Of a DNA stretch of 64,000 bases, positions 1-64,000 are shown in pieces. A program made the position numbers and the translations under genes. The stretch covers positions 256,001-320,000 of the forward strand of contig CAVYCN010000004.1 of assembly GCA_963767005.1 (NCBI GenBank), written 5' to 3'. Source of the stretch: an uncultured Actinomycetes bacterium. GTDB lineage: Bacteria; Actinomycetota; Thermoleophilia; UBA2241. Under the pieces are notes generated by a model that was given only the letters and a program-made list of their open reading frames with translations, was not told where the DNA came from and made no database searches. Each line of letters starts with the position of its first letter. Positions within the stretch are counted from its first letter, which is position 1.

Positions 1-1073
1 TAGATGATGCTGGCCCCTGCCAGCGCCACCGTGAGTCCGGTGAGGGTCTTCTCGTGACCGCTCTGGGCGTCACCGAGCTTGCTGTCGCCCTACGCCCCGG
101 CGATGTAGCTCGGCAGGCGATACTGTCTGGCCAGCTGGGCCACCGCCGCGCCGATCAGGGCGAGCTCCGGCGAGCCGACCGACGCGGCCGCGTAGCGCAG
201 GTCCATGGCGGTCGTCGACGAGCCGTAGATGATCGGGCTACCGCGCTCGGTGAGCTCGGCGAGCACGAGGCCCGACAGCACCTCGGCGTTGTGCTGCACG
301 AGCGTGCCGGCGAGCGAGACGGGGGCCGAGCCGCCCGACATCGCCATGGACAGGATGGTGTCGGGCAGGCCGGCGCGCGAGCACTCGATGATCACCTCGG
401 TGGCGTCGCGCGGCAGCTTGAGCGGGCTGACCGGGCAGACGCCGAGGCCCAGGAACGGACGCTCGCGCAGCTTGTCCTCGCCGCCGGCGACGATCGCGGC
501 GAGCTCGATGCACTTGCGCGCCTCCCACTTGTCGATGGCCTCGCAGCCCACCGGCTTGGTGGTGTTGAGCAGGGCCGCCTCGAGCCCGTGGAGCGCGTAG
601 GTCTCGGTGGGCACGTCGCTTGCGCCCACGGCCGACTCGTAGCCGTCGATCTCGGGCAGCGCATCGACGAGCCGGGCGATGTCGCCCACGTCCTTGATGG
701 TGGCGTCGCGGTACTCGCCCGTGTAGGGGTCGATGTATTTGATGCCTTCGTCGAAGTTCGTGAAGGTCACGCGACCGGGCTCGACGATGAAGTCGCGGTC
801 GGGCGTGCGGCCGCAGTAGGCGATCTGCGACGGGCAGGCCGCCAGAGACTCCGCGACGACGTGGGCCGGGATGCGCACCATGCGGGTCTCGCGGTCGACC
901 CGGCAGCCGCCGTCGGCGAAGATGTCGAGTGGCTCGTCGTCTTCGACGAACACGCCGGTGCGCTCGAGGACCTCGAGGCTGGCGAGGTGGATGTCGGCGA
1001 TCTCGTCGGGTGCGAGGACGCTGAGCGAGGCTCCTCCGCTGCGCCCGCGCCCCGCGTGCTGGGGCCGTTTCAC
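1..1073 (-). CDS. mttB: Trimethylamine:corrinoid methyltransferase (MttB family), pyrrolysine-type; in-frame TAG at 92-90; 3' end outside the window
   Basis: MttB-like motifs (CPVSPLKL, SMAMSGGSAPVSLAGTLVQHNAEVLSG, YGSSTTAMDLR, VGSPELAL). After the TAG the frame continues GDSKLGDAQSGHEKTLTGLTVALAGASII to the window edge, matching the post-Pyl MttB segment. GGGAGG RBS before the GTG. Confidence 0.9.
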
Positions 1074-1251
1074 GAAGCACCTCCCGTGGATCGCTCGCTG
1101 ACCATAGGGTGGCCGCCGTCTCGCGCACCACGACCGGTGATGCGGGCAAGGACCGCGGTCCCGCCTCGGCGCCGGCGATCGACTTTCTACGACGCGCGGC
1201 CCCCCACGGCGTGCAGTCTAGCCGAACGTCGCCGGGGCTCGCCGTGGAGCG

Positions 1252-1809
1252 CTAAGTTTGGCCCGCTTTCCGCCGCCGGTAGCTGCGCGCCTTCGCCTGG
1301 CTGCCGCAGACGTCCATGCTGCACCAGTGCCGGGAGCGGTTCTTGGACTGGTCGTAGAAGGCCCACCGGCAGGTGTCGCTGCGGCACACTTTGAGGCGCG
1401 GCCAGGCGCCGGTCTCACCGGCGTCGTGGACGATCGAGAGCAGGCGCGCGAGCGCGCCGTCGACGTCGCTCGACACCGGCTCGAGCGGCGCCTGGCCGTC
1501 GGTGCCGAAGCGTACGACCAGCCGGCCGCGCCGGGCGCTTCTGTTCAGGGCGGCGAGCGCGTCGTCGGCGACCGGCTCGCCCTCGTTGTTGGCCAGCAGA
1601 GCGGCGCGCAGCGCTTCGCGCAGCTCGACGGCACGTCGCAGGTCGGCGGCGCGCACCTCGAGCCCGGGGGCGGCCAAACCGTGACCGGTGAGCCAGTCGG
1701 CCAGCTCGGCGGGCGTCGCCAGACCGTCGACGTCCTCGTCGAGATCGCGCGTGTTGACGAACTCCGCGACGAGCTCGAGCCTGCCCGGGCCCTGCTGCCC
1801 GTCGTCCAC
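1252..1809 (-). CDS. CGNR zinc-finger / ABATE-domain regulator
   Basis: FVNT near the N-terminus; C-terminal LKVCRSDTCRWAFYDQSKNRSRHWCSMDVCGSQAK; AAGGAG RBS before the GTG. Confidence 0.9.
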   Translation of the reverse strand: MDDGQQGPGRLELVAEFVNTRDLDEDVDGLATPAELADWLTGHGLAAPGLEVRAADLRRAVELREALRAALLANNEGEPVADDALAALNRSARRGRLVVRFGTDGQAPLEPVSSDVDGALARLLSIVHDAGETGAWPRLKVCRSDTCRWAFYDQSKNRSRHWCSMDVCGSQAKARSYRRRKAGQT

Positions 1810-1923
1810 GTGCCGCTCCTTTCTTGCTCCGACCGGCGCTCGCGGTGTGGCGATGGCGGCGCACGAGGGGACTCCGACCACGCCGTCGCCTCGCTCGCAA
1901 GTATACCGGCCGGCGCTCGATCT

Positions 1924-2012
1924 GACACCAGCAAAGTGTGTTTACACGTAACGCATTACCGGTAGAATGAGTTTGCCGGTGTCGTCACCGGCAACACGGT
2001 AAAGCAGGTGAC
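1924..2012. promoter_or_regulatory. Three tandem 29-bp imperfect palindromic operators overlapping divergent promoters
   Basis: GACACC-N17-CGTAAC (1924-1952), ATTACC-N17-GGTGTC (1955-1983), GTCACC-N17-GGTGAC (1984-2012). TTTACA-N16-TAGAAT on + strand; TATACT on - strand at 1905-1900. Confidence 0.65.
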
Positions 2013-2132
2013 GGTCAACGGTTCCGGGGTAGCACCTGGGACGGCCGGTGGACGAGGCGCAGGGGAAGGTCGACCGCCGGAGCGGCACGCCGGAGACGGC
2101 GAGCGCCGGTCCGGGCGACGCGAGGAGGCGTG

Positions 2133-2276
2133 ATGCCGGACTATCTGATCGCTGAGATGCAGCGCCAGCGGCTGCGTGAGCTCGACGAAGCGACGGCGCC
2201 CGGTGGGCGGCTGTCGGTGCGGCTGCGCCAGGCGCGTGAAGCACGGCGTGCCCGCCGCGAGCGGTCGTCGCGGTAG
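2133..2276 (+). CDS. Small 47-aa Arg-rich protein (not in the ORF track)
   Basis: GAGGAGG RBS, then MPDYLIAEMQRQRLRELDEATAPGGRLSVRLRQAREARRARRERSSR*. Confidence 0.55.
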   Translation: MPDYLIAEMQRQRLRELDEATAPGGRLSVRLRQAREARRARRERSSR

Positions 2277-2325
2277 GCCCGGTCGCGGGCGAGGGCGGGA
2301 CGAGATGGTCAGACGAGGAGAAGAC

Positions 2326-2514
2326 ATGATCGGGTTTCGCAGCACACGGAGTCGGCACGATGCGGCGGGGGCGGCCGCCCGCAGTACGGGCGACGGCGCC
2401 GGCACCGAGCGCACCGACCGCGACCGCCATTTCGGGCGGCGCCTGGCGGTGCTGCTCGGCGAGGTGGGCGCGGCCATCGAGGCGCAGCCCGGGGCCAGCG
2501 CGGAACGACGCTAG
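2326..2514 (+). CDS. Small 62-aa hypothetical protein
   Basis: GAGGAG RBS before ATG; MIGFRSTRSRHD... Confidence 0.5.
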   Translation: MIGFRSTRSRHDAAGAAARSTGDGAGTERTDRDRHFGRRLAVLLGEVGAAIEAQPGASAERR

Positions 2515-2529
2515 CGGGAGGCACGAGCG

Positions 2530-2901
2530 ATGATCGGTATCGGACAAGGGTGGCAGGCGGCGGTCGTGCTCGCCGACAAGGCCGTCGTCTTCGTGTCGGG
2601 CCGGGTGGGGGCCCATGGGCGGGCCATACCCTCGGTCGTGCACGGCGGTGGCCTGTCGCTGACCGGCCTGGCGTTGCTGGCCGCGATCGTGGCAGGCGCG
2701 GTCGCGACGGTCCTGCGTAGCGGCCGGGTGGCGCGGGGCAGGGTGGCCGGACGGCGCGCGACAGGTTCGTGGAGGGCCGGCGATGGCCGTGAGCCGCTCG
2801 GCGGGGCGCCCGGCTTCGACCGCCGTCCCGTGGCCGTGCGCGCGCGGCGCGCGACGGGGAGCGACGACCGAGGGCGCCAGGGACGCGACGAACGGCGATA
2901 G
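2530..2901 (+). CDS. Hypothetical membrane protein
   Basis: GGGAGG RBS; hydrophobic stretch LSLTGLALLAAIVAGAVATVL. Confidence 0.5.
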   Translation: MIGIGQGWQAAVVLADKAVVFVSGRVGAHGRAIPSVVHGGGLSLTGLALLAAIVAGAVATVLRSGRVARGRVAGRRATGSWRAGDGREPLGGAPGFDRRPVAVRARRATGSDDRGRQGRDERR

Positions 2902-2910
2902 AATCAACGC

Positions 2911-3669
2911 ATGAGCGACCCGGACGTGGTGATCGGGATCGATGTGGCGGCCGCGCGGCCCAGCACCGCGGTAGCGGTGCGCACGGGTCGCGCCGGCGGT
3001 CGCGGCGGCCGGGGCGGCGCAGCCGCCCCGGCCGCCGTCGTCGAGTGGATGGAGGCCGACCACGGCCGCCGCGACGAGGTCGACGCGCTGCTCGCCTGGA
3101 TCGAACGCCACGACCCCGCCGTGGTCGCCATCGACGCGCCCCAGGCGTACCGCCGGCCGGCGCGGCCGCCGGCGCCGCAGCAGCGCGTCTGCGATCGCGA
3201 GCTCATGGCGCGGCGCATCAGCCTGTACCCCGTGCCGACGCGCGCGGCGGTCGACCAGGGCGCGGCCCGTCTGCCTGACTGGATGAAGGCCGGCTTCGAC
3301 TACTTCAGACGGCTGCGTCGGGCCGGCTTCGAGATCCCCGACGACGGCGCGGTGATGCCCGGCGCGCTCGGAGGGCCGCCGGCCATGCTCGAGGTCTATC
3401 CGTACGGGGCTTTCGCGGCGCTGCTCGGCGCGCTGCCGCCCAGCAAGGGCACGCGCGCGGGCCTGCGTCTGCGGATCATGACCCTGCGCCATGCCGGTCT
3501 GGAGTGGGACGAGTACTACGATCACGACTCGCTCGACGCGCTGGTCGCCGCGCTCACGGCGTGGCGCTTTCTGCAGGGTCGCGCGACGCCCGTCGGCGAC
3601 GCCGGCGAGGGGCTGATCTGGCTGCCCGTCCCGCGCGCCGAGCTGCGCGACTCCTACACCGCGTCCTGA
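2911..3669 (+). CDS. DUF429 family protein (predicted RNase H-like nuclease)
   Basis: VIGIDVA, VVAIDAP, RVCDREL, LEVYP and DSLDALVAA motifs; TAGAAT 6 nt before the ATG. Confidence 0.8.
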   Translation: MSDPDVVIGIDVAAARPSTAVAVRTGRAGGRGGRGGAAAPAAVVEWMEADHGRRDEVDALLAWIERHDPAVVAIDAPQAYRRPARPPAPQQRVCDRELMARRISLYPVPTRAAVDQGAARLPDWMKAGFDYFRRLRRAGFEIPDDGAVMPGALGGPPAMLEVYPYGAFAALLGALPPSKGTRAGLRLRIMTLRHAGLEWDEYYDHDSLDALVAALTAWRFLQGRATPVGDAGEGLIWLPVPRAELRDSYTAS

Positions 3670-3767
3670 CCTCCGCGTCGGGCGACGCGACGAGCGGAGG
3701 CGTGCCCGAGGCGCGGTGTACACTGGGTGACCACGAGCGGCGCGGCGAGCGGGACGGAGGTCGCACG

Positions 3768-4154
3768 ATGATGGAGATCACCTTCGGCGAGGGCCTCAGG
3801 GTCTGCGCCGAGCTCGACGGCTTCTCGGTCGACACCGACCAGCCGGTCGCGTCCGGGGGGGGCGCCTCTGCGCCCGGCCCGTACGACCTGTTCCTGGCCT
3901 CCCTTGCCACCTGTGCCGGCTTCTTCGCGCTGCGCTTCATGCGCGAGCGCGGGATCGACGTCGAGGGGGCCGGGCTCACCCTGTCGCACGAGAAGGATGC
4001 GGCGAGCGGCCTCGCGACCGAGGTGCGGCTCCATCTTACGCTGCCGCCCGGTTTCCCCGACAAGTACCGGCGGGCGATCGTGCTCGCCATGGACCAGTGC
4101 AAGGTCAAGCGTCAGCTCGAACGGCCGCCGCTGGTCACGGCGACCACCTCGTGA
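3768..4154 (+). CDS. OsmC family protein
   Basis: TDQPVASGGGASAPGPYDLFLASLATCAG ... DQCKVK; GGAGG RBS. Confidence 0.9.
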   Translation: MMEITFGEGLRVCAELDGFSVDTDQPVASGGGASAPGPYDLFLASLATCAGFFALRFMRERGIDVEGAGLTLSHEKDAASGLATEVRLHLTLPPGFPDKYRRAIVLAMDQCKVKRQLERPPLVTATTS

Positions 4155-4190
4155 CCGCGGTACCCGGGCCATGAGGACCGCCCCACCGCG

Positions 4191-4736
4191 ATGAGCCGCG
4201 CCTTCGTCAAGGAGACCGACGGCGCGCCCGACGAGCCGCTGCCGGACCGCCCGCTGAGCGAGCATCCCAACTACGTCACGGCCAGCGGTCTCGAGAAGCT
4301 GCGTGGCCGTGTCACCGAGCTCGAAGCCGCACGCCTCGAGCTCGCCCGGGCGGCTGCCGACGACGAATCGGCGCGCGACCGGCTGCGGTATGTCGAGCGC
4401 GACCTGCGGTACTTCAGACGGCGGCTCGAGACGGCGCGACCGGCCGAGCCCGCGGGCGACGCCACGGTGGGCTTCGGCGCGACCGTCGCCGTGCGCGACG
4501 ACGCCGGGCAGGAGCACCGCTACCGGGTCGTCGGTGAGGACGAGGCCGAGCCCGAGCGCGGCCTGGTGAGCTGGGTGTCGCCGCTCGCCCGCGTGCTCGA
4601 CGGGGCTCGCGTCGGCGACCACGTCGTGTGGCGCCGTCCCGCCGGCGCCCTCGGGTTGACCGTGCGTGCGATCGAGGCGGAGGCGCCGGCGGCGACGCCG
4701 CTGGCGCCGCGAGCCACCGGCGAAGGAGAGACGTGA
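4191..4736 (+). CDS. GreA/GreB family elongation factor
   Basis: MSRAFVKE, NYVTASG, YRVVGEDEA, VSWVSPLAR. Confidence 0.9.
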   Translation: MSRAFVKETDGAPDEPLPDRPLSEHPNYVTASGLEKLRGRVTELEAARLELARAAADDESARDRLRYVERDLRYFRRRLETARPAEPAGDATVGFGATVAVRDDAGQEHRYRVVGEDEAEPERGLVSWVSPLARVLDGARVGDHVVWRRPAGALGLTVRAIEAEAPAATPLAPRATGEGET

Positions 4737-4738
4737 GC

Positions 4739-5965
4739 ATGCGGTACAGGGCGTTCGGCACGACCGGGTTCGAGCCTTCAGTCCTCGGCTTCGGCGCGAT
4801 GCGGTTGCCGACGCTGCCGGCACGGAGCGGGACGCCGGGACCGGCGCCCATCGACGAGCCGGCAGCGACGGCCATGCTGCGGCGCGCGGTCGAGGCCGGC
4901 GTGAACTACGTCGACACGGCGTACGTGTACCACGGCGGCACGAGCGAGCCCTGGCTGGGGCGGGCGCTGCGCGCGGTCGCCGCCGACCTGTGCGGACCGG
5001 GCGCCGCCGGCCTCGCGGAGCTGCGTCGCCGCGTGAAGATCGCGACCAAGCTGCCGGTGTGGGAGGTCAAGAGTCGCGACGATCCCGATCGGCTGCTCGG
5101 CGAGCAGCTCGAGCGGCTGCAGCTCGACTCGATCGACTTCTACCTGCTGCACGGGCTCAGCGCCGACCGGCTCGCGACGCTGGCCGAGCACGACGTGCTG
5201 GGGTGGGCCGGGCGCGCCCTCGCCGACGGCCGCATCGGCCATCTCGGCTTCTCGTTCCACGACGACTACGAGGCCTTTCCACGGGTGGTCGACGCCACCG
5301 ACCTGTGGGAGTTCTGCCAGATCCAGTACAACTACATGGACGAGGACTACCAGGCCGGCACGCGCGGCCTCGAGTACGCCGCCGAGCGCGGCCTCGGCGT
5401 CATCGTGATGGAGCCGCTGCGCGGCGGCCAGCTCGCGCGGCGACCGCCCGCGGCGGTCGCCGCGCTCTGGGCCGCCGCCAACGAGCAGCGCGCGTCCCGC
5501 GGCCGCGAGCCCCGCAGCCCGGTCGACTGGGCGCTGCAGTGGGTCTGGAGCCGCCCCGAAGTGTCCTTCCTGCTGTCGGGTATGGGCACCATGGAGCAGC
5601 TCGAGGCCAACATCGCCAGCGCCGCGCGCGCACACACCGGCGCCCTGAGCGACGACGAGCTCGACGTCTGCCGGCAGGTGCGCGACGCGTACCTGGCCCT
5701 GAGTCCCATCCCCTGCACCGACTGTCGCTACTGCCTGCCCTGCCCGAGCGGCGTCGCCATCCCCCAGGTCTTCGAGGTCTACAACGAGGCCGAGATCTAC
5801 GGCGGCGGGCCCGCTGCGGCGCGTTTCGCCTACGGCTGGCTCGACGAGTCCGAGCGCGCCGAGCTGTGCACTCAGTGCCGCTCGTGCGAGGAGAGCTGTC
5901 CCCAGAAGATCGCGATCGTCGACTGGCTCGAGCGGATCCAGCAGTACCTCACGGTCGGCAAGTAA
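4739..5965 (+). CDS. Aldo/keto reductase with C-terminal 4Fe-4S domain
   Basis: LGFGAMRLP, NYVDTAYVY, IDFYLLHG, MEPLRGG; CTDCRYCLPCP and CTQCRSCEESCPQ. Confidence 0.92.
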   Translation: MRYRAFGTTGFEPSVLGFGAMRLPTLPARSGTPGPAPIDEPAATAMLRRAVEAGVNYVDTAYVYHGGTSEPWLGRALRAVAADLCGPGAAGLAELRRRVKIATKLPVWEVKSRDDPDRLLGEQLERLQLDSIDFYLLHGLSADRLATLAEHDVLGWAGRALADGRIGHLGFSFHDDYEAFPRVVDATDLWEFCQIQYNYMDEDYQAGTRGLEYAAERGLGVIVMEPLRGGQLARRPPAAVAALWAAANEQRASRGREPRSPVDWALQWVWSRPEVSFLLSGMGTMEQLEANIASAARAHTGALSDDELDVCRQVRDAYLALSPIPCTDCRYCLPCPSGVAIPQVFEVYNEAEIYGGGPAAARFAYGWLDESERAELCTQCRSCEESCPQKIAIVDWLERIQQYLTVGK

Positions 5966-6027
5966 GAGCCTCACCGGGCGCGCCGGCGGGCGCCCGGTCG
6001 CCGTCCGCCGCACTCCGCGTACGGACC

Positions 6028-6410
6028 GGGCCGGCGATCGTCGTCGCGAACCACACCACCGACGCCTTTCCGGTGAACAAGGGGGAGGTCGATCGGGTGG
6101 CCCTGCGGACGGCGCTCGGGCTGCTGGCCGCCGGTGAGGTCGTCGCGCTCTTTCCGGAGGGCGACCTGTACGCTGACGGCACGCTGCACCCGTTCCACCC
6201 CGGCGTGGGGTATCTCGCCGCTGCGAGCGGCGCCCCCGTCGTGCCGGCCGCCATCAGCGGGGCGCTCGGCGTGCGGGACCGGCGCTGGCTCGGTCGGCCG
6301 ACAGTGCGGCTCAGCGTGGGCGAGCCCATCGTGTTCGACGGCGCGTTCGTGCGCGGCCGTGCCGGCTGGATCGAGCGGACCGCGCGCGTACCCGCGCGGC
6401 GCGAGGGCCC
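6028..6410 (+). pseudogene. Remnant of a PlsC-like lysophospholipid acyltransferase
   Basis: GPAIVVANH joined directly to AFPV...LFPEG...PVVPAAI...LSVGEPI; no upstream start; HxxxxD motif broken. Confidence 0.7.
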
Positions 6411-6411
6411 G

Positions 6412-7581
6412 TTACGTCGCGGCCAGCAGCCGGGCCGCGACGCCGGCGATCGTCTGGATCCCGTACCCCTGACTGGGATCGCCGTTCGTGAACACCGCCA
6501 TCGAAAAGGTGCGCGGCCCCTTGCTCAGGCGTGCCACCTGGTGGACGAGCTGCCCGATGCTGGTGCCGCGCCAGCCGCCCTTGAACCAGACTTGCCAGCC
6601 GAGGGGTCGGGCTGTCGCGGGGATGCCCCAGCTCTGGTAGGACACGATGTGCGAGAGCAGGTAGAGCGCGAAGGCGCGATGGGCCTTGGGCACGAGTGAC
6701 GGCAGCCGGTAGAAGAAGCGTGCCTGGTCGGCGGCGGTGAGCTGCGCGCCGAAGAGCACCCCGGCGATGGAGAACCGGCTCATGCCGGCCGCCTTCGCGA
6801 GCGAGTACAGGCCGGCGTCGCCCACGACGCCGTAGACGGCTTCGGCCGCCGTGTTGTCGGACTCCTCGATCATGGGGGTCAGGGTGCTCACGGCCCACGA
6901 GCTCACGGTCGTGTGCGTGCGCAGGTACTCGACGAGGAGCATGGCCTTGATCACGCTGGCCGTCACGAACTGCTCGTTTTGGTGCCAGCCGCGCAGCGCG
7001 CCCGACGTGTCGACGACGGCGACCGCCGTCACCCCCGAGCGGCCTTTGAGCCAGGCGATGGCGCGGTCGATCGCGGCGGGCGAGGGGAAGGTGGCGTCGA
7101 CCGTCAGTCGGGCCGCGATTCGCCGCACCGCCGTGCGGCCGCGCGCGTCGGTGGCCGCGACGCTCCACGTGTAGACGCCCGGGGCGAGGTTGCAGCGGAA
7201 GGCGACGTGCTCGTCGGTGGCGTTGGGCACGGTGCCGGGGACGACCAGCGTCTTCACCGACCGGCCGGCGGCGGTGTGGACCGTGATCGTCGCTTGCGAG
7301 CGCCCGTAGGCGTCTTCGAGGCGGAAGGTCAGGGTCACCGTGGTGGCCCGCAGACACTCCACGTCGCCCCCTGCCACGGTGATGAAGGGCAGGTGGCTGA
7401 CGGGCAGGTGCACCTGCGGCGACGGCGAGGCCGCGGCCGGCGACGCGGCGGCGGCTGAAAGCGGCGTCGTGGCCGCGGCGCCCACGACCGTGGCTCCGCC
7501 CGTCAGGGCGACGACGATCGCGGCCGCCAGGGCCAGGGGACGAGCCCGGTGCCCTGACGCGTGGGGCGGAGTGGTGTCCAA
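6412..7581 (-). CDS. Secreted serine hydrolase (class A beta-lactamase-like fold) with N-terminal Ig/FlgD-like domain
   Basis: Signal peptide; SxxK (ASVIK), SDN, KGGW. Confidence 0.8.
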   Translation of the reverse strand: MDTTPPHASGHRARPLALAAAIVVALTGGATVVGAAATTPLSAAAASPAAASPSPQVHLPVSHLPFITVAGGDVECLRATTVTLTFRLEDAYGRSQATITVHTAAGRSVKTLVVPGTVPNATDEHVAFRCNLAPGVYTWSVAATDARGRTAVRRIAARLTVDATFPSPAAIDRAIAWLKGRSGVTAVAVVDTSGALRGWHQNEQFVTASVIKAMLLVEYLRTHTTVSSWAVSTLTPMIEESDNTAAEAVYGVVGDAGLYSLAKAAGMSRFSIAGVLFGAQLTAADQARFFYRLPSLVPKAHRAFALYLLSHIVSYQSWGIPATARPLGWQVWFKGGWRGTSIGQLVHQVARLSKGPRTFSMAVFTNGDPSQGYGIQTIAGVAARLLAAT

Positions 7582-7621
7582 GGTGGCCGGCCTCCTCGCG
7601 CGCTGAACGTGTTACGGACGT

Positions 7622-10315
7622 CTAGGGTACGACGAAACGCGCCTGGCTGCCCGCGCGCGTCGTTGTGACTTCGAGTCGCGCCTCGATCTGGTCGCGCAGG
7701 TCGGCGACGTGGGAGATGATGCCGACGAGACGTCCGCCCGTCTGCAGGCCGATGAGCGTGTCGAGGGCCGCGGCGAGGTTCTCGGGGTCGAGCGAGCCGA
7801 AGCCCTCGTCGACGAACACCGTGTCGAGCTTGATGCCGCCTTCGTGGCGCTGCACGACCTCGGCGAGGCCGAGGGCGAGCGCGAGCGAGGCCTGGAACGT
7901 CTCGCCGCCCGAGAGGGTCGACACCGGACGCTGGGCGCCGCTGTAGGCATCGACCACCTCGAGGTCGAGGCCAAGGGCCCGCCGCCGGTCGCCGTTCACG
8001 CGGCGCCGCAGCGTGAAGCGCCGGTCGGTCATGGCCGCCAGGCGGGCCGAAGCGACGACGAGGATGTCGTCGAGGTAGGCCGCCAGCATGTACCGCTGGA
8101 ACGACAGGCGCAGCTCGTTGTCGCCGCCGGCGACCTCGGCGAGGCGGCCCACGACGGCGTAGTCGTCGGCGTGCGCGCCGAGCTCGGCCTGCAGGCGGAT
8201 GAGGTCGTCGGCGGCGCGGGCCAGGGCGTCGCGCGCCGCGAGCAGCCCGGCCCGCCGGTCGCGCGCGGCGTCGGCCGCCGCCGCCGCGCGCTCGTGGCGC
8301 GCGGCGAGGTCGTCGAGGTCGGGACGCTCGAGGCCGTCTGCCGCCGCGGCGGCGCGCCGCAGGCGCGCCGCCGCGGCCTTGCCGTCGCTGTCGTACGCCG
8401 AGATCTCGTCGGCGAGGGCGGCCGTCTGGTGCGGCTCGCGGCGCGCCGCGAAGTAGGCGTCCTGGTCGGCGAAGCCGGCGGCGGCGATGCGCGCGAGACG
8501 GTCGGTTTCGAGGTCGTCGAGCGTCTTCTGCAAGGCAGCGTAGCCGCTCTGCTTTTCGGTGAGCGTGGCCGAGGCGGTGATGAGCGCCTCGGCCGTCGTG
8601 CGATCGGCGGTCGCCGCCGCGTCGGCCGCCGCGGCGAGGGCGGTGAGCTCGGTGCGGGCGGCGGCCAGGCGGCGGTCGAGCTCGGTCGGGTCGCGCAGGT
8701 CGGCGGGCACGTCGCGACCGCGCTCGGCGAGCACCGCGACCTTGGCGGCGTGGTCGGTGCGGGCGTCGTCGAGCGCCCGCTCGGCGGCGCTCGTCGCGAC
8801 GTCGGCCGCGGCGCGTGCGGCGTCGCAGTCGCGGCGGAGCTCGGCCACCGTAGCGCGCCCCGCCACGACGTCGCCCTCGCCGGGGATCTCGCCCTCGGCG
8901 CTCGCCGGTGCGGGGTGGTCGGTGGAGCCGCAGACCGGACACGGCGCGCCGGGGCGCAGCGCGCCGGCCAGCAGGGCGGCCTGCCCCCGCGACCAGGCGC
9001 TCTCGAGGACGTCGAGGTCTGCCGCCGCCTGGTCGGCGGCCCGCGCGGCCGCCGCCACGCGCCCGCGGCCGTCTGCCGCCGCCTGCTCGGCGGCGGCCGT
9101 GCGCGCCACCAGGGCCTCGGCGCCGGCGTCGGCTTGCGCCTGAGCGGCGGCGAGGCCGGTCGCCCGCTCAGCCACGGCCGTGAGCTCGCGGATGCGCTCG
9201 GCCAGCTCGCCGCGCAGCGGCTCGTGCGCGGTCGCGGCCTCGAGGGCGGCGGCCGCCCGCTCGCGGGCCACCGCGGCGGCCGCGAGGGTGTTCTCGGCGG
9301 CCTCGAGCTCGAGCAGGCGCGGCGTGAGGTCGTTGCGGCGGTCGTGGACGAGGCGGTCGAGGGGTCGCAACGGTTCGGCCAGGCGGGCGAGGTCGAGCTC
9401 GGCCCGCAGCTTCTGGACGTGGTCGGCCCGCGCGGCGTGGCCCGCGACTTCGGCACGGGCCGCGCCGCGCTCGTCGAGGCAGGCCACGACGGACCGCGCC
9501 TGCGTGAGCTCGGCGAGCGCGGCCTGCCCGGCGGCGGCGGCCAGGGTAGCCGCCTCGTCGGCTTCGGCGACCTGCTCGGCGAGCCGTGCCAGGCGCTCGC
9601 CGAGGTCGTCGACCGACGCGACGTCGGCCGTACGCAGCAGCGCGTCGACCTGCGCCCGGGTGTCCTGGGTGGCGCGCTCGATCGCCTGGGCCTCGGCTTT
9701 GAGAGCCTCTTGCACGCGCAGGTACCGTTCGGTGCGAAAGAGGCTCTGGAGGATGTCCTCGCGGTCTCTGCCGCTCGACTGGAGCAGCTCCTGGAACCTG
9801 CCCTGTGGCAGCATGACCACCTGGCGGAACTGCTCGCTGCGAAAGCCGAGGAGCTCGACCACGCGGGCGCTGACGTCGGAGGGCTTGGTCGCGAGCGGCC
9901 TGCCTTCGGCGTCGTGGTCGTTCGGCGGCGTGTCGGAGCGGTCCCACAGCGCGGCCGTCGGGTTCTCGACAGTGACGCCGTCGCCGCGGCGCTTGGGCCG
10001 CTCCTGCAGCGGGCTGCGCCGCACCCGGTAGCGCCGGTCGCCGACCGCGAAGTCGAAGTCGACTTGGGTGCGCAGCTCGGGGGTGGCGTGGTCGGAGCGC
10101 ATGTCGCGGCCCTGGCGGGCGCTGGGGTCGGTGGCGGCGCCGCTCGTGGTGTCGCCGTAGAGGGCGAAGACCATGGCGTCGAGGATGGTCGTCTTGCCGG
10201 CGCCGGTCGGGCCGTGGATGAGGAAGAAGCCGTGGCGGCCCAGGGTCGCGAAGTCGAGGACCTGACGGCCGGCGTAGGGCCCGAAGGCCTGCATGACGAG
10301 GAGCTCGGGCTTCAC
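7622..10315 (-). CDS. sbcC: SbcC SMC-family ATPase
   Basis: Walker A GPTGAGKT, LPQGRF Q-loop, CPVCG zinc hook, LSGGE, FVDEGFGSLD. Confidence 0.95.
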   Translation of the reverse strand: MKPELLVMQAFGPYAGRQVLDFATLGRHGFFLIHGPTGAGKTTILDAMVFALYGDTTSGAATDPSARQGRDMRSDHATPELRTQVDFDFAVGDRRYRVRRSPLQERPKRRGDGVTVENPTAALWDRSDTPPNDHDAEGRPLATKPSDVSARVVELLGFRSEQFRQVVMLPQGRFQELLQSSGRDREDILQSLFRTERYLRVQEALKAEAQAIERATQDTRAQVDALLRTADVASVDDLGERLARLAEQVAEADEAATLAAAAGQAALAELTQARSVVACLDERGAARAEVAGHAARADHVQKLRAELDLARLAEPLRPLDRLVHDRRNDLTPRLLELEAAENTLAAAAVARERAAAALEAATAHEPLRGELAERIRELTAVAERATGLAAAQAQADAGAEALVARTAAAEQAAADGRGRVAAAARAADQAAADLDVLESAWSRGQAALLAGALRPGAPCPVCGSTDHPAPASAEGEIPGEGDVVAGRATVAELRRDCDAARAAADVATSAAERALDDARTDHAAKVAVLAERGRDVPADLRDPTELDRRLAAARTELTALAAAADAAATADRTTAEALITASATLTEKQSGYAALQKTLDDLETDRLARIAAAGFADQDAYFAARREPHQTAALADEISAYDSDGKAAAARLRRAAAAADGLERPDLDDLAARHERAAAAADAARDRRAGLLAARDALARAADDLIRLQAELGAHADDYAVVGRLAEVAGGDNELRLSFQRYMLAAYLDDILVVASARLAAMTDRRFTLRRRVNGDRRRALGLDLEVVDAYSGAQRPVSTLSGGETFQASLALALGLAEVVQRHEGGIKLDTVFVDEGFGSLDPENLAAALDTLIGLQTGGRLVGIISHVADLRDQIEARLEVTTTRAGSQARFVVP

Positions 10316-10321
10316 GACCCG

Positions 10322-11569
10322 TCAGGCCTCGCGGTCGTCGCGCCGCAGGGCGGCGACGACCGCGTTCAGCCGGGCGCGCTGCGCGCTCGAGAGCGGCTCG
10401 TCGGTGACGAGCTCGAAGAAGTCGGCGAAGTGCTCGGCCTCGGTCTTGGCCGCGGGGTCGGCGCGGGCGCCCTCGCGCTCGCCCGACGGCAGCTCGCGGA
10501 CGAACTCGAGGTGCAGGCAGTTGGGGTAGGCCTGCTGGAGCCGTGCCATGGCGTTGAGGACCGCCCCGGGGTCTGTGAGGCGCGCGCAGACGTAGTCGTC
10601 GCGCGCCGCGTCGGCGGGCGCCTGCTCCAGGAGCTCGCCGAGGGTGCCCTGTAGCACACGCACGCGGCGGCGCGGGCGCAGCTCGACCTGCTCGACGGTG
10701 AGGCGCGCCAGGGCGGGCGGCGCGGCCACGGCCGCGCCGCCGCCCGTCGCGCCGGCCGCGGCGACGGCGTCGCGCACGCCCGCCGCGGCGGCGGGGGCGC
10801 TGCCGGGCGCGCCGATCTCGACGATGCTCACCGACTTGGTCTGCGCGGCCTCGTCGAACGAATAGGTGAGGAGCGAGCCGGCGTAGCGCACCGTGCCGCC
10901 GCCGGCCGTCTGAGGGCGGTGCAGGTGGCCGAGGGCGACGTAGTCGAAGCCGTCGAACAGCGCGGCCGGCACCGTGCCGGCGCCGCCCACGGTGAGGGGC
11001 CGCTCGGAGTCGCTCGTGTCGGCGCCGGCGACGAACGCGTGAGCCACAAGGACGCCGCGGCCGTCGTGCGACGCCGCCTCGCGGGCGCGCGCCAGGAGCG
11101 CGGCCATGGCCTGCTCGTGGGTCTGCACGTCGGGGTCGTGGAGCGCCGCGCGGACCTCGACGGGGTCGGCGTACGGGATCGCCTGCACGAGCACCAGGCC
11201 GTCGTCGTCGACGAGCGGCACCGACAGCGCGCCGGCCGCCGGCACGCCGCCGGCAACGTGCAGGCCCTCGGCCGCCAGCAGCTCGGCGCCGAAGCCGAGG
11301 CGGGTGGGGCTGTCGTGGTTGCCGGCGATCATGACGATGGGCACGCCGAGGCCGCGCACGATACGCTGCAGGACGTCGTTCAGAAGCTCGACGGCATCGG
11401 TGGGCGGGACGCCGCGGTCGTAGACGTCGCCGGCGATCAGCACGGCGGCCGGCCGGACGTCGGCGACGAGGTCGACGAACTGATCGAGGACGTAGCTCTG
11501 GTCGTCGGTGAGATGGACGGCGTGGAAGAGCCGTCCGAGATGCCAATCGGCAGTGTGGATGAACCTCAT
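10322..11569 (-). CDS. sbcD: SbcD nuclease subunit
   Basis: HTADWHLG, IAGDVYD, AGNHDS, YVALGHLH. Confidence 0.95.
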   Translation of the reverse strand: MRFIHTADWHLGRLFHAVHLTDDQSYVLDQFVDLVADVRPAAVLIAGDVYDRGVPPTDAVELLNDVLQRIVRGLGVPIVMIAGNHDSPTRLGFGAELLAAEGLHVAGGVPAAGALSVPLVDDDGLVLVQAIPYADPVEVRAALHDPDVQTHEQAMAALLARAREAASHDGRGVLVAHAFVAGADTSDSERPLTVGGAGTVPAALFDGFDYVALGHLHRPQTAGGGTVRYAGSLLTYSFDEAAQTKSVSIVEIGAPGSAPAAAAGVRDAVAAAGATGGGAAVAAPPALARLTVEQVELRPRRRVRVLQGTLGELLEQAPADAARDDYVCARLTDPGAVLNAMARLQQAYPNCLHLEFVRELPSGEREGARADPAAKTEAEHFADFFELVTDEPLSSAQRARLNAVVAALRRDDREA

Positions 11570-11620
11570 GCGTGCGCCCTCACCGGCGACCCTAGCACAG
11601 GGAGGGGACGGACCGCATGC

Positions 11621-11664
11621 GCCCGCGGGCCGGCCCCGCCGCGCGGCGGGGCCGGCCCGCGGGC
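11621..11664. repeat. Perfect 44-bp all-GC palindrome (possible terminator)
   Basis: gcccgcgggccggccccgccgc|gcggcggggccggcccgcgggc. Confidence 0.8.
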
Positions 11665-11687
11665 AACGACTTCGCGAGGCGCAACGG

Positions 11688-12014
11688 CTAAGCGACGACC
11701 TCGCCTTCGTCGCCTTCGTCGCCGGCCGGCGGCTTGGTGGTGAACTGCGCCATGAGGCGCGCGACCTCGTCGTCGAGCGCGTTCAGCTCGTCCTGCGCGA
11801 GCCGCGCGCGGCGCACCGGCTCCTCGAGCTCAGGATGGGTCACGGCGCCCTGCTCGGCGAGGTAGAGCGTGACCTGGGCGAGCTGCGTCTCGGCGGCGTT
11901 CAGCTCGCGCTTGAGGCCGCGGCGCTTGAGTTGCGCCTGCGCGACCTTGCGCGCGAGCTGGGCGTTGTAGGTGACCGCGCTGGCCGCGTTGCTCGCGGCG
12001 TCCTTGGCTGTCAT
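11688..12014 (-). CDS. Hypothetical coiled-coil protein
   Basis: GGAGG RBS; coding-like codon bias. Confidence 0.65.
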   Translation of the reverse strand: MTAKDAASNAASAVTYNAQLARKVAQAQLKRRGLKRELNAAETQLAQVTLYLAEQGAVTHPELEEPVRRARLAQDELNALDDEVARLMAQFTTKPPAGDEGDEGEVVA

Positions 12015-12105
12015 GACGACCTCCCTCGTGCGCCTGCCTGGGGCGTGCCTGCGAGCGGCATGGTATCACCGCGGCAACGGAGGCGCGGCCGGCGCCGGAG
12101 CGGCG

Positions 12106-12831
12106 TCAGAGCGCCCCGCCGCGCGCCTTCTTGAGGCGTCGCAGGAACGGCCTGGTGAGGAAACTGTCGTCGCCGAACTGGCAGAGCTGCTCGAACAGCG
12201 GTCTGGTGGCCGTGAAGGCCATGAGGTCGGCCGGCAGCCAGTGCCGCATGGCGAGATCGGTCGAGCCGATCTGCGACTGCGGCACGTCGAGGTCATAGAA
12301 CGGGGCGAGCTGGCCGCAGCCCGACGAGAAGGCGGCGATCGTCGCGGGCGGGTCGCCGGGCGCGTTGCGGTACTGCGCCGCGAGCGTGAGCGCGGCGAGC
12401 TGGTCGGGCTTGACCCAGAGCGTCACGGTCTTCAGGTGCGCGTACTGGTCCGCCTTGAGCGGGCCGACCATCACGTGACCGTTGACCGGCGTGAAGTTCA
12501 CGCGCGCGTCGAGCCAGCGGCCCATGAGCTCCTCGGACGCCTTCAGTCCCTCGTCGATCGCGAGGAAGTGGATGAAGCCGGCGCGGTCCTCACGCTGCAC
12601 GCCGCACAGAGAGCCGCCCGCCCCGGGGCAGCCGAAGTTCTCGGCCGTGAGGTGGGCCGTCTTGCCGGCCTGCCAGTCGCGGAAGTGCGAGAACAGGCAC
12701 TCGCCGTGCGCGGCGCCCGGGCGCGGCGCTACGAGGGGCGCGAAGGCCTCGGGGTCGGGGGCGTCGTAGAGGCCGATGGGGGGCAAGGACACGTTGAGCG
12801 CGGCGAGCAGGTACGAGGGGTCGGGTTGCAC
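12106..12831 (-). CDS. DUF169 family protein
   Basis: ENFGCPGAG, EGLKAS, FSSGCG, IGSTDLAMR. Confidence 0.75.
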   Translation of the reverse strand: MQPDPSYLLAALNVSLPPIGLYDAPDPEAFAPLVAPRPGAAHGECLFSHFRDWQAGKTAHLTAENFGCPGAGGSLCGVQREDRAGFIHFLAIDEGLKASEELMGRWLDARVNFTPVNGHVMVGPLKADQYAHLKTVTLWVKPDQLAALTLAAQYRNAPGDPPATIAAFSSGCGQLAPFYDLDVPQSQIGSTDLAMRHWLPADLMAFTATRPLFEQLCQFGDDSFLTRPFLRRLKKARGGAL

Positions 12832-12982
12832 GGTGCCTCCTTGTGCCGGTGATCGGCTACGTCATCATCGCTCAGGCAGGCGTGACTCCGTTGCGCGCCT
12901 GGTGCCCGCGGTGCTTGATCGTTTCCCACCGTAGCACGCCCGGCGGCGGCCGGCATCTCGGCCCACGCGCCGGGCCCCGCCG

Positions 12983-13777
12983 CTATCGTCCGATGAGGTG
13001 CGGGACGACCGTGCCGAGCAGAAAGCCGCCGGCCGCCGACGCCAGGCCGACGGCGACGACCTCGAGGGCGCTGCGCACGATGCCCATGCGCGCCAGACGC
13101 CCCTTGACCGCGCCGATCAGCATCAGCACGGCGACCGTCAGGGCCACGGACAGGGCGAACGCCGAGCGCACCGGCAGGAACAGGTACGGGGCGAGCGGCA
13201 CGATCGACGCGGCCAGGTACGACACGCCCATGGAGAGCGAGTCGCCGAGGTGGCTCTCCTGGGGCTCGGCCGACAGGCCGAGCTCCTTTTCGACCATGGT
13301 GTTCGTCCACGACCGCCTGCTGGTCACGACCTTCTCGGCCACGACGCGGGCGTCCTCGGGCGACAGGCCCTCGCGCTCGAAGAGCAGCTCGATCTCGTAC
13401 TGCTCGATATCGGGGATGACGGCGATCTCCTCTTCTTCATCCCTGATCGCGGCGCGCTGCACCTGCGACTCGGACTTGCCCGACAGGTACTCGCCGGCGC
13501 CCATCGAGAGGGCGCCGGCGAAGGCCTCGGCGACGCCGGCCACGACGACGATGTGGCTGTTCGAGGTGCCGCCGGCCACGCCCGACACGACGCCGAGCGG
13601 CACGAGCAGGCCGTCCAGGCTGCCGAACATGAACTGGCGGATGCGGCCGCGCGCGGCGATACGCTCCCGCTCGGCGAACAGCTTGCTCGTGTCGAAGCTG
13701 CGGCGCTTCTCCTCGAGCTCGTCGAGCCGCGTCTGGGGCAGCTCCCCGGAGGGTCGGCTGTCGTCGGTCCCGGCCAT
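12983..13777 (-). CDS. VIT1/CCC1 iron/manganese transporter
   Basis: FGSLDGL, AGALSMGAGEYLS, MVEKELG. Confidence 0.92.
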   Translation of the reverse strand: MAGTDDSRPSGELPQTRLDELEEKRRSFDTSKLFAERERIAARGRIRQFMFGSLDGLLVPLGVVSGVAGGTSNSHIVVVAGVAEAFAGALSMGAGEYLSGKSESQVQRAAIRDEEEEIAVIPDIEQYEIELLFEREGLSPEDARVVAEKVVTSRRSWTNTMVEKELGLSAEPQESHLGDSLSMGVSYLAASIVPLAPYLFLPVRSAFALSVALTVAVLMLIGAVKGRLARMGIVRSALEVVAVGLASAAGGFLLGTVVPHLIGR

Positions 13778-13848
13778 GCCTTCATGCTATCGGAAGCGGG
13801 CTTTCGGGTGGCTGGCTTCCGCCGCCCGTCGCCCGCGTCCTTACGCCT

Positions 13849-14289
13849 TCAGGCCGCTTTTCGTGCCCGCTTGCGCACCGGTACGACCACCACCGGCCGG
13901 GTGGTCATGTGAACGAGCCGGTAGGCGGTCGAGCCCAGCAGGATGCCGCTGATCTGGGACTCGCCATGCGTGCCCACCACGATCAGTTCGGCGCGACGCT
14001 CGACGGCCACCTTCAGCAGCCCGGCGGCGGCGCTGTCGTTGACCAGCACCGGCTCGACCGCCACCGCCGAGCCCGCGACGCGTGCGACGGCCTCGCGCAG
14101 CAGCGTGTCACCCTGCTCCTTGAGCTTGCTACGGGGGGTCAGGGGAGCCCCGGAGTAGGTGCGGGGACCGCCGTAGGCGTTGGCGACCACCACCTTGGCA
14201 GAGAGCCGCCCGGCCAGGTCGACGGCTTCGTCGAGTGCCGCTTGCGCCCCCGGCGAGCCGTCGTAACCGACCACTATCGTGAAGGCCAC
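13849..14289 (-). CDS. Universal stress protein
   Basis: IVVGYDGS, LIVVGTHG...LLGSTA; GGAGG RBS before the GTG. Confidence 0.9.
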   Translation of the reverse strand: MAFTIVVGYDGSPGAQAALDEAVDLAGRLSAKVVVANAYGGPRTYSGAPLTPRSKLKEQGDTLLREAVARVAGSAVAVEPVLVNDSAAAGLLKVAVERRAELIVVGTHGESQISGILLGSTAYRLVHMTTRPVVVVPVRKRARKAA

Positions 14290-14485
14290 GTCATCCTCCC
14301 AATCGTCGCCAGCCACTATGCCTTGAGTGGTTCCCGCCGGCGCCGGACGCCGAACGGTATCCGCCGTGAGCGGCGGCCTTCCGGCGGGCGCGCGCCGTTT
14401 CGCCGAGCCGGCCGCTGGCAAGAACTTCGTACGGATGCCGGCGTTGTCGATGGCGCGCCGCCGGTCGATGCCCAGGGGAGGCCAC

Positions 14486-15673
14486 TTGGCTCGTATCAAG
14501 ATCTACACCAAGGAATGGTGCCCGTACTGCCTGAAGGCAAAGGCGCTGTTGCGCGCCAAGGACGTCGCCTACGACGAGATCGACGTGACGAGCGACGAGG
14601 CGCGCCAGGCGGAGATGGTCGAACGCTCGGGCATGCGCAGCGTGCCGCAGATCTTTCTCGATGGCGAGAAGGTCGGCGGCTACGACGACCTCGCCCGTCT
14701 GAACGCCACCGGTGAGCTCGACCGCCGCCTCGGGCGCGGCGAGGCGGCGCCGCTGCGCGACGTCTACGACGTCGCCGTCCTCGGCGCCGGGCCCGCCGGC
14801 CTCACGGCGGCCATGTACGCGGCCCGCAAGAACCTGTCGACCATCGTGGTGGCGAACGATCTCGGCGGCCAGGTGGGGCTGACCGCCGACATCGCCAACT
14901 ACCCGGGCTTCGACCACGTGACTGGGCCCGACCTCGTCGACCGCTACTACGAGCAGGCGGCCAGGTACGGCATCACCGAGCTGATCGGCGAGCGGGCGGT
15001 CGGCCTCAGCGTCGACGGTCGGTGCAAGGTGATCGACCTCGAGAGCGGGCGCAGCGTGCGGGCCGCGACCCTGATCATCGCGACAGGGGTGCAGAAGCGC
15101 CGGCTCGACGTGCCGGGCGAGAAGCGTCTGACCGGCAAGGGCGTGGTCTACTGCTCGACCTGCGACGGCCCGCTCTTCAAGGGTGCGACGATCGCGGTGG
15201 TCGGCGCCGGCAACTCCGGCCTCGAGGCGGCCATCGAGATGGATGGCGTGGCGGCCAAGGTTTACCTGGTGACCGTCGGCGAGTGGACCGGCGACGCCAT
15301 ACTGAAGGACAAGGCGTCGGCCGCGCGCACGGTCGAGTCGCTGCGCTACCACGAGGTCGTCGAGATCCACGGCGACGACAAGGTCGAGGCGATCACCGTG
15401 CGCGACGTGCGCTCCGGCGAGAGCCGGCGCATCGCGCTCGACGGCGTCTTTGTCGAGGTCGGCCTGTTCCCCAACAGCGAGTTCGCCCTCGACCTGCTGC
15501 AGACCAACGTGGCCGGCGAGATCGAGGTCGACAAGCGCGGCGCCACCGGCGTGCGCGGCGTCTTCGCCGCCGGCGACGTCACCGACAACCGCGACAAGCA
15601 GATCGTGGTGGCGGCCGGCGAGGGCGCTCGCGCCGCGCTCGCGGCCTTCGAGTACCTCGTCAAGCAGCCCTAG
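14486..15673 (+). CDS. Glutaredoxin-thioredoxin reductase (AhpF-like) fusion
   Basis: N-terminal WCPYC...SVPQIF...GGYDDL; then GAGPAG, YCSTCDG, GAGNSG, FAAGDVT. Confidence 0.88.
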   Translation: MARIKIYTKEWCPYCLKAKALLRAKDVAYDEIDVTSDEARQAEMVERSGMRSVPQIFLDGEKVGGYDDLARLNATGELDRRLGRGEAAPLRDVYDVAVLGAGPAGLTAAMYAARKNLSTIVVANDLGGQVGLTADIANYPGFDHVTGPDLVDRYYEQAARYGITELIGERAVGLSVDGRCKVIDLESGRSVRAATLIIATGVQKRRLDVPGEKRLTGKGVVYCSTCDGPLFKGATIAVVGAGNSGLEAAIEMDGVAAKVYLVTVGEWTGDAILKDKASAARTVESLRYHEVVEIHGDDKVEAITVRDVRSGESRRIALDGVFVEVGLFPNSEFALDLLQTNVAGEIEVDKRGATGVRGVFAAGDVTDNRDKQIVVAAGEGARAALAAFEYLVKQP

Positions 15674-15854
15674 ATTACGCAGACTGCATATTCGCGGCCC
15701 CCGTCTGCCCCTCCCGCCGTTACCTACAAGAGCGTAGGCTGCTGCCGACGTTACCCAGTAGACAGAATCACCGTTAGGTGGACAACCCCACGCGCTGCTG
15801 GTGCATCTGCCGCCGCCTCGGCTATCGTAGAGGGGTCGCAAGGAGGCGAGAATC

Positions 15855-16067
15855 ATGCGTTCGTTTCGCTTTGTCGTCGAGCGTGACCCGCAGACCAGTC
15901 TGCTCGTCGGCTACGTACCGGGTTGGCCCGGCGCCCACACCCAGGGTGGCGACCTCGACCAGTTGCAGGACAACCTGCGCGAGGTCATCGAGATGCTGCT
16001 CGAAGACGGCGAGCCGGCCCTGGAGTCGGAGTTCGTGGACGTGCGCACCATCCAAGTCGCCGGACTC
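15855..16067 (+). CDS. HicB-like antitoxin (reads through into hicA; no stop codon)
   Basis: VVERDPQTSLLVGYVPGWPGAHTQG...NLREVIEMLLE; AAGGAGG RBS. Confidence 0.8.
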
Positions 16068-16309
16068 GTGGCGGACCTGCCAGTCCTCAAGCCGCGGCAG
16101 GTCGTCGCCCTGCTGGAAGCGCACGGCTTTGCCGAAGCTCGCCAGCGCGGCTCTCACAAGCAGTTCCGCCACGCGATGGGCGGTCGATCACGATCCCCTT
16201 CCGTGCCGGTCGTGACATCTCGCCCACCCTTCTGCGCAAGATTGCACGCGATATCGGCTTGACCGTCGACGACTTCCTGAAACCCCAGCGCCATGACGAA
16301 ACCATGTGA
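16068..16309 (+). pseudogene. HicA-like toxin, frameshifted near 16175
   Basis: LPVLKPRQVVALLEAHGFAEARQRGSHKQFRHA in one frame; DGRSITIPFRAGRDISPTLLRKIARDIGLTVDDFL in another. Confidence 0.8.
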
Positions 16310-16399
16310 CTTCAACTTTGAAGTGCACCACTTGGCCCTTGTGCGCTCTCGCAGTTCAACGCCCGGACGTTGGGCATGTCACTAGGGAGGCGCGGACTC

Positions 16400-16786
16400 A
16401 TGGGGCGTAGACTCGTCTGCATCGCGATCGCGCTCGCGGTGGCCCTCGGGGCCTCGGCGTGTGGCCATCGCTCGACGCCGAGCTCGGGCATCATCGGGCT
16501 CGCGGCGAGCCACTTGCCCAGCACCAACCCGTCCCCTTCGCCACTTCCCGACGGCTTCGGCGACTCGGTCTGGTACGAGCCAGACGCCCGTGCCGCCGTC
16601 ACTGTCAGAAACGGAAGCGGCGACGTCATCGCGCGACTCGTGGCCGGTAAGGACGGGACCTTCCGGATCGCGTTGCCGCCGGGGTCCTACTACCTGCAGG
16701 GCGAGAAGCTGCCGAAGTTCTTCTGGACGCCGATGACGCTGAAACCCGGCGTGTGGGCGCGCGTGGACGTCACAACCGATCCTTGA
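16400..16786 (+). CDS. Predicted lipoprotein with carboxypeptidase-regulatory-like beta domain
   Basis: Lipobox-like ASAC; DGTFRIALPPGSY. Confidence 0.65.
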   Translation: MGRRLVCIAIALAVALGASACGHRSTPSSGIIGLAASHLPSTNPSPSPLPDGFGDSVWYEPDARAAVTVRNGSGDVIARLVAGKDGTFRIALPPGSYYLQGEKLPKFFWTPMTLKPGVWARVDVTTDP

Positions 16787-16954
16787 CGATGCCGACCCGA
16801 ATGCCCAACAAGCACATCACCTGATGCGCCGAACGCTCAAAATTCTCTGGAGCGACGTGACGCACAGGTCGTGTGCCGGACGTTCGGCGGAGTGAGATCC
16901 GTTGATCTGTGATCGCCCCGCCGAGATCCGCTGACGACGCGGAGAGGAGCCGAC

Positions 16955-17350
16955 ATGCCGGATGAGACCGTTCACATCAACGACGCCGACGCTCCCTGGG
17001 AGGCCTCCTACGAGGGCCCGGTCGGCCCGACAGTGATGATCGAGCGTACCTTCTTCACGGTCGAACGCACGCCGACCAGCGGTCTGAGCATGGGCAGCTT
17101 CGAGGTGCCGCCCGGGGCGCAGCTGCCGCCGCACCACCATCACCCCGCCGAGGTGTACTACGTCACCTCTGGCGAGGCCGAGGTCTACCACGATGGCGAA
17201 TGGCATCCCTTGCGCCGCGGCGACGCGCTCTTCTTCCCGCCCGACGCTGTGCACGGGGTACGCAATCTCGGCACCGAGCGCGTCGCCATTGTGTTCGTCT
17301 TCCCGACCGACTCGTACGACGCCGTCGAGTACGTCTACGTGGCGGAATGA
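16955..17350 (+). CDS. Cupin-domain protein
   Basis: PPGAQLPPHHHHPAEVYYVTSG ... GDALFFPPDAVHG; GAGGAG RBS. Confidence 0.85.
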   Translation: MPDETVHINDADAPWEASYEGPVGPTVMIERTFFTVERTPTSGLSMGSFEVPPGAQLPPHHHHPAEVYYVTSGEAEVYHDGEWHPLRRGDALFFPPDAVHGVRNLGTERVAIVFVFPTDSYDAVEYVYVAE

Positions 17351-17380
17351 GCGGCGGGACTGCCAAGCCCGCTCGCGTAG

Positions 17381-17494
17381 ACTGGCCAGTACGGCGATCG
17401 TGTGGAACTGGTACCCGTGAAGTCGGCCAGGCAGATGCGCGGCTTCTTGCGCGGCATCGCCACCGACGTGCCGCGCGAGGCCGACCGGCCGTGA
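17381..17494 (+). pseudogene. C-terminal remnant of an AbrB/VapB antitoxin
   Basis: QYGDRVELVPVKSARQMRGFLRGIATDVPREADRP* overlapping the vapC start (GTGA); in-frame TAG at 17378 and no credible start. Confidence 0.65.
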
Positions 17495-17871
17495 ACCTGG
17501 TCGACTCCTGTGGCTGGCTCGAGTACTTCGCGGCGGGACCCAACGCCGACTTCTTCGCGCCGGCACTCGAGGCGCCGACCGATCTGGTCGTGCCTACCAT
17601 CAGTATCTGCGAGGTCTTCAGGCGCGTGGCGCAGCAGCGCGGTGAGAGTGACGCACTGCGGGCGGTGGCGCTCATGCAACAGGGCTCCGTCGTCGATCTG
17701 ACGGCGCCCATCGCCCTGGAGGCCGCCCGCATGAGCGCGGCGCTGGGGCTGCCGATGGCCGACAGCGTCATGCTCGCCACAGCTCGCTCATTCGGGGCCG
17801 CGCTCTGGACGCAGGACCCTGACTTCCACGCCGTGGAGGGCGTGCGATACGTTGCAGCCCAGTCGGCGTGA
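17491..17871 (+). CDS. vapC: VapC (PIN domain) toxin
   Basis: NLVDSCGWLEYF, ICEVF, MADSVMLATA, WTQDPDF. Confidence 0.88.
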   Translation: MNLVDSCGWLEYFAAGPNADFFAPALEAPTDLVVPTISICEVFRRVAQQRGESDALRAVALMQQGSVVDLTAPIALEAARMSAALGLPMADSVMLATARSFGAALWTQDPDFHAVEGVRYVAAQSA

Positions 17872-18000
17872 GCCCAAGTCTGTAGTGCAGCGGTTCGAGC
17901 AGAGGCGCCCAGTCGCTGCGAGTGCCGGGACTGCCGCGATGCGATCCCGGCGCCGCCCGTCCGGGTGGCGCGCTCTGCACGGCGCGATACAATCGCGACC

Positions 18001-18579
18001 ATGAAAGTCGCCGCGTTCAACACGAGCCCACGCCGTGACGGCAACACCGCGATCCTGCTGCGTCGCGTGCTGGCCGAGCTCGAGGCCGAGGGCATCGAGA
18101 CCGAGCTCGTGCAGCTCGCCGGCAAGCGCATCAGCGGCTGCCGAGCCTGCCTCACCTGCGCCGAGACCCGCGACAACCGCTGCCACGGCGTGAAGGACGA
18201 CGGCGTCAACGACTGCATCGCGACGATGCTCGCCGCCGACGGCATCCTGCTGGGCACGCCGGTCTACTTCGGCGACGCCACGGCCACGATGCGCGCGCTG
18301 ATCGAGCGGGCCGGCTACGCCACCCGCAAGAGCGGCAACCCGCTGGCCCGCAAGGTCGGTGCGGCCGTGATCGCCGTGCGCCGCGGCGGCGCCATGCACG
18401 CCTTCGACTCGGTCAACCACTTCTTCCAGATCAGCGAGATGGTGGTGGTCGGCTCGACCTACTGGAACTTCGGCCTGGGCGCCGAGATCGGCGCCGTGAA
18501 TGACGACGCCGAGGGTCTGCAGACGATGACCGACCTCGGCCGCAACATGGCCTGGGTGCTGAAGAAGCTGAACGCATAG
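18001..18579 (+). CDS. Iron-sulfur flavoprotein / flavodoxin family protein
   Basis: FNTSPRRDGNT, CRACLTC...C, GTPVYFG, RRGG. Confidence 0.9.
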   Translation: MKVAAFNTSPRRDGNTAILLRRVLAELEAEGIETELVQLAGKRISGCRACLTCAETRDNRCHGVKDDGVNDCIATMLAADGILLGTPVYFGDATATMRALIERAGYATRKSGNPLARKVGAAVIAVRRGGAMHAFDSVNHFFQISEMVVVGSTYWNFGLGAEIGAVNDDAEGLQTMTDLGRNMAWVLKKLNA

Positions 18580-18583
18580 CCGC

Positions 18584-18612
18584 GCGCCCCGGCGGGCGCC
18601 GCGCCGGGGCGC
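18584..18612. terminator. Hairpin between convergent genes
   Basis: 11-bp stem gcgccccggcg / cgccggggcgc. Confidence 0.5.
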
Positions 18613-18678
18613 CTGGTGGATGAATGGCGAGCGGCGCGGGGCGCGCGCGCAGGAACGCGCCCCGCACCGCTCGCCACC

Positions 18679-18978
18679 CTAGGCGGCCATGCGCCCCGAC
18701 AGCTGCTCGGCGCCGGCCTCGGCGTAGGTGCGGACCTGGGGCACCCCCACCACGCCCGCGCTCGCCATGACCTCGCCGAGCGACGGGTCGCTCAGGAACC
18801 CCTCGAGCTGCTCCTTCGTCGGGAACTGCATGACCACGGCAACGATCGCCGGATCGTCGTCGCGGCGGTAGATGAGGTAGCCCGTGGCGCCGTAGCGTTC
18901 CTGGACCGGGCGATGCGCGTCGAAGCCGCGCTTCCACTGCTCCCAGTCGCTGACGCGATGCTCCACCATGAGGATCAT
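18679..18978 (-). CDS. Small dimeric alpha-beta barrel ('cyclase'-like) protein
   Basis: VEHRVSDWEQWKRGFD...MASAGVVG; GGAGG RBS. Confidence 0.7.
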   Translation of the reverse strand: MILMVEHRVSDWEQWKRGFDAHRPVQERYGATGYLIYRRDDDPAIVAVVMQFPTKEQLEGFLSDPSLGEVMASAGVVGVPQVRTYAEAGAEQLSGRMAA

Positions 18979-19134
18979 GACCGCCTCCGTGCCCCGCCGC
19001 CGACCGTGTCCTTCTGTCTGGTGCTTGCCGGAACCGCAGCTCGGCAAACCGTGGCGTCGCCGGGCTCGCCCGGCACGGGGCGCGCGACGAAGTCACGCGC
19101 ACCTGAGCGGCGATCGCGAAGGCGACCGGCGGCG

Positions 19135-20700
19135 CTAGAGGAGGCCGGTGAAGGCGTCGCCGCCGGTTGCGCGCAGCCTCTCGGGCGTCGGCAGGCGGTC
19201 CGTCCGCATGAGCTCGACGAAGGCCGCCAAGTCGAGGTCGCGGGTGCCGGCCGCGGCCACCAGGCGGCCGCCGCGCGCAAAGGCGACGGTGAAGTCGCCG
19301 CCGGGCAGGTCGCCGACGACGACGGTGTCGTCCCACGCGCCGGCCACACCGACGAACGGGAGGCGCAGGCCGAACTGCTGGGTCCAGAAGGCCGGCACAC
19401 CCGTGAAGGGCGCGCCCCGGCCGGCCATCGACGCGGCGGCCGCTCGGCCGAGCTGCTCGGCCAGGCGCCAGTGTTCGATGCGCACGCGGTCGCCGACGTG
19501 CGCCTCGGGGTAGCGAGCGACATCGCCGGCCGCCCACACGCCGCGGTCGTTCACGCGCAGCTCGGCGTCGACGTCGAGACTGCCGTCGTCGTTCAGTGTC
19601 GCGTGCTCGACGAAGCCGGTGACCGGCCGCACTCCCACGCCGATCAGGACGACGTCGGCCGGGAGGCGCGAGCCGTCGTCGAGCTGGAGCTCACGCACAC
19701 GCCCGTCGCCGGTCAGACGCGCGACGGTGCATCCGAGCCGGAACCGCACGCCGTGCTCCTCGTGGCGGCGCCGCAGGAAACCGCCGATCGCGGCGCCGAG
19801 CTGGCGCTCGAGGGGCACCTCGTCGGGTGCGACCACGGTTACCTCGAGGCCGCGCTCGCGCAGGCTGGCGGCGCCCTCCATGGCGATGAAGCTCGCGCCC
19901 ACGACGACGGCCCGTGTCGCGCCCTCGAGCGAGGCGATGATGGCGTCGCAGTCGCTCCACGAACGCAGCGTGTGGACGCCCGGCAGGTCGGCGCCCGGCG
20001 CGTCGAGCGGGCGCGGCGCGCCGCCGGTCGCGATGAGCACGGCGTCGGGCTCGAGCACGCCGCCGTCGCTGAGCTCGATGCGACGCGTCTCGGCGTCGAG
20101 GCGACGCGTCTCCGCGGTGAGCAGCTCGATGTCGTGCCGTTCGTAGAAGCTCGCGGGGCGCAGCGGCAGCCAGTCGGCGCCGGCGCTGCCGGCGAGATAG
20201 TCCTTGCTCAGGTTGGGGCGGTCGTAGGGGCGCCGGTCCTCGCGGCTCACGAGGACGATGCGGCCGCCGAAACCGTGCTGGCGCAGGGCCTCGACGGCGG
20301 CGGCGCCGGCGGCGCCGCCGCCGATCACGCAGAAGGTGCGGGGGTCGTCGGCGGCGCGCGCCGCCATCGGCATGATCCGTTGCCGGGGTGCGTCGTCGGG
20401 ACGGTCGACGAGCACGTCGCCGCCCTCGACGCGCACGGCGAAGGGCGTGAGCCCGGCGAGCGGCGGCGGCTCGAGCAGATCGCCGGTGCGGGCGTCGAAC
20501 GTGCCCTGGTGCCACGGGCACACGAGGCGGCCGTCGTGGAGCAGCCCGCGAGCCAGCGGTCCGTCGTAGTGGGGGCAGCGCGCGCCATAGGCGTGCAGCA
20601 CACCGTCCTGGCGCAGCAGCAGGACTTTCTTGCCCCCCGCGTCGGCTTCGAGCGGGCTGCCTTCGGGAAGCTCGTCGTCGCGCGCGACCCTGTGCTCCAT
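19135..20700 (-). CDS. Rieske 2Fe-2S plus FAD-dependent pyridine nucleotide-disulfide oxidoreductase (AIFM3-like)
   Basis: CPHY...CPWH; IGGGAAG, YDRPNLSK, WAAGDVA, RIEHW. Confidence 0.92.
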   Translation of the reverse strand: MEHRVARDDELPEGSPLEADAGGKKVLLLRQDGVLHAYGARCPHYDGPLARGLLHDGRLVCPWHQGTFDARTGDLLEPPPLAGLTPFAVRVEGGDVLVDRPDDAPRQRIMPMAARAADDPRTFCVIGGGAAGAAAVEALRQHGFGGRIVLVSREDRRPYDRPNLSKDYLAGSAGADWLPLRPASFYERHDIELLTAETRRLDAETRRIELSDGGVLEPDAVLIATGGAPRPLDAPGADLPGVHTLRSWSDCDAIIASLEGATRAVVVGASFIAMEGAASLRERGLEVTVVAPDEVPLERQLGAAIGGFLRRRHEEHGVRFRLGCTVARLTGDGRVRELQLDDGSRLPADVVLIGVGVRPVTGFVEHATLNDDGSLDVDAELRVNDRGVWAAGDVARYPEAHVGDRVRIEHWRLAEQLGRAAAASMAGRGAPFTGVPAFWTQQFGLRLPFVGVAGAWDDTVVVGDLPGGDFTVAFARGGRLVAAAGTRDLDLAAFVELMRTDRLPTPERLRATGGDAFTGLL

Positions 20701-20718
20701 GACCCCCCTCTGACGCCG

Positions 20719-21336
20719 CTACCAGGCGATGGCGACGGCGTGACCGACGTCGGCCCGGTCGTCGAGCTGCCCGAGCATGAACTGCGCGACGTCGGCACGG
20801 GCGATCGCCGCGCCGTGCGGCACAGCATACCCGGGGGCGGCCCTCCATGAGTGTTTCGCGGGACGGTCGTGCAACGCGGCCGCGCGCACGATGGTCCAGT
20901 CGAGGCCGCTCTGGCGGACCGCGACCTCCATCTGGCGCACGTCGGCCAGGGCGTGCTCGTTGCGCGAGCCGCCGAACAGGCGGCTGGCGAGGCCGCGGCG
21001 CCCGCCGGCGCCGAGGTCGCCGACCGACAGGCAGACCAGCCGCCGCGGGCCCTCGTCGTGCATGACCTGCAGCACGGCGCGCACACCCTGGGCGAGCAGG
21101 GCGCCGCCGTCGCGGCGCGTGACCGGCTCGACGGCGTAAAGCACGGCGTCCTGGCCGGCCACCGCCGCGGCCAGCGCGGCGAGGTCGACGAGCTCGCCGG
21201 TCACGGTGCGCACGCCGGCCGTGGAAGCGGCGGCCACCGCCGGGCCGAACGCGGTCACACTGTGCCCGCGCTCGAGCGCGGCGCCCGGCAGAAGCGCCCC
21301 GACGCCGCCGTCTGCTCCGACCACGAGGACTCTCAT
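20719..21336 (-). CDS. NAD(P)H-binding flavin reductase-like protein
   Basis: MRVLVVGADGGVG, SGLDWTIVR, IARADVA; TAGAGT 7 nt before the ATG. Confidence 0.8.
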   Translation of the reverse strand: MRVLVVGADGGVGALLPGAALERGHSVTAFGPAVAAASTAGVRTVTGELVDLAALAAAVAGQDAVLYAVEPVTRRDGGALLAQGVRAVLQVMHDEGPRRLVCLSVGDLGAGGRRGLASRLFGGSRNEHALADVRQMEVAVRQSGLDWTIVRAAALHDRPAKHSWRAAPGYAVPHGAAIARADVAQFMLGQLDDRADVGHAVAIAW

Positions 21337-21446
21337 GGCGCCCACTCTACCCGACCGGCGACCGACGGCGCATGCGCTCACCGGCGAGCGGCCGCGCAAG
21401 ACTGCGCAGGCGCCGGCCGCTCGCCCCGAGCGACGCAAGCGTGGCG

Positions 21447-22331
21447 TCAGGCCGCCTGTGCCGTAGCGAGCGTCTGTGCGCTGCCGCGCGCGAGCCAGGC
21501 GCCGAAGTCGAGGAGCTCGGGGTACAGGTCGCGCGTGTCCTCGATGTCGACGTCGTAGCCCTTGCGCTCGAACCAGTCGTACATGAGATAGAAGTCCTCG
21601 TTCTGGTCGCGCAACGCCTGCCAGGGGACCTGCACGTAGCGTACGGGCTCGCCGATCGCGGCGCCGAGCGCCAGCGCGGCCGCCGGGAAGGTGAGCTCGT
21701 CGCCGGCGACGTCGAAGGCCTTGCCGATGAACCGGTCCGGGCGTGCGAAGACGATGCCCACGATCGCCGCCACGTCGTCGACGGCGATCATCTGCAGCGT
21801 CGTGTCGCCGCGCAGAGGCACGGCGATCGCGAGGCCTTCGTCGGTGCGCTGCGTGGCGAACGTCAGGAAGTTCTCCATGAAGTAGACCGGCCGGACGATG
21901 GTGAGCGGCAGGTCGAGGCCGTCGAGGTGCTTCTCGATCGCGACCTTGGTCTCGAAGTGCGGGATGCCGGTCTTGCGGTCGGCCGAACCGACCGACGAGT
22001 AGACATAGTGCCGGACGCCCACCCGGGCCGCCACGTCGCCGAGCGTCCTGCCCTGCGCGATCTCGTTGCCGGTGCCCTTCTCGAACGGGGTCGCCATGGC
22101 AAAGACGCCGTAGACGTCGCGCAGGGGCTCGACCAGGCTGGACTCGTCGGTGAGGTCGCCGCCCACGATCTCGACGCCAAGCTCGCGTAGCGAGCCTGTC
22201 CGCTTGCCGCCCGGGTCGCGCGTGAGGCCGCGCACGCGCCAGCCGTCGGCTCGCAGGCGCCGGGCCACGGCCCCGCCCTGCATGCCGGTGACCCCTGTCA
22301 CGAGGATGGTCTTGTCGCTGTTGTCGCTCAC
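21447..22331 (-). CDS. NmrA/HSCARG family protein
   Basis: LVTGVTGMQGGAV, YSSVGSA, PHFETK, RPVYFMENF. Confidence 0.92.
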   Translation of the reverse strand: MSDNSDKTILVTGVTGMQGGAVARRLRADGWRVRGLTRDPGGKRTGSLRELGVEIVGGDLTDESSLVEPLRDVYGVFAMATPFEKGTGNEIAQGRTLGDVAARVGVRHYVYSSVGSADRKTGIPHFETKVAIEKHLDGLDLPLTIVRPVYFMENFLTFATQRTDEGLAIAVPLRGDTTLQMIAVDDVAAIVGIVFARPDRFIGKAFDVAGDELTFPAAALALGAAIGEPVRYVQVPWQALRDQNEDFYLMYDWFERKGYDVDIEDTRDLYPELLDFGAWLARGSAQTLATAQAA

Positions 22332-22629
22332 GGTCGGCCTCCTCGAGGCCGTCGCGGCCTCGGTCGTTCTCTGGATATCCTGCGCGGAGGGGTTCCCGAG
22401 TGCGCGGTGGCGCAATCGCGGCCGCGGGTCCTGGCGTTGCGTGGCGCGAAGGGTTTGCACTAAAGTGATAGGGTTTACCGACACGGTGCGGCGTTGACGT
22501 CAACGCCGGCCACCGCCCCGGCGCCCGGACCGCTTGGTACGATAGACGCCTCGACCGGACCCGCCGTCGCGCGGCGTGCGCGTGTGGTCCGCCGGACCAG
22601 CGCCCCGAGAGGACCACAGGAGGGACATC

Positions 22630-23175
22630 ATGGCAGACGCGTTCAAGAACACCCCACCCAAGCCCGAGAAGCTCGGCGCGATGACCGAGGAGAGCCTCAA
22701 GGCCGCCTTTGCCGGCGAGAGCCAGGCCTCGCAGAAGTACCTTGCCTTCGCGGCCAAGGCCGACGCCGAGGGCTACCCCAATATCGGCCGCCTCTTCCGT
22801 GCGACCGCCTACGCCGAGAGCATGCACGCGCGCAATCACCTGAGCGTGATGGGCGGCATCGGCGCGACCACCGACAACCTCAAGGCGGCCTGGGGCGGCG
22901 AGACGTTCGAGATCGACGAGATGTACCCGGCCTACGCGGCGATCGCCAAGCTGCAGGACTGCGCCGAAGCCGGCACCTCGATCCGCTACGCGGCCACGGC
23001 CGAACGCGACCACCAGGCCGTCTACGACTCGGCCGCCAAGGGTCTGGGCGCCGGCAACGACCTCGGCGGGACCCCGATCCGCGTGTGCCCCATCTGCGGC
23101 CACACCGTGATCGGCGACGCGCCCGACGAGTGCCCGGTGTGCGGCACGGCCGGCCAGTACTTCACCGCGTTCTGA
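22630..23175 (+). CDS. Rubrerythrin family protein 1
   Basis: AFAGESQA, E..HA, GETFEIDEMYP, CPICGH...CPVC. Confidence 0.93.
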   Translation: MADAFKNTPPKPEKLGAMTEESLKAAFAGESQASQKYLAFAAKADAEGYPNIGRLFRATAYAESMHARNHLSVMGGIGATTDNLKAAWGGETFEIDEMYPAYAAIAKLQDCAEAGTSIRYAATAERDHQAVYDSAAKGLGAGNDLGGTPIRVCPICGHTVIGDAPDECPVCGTAGQYFTAF

Positions 23176-23265
23176 GGCCGGCGCCGGCTCGTTCGTAGCC
23201 TGTCGAAGAGGCGCGCGGTCCCGGATCGGGTCGCGCCCCTGAGACCGAGGTCAAGGAGGACCCAG

Positions 23266-23832
23266 ATGCCCGAGGTCGACGCTCCCACGTTCGCGGAGCT
23301 CGAGCAGAAGCTGCCGCACGCCGACGAGCTCCACGATATGGACCTCGCCGACCTCAAGGCGGCCTTCGCCGGTGAGAGCCAGGCGGCCGAGAAGTACCTC
23401 GTCTTCGCCGAGAAGGCCGAGGCCGAGGGGCTGGCCAACGTGGCGACCCTGTTTCGCGCCATCTCGTTCGCCGAGACCCGCCACGCCCGCAACCACCTGC
23501 GGGTGATGGGCGGAGTCGGCGAGACGGCCGCCAACCTGCAGGCCGCCTTCGAGGGCGAGTCGTTCGAGATCGACGAGATGTACCCGGCCTACGTCGAGGT
23601 CGCCAAGCTGCAGGGCGACAGGCAGGCCCTCAAGTCGATGAGCTGGGCGCTGCGGGCCGAGACCGACCACAAGCGCATGTACGCCGAGGCCCGCGAACGG
23701 GTGGTCGCCGGCGGCGACATCGACGCCCAACCCGTGAGCGTCTGCGCGGTCTGCGGCCACACCGTGATCGGCGACGTGCCCGACAAGTGCCCGGTGTGCG
23801 CGGCGCGGAACGCGTACCGCACCTTCGGCTGA
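23266..23832 (+). CDS. Rubrerythrin family protein 2
   Basis: AFAGESQA, ETRHA, GESFEIDEMYP, CAVCGH...CPVC. Confidence 0.93.
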   Translation: MPEVDAPTFAELEQKLPHADELHDMDLADLKAAFAGESQAAEKYLVFAEKAEAEGLANVATLFRAISFAETRHARNHLRVMGGVGETAANLQAAFEGESFEIDEMYPAYVEVAKLQGDRQALKSMSWALRAETDHKRMYAEARERVVAGGDIDAQPVSVCAVCGHTVIGDVPDKCPVCAARNAYRTFG

Positions 23833-23851
23833 TCCTCTCAGGCGGCGCGCG

Positions 23852-23890
23852 GCGGCGGGGGCGGGAGCCTGGGGCTCCCGCCCCCGCCGC
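23852..23890 (+). terminator. 18-bp perfect hairpin after the rubrerythrin pair
   Basis: gcggcgggggcgggagcc-tgg-ggctcccgcccccgccgc. Confidence 0.7.
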
Positions 23891-23977
23891 ATCGTGTAGA
23901 CTCATACAGGCCGCCGCGGCCGGCACGTCCGGCGCCGGCGGGTCCGTCGAACCCTTCCGCGAGCGGAGGTCCTGACA

Positions 23978-24436
23978 GTGGGCTACACCTTCGGCGTCGG
24001 GCGCGCGGCGCCCCAGTTCGACCTTGCGGCGCACGACGGCAGTCGGGTGTCCCTTGCGCAGTTCCGCGGCGACTGGTTCCCGGTCGTCGTCTTCCTCGGC
24101 GCCGATGCCACGGCCGCCACGGCGGCGACGAGTGGGCTGAACGGGATCGCCGAGCAGCTCTGGGGACTGCGCGGCCAGGCGATCGGCATCATGCACGGCG
24201 ACGACGAGGCCACGCGTCACATCGTCGAGCAGGCCGGACGCGCCGACTTCCCGCTGCTCGCCGACCCCGACGGAGCGGTCGCGCGCGCTTTCGGGGCGTT
24301 CGACGCGGCGGCGGGCGCCGTCCGGCCGCACGCCGTGATCGTCGACCGCGCCGGCAAGATCGCCTGGTCGGCCGACGGCGCCGACGCCCTGCGCCCGGCC
24401 GCGCTGCTCGCCGCGCTCAGGTCGGCGGCCCGCTGA
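23978..24436 (+). CDS. AhpC/TSA (redoxin)-fold protein with no cysteine
   Basis: VGRAAPQFDL...VSLAQFRG..VVVF, FPLLADPDGAVARAFG, VIVDRAGKI. Confidence 0.75.
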   Translation: MGYTFGVGRAAPQFDLAAHDGSRVSLAQFRGDWFPVVVFLGADATAATAATSGLNGIAEQLWGLRGQAIGIMHGDDEATRHIVEQAGRADFPLLADPDGAVARAFGAFDAAAGAVRPHAVIVDRAGKIAWSADGADALRPAALLAALRSAAR

Positions 24437-24574
24437 CCCCGGCGCGCCGGGCGGACCGCCCGGCGTCGACCCCGGCGCCCCTCCCTGCCTCGCGCGCGCC
24501 CACGATTGTTCGAACTCCCGCGCGAGTGGGCAACTACAGCCCGATAATCACCACGCACGAAGGAGTATCACCTC

Positions 24575-24940
24575 ATGATCGTCGGTCAGACGCTCTTCAG
24601 CGTCCGGAAGGGAACCGAGCACCGGGCCGAGACCGCGTTGCACGACCTCGACGGTCTGCTGCGCTCGGCGCCGGGACACCAGGCGCATCGCGTCCTGCGT
24701 TCGTTCGGCATGTCCCCCATCGGCAGCGCGCTCCACGACGAGTTGCGCGAGGGCGAGCTCGGGGCGATCCACTACGTCGTACAGGCGGAGTGGGAGTCGC
24801 TCGAAAGCCACGACGACTTCTACCGCGGCGAGGCGCTCGCGCGCGTCTACGCGCTGCTCTCCTCGATCCTCACGACCGGCCCTTACGAGGTGCTCTACGA
24901 CGTCCTCGAGCAGGCCGATCGCAGCGGGGTGGCCGCGTAG
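24575..24940 (+). CDS. Antibiotic-biosynthesis-monooxygenase (ABM)-like protein
   Basis: AAGGAG RBS; APGHQAHRVLRS ... YVVQAEWESLESH. Confidence 0.65.
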   Translation: MIVGQTLFSVRKGTEHRAETALHDLDGLLRSAPGHQAHRVLRSFGMSPIGSALHDELREGELGAIHYVVQAEWESLESHDDFYRGEALARVYALLSSILTTGPYEVLYDVLEQADRSGVAA

Positions 24941-25309
24941 CGTCCAGAGCCTGGTGCCCGGGCCCGGGTCGACGCAGCGCAGCGGCCACCCGCAAGGCCG
25001 GCGCCACGGGTTGCCTCGGCCGAAGTGATCGCGAAAGACACCGCGCAGCGACGGCGTCGTCGTGCCCCTTGCCGACTTCGGGGCCATGGGTCCGCCGACT
25101 GCGCCTTCGACGGCCGACTGATCGACGCCGGACGGGCGAACATGAGCGGCCTCACCCAAGCGACATCCTCACTCGAGATTCACGCAGCACGAACCGCGAG
25201 GCGCGACACTGGGATCGATCGGTCCCTCCGTGGGGCGACCCCCAGCGTGAATGGATGATCGAGTCAGGAGACGAGGCAGGATGATGGTCGCCATGGCCGG
25301 AGGCGCTTC

Positions 25310-25798
25310 GTGGCGGAACGCGCCCTGACAACCGGGCCCGGAGCGCGACGCGCGCTGGACGCCGGTTCCGCGCGCAACGGACCGTGCGCCGTTGTCGCTC
25401 CAAGCGGCGAGATCGACGTCTGCGCTGCGCCGATGTTCCGCGACGCGCTGCTCGCCGCCCGCGAGCATGGCTGCGACCGCCTCGTTGTCGATCTCAGCGA
25501 CGTCTCCTTCATCGACGCCGCCGCGCTGGGTGTGATCGTCGGTGTCGCCCGCGACCTCGGCCCTGAGGCCGTGGCCTTGGTCGTGCCGCATGAGAATCTG
25601 GCGACGACCTTCAAGATCTGCGGGCTCGAGCGCGTGCTCGGCATCTACAGCAGCCGGGACGAGGCGCTCGCCGCTCAGGCCACATCAGCAACGGCCGGCC
25701 TCCCGGCAGACGGACGCCCGACCGGCTCGTCTGTGGGACCGCCGGCGAGCCACATCCGCCGGCGATCTGACCTGCCGTCGTCGCAAGGTGCGGCTTGA
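25310..25798 (+). CDS. STAS-domain anti-sigma factor antagonist
   Basis: SGEIDVCAAP, LVVDLSDVSFIDAAALGVIV, FKICGL. Confidence 0.8.
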   Translation: MAERALTTGPGARRALDAGSARNGPCAVVAPSGEIDVCAAPMFRDALLAAREHGCDRLVVDLSDVSFIDAAALGVIVGVARDLGPEAVALVVPHENLATTFKICGLERVLGIYSSRDEALAAQATSATAGLPADGRPTGSSVGPPASHIRRRSDLPSSQGAA

Positions 25799-25919
25799 GC
25801 TGAAACGCTGCGGCGGTCTCGGAGCTCCACCCGTGCCGGCTCATCATGCGCTAACACAGATGAGCTATACCGCGTGCAATGCGGCCCGCACCATCTCCCG
25901 CCGACGAGAGCCCGTGAAC

Positions 25920-26708
25920 ATGAGTCCAAGCGACGACCGGCGCAAGGCGCGCCTGCTCGCCCTCTACGGTGAGGGTCGGTCCAATCGTCAGATCGCCGCT
26001 CGACTCGGCCTCTCGGCCGAGCGCGTCCGTCAGCTCCTGTCCACCTACGGCGTCACACCACAGCCGGCCGATGAACGTCGCTACCAGATAGCGGTACGAG
26101 GCCGGGAGAAGGAGATCGTCGCCGCATACAGGCGCCTGGGCGACGAGGCGCGGGTGGCCCGGGAGTTGGGCCTGCAGGAGTGCCATGCGAGGCGCCTGAT
26201 CAAGGCCAGCGTTCCGGAGGCCCAGGTGCTGCGCCGGCGCGAGCGCTCTCGGCGGCAGCGTTACACCGACGAAGATCTCCGCAGCGCACTGCGCGAAGCC
26301 GCACGGCAACTGCCCGCGCCACTGGGCTACCACGCCTACCGCAAGTGGGCCGAAGGGCGCCGTGGAGACGGCCTGCCGCGCCCCAGTGCGCAGACCGTGG
26401 TGCTACGTCTTGGCACCTGGCGTGAGGCGCTCGCGGTGGCCGGTCTACCGGTGCCCGCCGGCGGCGGACGCCCGGCGACCTACGAGCACAGCGACGGCGT
26501 CGCGGCGCTGGCGCAGGCCTGGCGCGAGCTCGGCCAGGCGCCGACGATCAAGCGCTACGAAGCCTGGCGGGCGGGTCGGCGGGGCCTACCGTCCCCCGTG
26601 ACCGTGCGACGCCTGGCCACAAGCTGGGACGACCTCCTGCGCGAGGCCCATGTGCTCGTCCATCGGACTCGGCCAGGGACCACAGACAGCGGGGAGAAGC
26701 GCACATGA
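25920..26708 (+). CDS. HTH plus two homing-endonuclease-associated-repeat domains
   Basis: SNRQIAARLGLSAERVRQLL; YTDEDLRSALREAARQL...PSAQTVVLRLGTWREAL and a second copy YEHSDGVAALAQAWRELG...PSPVTVRRLATSW. Confidence 0.65.
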   Translation: MSPSDDRRKARLLALYGEGRSNRQIAARLGLSAERVRQLLSTYGVTPQPADERRYQIAVRGREKEIVAAYRRLGDEARVARELGLQECHARRLIKASVPEAQVLRRRERSRRQRYTDEDLRSALREAARQLPAPLGYHAYRKWAEGRRGDGLPRPSAQTVVLRLGTWREALAVAGLPVPAGGGRPATYEHSDGVAALAQAWRELGQAPTIKRYEAWRAGRRGLPSPVTVRRLATSWDDLLREAHVLVHRTRPGTTDSGEKRT

Positions 26709-26903
26709 CAAAGCCACGCGACCTGCCGGACCCCCTGCGCTGCGCCGGTCGAGCGTAGATCAGCAGGGTCCGCCGAGTGCGCGACCGCAGGGCCGGCGCA
26801 GGGGTACGTCCCTTGCCTTCCCGGGCCTTGCGGTGTACGACCTGCACACCGCCGCCGAGTCTTGCGGTGGCAGCCATTCGCCCATACGCAGGGAGGCGCC
26901 GAG

Positions 26904-27476
26904 ATGATCACCGCACAGAACCTCCGCGACAGTCGCCTCGCGGCCAAGCGCTCGAAAGACGGCGACCTCGCCGACACCGAGCGCCTCATGGCGCGCCTGG
27001 CCCGCGCCCGCGACAAGCGCGTCCCGTTCTACCTGACCCGCGACGAGTTCCTGGAGATCTGCCGCTGGAGACTGGGCGAGCAGTACGCGCGCTCGTCGCA
27101 CGCGCTCGAAGCGAGCTCTGCCAAGCGAGTGAAGCGCATCACCGAGCTGGCCTTCGCCGTCAAGGATCGCGACCCTGACTTCGAGCTGGATGCACGACTT
27201 TCCATCCTGCGCCTGCTGCCCGGCGTCGGCCTGGGCGTCGCCTCGACGGTCCTGGGCCTGTGCTATCCGAAACGCTTCGCGGCGCTTCACGCCAAGGTCT
27301 GGGGCGCCGTCTTCGGTGAGGGGCGAGACGGTCTCGACGCGGCCGACTATCGTCGCTATCTCGCCCGCATCCGCGAGCTCGAGGGCGAGGTCAGAGCGAT
27401 CGACGCCAAGGGTCACTGGTGCGTCCAGCTCGTGGCCTACCACGCTGGCCATCAGGGGGACGCGGCCGCCGACTGA
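26904..27476 (+). CDS. Hypothetical protein with HhH-like motif (HhH-GPD-like)
   Basis: LTRDEFLEICRW; LLPGVGLGVASTVL; GGGAGG RBS. Confidence 0.6.
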   Translation: MITAQNLRDSRLAAKRSKDGDLADTERLMARLARARDKRVPFYLTRDEFLEICRWRLGEQYARSSHALEASSAKRVKRITELAFAVKDRDPDFELDARLSILRLLPGVGLGVASTVLGLCYPKRFAALHAKVWGAVFGEGRDGLDAADYRRYLARIRELEGEVRAIDAKGHWCVQLVAYHAGHQGDAAAD

Positions 27477-27560
27477 GCGGAGCGTGCCGGCAGTCGCAGG
27501 GCGTCGCACGCGAGGCTCTTCACCCCCTTCCCGGCCTGCATCCGCCGCAGCAGGCGACCG

Positions 27561-27836
27561 TCATCCGTCAGTCTGCGGGGGAACGTCGCCTTGCGCCTGC
27601 GTCCGCGGGGAAGGGTCGTGCTCGGTCTCGTCGGAACCCTGCGGCCAGGCGTCGATCTGGCGCATGGCCTCGGCGCGAAACTCGGCACGAAACGTCGCGA
27701 ACGGATCGCGGCGCAGAGCTTCGAGCTGATGCTGCGCCGCTTCGAAGTCGCGTCGCCACAGGGCGGCCTCTGCTGCGCTGCGGCCGGCCTCGGCCTCCCA
27801 GTAGTCGCATATCTTCTTCAGCATCCGCTTCTTCAC
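27561..27836 (-). CDS. Hypothetical protein
   Basis: GAGG RBS before the GTG; helical, charged sequence. Confidence 0.4.
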   Translation of the reverse strand: MKKRMLKKICDYWEAEAGRSAAEAALWRRDFEAAQHQLEALRRDPFATFRAEFRAEAMRQIDAWPQGSDETEHDPSPRTQAQGDVPPQTDG

Positions 27837-27978
27837 GGGAGCCTCACGACACACCCGGCAACCAGGGACGAAGCGACCAGACGATCTCGCCCCGTGGCGG
27901 AGCCTGAGGCCTGCGCCCGCTCGGGCCCGGCACCTATCTCCTTCTGTGCCAGACGCGCCGGGCGACTCGCGCGATCTC

Positions 27979-28368
27979 TCAGGCGGCGTGCCGGCCGCCG
28001 ATGAGCGCCTCGGCCTGGCGGAAGAGCTCCACCGTCGCGTACCGCCGGCCCGCTCTGCTGGCCGTCTCGCCGGCCGCGTCGAGCAGCGAGCACTCAGCGG
28101 CGCAGCGCGTCGCATCGAACCGGTTGACGTCGACGTAATCGACCAGGTCGACGGCATCTTCCGCTCGGCTGACTCCCATCTGGCGCAGGCTCAGCACAAC
28201 GGTGCCGCCGCGCCGGCCGCTGCGGTCAAGCCGTCGAGGCGGCACGGTCAGCACCGTGAAGCGAAAAGCAGTGCCGGCGAACTCGTACACCGCTTCTCCA
28301 TCCGCCCGGGCGAGCTCAGCAAGATCGTCGTCGCTCAGCGGTCGGCCGTCCTGGTGCCACTGCGTCAT
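27979..28368 (-). CDS. Hypothetical protein
   Basis: GGGGGA RBS before the ATG; plausible globular composition. Confidence 0.5.
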   Translation of the reverse strand: MTQWHQDGRPLSDDDLAELARADGEAVYEFAGTAFRFTVLTVPPRRLDRSGRRGGTVVLSLRQMGVSRAEDAVDLVDYVDVNRFDATRCAAECSLLDAAGETASRAGRRYATVELFRQAEALIGGRHAA

Positions 28369-28628
28369 GGTCCCCCCTGGATCGCGATGGCTGCCCGTGT
28401 GCCACTGTGCGAGCGGCCGTTTGCAGGCCAAGGAAACCTACCACCGACGGCGGGCTTCATCACGCCGTTTGACGGCTGCCGACTTGCCGGAGCACCAGGC
28501 GGCGAGGGCCGCCCCGTGCCTTGAGGCATCGACTACCTTCGCCTGTGAGAATCGCGTGAGTGTCGAGCGAGGGGGATCGGTGCATGGGCTCGGTCGTGCG
28601 GGAGAGCCGCGCTGTGCCCAGCGCACCC

Positions 28629-29027
28629 CTAGTCGGCGACTGCGGGCTTGACCGCTTTCTCCGCCCGCTCCAGGAGCTCCTTCAGCAGGCTGCGGCAGCC
28701 CTCTCGACGGAGCGCGTCCATCTTGTCTTGCAGCTCAGCGTCGGCGACCAGGATCCGGCTGGCCTTGAACGACAGGTCGTTGCGCGTCGCGTGAAGACCA
28801 GGGATGCCGTCGGAATCAGCCATGTCTACCACGCGCCACGCGCCGGTCAGCGCCGCGTCGAGGCGCAGACCATTGCGGTAGGATGCCTCCTCGAACTTGA
28901 GCTTGAAGACGGCGCCCTCGAAGCGCAGCACGAAAGGACCGCGGCCGGCCATGGCTTGACTGAGCTTGCCGAGCTCTTGCGGCTCACCCACGTCGTAGTG
29001 CTTGCCCTTGCGCGCCCAGACGCCCAT
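28629..29027 (-). CDS. Hypothetical protein
   Basis: AAGGGGG RBS; coding-like composition. Confidence 0.55.
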   Translation of the reverse strand: MGVWARKGKHYDVGEPQELGKLSQAMAGRGPFVLRFEGAVFKLKFEEASYRNGLRLDAALTGAWRVVDMADSDGIPGLHATRNDLSFKASRILVADAELQDKMDALRREGCRSLLKELLERAEKAVKPAVAD

Positions 29028-29048
29028 GCTGCCCCCTTGATCGATGTC

Positions 29049-31715
29049 TCATCCTAGCCTGTCGATCCCGACAGTGCCCTCACGGACTCGATCGATCGAC
29101 CCCCGCGGCGGAGTGGCCGACGAGCGCGTGTCCGCGGCCAGGCGCAGGCGCAGGCCGTTGCCGATGACGGCGAGCGACGTGCCCATGTCGGCGAAGACGG
29201 CCATCCAGAGCGTGACGAGGCCGAGCGGCGCCAGGGCGAGGAACACCGCCTTGACGGCGATCGCCAGAACGATGTTCTCGCGGATGACGCGGGTGGTCCT
29301 GCGCGACAGGCGCACGGTCGCGGCGAGGGCGGCGAGGTCGTCGGTCATAAGGGCGATGTCGGCGGTCTCGAGGGCGGCGTCGCTGCCGGCGGCGCCCATG
29401 GCGACCCCGACCGTGGCCGCGGCGAGCGCCGGCGCGTCGTTCACGCCGTCGCCGACCATGGCCACCCCGCCGTAGCGCTCGGCGAGCTGCCGGACCGCCG
29501 CGACCTTCTCTTCGGGCAGGAGACCGGCGCGCACCTCGTCGATGCCGGCGTCGCGGCCGATCGTCGCGGCCGTCGCCTGGTTGTCGCCGGTGAGCAGGGC
29601 GATGTGACGCACGCCCCCGCGTCGCAGCGCCGCCAGGGCCTCGCGGGCGAAGGGCCGCAGGCCGTCGGCGACCGCGATCAGCCCGTCGACGCGCTCGGGC
29701 GTGCCGACCACGACCACGGTCTTGCCCTCGAGCTCGAGACGGCTGAGCTCGGCCGCGAACAGACCGTCGAAGGCCGTCTCCGCGCGCCCCTGGCCGTCGA
29801 ACAGCTCGGGCTTGCCTACGAGCACCGTCTCACCGTCGATGTCGCCGCGCACGCCCCGACCGGCGATGGCGCGAAAGCGCGTGACGGCCGGGTCGTCGGC
29901 GGGACCGCAGTGCCCGCAGGCGCAGGCGTCGCCGTCCCCGTGACCGCCGTTCTCGTGCTCCGCGCCGCGCTCGGCGCCGCAGCAGTCCGCGGTCGCGTGG
30001 TCGTGGTCCTCGTGGCCCCCGGCTTCGGCTTCGAGCCGCTCGGCCTCGGCGACGATAGCCTGCGCCAGGGGGTGCTCGCTCCAGCGCTCGACGGCGGCCG
30101 CGCGCGCCAGGACGAGCGCGCCGCCGTCGCCGTTCAGCGAGACGACGTCGGTGACCCGCGGGACGCCGGTCGTGAGCGTGCCCGTCTTGTCAAAGGCGAT
30201 CGCGCGCAGCGAACCGGCGCGCTCGAGGAAGACGCCGCCCTTCACGAGCACGCCGCGCCGCGTCGCGGCGCCGAGCGCGGCGAGGAAGCTGACCGGTGTG
30301 GAGATCACGAGCGCGCAGGGACACGAGATGATGAGCAGCGCGAGGCCGCGGTAGAACCAAGTGGAGAAGGCCTGTCCGGCGAGGAGCGGCGGCAGCACCG
30401 CGACCGCGGCCGCGGCCGCCACCACGACCGGCGTGTAACGCGCCGCGAAGCGGTCGATCGTGGTCTGCAGCGGCGCTCGCTGGGCCTGAGCCTCCTCGAC
30501 TAAGTGGATGATCTTGGCGATCGTGTTGTCGGAGGCGCCGGTCGTGGCCTGCACGGTCAGAGCGCCGCCCTGCACGATGGAGCCGGCGAACACCTCGTCG
30601 CCGGGCGCCTTGCCGAGCGGCATCGACTCGCCGGTGACCGGCGACTGGTCGACACCCGCCTGGCCGTCGGTGACGATCCCGTCGACCGGCAGGCGCTCGC
30701 CGGGGAGCACACGGACGAGGTCGCCCGGGCGCACGGCGTCGGCCGGCACGGTGTGGCTGTGGTCGCCGTCGACGATCCGCGCCTCGGGCGGCGTCAGCTC
30801 GGCGAGGCCGCGCACGGCCCGCCGCGTGCGCTCCATGCTGAACGCCTGCAGCAGGTTGCCGAGCGCGAACAGAAAGACGACGAGGCCGGCCTCGCTCCAC
30901 TGCCCGATCGCCGCGGCGCCGATCGCCGCGATCGTCATGAGGACGTTCATATCGACGGAGCGTGCACGCAGCGAATACCAGGCGGCGCGGGCCGTCAGGC
31001 AGCCGCCGGCGACCATGGCCGCGGCGAACAGGAACGGCGCGAGGGCGGGCGCGGCAGCCTCGGCGGCGAAGCCGCCGGCCACCGCCGCGCCCGACACGGC
31101 GGTGAGCAGCGCCCTGGCGTCGGCGAGCGGCGCGCGCCCGGCGCCCGCCGGGCGCGCGCCGCTCGCCGCGGCTGCTGCCCCGTCGCGCTGCGCGGCTCGC
31201 GCCGCGCGTCCCTCGAGGGTGTCGTAGCCCAGACGGCGCACCCGGTCGAGCACGTCGTCGAAGGCGATCTCCTGGGGGTCGAAGACGACCTTGAGCGTCG
31301 CGGCGCCGAAGTTCGTGTTGGCGCTGACCACGCCGCCCGTGTGGCGCAGCGCGCCTTCGAGCTTGAGGGCGCAGTCGGCGCAATCGAGGCCGGTGACGTG
31401 CGCGAGGCGCTGCTCGTAGCGGTCGGCGCCGGCGGGGTCGAGGACGAGCTCGCAGCCGCACTCCCCGTGGGCGTTGCGCGGGCAGTGCGCGGCGCAATGG
31501 GCGGCCGCCCCGATGCGGCGCGCGGTGCGCGAGAGATCGTCGTAGGTCAGCAGGTCGTTGTCGAAGCTCACGTGGAGCAGGCCGCGCGGCACGTCGGGGG
31601 TCACCTCGCGCACCCCGCGCAGGTGACGCAGCCCGTCGCCGAACTCGCGCACGCACTCGCCGCACTCGGCGCCGCGCGGCAGCACGACCGGCAGGTCGAG
31701 CGCCGCGGTGGTCAC
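29049..31715 (-). CDS. Heavy-metal (Zn/Cd-type) P1B ATPase
   Basis: CGEC and GLDCADC metal-binding domains; TGES, ISCPCAL, DKTGT, SEHPLA, MVGDGVNDAP. Confidence 0.95.
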   Translation of the reverse strand: MTTAALDLPVVLPRGAECGECVREFGDGLRHLRGVREVTPDVPRGLLHVSFDNDLLTYDDLSRTARRIGAAAHCAAHCPRNAHGECGCELVLDPAGADRYEQRLAHVTGLDCADCALKLEGALRHTGGVVSANTNFGAATLKVVFDPQEIAFDDVLDRVRRLGYDTLEGRAARAAQRDGAAAAASGARPAGAGRAPLADARALLTAVSGAAVAGGFAAEAAAPALAPFLFAAAMVAGGCLTARAAWYSLRARSVDMNVLMTIAAIGAAAIGQWSEAGLVVFLFALGNLLQAFSMERTRRAVRGLAELTPPEARIVDGDHSHTVPADAVRPGDLVRVLPGERLPVDGIVTDGQAGVDQSPVTGESMPLGKAPGDEVFAGSIVQGGALTVQATTGASDNTIAKIIHLVEEAQAQRAPLQTTIDRFAARYTPVVVAAAAAVAVLPPLLAGQAFSTWFYRGLALLIISCPCALVISTPVSFLAALGAATRRGVLVKGGVFLERAGSLRAIAFDKTGTLTTGVPRVTDVVSLNGDGGALVLARAAAVERWSEHPLAQAIVAEAERLEAEAGGHEDHDHATADCCGAERGAEHENGGHGDGDACACGHCGPADDPAVTRFRAIAGRGVRGDIDGETVLVGKPELFDGQGRAETAFDGLFAAELSRLELEGKTVVVVGTPERVDGLIAVADGLRPFAREALAALRRGGVRHIALLTGDNQATAATIGRDAGIDEVRAGLLPEEKVAAVRQLAERYGGVAMVGDGVNDAPALAAATVGVAMGAAGSDAALETADIALMTDDLAALAATVRLSRRTTRVIRENIVLAIAVKAVFLALAPLGLVTLWMAVFADMGTSLAVIGNGLRLRLAADTRSSATPPRGSIDRVREGTVGIDRLG

Positions 31716-32059
31716 CGGTCGCCTCCGCCGTCGACCGCGGCCGGCGCGGCTCCGTGGCGCACGTGCTCGAGGGTCATGTCGAGCAGCAGGCGGATGTGCT
31801 CATCGTCGGGGGCGTAGAAGACTTGCTTGCCCTCGCGGCGGTGACGCACGAGGCCGTGCGCGCGGAGCACGGAGAGATGGTGCGAGACGTTCGACTCGCT
31901 CATCTCGAGGCGCGCCGCGAGGTCGCCGACGCAGACCTCGTCGGCGCGCAGCAGCGCGTAGACGAGGCGGCAGCGGCTGGCGTCGGCGAGCACCCGGAAC
32001 AGGGTCGCCACGCGAGCGGCGTCGACCTCGTCGACCGCCTGCGGCGCGCCGCGCTCCAC
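31712..32059 (-). CDS. ArsR/SmtB metalloregulator
   Basis: FRVLADASR, EVCVGDLA, SNVSHHLSVLR, DDEHI...H; GAGGAG RBS. Confidence 0.92.
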   Translation of the reverse strand: MERGAPQAVDEVDAARVATLFRVLADASRCRLVYALLRADEVCVGDLAARLEMSESNVSHHLSVLRAHGLVRHRREGKQVFYAPDDEHIRLLLDMTLEHVRHGAAPAAVDGGGDR

Positions 32060-32081
32060 GTCGGTCTCCTCTCGTCTGAAC

Positions 32082-32101
32082 ACATGAACAACTGTTCATA
32101 T
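32082..32101. promoter_or_regulatory. SmtB/CzrA-type operator
   Basis: ATGAACA-AC-TGTTCAT inverted repeat next to a TATCAT -10 on the minus strand. Confidence 0.85.
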
Positions 32102-32226
32102 GATACCGGCGACAGGGGGGGTGCGCAACCGTCGACGGAGCCCCGTCACTGCTTTCGTACGGCAATCGGGTAGAGTCAGGCCGCACGAGTCGCCGCCTGA
32201 GGAGGAGCGGTCTGAAGCGCGGTTTC

Positions 32227-33459
32227 TTGTCCGACCTGTTCTCTCGCGAGCTGCTGCGTTACCTGGGGCCGGGGTTCATCGTCACGATCGGCTTCATCGA
32301 TCCCGGCAACTGGGCGACCAACTTGGCCGGCGGCAGCCAGTTCGGCTACGCCCTGCTCTGGGTCATCACGCTCAGCACGCTGATGCTGATCTTCCTGCAG
32401 CACGTCGCCGCGCGCCTCGGCATCGTGACCGGCGCCTCGCTCGCGGCCAACGTGCGCCGGCGCTTCTCGCGACCGCTCGTGCTGCTCTTCGGGCTTACGA
32501 TGGTGCCGGCCCTGGTCGCGACGAGCCTCGCCGAGATCCTGGGCGGCGCGCTCGGCTTTCAGATCCTCTTTCACCTGCCGCTCGCCGCCGGAGCGCCGCT
32601 CACGTTCGCGCTCGTGTGGGTCGCGATCGTCGGGCAGCGCTACGACCAGCTCGAGCGGCTGATCATCGTCTTTCTCGCGTTCATCGCCGGCGCCTACATC
32701 GTCGAGCTCTTCATCGTGCGGCCTGACATGGCGGCGGCGGCGCCGCGCTGGATCGTGCCGGCCTTCCCGGCCGGCAGTATCGTGGTGGCGATGGGCATGC
32801 TCGGCGCGATCGTCATGCCGCACAACATCTACCTGCACTCCAACACGATCCAGTCGCGCGAGTGGGACTTCGGGGGCGCCGACCAGACGCGGCTCATGCG
32901 CTTCGAGCTGATCGACACGTCGCTGTCGATGGGCATGGGCTGGCTCGTGAACTCGGCGATGATCCTGGTGGCGGCCGCCGTGTTCTTCAGGCACGGCGTC
33001 ATGGTGACGAGCATCACCCAGGCCTCGGCCACGCTACGACCCCTGGTCGGCCCGGCCGCGCAGCTGCTCTTCGGCCTGGCCCTCCTGGTCGCCGGCCTGT
33101 CGTCGTCGATCACCTCGTCGCTCGCGACGGCCAACGTGATCACCGGCTATCTGGGCCGCCCCGAGGACCCGCACAGCCGCCTGTACCGGGTCGGCATGAT
33201 CGTCGTGGCCGCCCCGGCCGTCTTGCTCATCATGATCGGCCTGAACGCCTACCGGGCGCTCATCCTGAGCCAGGTCGTGCTCAGCCTGCAGCTCCCGCTC
33301 ACGATCGTGCCGCTGCTGCTGCTGATCCGCCGGCGCGACGTGATGGGCGACATGCGCGCCGGCAGGACGACCATGGTGTCGGGCTGGACGGTGGCGGCTA
33401 TCATCATCGGGCTGAACGTGTTCCTGCTCTACCAGACCTTCATTCCGAAAGGCCTCTGA
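32227..33459 (+). CDS. NRAMP family divalent metal transporter
   Basis: FIDPGNWATN, MPHNIYLHS, LILSQVVLS. Confidence 0.95.
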   Translation: MSDLFSRELLRYLGPGFIVTIGFIDPGNWATNLAGGSQFGYALLWVITLSTLMLIFLQHVAARLGIVTGASLAANVRRRFSRPLVLLFGLTMVPALVATSLAEILGGALGFQILFHLPLAAGAPLTFALVWVAIVGQRYDQLERLIIVFLAFIAGAYIVELFIVRPDMAAAAPRWIVPAFPAGSIVVAMGMLGAIVMPHNIYLHSNTIQSREWDFGGADQTRLMRFELIDTSLSMGMGWLVNSAMILVAAAVFFRHGVMVTSITQASATLRPLVGPAAQLLFGLALLVAGLSSSITSSLATANVITGYLGRPEDPHSRLYRVGMIVVAAPAVLLIMIGLNAYRALILSQVVLSLQLPLTIVPLLLLIRRRDVMGDMRAGRTTMVSGWTVAAIIIGLNVFLLYQTFIPKGL

Positions 33460-33460
33460 G

Positions 33461-33946
33461 ATGACCTACTTCCGTCGGATCCTCGTCACGCTCGACGGCT
33501 CGCCGGTCGACGACGCCGTGCTCGCGCACGTGGCTCAGCTCGCCGAGGCCTTCCACTCCGAGGTCGTCCTGTTGCGCGTGGCCCACTTTCACACGCGCGA
33601 CACCATGACCCATGAGGTCGAGGACGCCCAGAGCGTGCTCGACGGCGCCGCCCCCCGCCTCGAGGGCAGAGGCTTTACGGTGCGCACAGTCGTGGGGCGC
33701 GGCGAGCCGGTCGACGACACGGTCGAGCAGGCCGAGAAGCTCGGCTGCGACCTGATCGCGATCGGCACACACGGCCACGGCACGCTCAAACGCGCGGTGC
33801 TGGGCAGCTTCGCCGAGAAGGTGCGCCACGCCACCGACGTGCCGCTCCTGCTCGTGAAGGCGCGCGCGACGGCCGACGGCGCGGCCGACGAGCCGGCGGG
33901 CGCCGAGGACGGCGCGGCCGACGGGCCGGCGGCGGACGGGGCGTGA
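33461..33946 (+). CDS. Universal stress protein
   Basis: RILVTLDGS, LIAIGTHGH...VLGS. Confidence 0.9.
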   Translation: MTYFRRILVTLDGSPVDDAVLAHVAQLAEAFHSEVVLLRVAHFHTRDTMTHEVEDAQSVLDGAAPRLEGRGFTVRTVVGRGEPVDDTVEQAEKLGCDLIAIGTHGHGTLKRAVLGSFAEKVRHATDVPLLLVKARATADGAADEPAGAEDGAADGPAADGA

Positions 33947-34650
33947 GCGGGCCGGCTGTGAGCGACCGGCGCCTCGTGCTGTTCGACGTCGACTGCACGA
34001 TGGTCGACACGCACGGCGCCGGCGGGCGCGCCATGTTCCGCGCCATGGCCGACGTCTACGGCGTGCGCGGCGAGCTCGATGGTTACAGCTTCCACGGCCG
34101 CACCGACCCCGCCATCATCGTCGACCTGGCTACGCGCTGGGGCGCCCCCGAGCCGGCCGTGCGCGAGGGTCTCGCCGCCTGCCTCGAGCGCTACGTCGTC
34201 TGCCTGCGCGAGGAGTTGCGCGCCGGCGACGTCGAGGTGCTGCCCGGCGTGCGCGAGCTCGTCATGACCCTGTCGCGGCACCCCCAGGTGCTGCTCGGTG
34301 TGCTGACCGGCAACGTCGACGATGGCCTCGAGCAGAAGCTGGCGCCGACCGGCCTGCTGCCGCTGCTCGAGGTGCGGGCCACCGGCTCCGACTCGGCCCT
34401 GCGGCCCGAGCTTGCGGCGATCGCCGTCGAGCGCGCCGGCCACCTCCGAGGCCACCGCTACACGGGCAAGGAGATCGTGGTGATCGGCGACACGCCGGCC
34501 GACATCCTCTGCGGCGCCGACCTGGGGGTGCGGACGATCGCCGTCGCGACCGGTCGCCACACGGTCGCCGAGCTCGCCGAGCACGCACCCGATCAGGTGT
34601 TCGCCGACCTCTCCGACTGGCGCGCGGCGCTCGCAGCGATCGTCGGCTGA
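33943..34650 (+). CDS. HAD family hydrolase (phosphoglycolate phosphatase-like)
   Basis: LFDVDCTM, GRTD, LTGN, VIGDTPAD. Confidence 0.9.
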   Translation: MSGPAVSDRRLVLFDVDCTMVDTHGAGGRAMFRAMADVYGVRGELDGYSFHGRTDPAIIVDLATRWGAPEPAVREGLAACLERYVVCLREELRAGDVEVLPGVRELVMTLSRHPQVLLGVLTGNVDDGLEQKLAPTGLLPLLEVRATGSDSALRPELAAIAVERAGHLRGHRYTGKEIVVIGDTPADILCGADLGVRTIAVATGRHTVAELAEHAPDQVFADLSDWRAALAAIVG

Positions 34651-34756
34651 AGAGCTCGACGGTGCGGGCCGCCCCTGCTGGCAGAGGCGGCCCGCGTGAC
34701 GCCGGGAGGCGGAGACCGGGCAGGGCGGTCCGGGCAGGCGCTCCCGGCGGATGTGG

Positions 34757-34790
34757 CCCGCGGGCGGGCGCGGATGCGCCCGCCCGCGGG
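34757..34790. terminator. 15-bp hairpin between convergent genes
   Basis: cccgcgggcgggcgc-ggat-gcgcccgcccgcggg. Confidence 0.6.
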
Positions 34791-34817
34791 GCTCTCGTCA
34801 AAGGCGCGAGTCGTCGA

Positions 34818-36698
34818 TCAGTCGGCGTTCCGCGCGACGGCGAAGGCGCCCGTGTGGTCGACGACCGCCCACGCGGTGTGCGTGGCGGGGTCGACGCCGT
34901 AGGCGCCGAGGCCGTAGCCCGCCTCCCAGGGGCCGACGACGGACTTGGGCGTGCCGCCCGCGTTCGCGTCGACGGCCTTCACCCAGCGGCCGCTCGCGTC
35001 CATCGCCACGAGCGTGAGGTCGTGGCCGTGGCAGCCGCGGTAGCTCAGCGAGAGCGCATAGGTGTCGCTCTTCGAGGCGCCCACGTCGGACAGGCCCCAG
35101 AGCGTGAAGACGTTGCTCGCGAGAACGTCGCGCGAAGTGTCGCAGCTCCAGCCGGTGGTGACGTCCTTGGTGAAGGCACGACCTTCGGAGTCGGTGGCCG
35201 TGCTCGTGTTCGTGCCGCCGAGGATCTGGGCCGTCGTGCCGCCGAAGCTGTCCTTGACCGTCGTGTACGGCTTGCCCTCTGGCACGAAGAACTCCTTGCC
35301 CTTCAGGCCGTAGCCGAACGACTCTTCCTTCACGAAGTTGAGGTAGGGCGTGCTCGCGATGGTGTACTCGCTGTGGTTGCTCGCCAGGGTCGGGTTGCTC
35401 ACCGGCGCAGCGTAGTAGTCGACCGTGACGTTGGCGCCGTCGACCGTGACGATGTAGTAGCCGACCTTGTTCAGGTCCTGGGCGATCGGCGTCTCACGGG
35501 TGTTGCCGGTGAAGGGCTGGCCCGCGCCGGTCAGCCCCTGGGCCTTCGCCAGGGCGACATCGAACAGGTAGTCGTTGGTCTGCGTGGGATCGGCCTTGGT
35601 CAGGTAGGGCGTGCCGTCCGTCACCGTGGCCGAGCTGCCGCTGCCCGTGATCGTCTGTGTGGGTGCGCCGATCTCGCCGTAGGGCAGGTAGTACTTCGAG
35701 GCGTCGGACTGGCAGACGATGTCCTGGACGCTCGACTTGCCGTCGGGGCTCGTGTCGACGGCGCGGTTGTACATGTGGTCGTGGCCGCCGATGTAGTAGT
35801 GCACGCCGGCCTTCTGCAGGTCGCTGATGAAGGTGTCCTGCAGGGCGGGCTGCTGCAGCGGGTTGGCGCCGAACAGGTCGTCCTGGTGGCTCTGGGTGAT
35901 GATCCCCTTGTGGGCGAAGACGAAAGCCTGGGTGCCAGCCGGGCGGCTGGTGAGCTCGCTGTTCATCCAGTTCACGTCGTCGGCCGTCAGGGCTTCGTGA
36001 GCCGGCACGGTCGTGTCGGGGCTCGTGAACTGATCGACGAAGACCAGGCGGGCGTTGCGGTAGTCGACCGCATAGTCGAGGCCGGCGAAGCCCTTGGGGG
36101 CCGCGTTGGTCACGACCGCGCCGCACTCGAAGGGCTCGCTCAGCACAGACGCGAACGGCTGCAGGGGATCGTTGCCGGTGGGGTTGAAGGCGCTCGACGG
36201 CGTGGTGCTCATGACCCCCGTCTGCGTCTGTGGATAGTTGGCCACGAGGGCGGCGCCCTGGCCGTCGTCGTGGTTGCCGCTCACGGGGTAGAAGCCGATG
36301 CCGGCGTTGTAGAGATCCTGCGCGAAGGCGGCGCGGGCAGCCTCATTGGCGGCCGAGCCGGTGTCGACGAGGTCGCCGACCTCGACCACGAACTTGACGT
36401 TCTTCTGGATGAACTGGTTGTCGAGCTGGCGGGCGATGTCGACCGAGCAGGTGAACGGGTTGCGGCCGTCGTCGGCCACTGTCCACTGCGTGTCGGCCTC
36501 GATGCCGAACGACCAGGCTTTGCTCGAGCGAACGTAGCTCGAGTCGGCGCACTTGAGATGCGTGGGCAGCACGCCGCGGCCGAACGGCTGCACCGACGCT
36601 GCGGCGCCCGCCGGCGAGCCGGCCAGAGCGACCAGACCGGCGCTCGCCATCACGGCGACGCCCGCGAGCAGCGCCGTCGCCTTTGCCATCCTCTTCAC
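34818..36698 (-). CDS. Secreted calcineurin-like metallophosphoesterase
   Basis: Signal peptide; ADTQW, VGDLVD, GNHD, FAHK, GGHDH. Confidence 0.88.
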   Translation of the reverse strand: MKRMAKATALLAGVAVMASAGLVALAGSPAGAAASVQPFGRGVLPTHLKCADSSYVRSSKAWSFGIEADTQWTVADDGRNPFTCSVDIARQLDNQFIQKNVKFVVEVGDLVDTGSAANEAARAAFAQDLYNAGIGFYPVSGNHDDGQGAALVANYPQTQTGVMSTTPSSAFNPTGNDPLQPFASVLSEPFECGAVVTNAAPKGFAGLDYAVDYRNARLVFVDQFTSPDTTVPAHEALTADDVNWMNSELTSRPAGTQAFVFAHKGIITQSHQDDLFGANPLQQPALQDTFISDLQKAGVHYYIGGHDHMYNRAVDTSPDGKSSVQDIVCQSDASKYYLPYGEIGAPTQTITGSGSSATVTDGTPYLTKADPTQTNDYLFDVALAKAQGLTGAGQPFTGNTRETPIAQDLNKVGYYIVTVDGANVTVDYYAAPVSNPTLASNHSEYTIASTPYLNFVKEESFGYGLKGKEFFVPEGKPYTTVKDSFGGTTAQILGGTNTSTATDSEGRAFTKDVTTGWSCDTSRDVLASNVFTLWGLSDVGASKSDTYALSLSYRGCHGHDLTLVAMDASGRWVKAVDANAGGTPKSVVGPWEAGYGLGAYGVDPATHTAWAVVDHTGAFAVARNAD

Positions 36699-36903
36699 GG
36701 TTCCCTCCCGAGTCACTTGCAGGGCTTGCGGCATGAGCGGTCGGCCTGCGCGCCGGCGACGCGCGCACCCCCCTCCTTTCGCTCGCACCGGCTCCTCTTG
36801 CCGGAGCCGGGTCTCGCGTCGCGACGCGGCGACCGGGCGTCTCCCACCCGGCTCGTCGCGCACGCCCGCAGGGCGACCAGCGAGGCAAGGCTAGAGGGCG
36901 GCC

Positions 36904-36953
36904 GCGAGCTTTCGATGAGGGTCGGGGAAGGTTGGCGTTACGCCGTGGTTGCG
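36904..36953 (-). promoter_or_regulatory. Degenerate PHO-box-like 11-nt repeats
   Basis: Minus-strand CGCAAC/CGTAAC/CCTTCC/CCTCAT/GCTCGC at 11-nt period. Confidence 0.4.
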
Positions 36954-37050
36954 ACCGCCGCTCCTGTCGCCGCCCCCGTCGCTTCGCCAGTTCGGGCGGT
37001 GCGAGCATGCAGTGAGCAGGTCGTTGCGGCGTCGCCGCCGCGATGCTCAC

Positions 37051-37078
37051 GCTCACGTTTTCCTCACCATGCGCTCAC
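37051..37078 (+). promoter_or_regulatory. PHO-box-like repeats
   Basis: GCTCAC (37051), CCTCAC (37062), GCTCAC (37073). Confidence 0.7.
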
Positions 37079-37157
37079 ATCAGCCGGGTAGAGTGCCCGC
37101 CGGGAATCCGCCGGCCGGGCCAGGCCTTGCCGCGTAACGACGTCCTGGAATGAAAGG

Positions 37158-38120
37158 GTGGCAACGTTGCTGCACACACGCTACGGGCGCAGCCTGCTCC
37201 TGGTCGTGCTCGGCCTGGCGGTGGCGGGCGGCGCGCTCTGCGTCGGCGCACCCGTGGCCCGCGCGGCCCTCGGTCCGCAGCAGATCGACGCCTTCCTGCT
37301 CGAGCAGGGATCGCCGCTTGCCGGGGAGGGAGAAGCCTTCTACCTCGCTGCCGAGCGCAACGGTGTCGACCCCGCCTTTCTCGTCGCCATATCCGGCGCC
37401 GAGTCGAGCTTCGGCCGGTTCCTCTTCTCGAGTGGCTCCCTGACGGCCACGTACAACGCCTTCAACTGGTTCTACGCACCCACGCGGGCCGGCAGCGCCT
37501 TCGCGAGCTGGAGCGAAGCGATCGACACGGTGGCGGCCGGCTTGCGCGGCCCCCTCTACTACGGCGCCGGTCGCTACAGCGTGGCGGCGATCGCTCCGGT
37601 CTACTGCCCGCAGGGCACGCAGGACTGGGTGACCAACGTCACGCTGTACATGCAGGAGCTCGGCGCCGACCCCGCGGACACCCGCTGGCCGGCGGCGACA
37701 CTCGGCGCCGGCGCGACCAGGAGCGCCGCGGTGACGCTGGCCGGGTCGGGCGGCGCGACGCTCGTCGTCGAACACCCGATCACCGTCGTGCCTCGGCGGG
37801 TCGCGGCCGGCACCCGCGTGCGCATCCGTTTCACGCTCACCGACGGTGGCCTCGCGGCCGAGACCTGGCAGGCCGTCGTCCTGCGCCTCGAAGGACCGGG
37901 CGGACAGGAGCTCGCCCTTGGTACCCGTGCGCCGCTAAGGCTCGGCGCGGGACGCTCCTTCGCCTTCGTCGCGAGCCTGTGCCTGACGGCGGCGGGCCGC
38001 TGGCGCGGCTGGATCGACGCGCAGACGCAGGCCGGCGCGCTGGTGAGCCGTGCCCGGCCCGTCCTGTGGGTCGAGGTCGCGGCCGCCTCAGGCCGCGCTG
38101 CGCGGCGCGACGACCGGTGA
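37158..38120 (+). CDS. Secreted glucosaminidase/lysozyme-like protein with C-terminal Ig-like domain
   Basis: GSPLAG, GVDPAFLVAISGAESSFG, YNAFNW, IAPVYCP. Confidence 0.7.
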   Translation: MATLLHTRYGRSLLLVVLGLAVAGGALCVGAPVARAALGPQQIDAFLLEQGSPLAGEGEAFYLAAERNGVDPAFLVAISGAESSFGRFLFSSGSLTATYNAFNWFYAPTRAGSAFASWSEAIDTVAAGLRGPLYYGAGRYSVAAIAPVYCPQGTQDWVTNVTLYMQELGADPADTRWPAATLGAGATRSAAVTLAGSGGATLVVEHPITVVPRRVAAGTRVRIRFTLTDGGLAAETWQAVVLRLEGPGGQELALGTRAPLRLGAGRSFAFVASLCLTAAGRWRGWIDAQTQAGALVSRARPVLWVEVAAASGRAARRDDR

Positions 38121-38900
38121 GCCGTCGCGCTCCTCGACGTCGCGTCGCCAGGGCAGGCGCTTGCCGACGGTCGCGCGCAGCTTGAAGCGGAGCGATTTGT
38201 CTTCGAGCGCGAGAGCCTCGCGCAGCCCGGCGAGACGCCTGACCACCGCGGCCCGCTGCGCCGCCGGGACGTCGTAGCGCGCCACTGCGGCGACCGTGTC
38301 GAGGTTGGCGCAGACGTCGACGAAGGTACCCCAGTCGCGGGCGCAGACCTGGGCGATGCGGCGCATGCAGATCGAATGCTCGTCGTCGCTCTCGCTGAGC
38401 GGCAGGTCCTTGAGCAGGCCGATCACGTCGTGGACGTCTTTGTCGGCGAGGCGTCCGATCTGCAGCTTCGAGAGCAGCACGTCGGCCGGCGAGATCGCCC
38501 ACGGGTCGATGTCGAGCCGGCCGCGCAGGTCGATGTCGTGGTCCATACGGATCACGTCGAGGAACACGTCGACGTGGTCAGCCGGGTCGAGCGTCCGCAC
38601 GAACTGGAGCTGACCGCCGGCCGTCGCCTCGGCGACGTGCCGGTTCTCGGCGTAGCCCTCACGCGCGAGGGCGCGAGGCAGCCGTGCGGCCTCCGCGGAG
38701 GAGCCGACCACGTCGATGTCCGAGAACTCGCGCGCCATGAAGGTGCGGTCGACGGCGTAGCGGTAGGCGGCGAGGCCACCGGCGAGCCGCAGACGCACCC
38801 CATCGTGGGCTGCCTCCTCGATGAGCGTGAGCGCGTGCGCGAGGCGGCGATCCGCGGCGTGCCTGCGCGCCGTCCGGTCGCTGTCGTCGCTCGAGGACAT
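38088..38900 (-). CDS. Putative nucleotidyltransferase-superfamily protein
   Basis: LRLAGGLA...SDIDVVG, VDVFLD, LLSKLQI, KDVHD; GGAGGAG RBS. Confidence 0.65.
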   Translation of the reverse strand: MSSSDDSDRTARRHAADRRLAHALTLIEEAAHDGVRLRLAGGLAAYRYAVDRTFMAREFSDIDVVGSSAEAARLPRALAREGYAENRHVAEATAGGQLQFVRTLDPADHVDVFLDVIRMDHDIDLRGRLDIDPWAISPADVLLSKLQIGRLADKDVHDVIGLLKDLPLSESDDEHSICMRRIAQVCARDWGTFVDVCANLDTVAAVARYDVPAAQRAAVVRRLAGLREALALEDKSLRFKLRATVGKRLPWRRDVEERDGSPVVAPRSAA

Positions 38901-39128
38901 GCTCCTCCCGTCGGTCGGTCGTCTCGGGGCCGTTCGTCCGGCCCCACGGTCGTCCACTCGCAGTGTCGGCGCCCCGCGTTGGCTCGACATGAAGGACGCG
39001 TGAGTTTGCGGCGACCGCGCCTGGGCGGGGCTCGCGCGCCGGCGCGCCATCGTCCGCGTTCCGCGGGAGGATGCGACGAGCGGCCGCCCGTCGGTCAGGC
39101 ACTCGCAGGCGGCCGTTCGAAACGAGTC

Positions 39129-39178
39129 GCTAACGGAGCGCTCACCGACGTCTCTCACCGCGCTCATCGAGCGCTAGC
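39129..39178 (+). promoter_or_regulatory. PHO-box-like repeats
   Basis: GCTAAC/GCTCAC/TCTCTC/GCTCAT/GCTAGC at 39129, 39140, 39151, 39162, 39173. Confidence 0.7.
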
Positions 39179-39238
39179 GACGATCCGTCAGACTGGCGTG
39201 ACCCACGGGGGACGAACGTCCGAAGGAGAGATGGCAAG

Positions 39239-40873
39239 GTGAAGGGCTCGCGCAGGCGCCGGGTCGGCGCCAAGCCGGCGCTGCCGCTGGCCGTCTTCCT
39301 CGCGGCCGTCGCGGCGGTGGCCGTGTCGCACCCCGCTTGCGCGTGGGGAAAGGCTCGCTGGCTGGCGGGCGATCTCAGCACCGGCACCTACCTCACCGAC
39401 GGCAGGACCAGTGAGCACGTCATCGTGTCGAAGGTCATGGCCGACGATGCGTCCGGCTTCGGGCTCCGCTACCTGGCGAACGCCGAACCGGGCGGCCGAT
39501 CCGAGCGGAACGCCGCGGGCGTCAGGTTCACGCTTCCCGTGTGGCGCTGGCAGACGCTGATCTTCGAGTCGTTCCCGCAGATCGTCGCGGCGCGTCAGGC
39601 GCATCCCGACGATTACTTCATCCAGGGACTGCAGTGGGACGCGCCGACGCACGATCAGGTGACCGTGGGCATCGTCGGCAGCGCCAATGAGCCGCAGGCG
39701 GTCGCGGATTTCGAGTACAGGTTCGACGCGGCCGACACGGACACGAGCCGGTCTGACGAGAGCAAGCAGAACACGACGGCGCAGGACGCCTTGAAGGCGG
39801 CCTCCTGGCTGCAGAAGAACTACGCCGCGTCCAGCTACGCGTTCGTCGATCACCCCTCGCGTGACCTGGCGTGGACCGTGGGCGACCTGCGCGCCCTGCA
39901 GGACGCCGCGCCGTCGGTGGTGTGCGGCTTCGAGGGCTTTCCCGGCGATCAGGCGGCCGGCGCGCGAGGCGGCTACGGCGGCTACTTCGACGTGAGCGGC
40001 CACGAGGTGAGCGATCCCGCCGCGGCTGACCCGGTCGAGACGGCGCGTGCTCGCACCTACGGCGGCGCCGACGCGATGGTCGCGAAGGTGGGCGGCGTGT
40101 GGGACGCGCTCCTGGGTGAGGGCCGTCGCTGGTTCGTGTACGGCGACAGCGACTTCAAATGGTGGACGACGAGCTACAAGGACCAAAGCGGCAAGGTGGT
40201 GGGCTCCTCGTACTGCGACTTCTGGCCGGGCCAGTACGGCAAGACCTGGACCTGCGTGCCGAGGAGCGGCTACGGCGGTCTCGTGGCCGCCATCAAGTCG
40301 GGCGACTCGTTCATCGTGAACGGTGACCTCATCGACGCGCTCGATTTCCACGCCGCCTGCGGCAGCACCTCGAAGACGATGGGTCAGACGCTCACGGTCG
40401 GCAAGGGTCGCAGGATCGTGGTCACCATCCGCGTCAAGAGTCCGGCGAAGAACCACGACGGCCGCAAGGTGCACCCCGACCACATCGACCTGATCGCGGG
40501 TGCTGTCACAAGCCGGATCGCACCCTCGAGCCCGGCCTACCCGACACGGGACACGAACCCTACGGCGCACGTGGTGGTGAGCTTCCCCTGGGCGAAGATG
40601 CGCGTCATCAAGGGCTGGCGCGTGGCGACGGTCGCCTTCGTGCTGAAGAAGCGCATGTACTTCCGTCTGCGGGGCACCAATCTGGCGTGCGGCACGACCA
40701 ACCAGACGGATGCATCCGGCGATCCCCTGATCGACACCCTCAGTTACCAGACGCTGCCGAACCCGGACCCCGCGCAGGTCGCGGCGCAGCCGACGGTGAC
40801 CATCAACACGCCCAAGCAGGCCTGGGCCGACCTCTGGTTCTACAGCGACCCGGTCTTCGTCAAGGTCACGTGA
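39239..40873 (+). CDS. Secreted PHP-like phosphoesterase homolog with degenerate metal ligands
   Basis: WLAGD..., DHPSR, GFEGFPG, YGGAD.MVAKVGGVWDALLGEGRRW, DFWPGQY, YFRLRGTN, DLWFYSDP. Confidence 0.7.
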   Translation: MKGSRRRRVGAKPALPLAVFLAAVAAVAVSHPACAWGKARWLAGDLSTGTYLTDGRTSEHVIVSKVMADDASGFGLRYLANAEPGGRSERNAAGVRFTLPVWRWQTLIFESFPQIVAARQAHPDDYFIQGLQWDAPTHDQVTVGIVGSANEPQAVADFEYRFDAADTDTSRSDESKQNTTAQDALKAASWLQKNYAASSYAFVDHPSRDLAWTVGDLRALQDAAPSVVCGFEGFPGDQAAGARGGYGGYFDVSGHEVSDPAAADPVETARARTYGGADAMVAKVGGVWDALLGEGRRWFVYGDSDFKWWTTSYKDQSGKVVGSSYCDFWPGQYGKTWTCVPRSGYGGLVAAIKSGDSFIVNGDLIDALDFHAACGSTSKTMGQTLTVGKGRRIVVTIRVKSPAKNHDGRKVHPDHIDLIAGAVTSRIAPSSPAYPTRDTNPTAHVVVSFPWAKMRVIKGWRVATVAFVLKKRMYFRLRGTNLACGTTNQTDASGDPLIDTLSYQTLPNPDPAQVAAQPTVTINTPKQAWADLWFYSDPVFVKVT

Positions 40874-40938
40874 TGCCGGCGTGAGGCGTGCGCCGCCGCA
40901 GGCCGCGGACGATCCGTACGACGAGTCCATCGCGTGGC

Positions 40939-40977
40939 CCTCGCGCCATGCTCACCGCGCGCTCACGGCGCGCTCAC
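40939..40977 (+). promoter_or_regulatory. PHO-box-like repeats
   Basis: CCTCGC/GCTCAC/GCTCAC/GCTCAC at 40939, 40950, 40961, 40972. Confidence 0.75.
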
Positions 40978-41005
40978 TCGAGCTGGGTATCGTGCCGTGA
41001 CGCTG

Positions 41006-42701
41006 ATGGGCGACCCGATGCGGATGAACGACGAGCGGTCCGGACGGCGGCCGTTGCGGGTGGTGAGCGGCCGGCCGCGCCGCAGCGCGCGACGCGCAGC
41101 CCAGGTCCGACGCCGCCGGTTCGTCGCGCTCACCGTCATCGTGCTCGGGGGCCGGCGTGCTGTTCGCGAGCGGCGCTCTGCGGGCCGGCGCGGCGACGCC
41201 GCCGGGCGCCGGCGCGACGCTCGCCTCGATCGCCGGCACGACGACCGGCGACGTGTTCGACCAGCCCTCGGTGACGGCCAACGACGCGACGGCGAGCGGC
41301 GGCCGCCGCTCGTCCGACCTGGCGTTCCGTGACGGTGCGGCCAGCGTCAGCTCGACCCTGGTAGGTAGCGCGCTCCACTCCGAGAGCGATGTCTCTCTCA
41401 GCGACGTCAGCCTGCTGGGCGGCGTCGTCACGGCCGATGCCGTCGAGCTCGTGGCCACGGCCGACGCGAGCGCGCACTCGGCCGACGCCGGCATCGACGG
41501 CAGCTACGTGAGCGGCCTCTCGTCGACGGTCAGCCGGTGAGCGACGAGGAGCTTTCCGGCCCCATCGCCGTGCCCGATGTCGGCACCCTGACAGTGCTCA
41601 GCGCCGCCATCGACGCGAGCGCGCCGTCGCCGAGCGCGACCATCACCGGCCTTACGCTCGTGCTCGATCAGCAGGTCGACGGCCTGCCGGCCGGCAGCGT
41701 CGTCACGGTCGGCAGCGCGGTCGCGTCGGCCGACGCCGCTACCGCCGGCGAGCTGATCAAGATCGCGGCCGAGACGACCGGCCCCACGCCCTTGCCGGCG
41801 CCGACGCCCACCCCCAGCGCGGCGTCCACGTCGAAGGCCAAGCACTCACCCAGCGGCTCGACCGGGAGCGGCGGCTCGGCGACGGGCTCCTCGGGTGGCA
41901 GCGGCGGATCGGTCACCTCGATGCCGGCGCCGTCGGCGCCCAGCAAGGCGGTGCTCGACCGGTTCCCCGGGGCGGTGTTCCCGGTGCGCGGGCACGGTCG
42001 AGTTCACCGACACGTTCGGCGCCTACCGCGCAGACATAAAGGGGCACCGCCACGAGGGCAACGATCTCTTCGCGAAGATGGGCACGCCGATCGTCGCGGT
42101 GCTGGCCGGCACCATCGAGTACAGCACCTACGGGATCGGCGGCAACAACGCCCGCCTGACCGACGCGGCCGGCGACTACTTCTACTACGCACACATGGAG
42201 CGCTTCGCGGCAGGCCTGAAGACGGGGGACCATGTGGCCAAGGGACAGGTGATCGGCTACGTGGGTGAGACCGGCGACGCCGCCGGCACGTCGCCCCATT
42301 GCCACTTCGAGATCCACCCCGGCGGCGGCGCGGCGATCGACCCCTACCCCTACCTGCAGGCCTGGCGCGCCGCCGGCGCCGGGATCGGTCCCATCGACGC
42401 GACGACGCCGGTGGCCACCATCGTGGCGGCCGGCGTCGGCATCCCGCTCGCCGAGATCCTCGCCCGCCGGGGCGTGCTCGCCGTCGAGGCGAGCACGGCG
42501 CTCGCCGGCGGGCGCCGCGTCGTGCCGCGCGACGAGCCGGCCGGGGGCGTGCTCGAGCTGGTCCTGGCCGTGTCGTCGCTGGGCGGTGTCGCCGCGCTGC
42601 GGCGCCTGCGCGCGCCGGCGCTCCCCGAGCTGCTCGCCGAGCACGAGACCGTCGTGCGGCGCACCGTCGTGATCGCCGAACGCTCGCTCACGAAGTCTTA
42701 A
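41006..42701 (+). pseudogene. Membrane-anchored M23 peptidase broken by three single-base frameshifts (or assembly errors)
   Basis: HEGNDLF, YYAHM, IGYVGETG, HCHFEIHP; frame changes at ~41150, ~41520 and ~41991. Confidence 0.75.
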
Positions 42702-42718
42702 CGTTTCGTCGCTATACT
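42686..42718 (+). promoter_or_regulatory. PHO box plus -10 upstream of phoB
   Basis: GCTCAC (42686), CTTAAC (42697), TATACT (42713). Confidence 0.65.
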
Positions 42719-42760
42719 GCGGCTGCATCGCGTCAGGGGACGCAAGGAACGAGGGGTGCG

Positions 42761-43465
42761 ATGGCCAAGGAATCGATCCTCGTCGTCGACGACGAGCGTG
42801 AGATCCTCGAGCTGGTCAAGTACAACCTGACCAAGGAAGGCTACAACGTGGTGTGCGTCGAGACGGGCGAGGACGCCCTGAGCGCCGCGCGCCTCAAGCT
42901 GCCCGACCTGGTCCTGCTCGACCTCATGCTGCCCGGCGTCGACGGCCTCGAGGTGTGCCGCAAGCTCAAGGCCGACCCCAAGACGCAGGAGATCCCGGTC
43001 GTCATGCTGACCGCGAAGGGCGGCGAGGCCGACATCGTGGCCGGCCTCGAGCTGGGCGCCGACGACTACGTCACCAAACCCTTCAGCCCGCGTGTGCTCA
43101 CGGCGCGCATCAAGGCCGTGCTGCGGCGCGACCAGACCGAGGACGGCGACGGCCAGTCGACCGTCAAGATCAAGGACCTCGTCATCCACCCCGGTCGACA
43201 CCAGGTGCTCGTCGCCGAGCGGCCCGTCGACCTCACCGCGTCGGAGTTTCGCATCCTGCTGTTCATGGCGCGCAAGCCGGGCTGGGTGTTCACGCGTCAG
43301 CAGATCGTCGACGCCGCACAGGGCGATGACGTCTACGTCAACGAGCGCTTCGTTACCGACCGCTCGGTCGACGTGCACATCGTCTCGCTGCGCCGCAAGC
43401 TCGGACCGTGCGGCGGCTACATCGACACGGTCAGGGGTGTAGGCTACCGGCTCAAGGACGAGTGA
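42761..43465 (+). CDS. phoB: PhoB/PhoP OmpR-family response regulator
   Basis: VVDDE, LDLMLPG, GADDYVTKPFS, RSVDVHI, TVRGVGY; pst context. Confidence 0.88.
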   Translation: MAKESILVVDDEREILELVKYNLTKEGYNVVCVETGEDALSAARLKLPDLVLLDLMLPGVDGLEVCRKLKADPKTQEIPVVMLTAKGGEADIVAGLELGADDYVTKPFSPRVLTARIKAVLRRDQTEDGDGQSTVKIKDLVIHPGRHQVLVAERPVDLTASEFRILLFMARKPGWVFTRQQIVDAAQGDDVYVNERFVTDRSVDVHIVSLRRKLGPCGGYIDTVRGVGYRLKDE

Positions 43466-43503
43466 GCGGCAAGGCCGCCTGACAGGCGGCGACGATCGCA
43501 CCC

Positions 43504-45312
43504 ATGCGCCACACTCCGCTGTTCTGGAAGCTGTATCTGACCTACCTCGTCGCCGTCGCGCTGTGCGCCGGCGTCGTAGGCTGGTTCGCGGTCGGCACCG
43601 CCTCCGATCTCTACCACCAGCAGGCGGTGAGCGACCTCCACTCGCGCGCCGAGCTCGCCGCGGGCCAGCTCTCGCCGCTGCTCGAGCACCCGCTGCAGCT
43701 GCAGACGCTGGTCCGGCAGCTCGGCTCGAGCGCCGACACGCGCCTCACCGTGATCGCCGGCCCGGCGAGCACCGTGGGCGTCGAAGGCAAGGTGCTCGGC
43801 GACTCCGAGCACGACCCCGCCACCATGGCCAATCACGACACATCCGACCGGACCGAGGTGCTCGCGGCGCTGGACGGCACCGTGGGCGAGAGCGTGCGGC
43901 GCAGCGACACGCTCGGCATCCGCATGTTCTACGTGGCCGTGCCCGTCTTCGACGCCGGCCACCACGTCGAAGCGGTCGTGCGCACGGCGCTGCCGGTGTC
44001 GCAGGTCAACAGCAAGCTCAGCGTGATGCGCGGTCGCATCATCCTCGGCGCGCTGATCGTCGCCCTCGCCATGGCGCTGCTCGGCTACCTCGTGTCGCGT
44101 GGCATCTCCGGTCGCATGCGGGCGATCAAGCGCGGTGCCGAACGCTTCGCCGCCGGCGACTTCGGTCACGAGATCCACGTCACCGATCTCGACGAGATCG
44201 GTGAGGTGGCGACGGGCCTGAACGCCATGGGGCGGCAACTGTCCGAGACGATCCGCGCGATCACCGAGGAGCGCAACGAGCGTGAGGCGGTGCTCAGCGC
44301 CATGACCGAGGGTGTGCTCGCGGTCGACGGACAGGAGCGCGTGATCACGATCAACGCTGCCGGCGCCGGCCTCCTGGGCGTGACGCCTGAACAGGCCCAT
44401 GGCCGCAGCATCCCGGAGGTCGTGCGCAACCCCGAGCTCCAGGCCTTCGTGGCCGCCGTGCTGGCCGGGACGGAGCCCATGGAGGACCACATCGTGCTGC
44501 ACGGCGACGAGGAGCCGCGCGAGCTGCGCGTGCACGGCGACCAGCTGCGGGACAGCGACGGCGAGACCGACGGCGAGGGTCGCGGCGCCGTCATCGTGCT
44601 GAGCGACATCACCCGCATGCGGCGCTACGAGGCGGTGCGCCGCGACTTCGTGGCCAACGTCTCGCACGAGATCAAGACGCCGGTCACCACCATCAAGGGC
44701 TTCGCCGAGACCCTGCTCGACGGCGCGCTCGACGATCGTGCCGACGCCGAGCGGTTCCTGCGCATCATCGTCGGGCAGGCCGACCGCCTGAGCGCCATCA
44801 TCGAGGACCTCCTCAGCCTTTCGAGCCTCGAGGGCGGTCCCGACGACGTCGCGATCACGCTCGAGCGGGGCAGTATCCGCGACGTGCTGCAGGTCGCCCT
44901 CGACGTCTGCGAGATGAAGGCGACGGCACGCGACATCCGGCTCGAGCTCGACTGCCCCGACGATCTGTTCGCCGACATCAACGCGCCGCTGCTCGAGCAG
45001 GCCGTGGTCAATCTCGTCGACAACGCGGTGAAGTACAGCCCCGAGGGCTCGACCGTGGCCGTCTCGGCGGGGATCGAGGCGGCCGGCCTGTCGATCAAGG
45101 TCGAGGATACCGGGCGGGGCATCGGTCGCGACCACCTCTCCCGCCTGTTCGAGCGGTTCTACCGGGTCGACAAGGCGCGCAGCCGCGACATGGGCGGCAC
45201 AGGCCTCGGCCTCGCGATCGTCAAGCACATCGCCGCGGCCCACAGCGGCTGGGTGGCCGTCGAGAGCACACCCGGCGCGGGCAGCACGTTCACCATCACG
45301 CTGCCCGTCTGA
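43504..45312 (+). CDS. phoR: PhoR sensor histidine kinase (HAMP-PAS-HisKA)
   Basis: FVANVSHEIKTP, NLVDNAVKY, FERFYRVDKARSR, GGTGLGL. Confidence 0.9.
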   Translation: MRHTPLFWKLYLTYLVAVALCAGVVGWFAVGTASDLYHQQAVSDLHSRAELAAGQLSPLLEHPLQLQTLVRQLGSSADTRLTVIAGPASTVGVEGKVLGDSEHDPATMANHDTSDRTEVLAALDGTVGESVRRSDTLGIRMFYVAVPVFDAGHHVEAVVRTALPVSQVNSKLSVMRGRIILGALIVALAMALLGYLVSRGISGRMRAIKRGAERFAAGDFGHEIHVTDLDEIGEVATGLNAMGRQLSETIRAITEERNEREAVLSAMTEGVLAVDGQERVITINAAGAGLLGVTPEQAHGRSIPEVVRNPELQAFVAAVLAGTEPMEDHIVLHGDEEPRELRVHGDQLRDSDGETDGEGRGAVIVLSDITRMRRYEAVRRDFVANVSHEIKTPVTTIKGFAETLLDGALDDRADAERFLRIIVGQADRLSAIIEDLLSLSSLEGGPDDVAITLERGSIRDVLQVALDVCEMKATARDIRLELDCPDDLFADINAPLLEQAVVNLVDNAVKYSPEGSTVAVSAGIEAAGLSIKVEDTGRGIGRDHLSRLFERFYRVDKARSRDMGGTGLGLAIVKHIAAAHSGWVAVESTPGAGSTFTITLPV

Positions 45313-45582
45313 GGCGAGCGCCCGGCGGGTGCGCGCGGGGCCGCTCGCGAGGCGTCGACACCCGGCCGTGCGCGGGGATGGTGCGGCTGGCAGGAGGGCT
45401 CCGCTACCAAGGACAGACCGGGCGGCCGCTTTCGCGGCCGCCCGGCAGGGGCTGTCTAGATCCGGCGCTCGTCCGGGCTTTCGTCGGAGCCCGGGGGCAC
45501 CGACTGTTAGTCGGGCATGGGGTCCGCCAGGGAAGGGGAGCCCGCCTCGGACGTTCGCGGCTAGCCCCCTACTTGATGCCCG

Positions 45583-46650
45583 TCACCAGCAGGGCTTGCT
45601 GCCGGCCTTGATGCTGGAGTGCCAGACCTTCTCGATCGCCGTGATCGCCTTGCTCGGCAGCGGCACGAAGGTGAGCTTCTTGGTGTCGCTGACGCCCGTG
45701 CTGCTCTTGAGCGCCCAGTTGAAGAAGGTGAGCATGGCGTGCGCGTTCGCGTAGCTCGACTGGCTGCGGCGCACGAGGATGTACGTCTCGCCCGTGATCG
45801 GCCAGGCCGTCGTGCCCTTCATGTTCTCGAGGTTGGTGGCGAAGCCGTTCGTCCACGTGTACGAGGCGTGAGAACCGGCGGCGGCGAAGCTCTTCTCCGA
45901 CGGCTGGACCCAAGCACTCGAGGCGTTCTTCATCTGCGCGTAGGCGATGTGGTAGTTGACGGCCCAGCTGTACTCGTCGTAGCCGATCGAGTACGGCCTG
46001 GTCTTGACCGCGTTGGCCACGCCCGACGACTTGGCATAGCCAAGGCCGGTGGGCCAGCTGATCAGCATGCCCTGCTTGGTCCAGCCCGAGTAGGCCTTCT
46101 TGAGGTACATGGTGAAGATGTAGGTCGTGCCCGACTTGTCGGAGCGGTGAATGACCGTGATGGGCTTGGCCGGGAGGGTCAGGCCCGGGTTGATCGCCTT
46201 GATGCGACTGTCGTTCCACTTGGTGATCTTGCCCAGGTAGATCTGCGCCAGGACGGCGCCGGTGAGCTTCAGCTTGCCGGTCTTGGCGCCCATGTTGACG
46301 ATGGGCACGATCCCCTCGATGCACGAGGGAAACTGGACCAGCTGAGGCGACCCGTTCAGCGTTGGCGGGGTCCCGCCGGAGCGCGCCAGGGGCTGGTCGC
46401 TCGCGCCGAAGTTCACGGTGCCGGCCTCGATGGCGTTGATGCCCGCGCCCGAGCCGACTCCCTCGTAGATGACCTTGGCCGTCTTGGTGTAGTTGGAGGC
46501 CCACTGCTGGTAGAGGATCTGGGGCGCAGTCGCGCCGGCGCCGGTGATCGTCGGCACGGCGAAGGCCGCCGATGCGAAGACCAGCATGGCAAGCCCGACA
46601 CCGAGAGCGATGCCGCCTCGCACAGGCCATGATCTTGCCGATAGTCTCAT
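45583..46650 (-). CDS. pstS: Phosphate-binding protein PstS (secreted, basic paralog)
   Basis: GAGAT, YEGVGSGAG, FGASD, HRSDKSGTT, WPITG. Confidence 0.9.
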   Translation of the reverse strand: MRLSARSWPVRGGIALGVGLAMLVFASAAFAVPTITGAGATAPQILYQQWASNYTKTAKVIYEGVGSGAGINAIEAGTVNFGASDQPLARSGGTPPTLNGSPQLVQFPSCIEGIVPIVNMGAKTGKLKLTGAVLAQIYLGKITKWNDSRIKAINPGLTLPAKPITVIHRSDKSGTTYIFTMYLKKAYSGWTKQGMLISWPTGLGYAKSSGVANAVKTRPYSIGYDEYSWAVNYHIAYAQMKNASSAWVQPSEKSFAAAGSHASYTWTNGFATNLENMKGTTAWPITGETYILVRRSQSSYANAHAMLTFFNWALKSSTGVSDTKKLTFVPLPSKAITAIEKVWHSSIKAGSKPCW

Positions 46651-46726
46651 CCTTCTCTCTCCTTTGCTCTGGTCCCGCGCCCTTGTGCGCGGCTCCGACT
46701 AACGCAGCCGACTGTAGAGAGCCGAC

Positions 46727-46754
46727 GTGAGCCGGCAGTGAGGGGCCGGTGAGC
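46727..46754 (-). promoter_or_regulatory. PHO-box-like repeats
   Basis: Plus-strand GTGAG at 46727, 46738, 46749 (GCTCAC/CCTCAC/GCTCAC on the minus strand). Confidence 0.75.
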
Positions 46755-46876
46755 GATGCGATAGATGTCCGTTGCGGCGTCGTGGCGGCTCGATGTGCGG
46801 GACGTTAAGTCCCTGCGTGGTGGGGGCGAGGATGGGACCGCGCGTGGCATGGCAGGCGGCGGGAGCCGCGCCTCAA

Positions 46877-46922
46877 GCAAAGAGACGGCGGGCCCGCGTA
46901 CGCGGGCCCGCCGTCTCTTTGC
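46877..46922. terminator. Perfect 46-bp palindrome, likely intrinsic terminator of the IPT/TIG gene
   Basis: gcaaagagacggcgggcccgcgt|acgcgggcccgccgtctctttgc. Confidence 0.75.
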
Positions 46923-46960
46923 GATCCCGCGTCCGGCCTGCCGGACGCGGGAGTCTCGCC

Positions 46961-47956
46961 TCAGTTGGTGTAGTCGAACTCGTCGACCGGCGCGTTTGCC
47001 GTGCTCTGACCGGAGGCGTTGGTGACGAGAACATCCGCTGTGCCACTGCCGGCCGGCACGACGGCCGTGATGGTCCCGTCATCGACGACGGTGACGTCGG
47101 TGGCGGGGGTCGAGTCGAAGTCGACCTCGGTCGTGCCCGTGAAGTTGCTGCCCGCGATCGTGACGCTGTCGCCGGCCACGCCGGTGGCGGCGCCGGTGAC
47201 GGGATCCTTCGTGTTGGTGGTGGTATCGGTGACGCTCGTCACCTTCGGGAGCGACGACGTCGACGGTACGGTGAAGGTGTACCCGGCGTACATCGACGGC
47301 AGCGCCCACCCCGCCGGGGTCAGGACCGACACGTACAAGGAGGTGTTGGTGTTCGGGACCAGTGGCGTGTAGGCCGGAGAGGTGGCTGTGATCGTCGTGT
47401 CATTGACGACGGTGACGTTGGTGGCCGGGTCGAGGCCGAACCAGACGGCGGTCGCGCCCGTGAAGTAGGTGCCGGTGATCGTCACGGCCGTGCCACCGGT
47501 CATCGGGCCCGAAGTCGGGGCCACGAGCGTGATGTTCGGCAAGGGCAGGCGGTAGGTGTAACGTGCGGCCTTCGCTGCAGCGCTCATGGCGCCGGACTTG
47601 CCGACGACCCGCACCAGGACGGCGCCGGTGGCGTGGCTCGGTGCCATGACCGTGATCTTCCCCGCCGAGACCACGTGCACGTGGCTCGCGGCCTTGGTGC
47701 CGAAGAGGACCTTCTTGACCGCGCTCTTGCCGCCGCTCATGAAGTTCTTGCCGGTGATGGTGACCGTGTTGCCGCCGGTGGTCGGGCCGCTCGCCGCGCG
47801 GACGTGGGTCACGACCGGGCCGGCCGCCGCGAAGGCCAGGCCGGCCGAGGCCAGGCTGACGATCGCCAGCGCGACGAGCGCGAGCGTCAGCAGGCAGAGC
47901 GCGACCGGCCGCGCGCGTCGAGCCGATGGATGGAGTGTGCCGTTGCGTGTCCTCAT
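46961..47956 (-). CDS. Secreted protein with three IPT/TIG domains
   Basis: Repeats of P.VT...SGPTTGG.TVTITG.NF ... V.FG ... IT...P. Confidence 0.85.
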   Translation of the reverse strand: MRTRNGTLHPSARRARPVALCLLTLALVALAIVSLASAGLAFAAAGPVVTHVRAASGPTTGGNTVTITGKNFMSGGKSAVKKVLFGTKAASHVHVVSAGKITVMAPSHATGAVLVRVVGKSGAMSAAAKAARYTYRLPLPNITLVAPTSGPMTGGTAVTITGTYFTGATAVWFGLDPATNVTVVNDTTITATSPAYTPLVPNTNTSLYVSVLTPAGWALPSMYAGYTFTVPSTSSLPKVTSVTDTTTNTKDPVTGAATGVAGDSVTIAGSNFTGTTEVDFDSTPATDVTVVDDGTITAVVPAGSGTADVLVTNASGQSTANAPVDEFDYTN

Positions 47957-48074
47957 CTTCTTCCCTTCGTGTTGCCCTCGCGCTTGGTGCGCCCCTCGGC
48001 TAGGCGCGCGACGAGGCCGGCCAGCGGCAACGACGTCGCGTCAGGGCCTAGCGCGCTGACTCTAGTGAGTCGAT

Positions 48075-48102
48075 GTGAACCGGACGTGAGCGCCGTATGA
48101 GT
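48075..48102 (-). promoter_or_regulatory. PHO-box-like repeats
   Basis: Plus-strand GTGAAC/GTGAGC/ATGAGT at 48075, 48086, 48097. Confidence 0.65.
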
Positions 48103-48255
48103 TGCCGGCCATCGGCGCGTTGACGCCGCGCGAGGAAGACGTGAGCGCTCCGTTTCGGCGAGGCCAACTACGCTGCCAACACGGCCCGTGGAGAGGTGGT
48201 CGGCGGCGACCGGCTGGGGCCCTTATCGGCACGGCGGCCCGGCACGTGGCCGGCC

Positions 48256-48294
48256 GCTCACGGCAAAAACACCGGTCGCTAACAGGGCGCTAAC
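48256..48294 (+). promoter_or_regulatory. PHO box of pstSCAB
   Basis: GCTCAC/AAACAC/GCTAAC/GCTAAC at 48256, 48267, 48278, 48289. Confidence 0.75.
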
Positions 48295-48365
48295 CCGGCG
48301 ACGGTAACTTCTCGCCCGGTGGCCGACGGCTGCCATCGTCCAGGGAAGGGACAAGGAGACCGTTG

Positions 48366-49472
48366 ATGAAGAGATCGAGAAGGTTCTGGTACGCAGTGGC
48401 CTTGGGTCTGGTCGCTCTTGTGGCGGCGGTCGCGCTCGCCGCCTGCGGCAACTCGAACTCGGGCACGTCGAGCAGCTCGAGCCCGTCGTCGGGCTCGGGT
48501 GGTGGCAGCAGCCTGCTCGGCTCTGGCTCGACCTTCGCCCAGCCGCTGTATTCGGCGTGGGCCCAGACCTACCAGGGCGTCGCGGGCGTCAAGCTGAACT
48601 ACCAGGGCGTGGGTTCGGGCACCGGCATCGCCAACATCGAGGCCAAGACGGTGCAGTTCGGCGCCACCGACGCGCCGCTCACCGAATCCGATCTGCAGAG
48701 CAACTCGCTCGTACAGTTCCCGACGGCCGTGGGCGGCACGGTGGTGATCGTCAATCTGAGCGACGTGCCGAACGGCAAGCTCGTGCTGAACGGTCCCACG
48801 CTCGCCAACATCTACCTCGGCAAGATCACCAAGTGGAACGACGCGGCGATCAAGGCCCTGAACCCCGGACTGACCCTGCCGTCGACCGCCATCCACGTGG
48901 TGCATCGCTCCGACAGCTCGGGCACGTCGTGGATCTTCACGAGCTACCTCTCCGCGGTGTCGCCCACGTGGAAGAGCCAGGTCGGCGCCGACAAGTCGCC
49001 CACCTGGCCGGTAGGGGCGGGCGGCGCCAAGAGCGCCGGCGTGGCCGCTCTCGTGGAGCAGATCAAGGGCTCGATCGGCTACGTCGAGTACTCGTACGCC
49101 AAGCAGAACGACATCAGCACCGCGCAGATGGTGAACGCTGCCGGCAAGACCCTCGTGCCGACACTGGCGGGCTTCGCGGCGGCCGCCAAGAACGCGACCT
49201 GGGACCCGAACCAGGGCTTCGCGCTGGCGATCGTCAACGAGTCCGGGGCGACCGCCTGGCCGATCACCGGCGCGACGTACGCCCTGGTGCAGAAGGACCA
49301 GCCCAGCGCCGCGACCGGCAAGATGATCCTCAAGTTCTTCGACTGGGGTTACAAGAACGGCGCCAGTCAGGCGCAGAGCCTGGACTACGTGCCGATCCCG
49401 GCCAGCGTCTACAGCGTGGTCGAGCAGCAGTGGTCACAGATCACGGCGGGCGGCAGCCCGGTGTGGCCGTGA
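48366..49472 (+). CDS. pstS: Phosphate-binding lipoprotein PstS
   Basis: Lipobox LAACG; GSGSTF, YQGVGSGTG, FGATD, HRSDSSGTS. Confidence 0.95.
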   Translation: MKRSRRFWYAVALGLVALVAAVALAACGNSNSGTSSSSSPSSGSGGGSSLLGSGSTFAQPLYSAWAQTYQGVAGVKLNYQGVGSGTGIANIEAKTVQFGATDAPLTESDLQSNSLVQFPTAVGGTVVIVNLSDVPNGKLVLNGPTLANIYLGKITKWNDAAIKALNPGLTLPSTAIHVVHRSDSSGTSWIFTSYLSAVSPTWKSQVGADKSPTWPVGAGGAKSAGVAALVEQIKGSIGYVEYSYAKQNDISTAQMVNAAGKTLVPTLAGFAAAAKNATWDPNQGFALAIVNESGATAWPITGATYALVQKDQPSAATGKMILKFFDWGYKNGASQAQSLDYVPIPASVYSVVEQQWSQITAGGSPVWP

Positions 49473-49493
49473 TCTGATCGCACGCAGGCGGCG

Positions 49494-49527
49494 GCGGGCG
49501 GCGAAGCCCTTGGGCTTCGCCGCCCGC
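49494..49527 (+). terminator. Intercistronic hairpin after pstS
   Basis: gcgggcggcgaagccc-tt-gggcttcgccgcccgc. Confidence 0.65.
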
Positions 49528-49571
49528 TCGTCGCGTTTCGGAGAACCGACGACTCACAGGCGGGTCCGGAG

Positions 49572-50564
49572 ATGAGTACAGTCGAGGCAGAGACAGGAAG
49601 ACAGCCGGGCGGGGCCGGCGCGCAGACCCACGCGCGGCGTCACCACTTCTCGTGGGGCGACCCGCTCTTTCGCTGGTTCACCGTCGCCTGCGCGGCGGCG
49701 GTGGCCCTCGCGATGGTCCTGCTCGTCGGGGTGCTGCTGAAGAACTCCTGGCTGGCGATCCACACGCTCGGCTTCAAACCCCTCACGCACGTCGCCTACG
49801 CGCCGCCGGACACCTATGGTGCCTGGTCGAGCCTCATCGGGACGTTCGTGACGACGATCATCGCCATGGTCATCGCGGTGCCGCTCGCCCTGGCCATCGC
49901 CCTGCTGCTGGTCGAGCTCGTGCACCCCATCGTGTCGCGGGTCGTCGGCACGACGATCGAGATGCTCGCGGCCGTGCCCAGCATCATCTTCGGCATGTGG
50001 GGCCTCTGGATCGTCGTCCCGCTCATGTACAACCACGTGGAGCCCTGGATCCAGGCGACCCCGCTCGGTCGGCTGGCGCTCTTCGGCGGCACGCCGTACG
50101 GCACCGACATCTTCACGGCGGGCGTCGTGCTCAGTCTCATGATCCTGCCGTTCGTCACTGCCGTCTCGCGCGACGTGCTGAAGATGGTGCCGACCGTCAC
50201 CAAGGAGGCGGGCTACGGCATGGGGTCGACCACCTGGGAAGTCATGCGCAAGGTCAGCATGCCGTACGCCCTGTCGGGCATCGCCGGCGCGGTGTTCCTG
50301 GGGCTCGGCCGGGCCCTCGGCGAGACCATGGCGGTGGCGCTGATCATCGGTGGCGGTTTCACCGGCTTCCCGCACAGCCTGTTCGCTCAGGGCACCACAG
50401 TGTCGGCCACGATCGCGCTCAACTTCGGTGACGCCACGTCGAAGCTCGAGACGAGCATGCTCATCGAGCTCGCGCTCATCCTGTTCGCCATCACCATGGT
50501 GTTCCAGGCGCTCGCTCAGCTCTGGCTGGCGCGCGCTCGCCGCATGTCGGGGAGCCGGGCATGA
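49572..50564 (+). CDS. pstC: Phosphate ABC permease PstC
   Basis: MLAAVPSIIFGMWG, LGLGRALGETMAV. Confidence 0.95.
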   Translation: MSTVEAETGRQPGGAGAQTHARRHHFSWGDPLFRWFTVACAAAVALAMVLLVGVLLKNSWLAIHTLGFKPLTHVAYAPPDTYGAWSSLIGTFVTTIIAMVIAVPLALAIALLLVELVHPIVSRVVGTTIEMLAAVPSIIFGMWGLWIVVPLMYNHVEPWIQATPLGRLALFGGTPYGTDIFTAGVVLSLMILPFVTAVSRDVLKMVPTVTKEAGYGMGSTTWEVMRKVSMPYALSGIAGAVFLGLGRALGETMAVALIIGGGFTGFPHSLFAQGTTVSATIALNFGDATSKLETSMLIELALILFAITMVFQALAQLWLARARRMSGSRA

Positions 50565-50595
50565 GCGCCGACAGCATAGGCTCCGCCGGCCTCCC

Positions 50596-51465
50596 ATGAA
50601 GCGGCGCAACGTGGCCGGCCGGAGGCTCACGAACAGGCTTGTCACGACCGGTGCCTGGGTCGCGGCGACGATCGGCATCTTCGTGATGGCCTGGATCGTC
50701 TACACGGTCGTCAGGCGCGGCATCGGCGCCTGGAACCTGGACTTCTTCACGAAGACGCCGCCGCAGGGTCAATGGTTGTCGGGCCACGGCATCGCGAACT
50801 GCATCGTCGGCACCATCCTCATCACTGGCGGTGCGGCTATCGTCGGCCTGCCGCTCGGCTTCTTCGGCGCGATCTACCTGTCGGAGTTCGGTCGCACGGG
50901 GCGCATCGCCACGGTGATCCGCGCCATCACCAACATCGTGCTCGGCGTGCCCTCGATCATCGCCGGCCTGTTTGCCTACGGCCTGATCGTGGTGACCCAG
51001 CACCACTACTCGGGCTTCGCCGGGTCGTTCGCCCTCATGTTCATCATGCTGCCGGTCATGACGCGCACGGCCGAGGACATTCTGAACCTGGTGCCCAACG
51101 AGCTCCGCGAGTCGGCCCTCGCCATGGGCGTGCCCCGCTGGCGCGCGACGCTCGGCGTGGTCGTCAAGGCCGCGCGCGGCGGCCTGATCACCGGCGGTAT
51201 TCTCGCCGTAGTGCGCGTCGCCGGCGAGACCGCGCCCCTGCTGTTCACCGCCCTCAGCAGCCCCTACTGGGTCACGGCGCGCGGGTCGTCGAGCTACTTC
51301 GGCGGCCCGACGGCGAACCTCACGAAGTTCATCTGGGACTACTCCAACGACCCGGATCCCCGCATGGTGCAGATGGCCTGGGGCGCGGCGCTGCTGATCA
51401 TCGTCGCCGTGCTCGGCGCCAACGTCCTGACAAGGCTTCTCTTTCAGCGAGGCAAGGAATGGTAG
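50596..51465 (+). CDS. pstA: Phosphate ABC permease PstA
   Basis: [33 protein letters not shown]. Confidence 0.93.
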
Positions 51466-52334
51466 AGCTCATGGACACGACCGAACCAGGCGCGCCGCCC
51501 CCGGTCGCCAGGCCGTTGCCGCCGCGGCTCGAAGTGACCACCCAGGGCGGCGGTCACGAGGCGGCCGAGTTCGACGCGTTGCCCAGCAAGCTGTCGGTGC
51601 GCGGCCTGAACTTCTTCTACGGCAAGGAGCAGGCGCTCTTCGGTAACGACCTCGACGTCAAGGAGCACCGCGTCACCGCGATCATCGGCCCGTCCGGCTG
51701 CGGCAAGTCGACTCACCTGCGCTGCTACAACCGCATCTACGAGCTCTACCGGGACCAGAAGGCCTCGGGCGAGATCGTGCTCGACGGTGAGAACATCCTG
51801 GCGTCGGGCACCGACCTGCTCGGCCTGCGTCGGCGCGTGGGCATGATCTTCCAGAAGCCGAGCCCGTTCCCCATGACCGTGTTCGACAACGTCGCTTACG
51901 GTCTGCGCATGCACTTCAAGCTGTCGCGGTCGGAGCTCGCCGAGCGCGTCGAGGACGCCCTCAAGCGCGGCGCCCTGTGGGACGAGGTCAAGCACAAGTT
52001 GAACGAGCCCGGCCTCGCCCTGTCCGGTGGTCAGCAGCAGCGCCTCTGCATCGCGCGCGCGATCGCCGCCGAGCCCGAGCTCATCCTCATGGACGAGCCC
52101 TGTTCGGCGATCGACCCGGTCGCCACGGGCAAGATCGAGGAGCTCGTCCAGGAGCTCAAGTCGTCGTACACGATCGCTCTGGTCACCCACAACATGCAGC
52201 AGGCCGCCCGCGTGTCCGACTACACGGCCTTCTTCTTCGAGGGCCGCATCATCGAGTTCGGCGCCACGACGCAGATCTTCGAGAACCCACTTCAGAAGCA
52301 GACAGAGGAATACATCACCGGCCGCTTCGGCTGA
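51459..52334 (+). CDS. pstB: Phosphate ABC ATPase PstB
   Basis: [42 protein letters not shown]. Confidence 0.97.
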
Positions 52335-52347
52335 TCCAGGGGAGTCC

Positions 52348-53067
52348 ATGGCGACACAGCTACAGCGCGAGATCGGCAACCTGAAGAAGAGCATCCTCAC
52401 CCTGAGCGCCCTCGTCGAGGACAATCTGCGGCGCGCCTTCGAGGCCACCGAGCGCCGCGACGAGGCCCTCGCCACCGAGGCCATCGAGCGCGACTTCCCG
52501 ATCGACGTCATGGAGGTCGACGTCGAGGAGGACTGCCTCAAGGCGCTGGCCCTCTACCAGCCGGTGGCCGGCGACCTGCGTTTCATCGTCACCACCATCA
52601 AGATCAACACCACGCTCGAGCGCGTCGGCGACCTCGCCGTGAACATCGCCGAGCGCGCCCGGGAGCTGGCCGGCCTCGATCAGCCGGTCATGGCCTTCGA
52701 CATGACCGGCATGGCGGGCAAGGCGCAGCGCATGGTGGCAAGCGCCCTCGACGCGCTGGTGCGCTCCGACGCGGGCCTGGCGCGCGCCGTCCTGTTGGCC
52801 GACGACGAGGTCGACGACCTCGACCGCGAGATGACCGCCCGGCTGCACGAGGTCGTGCGCGAGCACCCCGAGTGGTTCGAGCCGGTCATGCAGCTTCTGC
52901 AGATCTCACGCTTCATCGAGCGCGTGGCCGACCACGCGACGAGCATCGCCGAAGACGTCATCTACATGGTCGAAGGCGAGATCCCGCGTCACTCGGTCAA
53001 GCGCGCCGTGGCCGAGGCGATGGGCTTCAACGGCACGACGACGCCGCCGAGCTCCCGGCTGGGCTGA
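52348..53067 (+). CDS. phoU: Phosphate signalling protein PhoU
   Basis: YQPVAGDLR, LERVGDLAVNIA, IERVADHATSIAE. Confidence 0.95.
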   Translation: MATQLQREIGNLKKSILTLSALVEDNLRRAFEATERRDEALATEAIERDFPIDVMEVDVEEDCLKALALYQPVAGDLRFIVTTIKINTTLERVGDLAVNIAERARELAGLDQPVMAFDMTGMAGKAQRMVASALDALVRSDAGLARAVLLADDEVDDLDREMTARLHEVVREHPEWFEPVMQLLQISRFIERVADHATSIAEDVIYMVEGEIPRHSVKRAVAEAMGFNGTTTPPSSRLG

Positions 53068-53078
53068 CGAAGCTGCCG

Positions 53079-54872
53079 CTAGCTCGCGGTGACGGTCGCG
53101 GGCGAACTTGCGCCGGCCGCGTACTTGCTCGAGGCGGGCACCGAGATGCGCAGCGAGGTGGTGCCGGCCACGGCCGTCCAGCCCACGCTGTAGGAGCCGT
53201 CGCTGCCGACGGTGACCGCGACCGCGTTCGTCCAGCTCGTGGCGCCCTCCGCCTTGGTCTGCAGCCAGACGGTGCCGGCCGCGGCCACGGGCAGCACCGT
53301 CCCCGTGAACGTGACCGGGGCGCCTGTGGCGACGGTCGTGCTCGTGGGGGCGATCGTCACTGCCGGCTTGACGCGGATCGTGACGATCGCCGACGTCACG
53401 GTGTGGGCCATGGGCGTGGCGGCCGAGAAGTAGTAGCGCGTGGTGCAGGCCGGCGCGAGCTTGACCGAGAAGGTGCTGTCCTTGACCACATAGCCGTCGA
53501 CCGTGGCCGTCGCCACCTTGCCTTTGAGCGAGCTGGTCTTCCACGAGCCCCCTGCCGGCTGCTGGTGCAGCGTGGCGGTCTTGCCGGTGGCGAGCGCCGG
53601 GTACAGCCGTCCGCCCAGGGTGACCTTCGTGCCGTAGGTGACGACCCCGCTCGGCGGCGTGATGGCGAGCGACGTGAAGTAGGCCCATGTGTCGCGCAGA
53701 CCGAGGTCGGCACGTATGGTGGCGCCGTCGGTGAGCTGCCAGCCGCCGTCGCCGATCAGGAGCGCCTTGACGATGCGCGGCGAGGTGCCGCGCTTGACGA
53801 CGTAGACGGCGCGCAGCGGACCCTTGGTGAAGCCCAGCGCCGCCGCGATCGAGGCCGGCGTGCGCTTGATCGGGTTGTCCGGCCACTTGTCGTAGGGCGA
53901 GGTGGAGTCGTAGGGGTCGGGCACGCCGACGAGGTAGGGATACGACGACTGCGACACGCTGGTCCAGACGTTCGAGATGCTCTCGGTGTGTCCGCCCGAG
54001 GTCGAGAAGAAGAAGGCCATGATCGGCGTGCCCTTGTACTTGGGGACGATGCCGGCGGTGGCGGTCACGGCTTTGGTCGAGCTCGCCGCCTCGCCGTCGG
54101 CGCCGCCGTACACCTGGCTTGCCGTCGTGCAGTACACGTCGTACAGGCCCGAGCCGCCGGTCGAGCGGAAGGCGTAGGAGCGGGCCGCCACTGCCTGGGC
54201 CTCGAGCGCCGCGAGCGGCCACGACGCCGGCGACTCGCGCGGCACCACGCCACGCAGGTACGACTCGAGCGGCAGCTTGTTGACGATGGCGAGGCCGGAG
54301 GTGGTGCGCACGACGCGCAGCGTGCCGCGGTAGTGGCCCACGTAGCCGTTGTCGTTGGCGGTGAGCAGCCTGAGGCGCGACGAGCCCGGCTTGAAGGTGA
54401 TCGGGCCCCCCGCCGTCCAGGTCTTCGTGCCGGCCTTCAGACGGTAGGCGCTGCCGGTCCAGGTCACGGTCGCCGTGACGCCGGCGCCCAGCGTGATCGT
54501 CGTCGACCCCCAGCTCGCCTTGAACTTGGTGGCGTCGGTCACGACGGCCGACGCGGCGTCGTCGCGCAGCAGGACGCGGATCGGCACGTTGGCGACCTTG
54601 CCGAGAGTCACCCCGGTGTAGTAGTGCCTGATGATGTTGCCGTACGACCAGCCGTGCAGCGCGTAGCCGTAGGCGCCGTACTGGGACAGGCCGATGCCGT
54701 GACCCCAGCCGCGCCCCTCGATCGTCATGGTCGTCGTCGTGGTGCCGAAGGCCGGCGCGCAGAAGGTGAGGCCGGCGGCAAGCGCGCAGAGCGCGCCGAG
54801 GACCATCGCCAGCGGGCGGCGGCCGGCGGGGCGGAGAGATGTGGGAAGAGGCGCTTTCATCGATGTCGCCAT
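53079..54872 (-). CDS. SpoIID/LytB domain lytic transglycosylase
   Basis: GWGHGIGLSQYGA, LESYLRGVVPRE, ALEAQAVAARSY, SQVYGG, FSTSGG. Confidence 0.9.
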   Translation of the reverse strand: MATSMKAPLPTSLRPAGRRPLAMVLGALCALAAGLTFCAPAFGTTTTTMTIEGRGWGHGIGLSQYGAYGYALHGWSYGNIIRHYYTGVTLGKVANVPIRVLLRDDAASAVVTDATKFKASWGSTTITLGAGVTATVTWTGSAYRLKAGTKTWTAGGPITFKPGSSRLRLLTANDNGYVGHYRGTLRVVRTTSGLAIVNKLPLESYLRGVVPRESPASWPLAALEAQAVAARSYAFRSTGGSGLYDVYCTTASQVYGGADGEAASSTKAVTATAGIVPKYKGTPIMAFFFSTSGGHTESISNVWTSVSQSSYPYLVGVPDPYDSTSPYDKWPDNPIKRTPASIAAALGFTKGPLRAVYVVKRGTSPRIVKALLIGDGGWQLTDGATIRADLGLRDTWAYFTSLAITPPSGVVTYGTKVTLGGRLYPALATGKTATLHQQPAGGSWKTSSLKGKVATATVDGYVVKDSTFSVKLAPACTTRYYFSAATPMAHTVTSAIVTIRVKPAVTIAPTSTTVATGAPVTFTGTVLPVAAAGTVWLQTKAEGATSWTNAVAVTVGSDGSYSVGWTAVAGTTSLRISVPASSKYAAGASSPATVTAS

Positions 54873-55186
54873 GGAGCGGGCCTCCTGATGCTACGACCGA
54901 CCGTCGCCTACGGCAAACGGTGCGGCCGATCGCTCGTCGCTTCTCAGTTTCGGCTGTCGGCAGTAGCTTCCTCTCTGATGACGTTCCGGGACCTGCGAGC
55001 CTAGCGCAGGTGTCGACTGCCGCGGCAACGGCCGCTGCGTCCGCATGTGGCAAGGTGCCCCGATCCCGCCGCCGCCGTTTTGTGTTGACAAGACGGACAA
55101 CAGCGGCGCCGTCACGAGTGGGCCCGCAGGCCGCGACACCCGGGGCGGGCTCAAGGCCCCCGGTGTTCGGCCGACACAAGGAGGGC

Positions 55187-56443
55187 ATGGAGCGCAGGCC
55201 GACACGAACCCCCTCCCCCCGCCGCCGTCACCGGCGCGCGCTCGGCGCTCTCGCGACGCTGACCTGCGCCGTCGCCGGCCTGCTCGTCGCGGCCAGCCCG
55301 GCCCTCGCCAAGACCTACAAGGACGTGCCCAAGACGTTCTGGGACCGCGGCGACATCACCTGGGTCACGAACCAGGGGCCGGCTACGGCGCGCGCGCTGG
55401 ACGACGTGGGCGGCGGCCTCTTCAGGCCCGGCCGGGCGGTCACGCGCGAGCAGTTCGCGCGCGCCCTCGTCACGGTCGCCGGCCTCGAGAACGAGCAGGT
55501 GACGGCGGTCCCGATCGCCGACATGACGAGCTCCGACCCGTACTACGCGAGCGTCGAGATCGCGCTGCACCTGGGCCTTATGTCGCAGTTCAAGGACGGC
55601 TTCCACCCCACGCAGGCGATGCTCTCGTGGCAGGCCGACGGGGCCGTGGTGCGGCTGCTGAGGGCGCTCGATCCGGGCGCGGACTGGAGCATGCTCACCG
55701 CGCTCAACCCGAGCAAGTGGCAGCCGAACCCCGGCTGGAAGACCGGCGCCCCGCGCTACCTGCCGACCGAGGTCGCCGCGCGGTACCTGGGCCTGCGCTT
55801 CAATCACCTGTCGACGAGCGACGCGCTCGAGGAGTCCCCGACCGACCCGATGACCCGCGCCGAGGCGGCCTACGTGCTGTACCACGCGCGTCACCTGTCG
55901 TCGTGGGCCATCGCCGGCCTCGCCGAGTACGACAAGGTCACGCTGCCGGCGCTGACCGACCGCGAGAAGCAGGTCGTGGCCTTCGCGCTCAGGTACATCG
56001 GGTATCCGTACGTCTGGGGCGGCGAATACCCGACGAAGGACTCGCCCTACGGCAAGCAGGCCCACGGCGGCTTCGACTGCTCGGGCTTCGACTGGTGGGT
56101 CATGAAGATCCACTTCGGCTACACGATAAGCGAACGCACCGCCGCCGGCATGGCCGGCGGCGCCAAGCCACGGATCACCTACGCCAAGCTCAAGCCGGGC
56201 GACCTCATCTTCTTCGGCCCGAAGGGTTCCAAGTCGACCGTCACGTCGATCTACCATGCCGCGCTCTACCTGGGCGACGGCTGGTTCATCCAGTCGACGG
56301 GCTCGCTCGACGGCGTCAGCATCTCGTCGCTCACGGCGGACTCCTACTGGAAGACGGCCTTCGCCTGGGGGCGCCGCGTGCTCAAGAAGAGCGAGATCAC
56401 CCCCCCGCCGTCACCGTCGCCCTCGCCTTCGCCCTCGTCGTAG
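55187..56443 (+). CDS. NlpC/P60 peptidoglycan endopeptidase with SLH-like N-terminal repeats
   Basis: GYPYVWGG, GFDCSGF, PGDLIFF, HAALYLG; FRPGRAVTREQF. Confidence 0.88.
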   Translation: MERRPTRTPSPRRRHRRALGALATLTCAVAGLLVAASPALAKTYKDVPKTFWDRGDITWVTNQGPATARALDDVGGGLFRPGRAVTREQFARALVTVAGLENEQVTAVPIADMTSSDPYYASVEIALHLGLMSQFKDGFHPTQAMLSWQADGAVVRLLRALDPGADWSMLTALNPSKWQPNPGWKTGAPRYLPTEVAARYLGLRFNHLSTSDALEESPTDPMTRAEAAYVLYHARHLSSWAIAGLAEYDKVTLPALTDREKQVVAFALRYIGYPYVWGGEYPTKDSPYGKQAHGGFDCSGFDWWVMKIHFGYTISERTAAGMAGGAKPRITYAKLKPGDLIFFGPKGSKSTVTSIYHAALYLGDGWFIQSTGSLDGVSISSLTADSYWKTAFAWGRRVLKKSEITPPPSPSPSPSPSS

Positions 56444-56493
56444 GAGATGCGCGACGGCGCCGCGCGCCGTCGTGACCGGGCGCGTCGGGCGCC

Positions 56494-57528
56494 TCACGCT
56501 GTCGTGCCCGTGCCCCCCGGATCGGGCGCCGCGAGCGCCCCGTACTGCCGCGCGTAGTAGCGCTGCCACTCGCCCGACTTGATCTTCTCCCACCAGGCGC
56601 GGTGCTCGCGATACCAGGCGACCGTGCGGGCCAGGCCGTCCTCGTAGGAGACCTGGGGCGCCCAGCCCAGGGCGCGCAGCTTGGCGCAGTCGACCGAGTA
56701 GCGGCGGTCGTGACCGGCGCGGTCTGAGACCCAGCGGATCATCTCGTCGCCCCGGCCGGTGGCGGCGAGGAGGGCTCGCGTGAGATCGATGTTGGCGACC
56801 TCGCATCCGCCGCCGACGTTGTAGATCTCGCCGTCGGTGCCCTGCCGCAGCACGAGGTCGAGGGCGCGACAGTTGTCTGAGACGTAGATCCAGTCGCGCA
56901 CATTTGCCCCGTCGCCGTAGACGGGCACCGGACGTGAGTCGAGCAGGTTGGTGACAAAGAGCGGTACGATCTTCTCGGGGTACTGGTAGGGACCGTAGTT
57001 GTTCGAGCTGCGCGTGATCAGCACCGGGGAGCCGAAGGTGCGCCGGTAGGCGAGCACCATGAGGTCGGCGGCGGCCTTGCTGGCCGAGTAGGGGCTCGAG
57101 GGTCGCAGCGGGTCGGTCTCGCGCGATGAGCCCGTGGCGATGTCGCCGTAGACCTCGTCGGTCGAGACCTGCAGGTAGCGCGCCGTGCCACAGGCGCGCA
57201 CCGCCTCGAGCAGCACGTGGGTGCCGAGCACGTCGGTGCGGATGAAGTCCTCGGGCCCCGTGATGGAGCGGTCGACGTGCGTCTCGGCCGCGAAGTTGAC
57301 CACGGCGTCGGCCCCGACCAGGACACCGGCCACCGCCCCGGCGTCGCAGATGTCGCCCTGGACGAAGGCGTAGCGGGGGTCGGCCTCGAGGTCGCGCAGG
57401 TTGTCGAGGTTGCCGGCGTAGGTGAGCTTGTCGAAGACGACGACCTCGTCGGCCGGGTGCGCCGCCAGCAGGTGGCGCACGAAGTTCGCGCCGATGAAGC
57501 CGGCTCCGCCGGTGACCACGATCCTCAT
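56494..57528 (-). CDS. rfbB: dTDP-glucose 4,6-dehydratase
   Basis: VTGGAGFIG, DKLTYAGN, AAETHVDRSI, STDEVYG, YSASK. Confidence 0.97.
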   Translation of the reverse strand: MRIVVTGGAGFIGANFVRHLLAAHPADEVVVFDKLTYAGNLDNLRDLEADPRYAFVQGDICDAGAVAGVLVGADAVVNFAAETHVDRSITGPEDFIRTDVLGTHVLLEAVRACGTARYLQVSTDEVYGDIATGSSRETDPLRPSSPYSASKAAADLMVLAYRRTFGSPVLITRSSNNYGPYQYPEKIVPLFVTNLLDSRPVPVYGDGANVRDWIYVSDNCRALDLVLRQGTDGEIYNVGGGCEVANIDLTRALLAATGRGDEMIRWVSDRAGHDRRYSVDCAKLRALGWAPQVSYEDGLARTVAWYREHRAWWEKIKSGEWQRYYARQYGALAAPDPGGTGTTA

Positions 57529-57550
57529 GCGCGACCTCCCTTGCCCCGTC

Positions 57551-58411
57551 TCAGGGTGCCTCGAGCAACTCGTCCATGACGGCCGCGACGCCGTCCTCCC
57601 AGCAGGGCGGCTGCGGCAGGCCGCGCTCGCTGGCGAGCGCGCTGAAGGCCGGCCGCGGCGCCGGCCGGCCGGACTGCGCAGTGGTGATCGGCTCGACCGA
57701 CACCCGCAGCCCGGCGAGGGCGACGATCTCGCGAGCGAGCTCGCACCAGCTGCAGACCCCGCCGCCGGCCATGTGGTAGATGCCGGGCGGCAGGCCGGCG
57801 TCGAGCGCCGCCGCGACGGTGGCGGCGAGGTGGCCCGCGTAGGTCGGCGAGCCGACCTGGTCGTCGACGACGCGCAGCGGCTCGCGTGAGCCGGTCGCCA
57901 CCCGCTCGCGGGCGAGCGCCAGGATCGTCGTCACGAAGTTGCGGCCGATCGCCGAGAACAGCCAGGCGGTGCGTACAACCGTGCCGTGCACCCAGGACAG
58001 GGTCTCGTGCTCCTGGGCGAGCTTGGTGCGGCCGTAGGCGTTCAGTGGGTGGGGCTCGTCGTGCTCGACGTACGGTGCGCCCTTGACGCCGTCGAAGACG
58101 TAGTCGGTCGAGAACGAGACGAGCTGCGTGTGCGTGCCGCGCAGGGCGGCGGCCAGATGGCGCGTCCCCCCCGCGTTCACGGCCAGGGCGGTCGCCTCGT
58201 CGCGCTCGGCGCCGTCGACGTCGGTATAGGCCGCGGTGTGGAGCACGACGTCGGGGGCAAAGGCGCGCACGGCGGCCGCGACCGCCGGCCCGTCGCGCAG
58301 GTCGAGGGCCTCTTCGCGGGCCACGAAGACCTCGCCGTCGAGCACGTCGACGAGCGCGCTCGCGAGCTGCCCGCCGCCGCCCGTCACCAGGTAGCGCCGC
58401 AGGCCGCTCAT
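57551..58411 (-). CDS. rfbD: dTDP-4-dehydrorhamnose reductase
   Basis: AAYTDVD, STDYVFDG, YGRTK, VVDDQVGSPT. Confidence 0.95.
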   Translation of the reverse strand: MSGLRRYLVTGGGGQLASALVDVLDGEVFVAREEALDLRDGPAVAAAVRAFAPDVVLHTAAYTDVDGAERDEATALAVNAGGTRHLAAALRGTHTQLVSFSTDYVFDGVKGAPYVEHDEPHPLNAYGRTKLAQEHETLSWVHGTVVRTAWLFSAIGRNFVTTILALARERVATGSREPLRVVDDQVGSPTYAGHLAATVAAALDAGLPPGIYHMAGGGVCSWCELAREIVALAGLRVSVEPITTAQSGRPAPRPAFSALASERGLPQPPCWEDGVAAVMDELLEAP

Positions 58412-58465
58412 GTGCCGTCGGGCGCCGCCGCCGGGCGAGGCGCCGCGCGCCGCCCGCGGCCGCGC

Positions 58466-58921
58466 CTAGCGCGGCCGGATGTCCCAGTCATAAGGGATGA
58501 GGTCGGTGTCGGCCGGCAGCTCGTCCTGGTCGGGGTCGTCGTAGCGGTACAGCTCGGTGGGCGCGTTCACGATGTAGGCCTCGTCGGGGCTCACGCACTT
58601 CCAGCCGTGCTGGACCTCGGGCGGCACGCGCACGAGCAGCGGGTTGTGCTCGCCGATGAAGAGCTCGTCGATCTCGCCCTTCGTGGCGGAGCCCTCGCGG
58701 CCGTCGTACAGCACGAGCTTGATCATGCCCTTCACACACACGATGTTGTCGTACTGGAGGTGGTGCAGGTGCCAGCCCTTCACCACGCCGGGCAGCGTCG
58801 TCGTCATGTAGAGCTGGCCGAACTTGAGGAACAGGTCGTCGTCGCAGCGCAGGCACTCCATGAGCCGGCCGCGCTCGTCGGGGATCACCCGCAGCTTCTT
58901 GTGCATGACGCCGTCGATCAT
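58466..58921 (-). CDS. rfbC: dTDP-4-dehydrorhamnose 3,5-epimerase family protein
   Basis: DERGRLME, PGVVKGWHLH, VPPEVQHGW. Confidence 0.9.
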   Translation of the reverse strand: MIDGVMHKKLRVIPDERGRLMECLRCDDDLFLKFGQLYMTTTLPGVVKGWHLHHLQYDNIVCVKGMIKLVLYDGREGSATKGEIDELFIGEHNPLLVRVPPEVQHGWKCVSPDEAYIVNAPTELYRYDDPDQDELPADTDLIPYDWDIRPR

Positions 58922-58967
58922 CAGGGCCCCCTCGCGGCCGCTTCTCGCCGGCCGCTTGCGCCGTTGC

Positions 58968-60029
58968 TCAGACCACGCCGATGCGGCTCGAGTCGCCGAC
59001 CATGAAGCGGTAGGCGAGCGGGCGGCCGTCCGAGTGGCAGATGGTCACGTCGTTGCCGATCAGGCTGTCGCACAGCCGCGCCTTTAGGCCGCGGATCTGG
59101 CTGCCTGCCAGGATGATGGAGTGCTCGACCTCGGCGTGGTCGATCGTGACGCCGTGGTAGATCGCCGTGTAGGGGCCGATGAAGGCGTCGGAGAGCATGC
59201 AGCCCGTGCCGATTGTGACCGGGCCGCGCACGGTGCAGCGCAGCAGGTGGCTGCCGGCCTCGATCGCCACCGGCCCCTCGATCAGACAGTCGATCGTCTC
59301 GCCTTGCACGTCGCGCTCGAGGCCGCCCAGGATGAGACGGTTGGCCTCGAGCATGTCCTCGAGCTTGCCGGTGTCCTTCCACCAGCCGGTCACGATCTGG
59401 GGCTCCACGCGCAGGCCGCGGTCGACCATGTGCTGGATCGCGTCGGTGATCTCGAGCTCGCCGCGAGCCGACGGGCGGATGGCCTTGACGCTGGCGAAGA
59501 CCGCCGGCGTGAACAGGTAGACGCCGACCAGGGCGAGGTCGCTCCTGGGCTCGGCCGGCTTTTCGACCAGGCGCACGACCGCCCCGCCCGTGATCTCGGC
59601 CACCCCGTAGGCCTGCGGGTCGGGGACGTGCTGGAGCAGGATCATGGCGTCGGGTGCGTCGGCGTCGAAGCGCTCGACGAACGGCACGATGCCGTCCTTG
59701 AGCAGGTTGTCGCCCAGGTACATGACGAAGGGCTCGCCGGCGAGGTAGTCCTCGGCGATCAGGACGGCGTGGGCGAGGCCGAGCGGAGCCTCCTGGCGCA
59801 GGTAGGTGACCTGCAGGCCGAAGCGGGAGCCGTCGCCGACCGCGGCTTCGACCTCGGCCTGCGTGTCGCCGACGACGATGCCGACCTCGTCGATGCCGGC
59901 CTGGCGCACTGCCTCGAGGCCGTAGAAGAGGATCGGCTTGTTGGCCACCGGTACGAGCTGCTTGGCCGAGGTGTGGGTGATCGGCCGCAGCCGGGTGCCG
60001 GCGCCGCCGCACAAGATGAGCCCCTTCAC
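58968..60029 (-). CDS. rfbA: Glucose-1-phosphate thymidylyltransferase (long form)
   Basis: GGAGTRLRPIT, KQLVPVANKP, RGELEITDAI, WWKDTG. Confidence 0.95.
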   Translation of the reverse strand: MKGLILCGGAGTRLRPITHTSAKQLVPVANKPILFYGLEAVRQAGIDEVGIVVGDTQAEVEAAVGDGSRFGLQVTYLRQEAPLGLAHAVLIAEDYLAGEPFVMYLGDNLLKDGIVPFVERFDADAPDAMILLQHVPDPQAYGVAEITGGAVVRLVEKPAEPRSDLALVGVYLFTPAVFASVKAIRPSARGELEITDAIQHMVDRGLRVEPQIVTGWWKDTGKLEDMLEANRLILGGLERDVQGETIDCLIEGPVAIEAGSHLLRCTVRGPVTIGTGCMLSDAFIGPYTAIYHGVTIDHAEVEHSIILAGSQIRGLKARLCDSLIGNDVTICHSDGRPLAYRFMVGDSSRIGVV

Positions 60030-60056
60030 GACGCGAGCGCGCCGCGGCTGGCGGCG

Positions 60057-60344
60057 CTAGATGGACTCATAGTCGTCGAGCTCGTCGTCGGTCTCGGTCG
60101 AGATGAGATCGAGGACGTCGTGCTCGTCGACCGCCTTGCCCATGAAGACGACGCTCGTCTTGTCGAGCGGACCGACCCAGAGGGTGACGCGGTCGCCCGG
60201 CGTGAACGTGACCGGCCGGCCGTCGCGCAGCACGTTGGTGAGCGTGGAGTGCTCGACGTCGCGCGCGACCTCGGCCGAGTCGATCGGCATGGGATCGGCG
60301 TCGTTCACCTGCAGGCGGGGCTGCCGCTGTGCGTCGATGTTCAC
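60057..60344 (-). CDS. Small acidic hypothetical protein, probably leaderless and first gene of the rfb run
   Basis: TATACT 7 nt before the GTG; coding-like bias. Confidence 0.6.
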   Translation of the reverse strand: MNIDAQRQPRLQVNDADPMPIDSAEVARDVEHSTLTNVLRDGRPVTFTPGDRVTLWVGPLDKTSVVFMGKAVDEHDVLDLISTETDDELDDYESI

Positions 60345-60484
60345 GGCGAGGAGTATATCAGGGCCGTCGATGCACTCCGCCGCCGCCGGCCGCGAGTGGC
60401 TTGAAGTGGCGTCGGCGAGAAGGTTGAATGTGCCGGGGAGGACGCCGCGTCAGGCGCGCGTCTCACGCACAAGGGGGGACGTCG

Positions 60485-62329
60485 ATGCAAACTCCACGGC
60501 GCAGCCGGTCGCGCAGCCGTCTGCTGGGCGCGGCGGTGGTCGCCCTGCTCGCGGTCGGTCTGGTCTGGGGCCTCACCGTGGCTCTCGCCACGAACGCGAG
60601 CCCGTCGCCGGCGGGCAAGGTCGTGCTCCGTCTGGGCATGACCAACATCCCCGACAACGTCAACCCGTTCGTCGGGCAGATGTCGTCGTGCTACGAGATC
60701 TGGTCGCTCAACTACGACCTCATGGTCGGCTTCAGCGTCGGCGACTACGGCCATCCGCAGGGCGCCGGCGCCACCGGCCTGGCCGACCACTGGACGGTGT
60801 CCGACGGCGGTCGGGTGTGGACGTTCCACATCCGCTCCGGCGTCAAATGGCAGGACGGCGTGCCGCTCACCGCGCACGACGTCGCCTTCACCTACAACTA
60901 CGTCATCAAGAATCAGCTCAGCAACTACACGATGTACGTCAACTTCATCAAGAGCGTCGTCGCGCCCAACGACAACACAGTGGTGTTCACCTGCACGAAG
61001 CCCAAGGCGAACATGCTCAACATGTGGGTCTACATCGTGCCCGAGCACATCTGGGGCCAGATCTCCGGCAAGGCCGCCGGGGCGACCTACCCGAACAACC
61101 CGCCCGTGGTGGGCAGCGGCCCCTTCCAGCTCACGCAGTACAAGAAGGACCAGTACGCGGTCATGACGGCCAACAAGAGCTACTGGGGCGGCGCGCCCAA
61201 GATCGACGAGGTCGACTTCGTCTACTACCAGAACGCCGACACGATGGTGCAGGAGATGAAGGCGGGATCGCTGCAAGGCTGCTGGGGCCTGCTCGAGGCG
61301 CAGTTCGGCCAGCTCAAGAACGACCCGACCTACAAGCCGATCGCCTGCATCGACCCCGAGCTCGACGAGCTCGGCTTCAACTGTTACACGGGTCCGTCGC
61401 TCGGCAACCCGGTGCTCAAGGACTGGCACTTCCGCCAGGCCCTGCAGTGGGCGATCGACCACAACAAGCTCGTGCAGATCGCCTACGGCGGCCTCGCCCA
61501 GCCGGCCACGTCCGTGCTCGTCTCGCACCTGTGGACGGACCCCGACTGGCACTGGGAGCCGGCGGCGAGCGAGGCCTACACGTTCGATCTCGCCAAGGCG
61601 AGCCAGATGCTCACCGCGGCGGGCTACCCGCTGAAGAACGGCGTGCGCCTGAACAAGCAGGGCAAGCCGATCGTGCTGCGCCTGTGGACCCGCAGCAACT
61701 CCGAGGCGCAGCAGTCGGCCGGCAAGCTGATGGCCGGCTGGTTCGGGCAGCTCGGCCTCAAGATCAAGCTTTCGGTCATGGACGAGGGCGCGATCGACGA
61801 CGGTCTCTACAACATGGACGGGAACACGTTCAAGCCCAACTACGACATGTTCCTCTGGGGCTGGGGCGGCGATCCCGACCCGAACTTCATCCTCAGCATT
61901 TTCACCTCGTCGCAGATCAACAGCTGGAGCGACTGCGCCTGGTCAGACGCGCAGTACGACAAGCTCTTCCTGCAGCAGCAGACCACGATCGACCCCACGC
62001 AACGGCTGGCGCTCGTGTACAAGATGGAGCAGATCATCTACCAGCAGTCGCCCTACATCCCGACCGTCTACCCCGAGAACGTCGAGGCCTACAACTTCAA
62101 GGACTGGGAGGGCTGGCAGTTCACGCCGGGCAAGGGTGGCGGCGTCTTCTTCACATCGCCCGTCATGGCGAGCTACCTGACGGTGCACCCGGTGCCCGGG
62201 ACCTCCGGCGGCTCGAGCTCGAAGACCTGGCTGATCGGACTGATCGTGGCGATCGTCGTCGTGATCGTCGTGGTCGCCCTCGTCGCGACGCTGCGCGGTC
62301 GCGGCAAGCAGATCGAGGAGACGATGTAG
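60485..62329 (+). CDS. ABC transporter substrate-binding protein (family 5) with C-terminal TM anchor
   Basis: GLADHWTVSDGG..WTFHIRSGVKWQDG.PLTAHDVAFT, VGSGPF; C-terminal hydrophobic helix. Confidence 0.92.
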   Translation: MQTPRRSRSRSRLLGAAVVALLAVGLVWGLTVALATNASPSPAGKVVLRLGMTNIPDNVNPFVGQMSSCYEIWSLNYDLMVGFSVGDYGHPQGAGATGLADHWTVSDGGRVWTFHIRSGVKWQDGVPLTAHDVAFTYNYVIKNQLSNYTMYVNFIKSVVAPNDNTVVFTCTKPKANMLNMWVYIVPEHIWGQISGKAAGATYPNNPPVVGSGPFQLTQYKKDQYAVMTANKSYWGGAPKIDEVDFVYYQNADTMVQEMKAGSLQGCWGLLEAQFGQLKNDPTYKPIACIDPELDELGFNCYTGPSLGNPVLKDWHFRQALQWAIDHNKLVQIAYGGLAQPATSVLVSHLWTDPDWHWEPAASEAYTFDLAKASQMLTAAGYPLKNGVRLNKQGKPIVLRLWTRSNSEAQQSAGKLMAGWFGQLGLKIKLSVMDEGAIDDGLYNMDGNTFKPNYDMFLWGWGGDPDPNFILSIFTSSQINSWSDCAWSDAQYDKLFLQQQTTIDPTQRLALVYKMEQIIYQQSPYIPTVYPENVEAYNFKDWEGWQFTPGKGGGVFFTSPVMASYLTVHPVPGTSGGSSSKTWLIGLIVAIVVVIVVVALVATLRGRGKQIEETM

Positions 62330-62415
62330 CGCCAGGCTGAGGCGGCGAGCGTCGCGCCGAGCGCGCCGCGCCCCGTCGTCTCTGTGGCCGCGGTCGCGCG
62401 GAGTCTGCGAGTCGG

Positions 62416-62922
62416 TCAGGCGGGACGCGCCCAGGCGAGGTACGGCCGCCACGAGTCGTGGATGTGCTCGACCTCGGTGAAGATGAAGCTGAATGGCTCC
62501 GGCGGCCGCGGCTTGCGCGCCAGGGTCAGCCCGTCGGCGGGCAGCAGCCGGTCGCCTTTGCGCAGGTTGCAGGGCGCGCACGAGGTGACGACGTTGTCCC
62601 AGCCGTCGCCCCCGCCCTTGGACCGCGGCACGACGTGGTCGACGGTGAGCCGCTTCTGGGCGCCGCAGTACTGGCAGCGGAACTGGTCGCGGGCGAAGAC
62701 GGCGCGCCGCGAGATGCGCCGGCACGCGGCGCGCGGCACCGACACGTACGAGCGTAGCCTGATGACGTGCGGGACGGTGAACGAGGCGCGTTCGGAACGG
62801 ACCGTGGTGGGGGAGTCCTCGATGACCTCGGCCTTGTCTTTGAGCATCAGCACGAGGGCGCGACGCAACGAGCACACGTTGAGCGGCTCGTATGTGGTGT
62901 TCAGGACCAGCACCTTGAGCAT
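62416..62922 (-). CDS. HNH endonuclease (McrA-like)
   Basis: VLVLNTTYEPL, RDQFRCQYCG, TVDHVVPRSKGG, NVVTSCAPCN. Confidence 0.92.
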   Translation of the reverse strand: MLKVLVLNTTYEPLNVCSLRRALVLMLKDKAEVIEDSPTTVRSERASFTVPHVIRLRSYVSVPRAACRRISRRAVFARDQFRCQYCGAQKRLTVDHVVPRSKGGGDGWDNVVTSCAPCNLRKGDRLLPADGLTLARKPRPPEPFSFIFTEVEHIHDSWRPYLAWARPA

Positions 62923-62996
62923 CGACCCTCATCTTAGCAGCCCGGTCCAGCCTCGGGCGAGCCGTCCCGGGGGCGCGCGAGGGTAGACTACGGGCC

Positions 62997-64000
62997 ATGG
63001 ACAGCCTGTTCGAGCCATCGGACGAGCAGATCACCGCGCAGGCGCCGCTCGCGGCCCGCATGCGGCCGCGGTCGCTGGCCGGCTTCGTGGGGCAGCGCGA
63101 GATCGTCGGGCCCGGCACGATCCTGCGTGCCGCCATCGAGCGTGGCGAGCTCTTCTCGATGATCTTCTGGGGCCCCCCGGGGTCGGGCAAGACGACCCTG
63201 GCGCGGGCGATCGCCGCGGAGACGGGCGCGCGGCTCGAGCAACTGTCGGCCGTGAACGCCGGCACCGCCGACGTGCGCGCCGCGATCAAGGCCGCGCGCG
63301 AGGCGCGCGGCCTTGCCGCGCGGCGCACGGTGCTGTTCATCGACGAGATCCACCGCTTCAACAAGGCCCAGCAGGACGCCCTGCTGCCGGCGATCGAAGA
63401 CGCGCTGGTCTACCTGATCGGTGCGACCACCGAGAACCCCTACTTCGAGGTCAACTCGGCGTTGCTGTCGCGCTGCCAGCTCTACCGCTTCGCGCCGCTC
63501 GGCGGCGACGACGTCGAGGAGCTCGTGTGCCGCGCCCTCGACGACCGCGAGCGCGGCCTGGGCGAGCTCGGGCTGACACTGGCCGACGGCGCCCTGCCGT
63601 TCCTGGTCGAGGTCGCCCACGGCGACGCCCGGGTCGCGCTGAACGCTCTTGAGACGGCCGTGCGGTCGCGCGGCCTGCGGGCCGGAGCGGCCGGCGAGAT
63701 CACGGTCGACGACCTGAAAGACGCCGCCCAGAAGAAGCCGCTCTCCTACGATCGCGACGACGCCCACTACGACACCATCTCGGCCTTCATCAAGTCGATG
63801 CGGGGCAGCGACCCCGACGCCGTCGAGTACTACCTGGCCGCCATGCTGGCGGGCGGCGAGGACCCCAAGTTCATCGCCCGCCGCATCATCATCTTCGCGT
63901 CGGAGGACGTGGGCAACGCCGACCCGCGCGCCCTCGAGGTGGCCGTCGCCGCGGCGCGCGCCGTCGAGTTCGTCGGTCTGCCCGAGTGTCGCCTCAACCT
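62997..64000 (+). CDS. rarA: Replication-associated recombination protein A (3' truncated by the window)
   Basis: APLAARMRP, WGPPGSGKTT, FIDEIHRFNKAQQD, GATTENP, HYDTISAFIKSMRGSD; TAGACT 7 nt before the ATG. Confidence 0.95.
   Translation, partial: MDSLFEPSDEQITAQAPLAARMRPRSLAGFVGQREIVGPGTILRAAIERGELFSMIFWGPPGSGKTTLARAIAAETGARLEQLSAVNAGTADVRAAIKAAREARGLAARRTVLFIDEIHRFNKAQQDALLPAIEDALVYLIGATTENPYFEVNSALLSRCQLYRFAPLGGDDVEELVCRALDDRERGLGELGLTLADGALPFLVEVAHGDARVALNALETAVRSRGLRAGAAGEITVDDLKDAAQKKPLSYDRDDAHYDTISAFIKSMRGSDPDAVEYYLAAMLAGGEDPKFIARRIIIFASEDVGNADPRALEVAVAAARAVEFVGLPECRLN

Follow-up and report, generated by a model that had tools for sequence, protein, structure and literature searches.

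Two questions are raised by the gene at one end of the window, by which we mean the whole 64,000-nucleotide (nt) stretch of DNA analyzed here (C4:256001-320000 of the 3.44-Mb assembly of a wetland-type actinobacterium, with 19 contigs and a GC content of about 71%): whether an amber codon within its methyltransferase frame is read as pyrrolysine (Pyl), and how a bacterium that also ends many of its genes on UAG would tell one UAG from the other. An earlier note on this DNA had placed a TAG at positions 92-90 inside an open mttB frame, and the contig confirmed this. On the minus strand, the frame opens with GTG at position 1073, runs for 327 codons to ...RLPSYIAGA, reaches the TAG, and continues as GDSKLGDAQSGHEKTLTGLTVALAGASII up to the window edge. 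In the contig, it extends for 161 codons past the TAG to a TGA at codon 490, and the amber codon is codon 328 of a 489-residue MttB. The features of this region are as follows.

1..89, minus strand: read-through part of mttB within the window, codons 329-358; the gene extends about 400 nt past the window edge
9..24, minus strand: predicted mRNA hairpin GCUGGC-AGGG-GCCAGC with a 6-bp stem and an AG-starting tetraloop 72 nt past the UAG
90..92, minus strand: in-frame TAG, codon 328, predicted Pyl, aligned with Pyl334 of PDB 7XCL
93..98, minus strand: GGG GCG, the 5′ codon context of the amber codon; the family pattern is Gly as GGT/GGG plus Ala as GCG or Leu as TTG/TTA
93..1073, minus strand: mttB codons 1-327, the pre-amber part of a TIM-barrel methylamine:corrinoid methyltransferase
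345..347, minus strand: Met243, the equivalent of active-site Met249
747..752, minus strand: Asp108-Glu109, where the Methanosarcina enzyme has the Gly110-Thr111 cis-peptide
1079..1085, minus strand: Shine-Dalgarno-like GGGAGGT, 5 nt ahead of the GTG start
1252..1809, minus strand: putative ABATE/zf-CGNR regulator gene upstream of mttB, which ends on TAG and adjoins the orthologue in 2 of 13 loci

Translated through the amber codon, the protein scored 658.4 bits on TIGR02369 (equivalog cut-off of 525) and aligned over its full length with PDB 7XCL (E value of 1.6 × 10−112), the TAG falling without a gap on the Pyl residue, which bore out the claim that it occupies the catalytic Pyl position. 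A sense codon at this site in close orthologs had been named as a refuter; instead, each of the best 14 matches, which come from 13 of the 89 genomes of the order (likely Thermoleophilia UBA2241), carries one in-frame TAG. The 120 database homologues listed, with identities of 64-94%, all terminate at this motif (AGL in 66, AGA in 52, ASA in 1, and AGT in 1), and contigs of related organisms, which represent relatives rather than reads of this strain, span positions 90-92 in 4 of 4 runs with no change among those listed. Because these three sets of sequences all agree, the TAG is, judged by conservation, neither a chance event nor a sequencing slip. A nonsense mutation or an assembly error that left a dead gene would be in keeping with the fragmented genes on some contigs of the assembly and with the lack of a corrinoid gene adjoining this mttB copy. 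However, this explanation is already contradicted by the downstream 161 codons, which are intact and 68-96% identical in relatives, and by the presence of the TAG at the catalytic position in all 14 closest matches, and we regard its probability as negligible. RNA-library contigs of relatives cover the region as well, with small shares of words, and were for that reason rejected as evidence of expression. No relative was found in viral contigs.

The earlier note had also proposed that the organism expands its genetic code, a claim that a lack of pyl genes or tRNA-Pyl would have undermined. The search of the genome yielded the full set, with all six genes intact, on contig C3.

C3:236048-236911: pylSc
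C3:240092-240433: pylSn
C3:242986-243058: pylT
C3:243102-243923: pylD
C3:243942-245240: pylC
C3:245237-246370: pylB

All five proteins exceeded the curated cut-offs (PylSc, 298 bits versus 178; PylSn, 122 versus 51; PylB, 429 versus 348; PylC, 279 versus 248; PylD, 195 versus 150), and the tRNA-Pyl, located about 40 nt after pylD, has a CUA anticodon and G73. The best PDB match of PylSc (E value of 1 × 10−87) was 3DSQ/2ZNI, which we take to be the PylSc of Desulfitobacterium hafniense. As in the bacterial split system, pylSn and pylSc are separate genes that occur with pylBCD and pylT; here, however, the genes are scattered over about 10 kb at a fixed chromosomal site, are nearly fixed across a whole order, and are accompanied by a second pylB and pylD. 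The pylSc gene overlaps the stop of an amidase gene and follows this same gene in 11 of 11 named relatives. Between pylSc and pylSn (L032:8355-10064) lie a corrinoid gene and an unassigned radical SAM gene, kept in most named relatives (67-96% identity). The second pylB and pylD, at C4:551.8-554.3 kb beside another mttB, belong to a cluster (C4:545069-554336) that also holds a corrinoid gene, two permeases for amino acids, and the most divergent Pyl-mttB; since its codon scores fall below the genome norm, this cluster may be a later-acquired module.

In the genome, 16 methyltransferase genes (7 mttB, 8 mtbB, and 1 mtmB) carry TAG at the family site, the 7 mttB being among 41 MttB-family matches. 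Judged from gene content and alignment, it is nearly certain that Pyl is inserted at UAG 328. The 34 further MttB-family matches and three mtmB-like genes lack the TAG and often stand in tandem with permeases. Two full-length proteins near the Pyl clade (P0179 and L212) have no amber codon, and the Lys at the Pyl position of P0179 represents either stored Pyl or a real reversion. The genome also contains tRNA-Sec and a formate dehydrogenase gene whose Sec motif holds an in-frame TGA. In-frame TGA codons with predicted hairpins were observed on C12 near 109784, in a presumably peroxiredoxin-like gene, and on C19 near 163120, in a formate dehydrogenase gene; given the tRNA-Sec and these genes, the genome appears to be a dual Sec and Pyl genome. 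Sec at the Pyl site of one MttB match was considered and rejected, as its TGA lies ahead of the start codon. Both tRNAs, a formate dehydrogenase with an in-frame TGA, and several Pyl methyltransferase copies are likewise found in dual Sec and Pyl Deltaproteobacteria, although the available text of the respective reports gives eight Pyl genes in the delta-1 symbiont, versus 16 here, and up to five mttB copies (PMC8318568, PMC1976440).

The same codon serves as a regular stop. UAG had been suspected to be ambiguous or conditional on account of neighbors of mttB that end on TAG, and this proved right: the genes at 7622-10315 and 14486-15673, which we take to be sbcC and Grx-TrxR, do end on TAG, and, mttB aside, so do 17 further called genes of the window (TAG ends 18 of the 57 called). 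Genome-wide, 900 of the 2791 genes called confidently by a self-trained gene caller end on TAG (32%, with the 16 Pyl sites removed), and RF1 is present (474 bits; cut-off of 423). Terminal TAGs exchange with other stops, as the position-matched homologue showed TGA or TAA for 12 of the 24 TAG-ending genes that had one and pylSc ends on TAG in 23, TGA in 14, and TAA in 4 of 41 loci (two pairs of which are identical). A role of the TAG ending pylSc as a feedback device was rejected because this stop varies among loci. The TAG use of 32% exceeds the range of 1-27% given for Pyl archaea in the available text of PMC12626013. At this usage and with no backup stops enriched after TAG, unselective read-through would therefore extend about 900 proteins by a median of 66 codons (the median extension is 53 codons after TGA). 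The following base did not distinguish the stops TAG and TGA across the genome (G in 44% and 43%, respectively). In a sample too thin for a comparison, TAG use was 4 of 14 and 3 of 22 in Pyl-negative class members, 24 of 58 in a Pyl-positive relative, and 14 of 44 in a family member without PylSc.

Coding-score and paralogue screens of 797 TAG junctions, which can miss genes without paralogues, returned a single further read-through candidate, a family-5 solute-binding protein gene (C13:17276-19063) with an in-frame TAG and no hairpin. It was rejected as a Pyl gene, since its orthologues (76-77% identity) show TCG (Ser) in its place and contain no stop. Its TAG is a private TCG-to-TAG change, whether a nonsense change, read-through that is tolerated, or an assembly error; if the last does not apply, the gene offers a natural test of unmarked read-through. 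The complete pyl machinery and the in-frame TAG of this one non-methyltransferase gene might suggest that all TAG codons are read as Pyl, as in the archaeal "code 34" type. Yet that TAG is private, the pylSc stop varies, terminal TAGs exchange with other stops, and the two screens, within their reach, gave no other read-through gene; neither many non-methyltransferase genes with a conserved in-frame TAG nor disuse of TAG as a stop, the traits of code 34, were found. We therefore consider this explanation extremely unlikely and regard it as virtually certain that UAG is ambiguous and not fully recoded.

Candidate marks of the Pyl codons were apparent in their surroundings. At 72 distinct Pyl sites (16 own and 56 from relatives), the codon before UAG was TTG or TTA in 34 of 34 cases of Leu and GCG in 37 of 37 cases of Ala, the preceding Gly was GGT or GGG at 60 of the 72 sites, and the base after UAG was G at 71. 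At the 16 own sites, Leu was encoded by TTG/TTA in 12 of 12 cases across all three enzyme families. As controls, these two codons accounted for 2.3% of Leu codons in the whole genome, for 2.8% in the remainder of the same own genes, and, ahead of terminal TAGs, for 1 of 68. Avoidance of CTAG was rejected as the cause of this bias, as C precedes TAG in 418 of 916 TAG-ending genes and CTG is avoided too. A bias toward rare codons right before UAG is indicative of selection that acts on decoding as such.

Rare synonymous codons also cluster at codons +22 to +33 after UAG, with GCA at +24 (loop forming; background of 1.7% in Leu-Ala-Gly) and GGG at +33 (background of 5.3%) in 43 of 43 mttB and GGA at +26 in 28 of 28 mtbB (background of 1.8%). 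They make up a predicted hairpin whose AG-starting tetraloop lies 72 nt after UAG in mttB, 78 nt in mtbB, and 114 nt in mtmB. The hairpin pattern matched at 16 of 16 Pyl codons, a count that is circular because the pattern was drawn from those sites, and at 17 of 900 terminal TAGs, 35 of 1770 TGAs, and 2 of 121 TAAs. An independent test was provided by metagenome mttB sites picked by their amino-acid pattern in at least 121 stretches. Among the copies listed, the hairpin with an AGG loop was present in 39 of 40 with a GC3 of at least 0.8 (many of them probably of the same lineage as this genome), 26 of 37 with a GC3 of 0.6-0.8, and 20 of 35 with a GC3 below 0.6, and was missing in 27 of 112 altogether. 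Among the matches listed, 119 metagenome mttB showed covariation of two synonymous positions (G-C 58, A-U 24, G-U 3, and A-C 1; P = 6 × 10−17) that was also seen in the mid-GC subset (P = 1 × 10−10, with P values of 0.09-1.0 for four control columns there), although all these P values overstate the significance because the sequences are related. In 117 distinct segments, 85% of cells were paired, above all slid controls and with 0 of 500 shuffles as high, and the 31 double-change cells were reached by neither shuffles nor slides; the count of pair types was not above shuffles (383 of 500). The copy in the window (24-9) has a C-G pair where most copies have U-A, with a change from Asn to Ser.

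Folding energies gave a modest signal, with mean z scores of −1.9 in mttB and −1.0 in mtbB versus −0.3 and −0.55 in control windows, and a z score of −1.4 for the window hairpin alone; no signal of structure was found in the first 60 nt after UAG (mean z score of +0.27). In a second Pyl family, the loop was kept in 7 of 8 mttB, with the closing pair broken in four of them, and six Methanosarcina-like mttB copies lacked the hairpin. The mttB1 primer in PMC9842639 starts with GCC GGT GCC AAC, i.e., without the A of the hairpin loop. The downstream structure is thus conserved, carries compensatory changes, and is rare after terminal stops, as would be expected of a PYLIS-type element. The window scored 54.7 bits (gathering cut-off of 38) with the Rfam model PYLIS_3 (RF02510, mttB), yet the mttB hairpin is absent from the consensus of this model, several of whose pairs are broken in the window. 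In contrast, the consensus of PYLIS_2 (RF02509, mtbB) already draws the same AGAC-loop hairpin. Neither model contains the AG loop shared by mttB, mtbB, and mtmB or the 5′ codon bias. In the available text of PMC3639795, no common structure is described for mttB, and that of PMC1976440 describes a search for a bacterial PYLIS in which no common structure emerged.

Collectively, these data make it very likely that the predicted hairpin is a real selected structure, while the chance that it acts on UAG decoding falls just short of even. That the rare P-site codon and the AG-loop hairpin 70-115 nt downstream, found in three unrelated methyltransferase families, would jointly select Pyl over RF1 is a proposal we advance tentatively. 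At a distance of 72-114 nt from UAG, the loop lies beyond the ribosome footprint. It is also conceivable, at somewhat below even odds, that tRNA-Pyl and RF1 plainly compete, tuned by a substrate-driven supply of Pyl as in Methanosarcina acetivorans, and that the hairpin, although real, protects or paces the mRNA behind a UAG-paused ribosome, acting through protection from nucleases or Rho or through binding of a regulator while the codon is not redefined. Such competition would accommodate the position of the loop, far from UAG and variable (72, 78, and 114 nt) when set against the roughly 20 nt between TGA and hairpin in the organism's own formate dehydrogenase gene, as well as the hairpin-less Methanosarcina-like copies and the fact that the analysis identified no partner factor for the hairpin. 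It also has a precedent in Methanosarcina, where, according to the available text of PMC13663744 and PMC12626013, Pyl needs no insertion element and, in the former, competition is controlled by supply. What it accounts for less readily is the rare-codon bias directly before UAG and a TAG use above that of Pyl archaea (PMC12626013) with no backup stops enriched. We prefer the reading in which the gene is one of 16 amber methyltransferase genes and likely encodes a Pyl enzyme, UAG likely remains a stop elsewhere, and the hairpin and rare codons would favor read-through, and we assign to this explanation as a whole a probability of roughly 0.8.

The earlier note had further held that the enzyme demethylates trimethylamine, a claim that stood in part. 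It is favored by the TIGR02369 equivalog score and by the kept active-site residues, since Met243, Tyr358, and Gly366 correspond, in the alignment to 7XCL, to Met249, Tyr364, and Gly372, named as active-site residues in PMC9842639. Not in its favor are the Asp at the Gly110 site and the lack of an adjacent corrinoid gene. Gly110, which forms a cis-peptide with Thr111, is described in the available text of PMC9842639 as invariant (100%) among 66 Pyl-MttB; this family trait, which lies outside the HMM definition, is replaced by Asp108-Glu109 here. Of 55 diverse representatives whose sequence stops at the Pyl site, 40 kept Gly, and 13 of the 53 scored were without it. Asp108 is fixed in the clade of this copy (26 of 26 homologues with at least 80% identity and, among the matches listed, 12 of 13 Pyl copies in loci L191-L203). 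No corrinoid gene adjoins mttB here or in a 98% relative, whereas one lies directly after mttB in the orthologue loci L192-L197; the partner must therefore come in trans. The check for corrinoid-protein and RamA genes that had been suggested returned 16 corrinoid-protein matches and one RACo gene elsewhere in the genome. The corrinoid protein encoded at C4:546573-547211 bears the greatest similarity to the one adjoining the orthologues. Compared with the Methanosarcina barkeri MttB (PDB 7XCL/7XCM/7XCN; PMC9842639), the protein thus has the same Pyl position and equivalents of Met249, Tyr364, and Gly372 but differs in the Asp-Glu at Gly110-Thr111, in its bacterial host with 32% TAG stops, and in the lack of an adjacent corrinoid gene.

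Because of the Asp and the missing corrinoid gene, we consider trimethylamine a likely but not a certain substrate. The copy, which belongs to the NFDEG clade, could instead be a Pyl enzyme for another tertiary amine, for instance, an amino acid or amino alcohol bearing an N,N-dimethyl group, with the Gly-type copies taking trimethylamine. This would agree with the fixed Asp, with the presence of seven Pyl-mttB paralogues, 49-66% identical to this copy, that have Gly, Ser, or Asp at position 108, and with the amino-acid permeases, aminotransferase, and ornithine carbamoyltransferase genes beside other Pyl clusters. It nevertheless seems unlikely to us given the score above the equivalog cut-off and the kept equivalents of Pyl, Met, Tyr, and Gly372; moreover, Gly110 works via its main-chain carbonyl, according to the available text of PMC9842639, which a side chain need not disturb.

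As to the fate of the methyl group, the genome holds genes for a RACo activator, a pterin-binding protein, and MetF, as well as an Fhs motif. Neighbors of these support genes presumably encode FolD, HdrABC, and MvhD. An acetyl-CoA synthase domain, found in 60 of 89 genomes of the order, was not found in this assembly. However, motifs of EF-Tu, EF-G, and L2 from the ribosomal operon were not found in it either, which shows that the assembly, listed as 100% complete, is incomplete, and the absence of acetyl-CoA synthase is therefore not established. On one of its contigs, C5, many genes are fragmented. The likeliest route is transfer of the methyl group to tetrahydrofolate, followed by oxidation through formate, and many relatives could be acetogens.

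The earlier note had called such a pathway rarely described for actinobacteria, and it is less rare than this implied, in view of both published precedents and its spread across the order. Of the 89 genomes of the order, 80 had a PylSc above the cut-off and 84 a Pyl-type MttB, the latter with 1 to at least 15 copies per genome (at most 15 candidates were scored) and a TAG in all of the 150 matches listed of 358. PylB (E value of 1 × 10−60) was detected in 72 of 79 members of the family, in 9 of 61 genomes from one other family, in none of 260 from ten more families of the class sample, and in 2 of 401 in the phylum sample; all these counts come from kin that are not independent and mostly from incomplete metagenome-assembled genomes (MAGs). 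Eleven PylSc relatives (63-87% identity) are Actinomycetota or Thermoleophilia MAGs, and the same pyl gene order, with neighbors 75-87% identical, occurs in the records bog_752 and Thermoleophilia SMAG_U15266. The genus Bog-752 is placed in Thermoleophilia, order UBA2241, in the supplement of PMC10805028, which makes this the likely order of the present organism. No 16S rRNA gene was found in our assembly; the taxonomic placement is based on protein identity with named records. FastTree trees, computed without support tests, were used to view clades alone. Three small genomes of the family (G027, G028, and G075; 1.7-1.9 Mb, 94-98% complete) have no Pyl-mttB; two of them lack PylSc and PylB, and one has PylSc without PylB. 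They could reveal how Pyl is lost.

Pyl methyltransferases in Actinobacteria are already published and not in themselves new. PylRS is given for two Actinobacteria in the available text of PMC9630628, and that of PMC10805028 describes expression of Pyl-type mttB and mtbB for Actinobacteriota MAGs from Stordalen Mire and names Bog-752 and RBG-16-64-13 as active methylotroph genera. These organisms likewise have Pyl-type mttB and mtbB, whereas the available text of the two papers contains no order-wide census, TAG-usage analysis, or cis element, and five supplements, one of them truncated, gave no match to Pyl or pylS. We found no published account of an order-wide Pyl trait in Thermoleophilia or of this mttB hairpin in a search that was thin for subscription journals and covered preprints without their supplements. 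What the present analysis adds is the fixation across the order, the frequent use of TAG as a stop, the Asp108 clade, and the pair of selected cis features.

Based on established chemistry, PylBCD would make Pyl from lysine, and PylSn and PylSc would charge the tRNA(CUA) with it. At the Pyl sites, the conserved predicted hairpin and the rare upstream codons would favor read-through, with UAG likely remaining a stop elsewhere. Pyl328 would then form the amine adduct, and the methyl group of trimethylamine or a similar tertiary amine would pass to a corrinoid (B12) protein encoded elsewhere. As the gene content suggests, a RACo/RamA-type activator would reset the corrinoid, a pterin-binding methyltransferase would hand the methyl group to tetrahydrofolate, and MetF, FolD, and Fhs, together with a selenocysteine formate dehydrogenase, would oxidize it.

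How a sense UAG is told from a stop in Pyl organisms has a current answer in archaea, namely, that there is no discrimination. The present lineage, in which 16 Pyl sites stand against about 900 terminal TAGs, is a hard case. Since both cis features can be mutated without changing the protein, discrimination of UAG is directly testable here. Should these features increase read-through, bacterial amber suppression based on PylRS pairs could benefit as well. If codon and hairpin do act jointly, they would constitute the bacterial PYLIS that in 2007 had been predicted yet not found, and this order of Thermoleophilia, with Pyl in about 90% of genomes, one-third of stops being TAG, and up to at least 15 mttB copies, would be its clearest natural case. 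Standard annotation truncates these enzymes at the amber codon, as in 120 of 120 homologues listed. An entire order of actinobacteria from soil and peat seems to have the means to demethylate methylamines, in competition with methanogens.

Follow-up and report, generated by a model that had tools for sequence, protein, structure and literature searches.

A candidate Pho regulon joining peptidoglycan hydrolases and secreted phosphate scavengers in a variable gene island of an uncultured Thermoleophilia bacterium

Flexible phosphate islands around pst and phoBR are a known feature of Prochlorococcus. In HIMB59, islands of this kind are described as having a fixed position and variable cargo around pstSCAB-phoU and phoBR (PMC10734472). 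Tandem 11-nt direct repeats are known at pstS and at the operon of the Pho regulator itself (PMC4415409, PMC1906773). In the accounts of Bacillus subtilis considered here, the PhoPR wall response comprises the tag/tua switch, the action of PhoD and GlpQ on teichoic acid, and yocH via WalR (PMC13403408, PMC7299342), and PhoP of Streptomyces coelicolor is described as activating the wall-polymer clusters SCO4873-4881 and SCO6021-6025 (PMC3479208). Here, we analyzed a 64,000-nt stretch of DNA (the window) from an uncultured Thermoleophilia bacterium (G000). An initial annotation did not recognize its Pho-boxed genes as a described system; in kind, however, Pho control of the wall and variable phoBR/pst islands have both been described (PMC3479208, PMC13403408, PMC10734472), and the locus is best read as a variable (flexible) gene island around phoBR and pstSCAB-phoU.

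Because the same tandem repeat precedes phosphate-uptake, hydrolase, and secreted-protein genes, we propose that, at low phosphate, PhoB acts via nine like promoters to induce both secreted phosphate scavengers and a remodeling of the cell's own wall; we put the probability of this reading at roughly 0.6. As had been claimed, a shared Pho-type box lies before pst, phoBR, a second pstS (pstS2), an IPT/TIG gene, both hydrolase genes, and both phosphoesterase-fold genes. The core of the locus is a PhoB-type OmpR-family response regulator (42761..43465, + strand; the best NCBIfam match is PhoB TIGR02154 with 252 bits, below the cut-off of 296) and a PhoR-type sensor kinase (43504..45312, +) with HAMP-PAS-HisKA-HATPase domain matches, which likewise scores below its curated family cut-off. 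They adjoin an operon of lipoprotein-type pstS, pstC, pstA, pstB, and phoU (48366..53067, +), all five above the NCBIfam cut-offs, and this arrangement of regulator, PAS-HisKA kinase, and pstSCAB-phoU is the PhoBR-type layout. The pstSCAB-phoU promoter (48256..48310, +) has up to 4 units and, at 28.8 bits, ranks first in the genome; that of phoBR (42686..42718, +; 2 units, 28.5 bits) is kept family-wide. Relatives keep the 11-nt direct repeats of both pstS and phoB, the same design precedes phoB in 12/12 further genomes outside the training set (23-30 bits), an exopolyphosphatase gene in G067 (24.2 bits), and arsC-like genes in G014 (21.6 bits) and G000 (14.4 bits), and several pstS promoters of other Thermoleophilia families carry GTT(A/C)AC-type repeats.

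All nine island promoters consist of 2-5 (G/C)CT(A/C)A(C/T) units with an 11-nt period, followed by 10 nt and a -10 hexamer. The 11-nt-spaced hexamers reported in the initial annotation are all there, in the orientation of the downstream gene, and its positions 48256, 46727, 42686, 48075, 37051, 39129, and 36904 each coincide with a terminal unit, first or last, of an array. Two positions needed correction: the M23 peptidase gene does have a box, but position 40939 is a degenerate unit and the strong units start at 40950, and the weak units of the nucleotidyltransferase-like gene lie at 39005-38978 instead of 38989-39016. The exact 10-nt gap from the last unit to the -10 hexamer, constant in 9/9 promoters, was absent from that annotation.

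The 3.44-Mb genome contains nine strict hexamer chains with 11-nt spacing, five of them inside the window. Exact hexamer pairs are not enriched genome-wide at 11 nt (12 pairs versus 13-25 at several multiples of 3), and the case therefore rests on the full promoter model, which was trained on 40 phoB/pstS promoters of relatives with the source genome left out. A scan with this model gave 11 sites above 19 bits in the 3.4-Mb genome against 0-2 in the controls: nine of 10 decoy spacings gave none and one gave 2, and five Markov simulations gave 1, 0, 0, 0, and 0. Six of the 11 sites fall within the 18-kb island (binomial P ~1e-11), and, under this model trained without G000, each of the nine island promoters is among the 18 best-scoring of 2,406 crudely defined upstream regions. 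Three sets, those before the metallophosphoesterase (MPE; 13.8 bits), PHP (12.9 bits), and nucleotidyltransferase-like (8.4 bits) genes, are too weak alone but keep the same offset in most orthologues, and we accept them because of this conservation, not because of their score. More generally, the sites were found again at orthologous genes in relatives. SpoIID/LytB, NlpC/P60, and HAD genes have no upstream site above 3 bits in the promoter model and thus lie outside the boxed set. A 10.5-bit site at ppk was dropped for its poor -10.

Both hydrolase genes carry the box, but one of them is broken here. The first encodes an N-acetylglucosaminidase-like protein (37158..38120, +) with a signal peptide and a C-terminal Ig-like domain, behind a three-unit promoter (37051..37094, +; 25.9 bits). 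Its Pfam match to PF01832 reaches 17.6 bits against a cut-off of 30.2, and Foldseek with the whole model returned Ig-domain matches only. Structural alignment with VIA-align bears out the glucosaminidase-like assignment as a GH73 fold (Z 14.3, rmsd 2.8 over 130 residues to 8yxk; Z 13.9, rmsd 2.3 over 124 residues to LytB 7pj3), and the catalytic Glu82, shared by 90% or more of 97 homologues, aligns with the Glu of 8yxk, 5wqw, and 3vwo. The GH73 gene is present in 69/89 family genomes. The box is found in 9/9 copies of the own genus (g1) versus 0/19 scored copies from other genera, in a check that took in 21/60 GH73-bearing genomes outside the genus and omitted two loci (short upstream region; faulty slice). 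Since the gene is single-copy in most genomes and has a plain -10 promoter outside g1, it fits an own-wall autolysin that was recruited to PhoB.

The M23 peptidase gene (41006..42701, +) has three perfect units upstream (40950..40993, +; 25.4 bits), and its stop codon sits within the second phoB box. The zinc motifs HxxxD and HxH are present, but the gene is frameshifted near 41150, 41522, and 41990; in 8 relatives it is one long open frame (in one of them cut by the contig end). In a comparison with four low-share DNA runs, one depth-2 contig (~95% identity) carries an additional base at a single site. Because the other compared genes of G000 each align to relative G011 in a single frame, real decay is more probable than assembly error. 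Judged by eye from hydrophobic N- and C-terminal segments, the protein looks membrane-anchored. In genera g1, g2, and g10, a boxed M23 gene and PHP are neighbors next to phoBR (7/7 g10 genomes with M23), the g10 boxes being weak (2.5-13.4 bits), and the 12 scored non-island paralogues all lack a box (2.3 bits at most) in a comparison that omitted G090 and three loci without an upstream or catalytic match.

The claim of secreted phosphoesterases holds for the boxes at both fold genes and for the motifs of one protein. MPE, a secreted calcineurin-like protein of 623 aa (34818..36689, - strand; PF00149 E=2e-8, above cut-off), has all five metal-binding motifs intact and gave no significant solved relative in a structure search. 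Its promoter (36888..36942, -) has 4 degenerate units and exceeds 10 bits in 5/6 island copies of the genus, with no credible box in G002 (0.7 bits). The secreted PHP-fold protein (39239..40873, +; PHP barrel, top match 3e38, E=1e-5) has instead lost five predicted metal ligands relative to intact homologues (H47S, H49G, H84P, E132Q, H307K) in the metal-ligand motifs HxH, H, E, H, and DxH. These are degenerate in 9/9 genus copies, all kept in 31/31 distant homologues (P0210-P0240), and kept in 8/10 island-type copies of g10, so that the PHP protein of this genus is probably a pseudo-phosphatase and not an active phosphatase. Its promoter (39129..39194, +) has five units in one 11-nt register and exceeds 8 bits in 7/9 genus copies; no credible box precedes the PHP-M23 operon in G002 and G003 (5.0 and 2.5 bits). 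For PHP, a protein-cluster atlas returned DUF3604 (28% of members) and otherwise clusters without a name. Between the two phosphoesterase-fold genes lies a gene for a cytoplasmic nucleotidyltransferase-like protein (38088..38900, -; PF14907 E=0.002, below cut-off) with three units (38962..39005, -) scoring above 8 bits in 4/6 genus copies.

PstS2 (45583..46650, -; pI 9.8) matches TIGR00975 with 288 bits against a cut-off of 205 and aligns with the PstS binding motifs. It had been called non-lipidated, and the lipobox cysteine is indeed absent here and in 9/9 copies of g10, the second genus in which a basic non-lipidated PstS was found. Its promoter (46711..46754, -; 3 units, 24.7 bits; 13-25 bits in 9/9 genus copies) contains CTCAC-type units only. 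The neighboring gene (46961..47956, -) encodes a secreted protein of three IPT/TIG domains (PF01833 x3), the first basic and the third acidic, behind three units (48059..48102, -; 24.2 bits) that recur in 6/6 copies; none of 15 longer PstS2 homologues has a recorded TIG domain, which is weak evidence.

In our model, PstSCAB-PhoU would inform PhoR, PhoR would phosphorylate PhoB, and phospho-PhoB would bind the 11-nt units, which would stand in for a -35 element; the box may also repress instead of activate. The accessory, CTCAC-rich promoters might respond to deeper starvation than the core CTAAC promoters. Basic PstS2 would adhere to the negatively charged wall and there capture phosphate, extracellular phosphoesters would be hydrolyzed by MPE and, in genomes with an intact copy, by PHP, and GH73 and the membrane-tethered M23 would loosen or turn over the cell's own wall. 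A loosened wall could ease the passage of enzymes of 55-65 kDa, and turnover could supply a little phosphate by freeing wall polysaccharide linked by phosphodiesters. Four LCP genes, an SLH protein, and the rml genes suggest that the wall bears a secondary polymer held by a phosphodiester link. In G000 itself, the M23 arm is broken and PHP likely inactive.

A more ambitious version, which we hold doubtful, is a previously undescribed PhoB-driven extracellular module of Thermoleophilia in which hydrolases open walls, phosphoesterases cut wall-polymer phosphate, and a wall-displayed, soluble, strongly basic PstS captures it (on an IPT scaffold in one genus), with PHP as a pseudo-enzyme partner of M23 in this genus and a housekeeping autolysin newly wired in. 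It is unlikely that the hydrolases and phosphoesterases are secreted to mine dead or neighboring bacteria for wall phosphate, which PstS2 would capture on an IPT scaffold. GH73, MPE, PHP, PstS2, and IPT do share the box and signal peptides without a lipobox, the MPE motifs are intact, M23 is coupled to an intact PHP in g10, and PhoP of B. subtilis is described as inducing PhoD and GlpQ to strip wall-teichoic-acid phosphate (PMC13403408). However, M23 appears anchored, GH73 is an ordinary gene of the family, present as a single copy, and PHP is degenerate throughout the genus. Furthermore, family searches of the 100% complete G000, in which positive controls matched, gave no match to PF03009 or PF09423 (GlpQ/PhoD) and none for GDPD/GlpQ, PhoD, PhoA, PhoX, TagF, sulfatase/LtaS, or LicD; TagF-type PF04464 occurs in 2/89 family genomes. 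The suggestion of phosphate release from teichoic-acid walls thus met no teichoic-acid synthesis or degradation family in G000. Because of these absences, the lost PHP ligands, and the M23 frameshifts, we consider it unlikely that the system serves chiefly to release phosphate from teichoic acid.

Nor is the boxed set one dedicated phosphate-release machine, as had been envisaged; its unrelated cargo argues for a mixed regulon. It includes GNAT, A4/G1 protease, and small hypothetical genes, a 133-aa protein without a match in the protein-cluster atlas, and an HTH/HNH-repeat protein of 264 aa (25839..26708, +; promoter 25839-25871, 22.6 bits) outside the annotated island, whose orthologue lies inside the island in G007. 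Such cargo, with a fasciclin gene, would suit an insertion hotspot beside phoB at which genes gain copied promoter cassettes, the result being a loosely assembled starvation response whose genes share no function. In G008, the IPT promoter and leader match pstS2 promoters at 81 and 91/125, whereas boxed promoters unrelated to them reach 45-62, and a pstS2-type promoter without its gene is left behind; gene order is shuffled among relatives, and several copies are broken or unboxed, the decay including the M23 frameshifts and an MPE truncated in G011. Still, we regard this reading as quite improbable: although the flanking DNA has diverged, the boxes retain their spacing and their distance to the -10 (9/9 GH73, 6/6 IPT, and 9/9 pstS2 genus copies), and both PstS2 and the M23-PHP pair are still shared between genera at ~40-55% identity. 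That a second OmpR-family regulator (e.g., for envelope stress; G000 has at least three besides PhoB) reads the CTCAC arrays and PhoB only the CTAAC units at phoB/pstS is very improbable, since, although accessory promoters have 3-5 mostly CTCAC units and core promoters mostly CTAAC, with CTAAC next to the -10, the phoB/pstS promoters themselves mix both (C in 22/80 training units), every unit at pstS2, which encodes a true PstS, is of the CTCAC type, and the distance to the -10 is the same in all promoters.

In sum, remodeling of the own wall with phosphate scavenging under PhoB is our preferred reading. It supplies a precise Pho box and regulon for Thermoleophilia, an actinobacterial class for which our literature search found none, and a candidate Pho regulon for an organism in which family searches found no classical alkaline phosphatase. 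Regulon rewiring comes with built-in controls, as GH73 gains its box in one genus and the duplicated M23 has boxed and unboxed paralogues. The Pho-boxed hydrolases, the conserved basic non-lipidated PstS, and the conserved putative pseudo-phosphatase are targets for studying starvation-driven wall reshaping without teichoic acid. Nowhere in the main texts of the open-access literature that we searched did we find this box, or a GH73 or M23 gene behind a Pho box, described.

Compared with PhoBR/PhoRP regulons as described, the repeats have the same 11-nt period as the PHO boxes of Escherichia coli (CTGTCAT), S. coelicolor (GTTCACC), and cyanobacteria (CTTAACCT), but the unit, (G/C)CT(A/C)AC, is family-specific and stands at a fixed 10-nt gap from the -10; no PhoA, PhoD, PhoX, or GlpQ was found in G000, and peptidoglycan-hydrolase genes are boxed directly. 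As in the B. subtilis PhoPR response (PMC13403408, PMC7299342), phosphate starvation would be linked to wall turnover and secreted phosphoesterases; unlike in B. subtilis, no teichoic-acid or GlpQ/PhoD genes were found, and whereas its autolysin gene yocH is reported to be induced independently of PhoP, the hydrolase genes here have their own boxes. The cargo also differs from that described for HIMB59 islands in comprising GH73, M23, pseudo-PHP, IPT, and a basic soluble PstS, most of them separately boxed. With S. coelicolor (PMC3479208), the locus shares an actinobacterial Pho regulator aimed at envelope genes; the targets described there are biosynthetic clusters, whereas here they are hydrolases and secreted binding proteins beside phoBR.

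Upstream of phoB and pstS, 23 relatives have one promoter design in common, namely, two (G/C)CT(A/C)A(C/T) hexamers 11 nt apart, followed after 10 nt by TAnnnT. A promoter model trained on 40 phoB and pstS sites of relatives, with the source genome (G000) and all accessory genes left out, detected 11 G000 sites scoring more than 19 bits, compared to 0 sites in nine and 2 in one of ten decoy spacings and to 1, 0, 0, 0, and 0 sites in five order-5 Markov genomes. The initial annotation had proposed such a scan of 11-nt repeats against background; enrichment held for the full design, but exact hexamer pairs alone had no 11-nt excess across the genome, and therefore, the evidence rests on the full promoter design. 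Six of the 11 strong sites are the promoters of pstS, phoB, the GH73-like gene, the M23 peptidase gene, the second pstS (pstS2), and the gene for a three-domain IPT/TIG protein. Weaker sites precede the metallophosphoesterase (MPE; 13.8 bits), PHP-fold (12.9 bits), and nucleotidyltransferase (8.4 bits) genes, and with crude gene calling, all nine promoters are within the top 18 of 2,406 upstream regions. That the Pho-regulon island (window 34818-53067) is real is well supported.

Of the remaining five strong sites, one (window 25850) precedes the gene for an HTH-HNH protein; the others precede genes for a secreted A4/G1 protease that carries an Ig domain (L164:836-2215, -), a 144-aa membrane protein (hypothetical; L165:1207-1641, -), a 133-aa helical-looking hypothetical protein with homologs within the islands of relatives (L166:1173-1574, -), as well as a hairpin element on contig C18. 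The latter has a paralog with 23 identical bases in common (G000:C18:111915-111828 (-) and C4:226184-226097 (-); loci L173 and L174); each is preceded by three to four TTAA-type repeats with an 11-nt period and a -10-like hexamer, and neither matched Rfam. Both may be small RNAs controlled by PhoB or by a different OmpR regulator, and the strong site at the C18 element may belong to another regulator. In relatives, boxed cargo encodes a fasciclin lipoprotein (L026:8195-8677), an ArsC-like protein (L029:18483-18944), a Ppx/GppA exopolyphosphatase (L144:10295-11977), and a GNAT acetyltransferase (L005:10501-11145). A weak three-unit array (window 25156-25210 (+), 7.5 bits) lies before an unannotated short region.

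In the window (G000:C4:256001-320000; 71% GC), the gene order is MPE (-), GH73-like (+), nucleotidyltransferase-like (-), PHP-like (+), M23 (+), phoB (window 42761-43465) and phoR (+), pstS2 (-), IPT (-), and pstSCAB-phoU (+). SpoIID/LytB (-) and NlpC/P60-SLH (+), which come next, had no box in the model scan; upstream of the former, most family members have a conserved motif (core TGCCGAYAGC, window ~54950-54985) that is not a Pho box. The synteny comparison suggested earlier revealed a constant family-wide position of phoBR-pst behind a HAD gene, with cargo in the HAD-phoB and phoR-pstS intervals variable and shuffled between genomes. A second, divergent pstSCAB-phoU set with its own boxes is inserted in the island at L005-L006 (G003), L009-L010 (G002), and L152 (G058). 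Genera g10 and g6 of the family have, transcribed divergently from phoB, a gene for a D-amino-acid-dehydrogenase-like FAD oxidoreductase (L146:18048-19304, L155:7486-8802, L158:7367-8839, and others); it is absent from the place beside phoB in g1, the genus of G000.

Counting sites above 8 bits, the box was present in 9/9 g1 copies of the GH73 gene and of pstS2, 6/6 of IPT, 7/9 of PHP, 5/6 island copies of MPE, and 4/6 of the nucleotidyltransferase gene, counts that are descriptive only because the relatives are not independent. The phoB site scored 23 to 30 bits in all 12 further genomes having a phoB region, none of them in the training set. In G000, G006, G007, G008, and G012, M23 is preceded by a box of its own; in G011, G002, and G003, it directly follows PHP without one, and the PHP box is also lost in the last two. 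The M23 gene extends with its final codons and stop codon into both phoB boxes (window 42686-42702), as it does in seven g1 relatives.

The gene called glucosaminidase-like in the initial annotation has a Pfam score below the cut-off, and its predicted structure (pLDDT 83) aligns with the glucosaminidase domain of the C. difficile endolysin (Z 14.3) and with LytB (Z 13.9), with Glu82 conserved, in agreement with that description. The gene is found in 69/89 family genomes. None of the 19 scored loci outside g1 (21 fetched) had a site (best, -1.5 bits), and eight of these box-free genomes do have one at phoB or pstS; therefore, the GH73 gene probably moved to the island and acquired its box in one genus, g1. 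M23 comprises island copies and non-island paralogs, and 0/12 scored paralogs had a site. In g10, M23 adjoins PHP between HAD and phoB in all seven genomes with an M23 match, with promoters of three degenerate units (2.5 to 13.4 bits). The g1 island copies form a clade (support 99/98) separate from the g10 copies, and therefore, the tree does not establish common ancestry of both boxed sets.

The envelope-hydrolase arm is probably partly decayed in G000. The zinc motifs of M23 are intact, and its gene has three apparent frameshifts, compared to one long frame in eight relatives. PHP (fold match, 3e38) has substitutions at H47, H49, H84, E132, and H307 of intact homologs, which are predicted metal ligands in the PHP family; most of the five are missing in 9/9 g1 copies, and they are kept in 8/10 island-type g10 copies and 31/31 distant homologs. 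In MPE, five of five motifs are intact. PstS2 is, as annotated, a nonlipidated PstS: it scores above the family cut-off, has no lipobox, and has a pI of 9.6 to 10.2 across g1, g2, g7, and g10. It accompanies IPT in all six regions having IPT, and both relocated together in G008.

Alongside the observed promoter design, conservation, and gene identities, we propose a model in which PhoB~P would bind the repeat units and these would substitute for a -35 element, as described for other PHO boxes (PMC4415409). PhoB~P would turn on uptake by PstSCAB, phosphate capture on the wall by basic PstS2, hydrolysis outside the cell by MPE (plus PHP where intact), and loosening of the cell's own wall by M23 and GH73. 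We put the probability of this model at 0.6. G000 (100% complete) gave no match to TagF, GDPD, PhoD, PhoX, PhoA, sulfatase/LtaS, or LicD, with positive controls detected, and the TagF family is found in 2/89 genomes of the bacterial family. Four LCP genes, an SLH domain, and rml genes suggest a secondary polysaccharide joined by one phosphodiester per chain; the phosphate store in the own wall would be small. Mining of foreign walls is unlikely. Hitch-hiking of cargo on copied promoter cassettes, for which one copied cassette in G008 speaks, ranks next and is likewise improbable, and a second regulator for the CTCAC arrays is very improbable. The envelope-hydrolase arm of the island merits testing.

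Apart from the island, the window carries an MttB trimethylamine methyltransferase gene (window 1-1073 (-)) with an in-frame TAG at 90-92, beyond which the frame is open for ~160 codons. An Rfam PYLIS_3 match (window 1-92) lies in this gene, and a PylS C-terminal match above the cut-off lies elsewhere in the genome (G000:C3:236183-236905); together, these make it likely that the organism uses pyrrolysine.

In the literature, we found neither a description of this box nor one of Pho-boxed GH73 or M23 genes; subscription journals and regulon supplements could hold cases. PHO boxes of 11 nt whose units differ between species are textbook knowledge (PMC4415409; PMC1906773), with D. vulgaris as a further case (PMC3333781), and Pho control of wall polymers and teichoic-acid phosphodiesterases (PMC3479208, PMC13403408, PMC7299342) as well as flexible pst/phoBR islands (PMC10734472) have already been described. 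Several other Thermoleophilia families have GTT(A/C)AC-type repeats at pstS, which score at most 9.4 bits under our model (12 loci).
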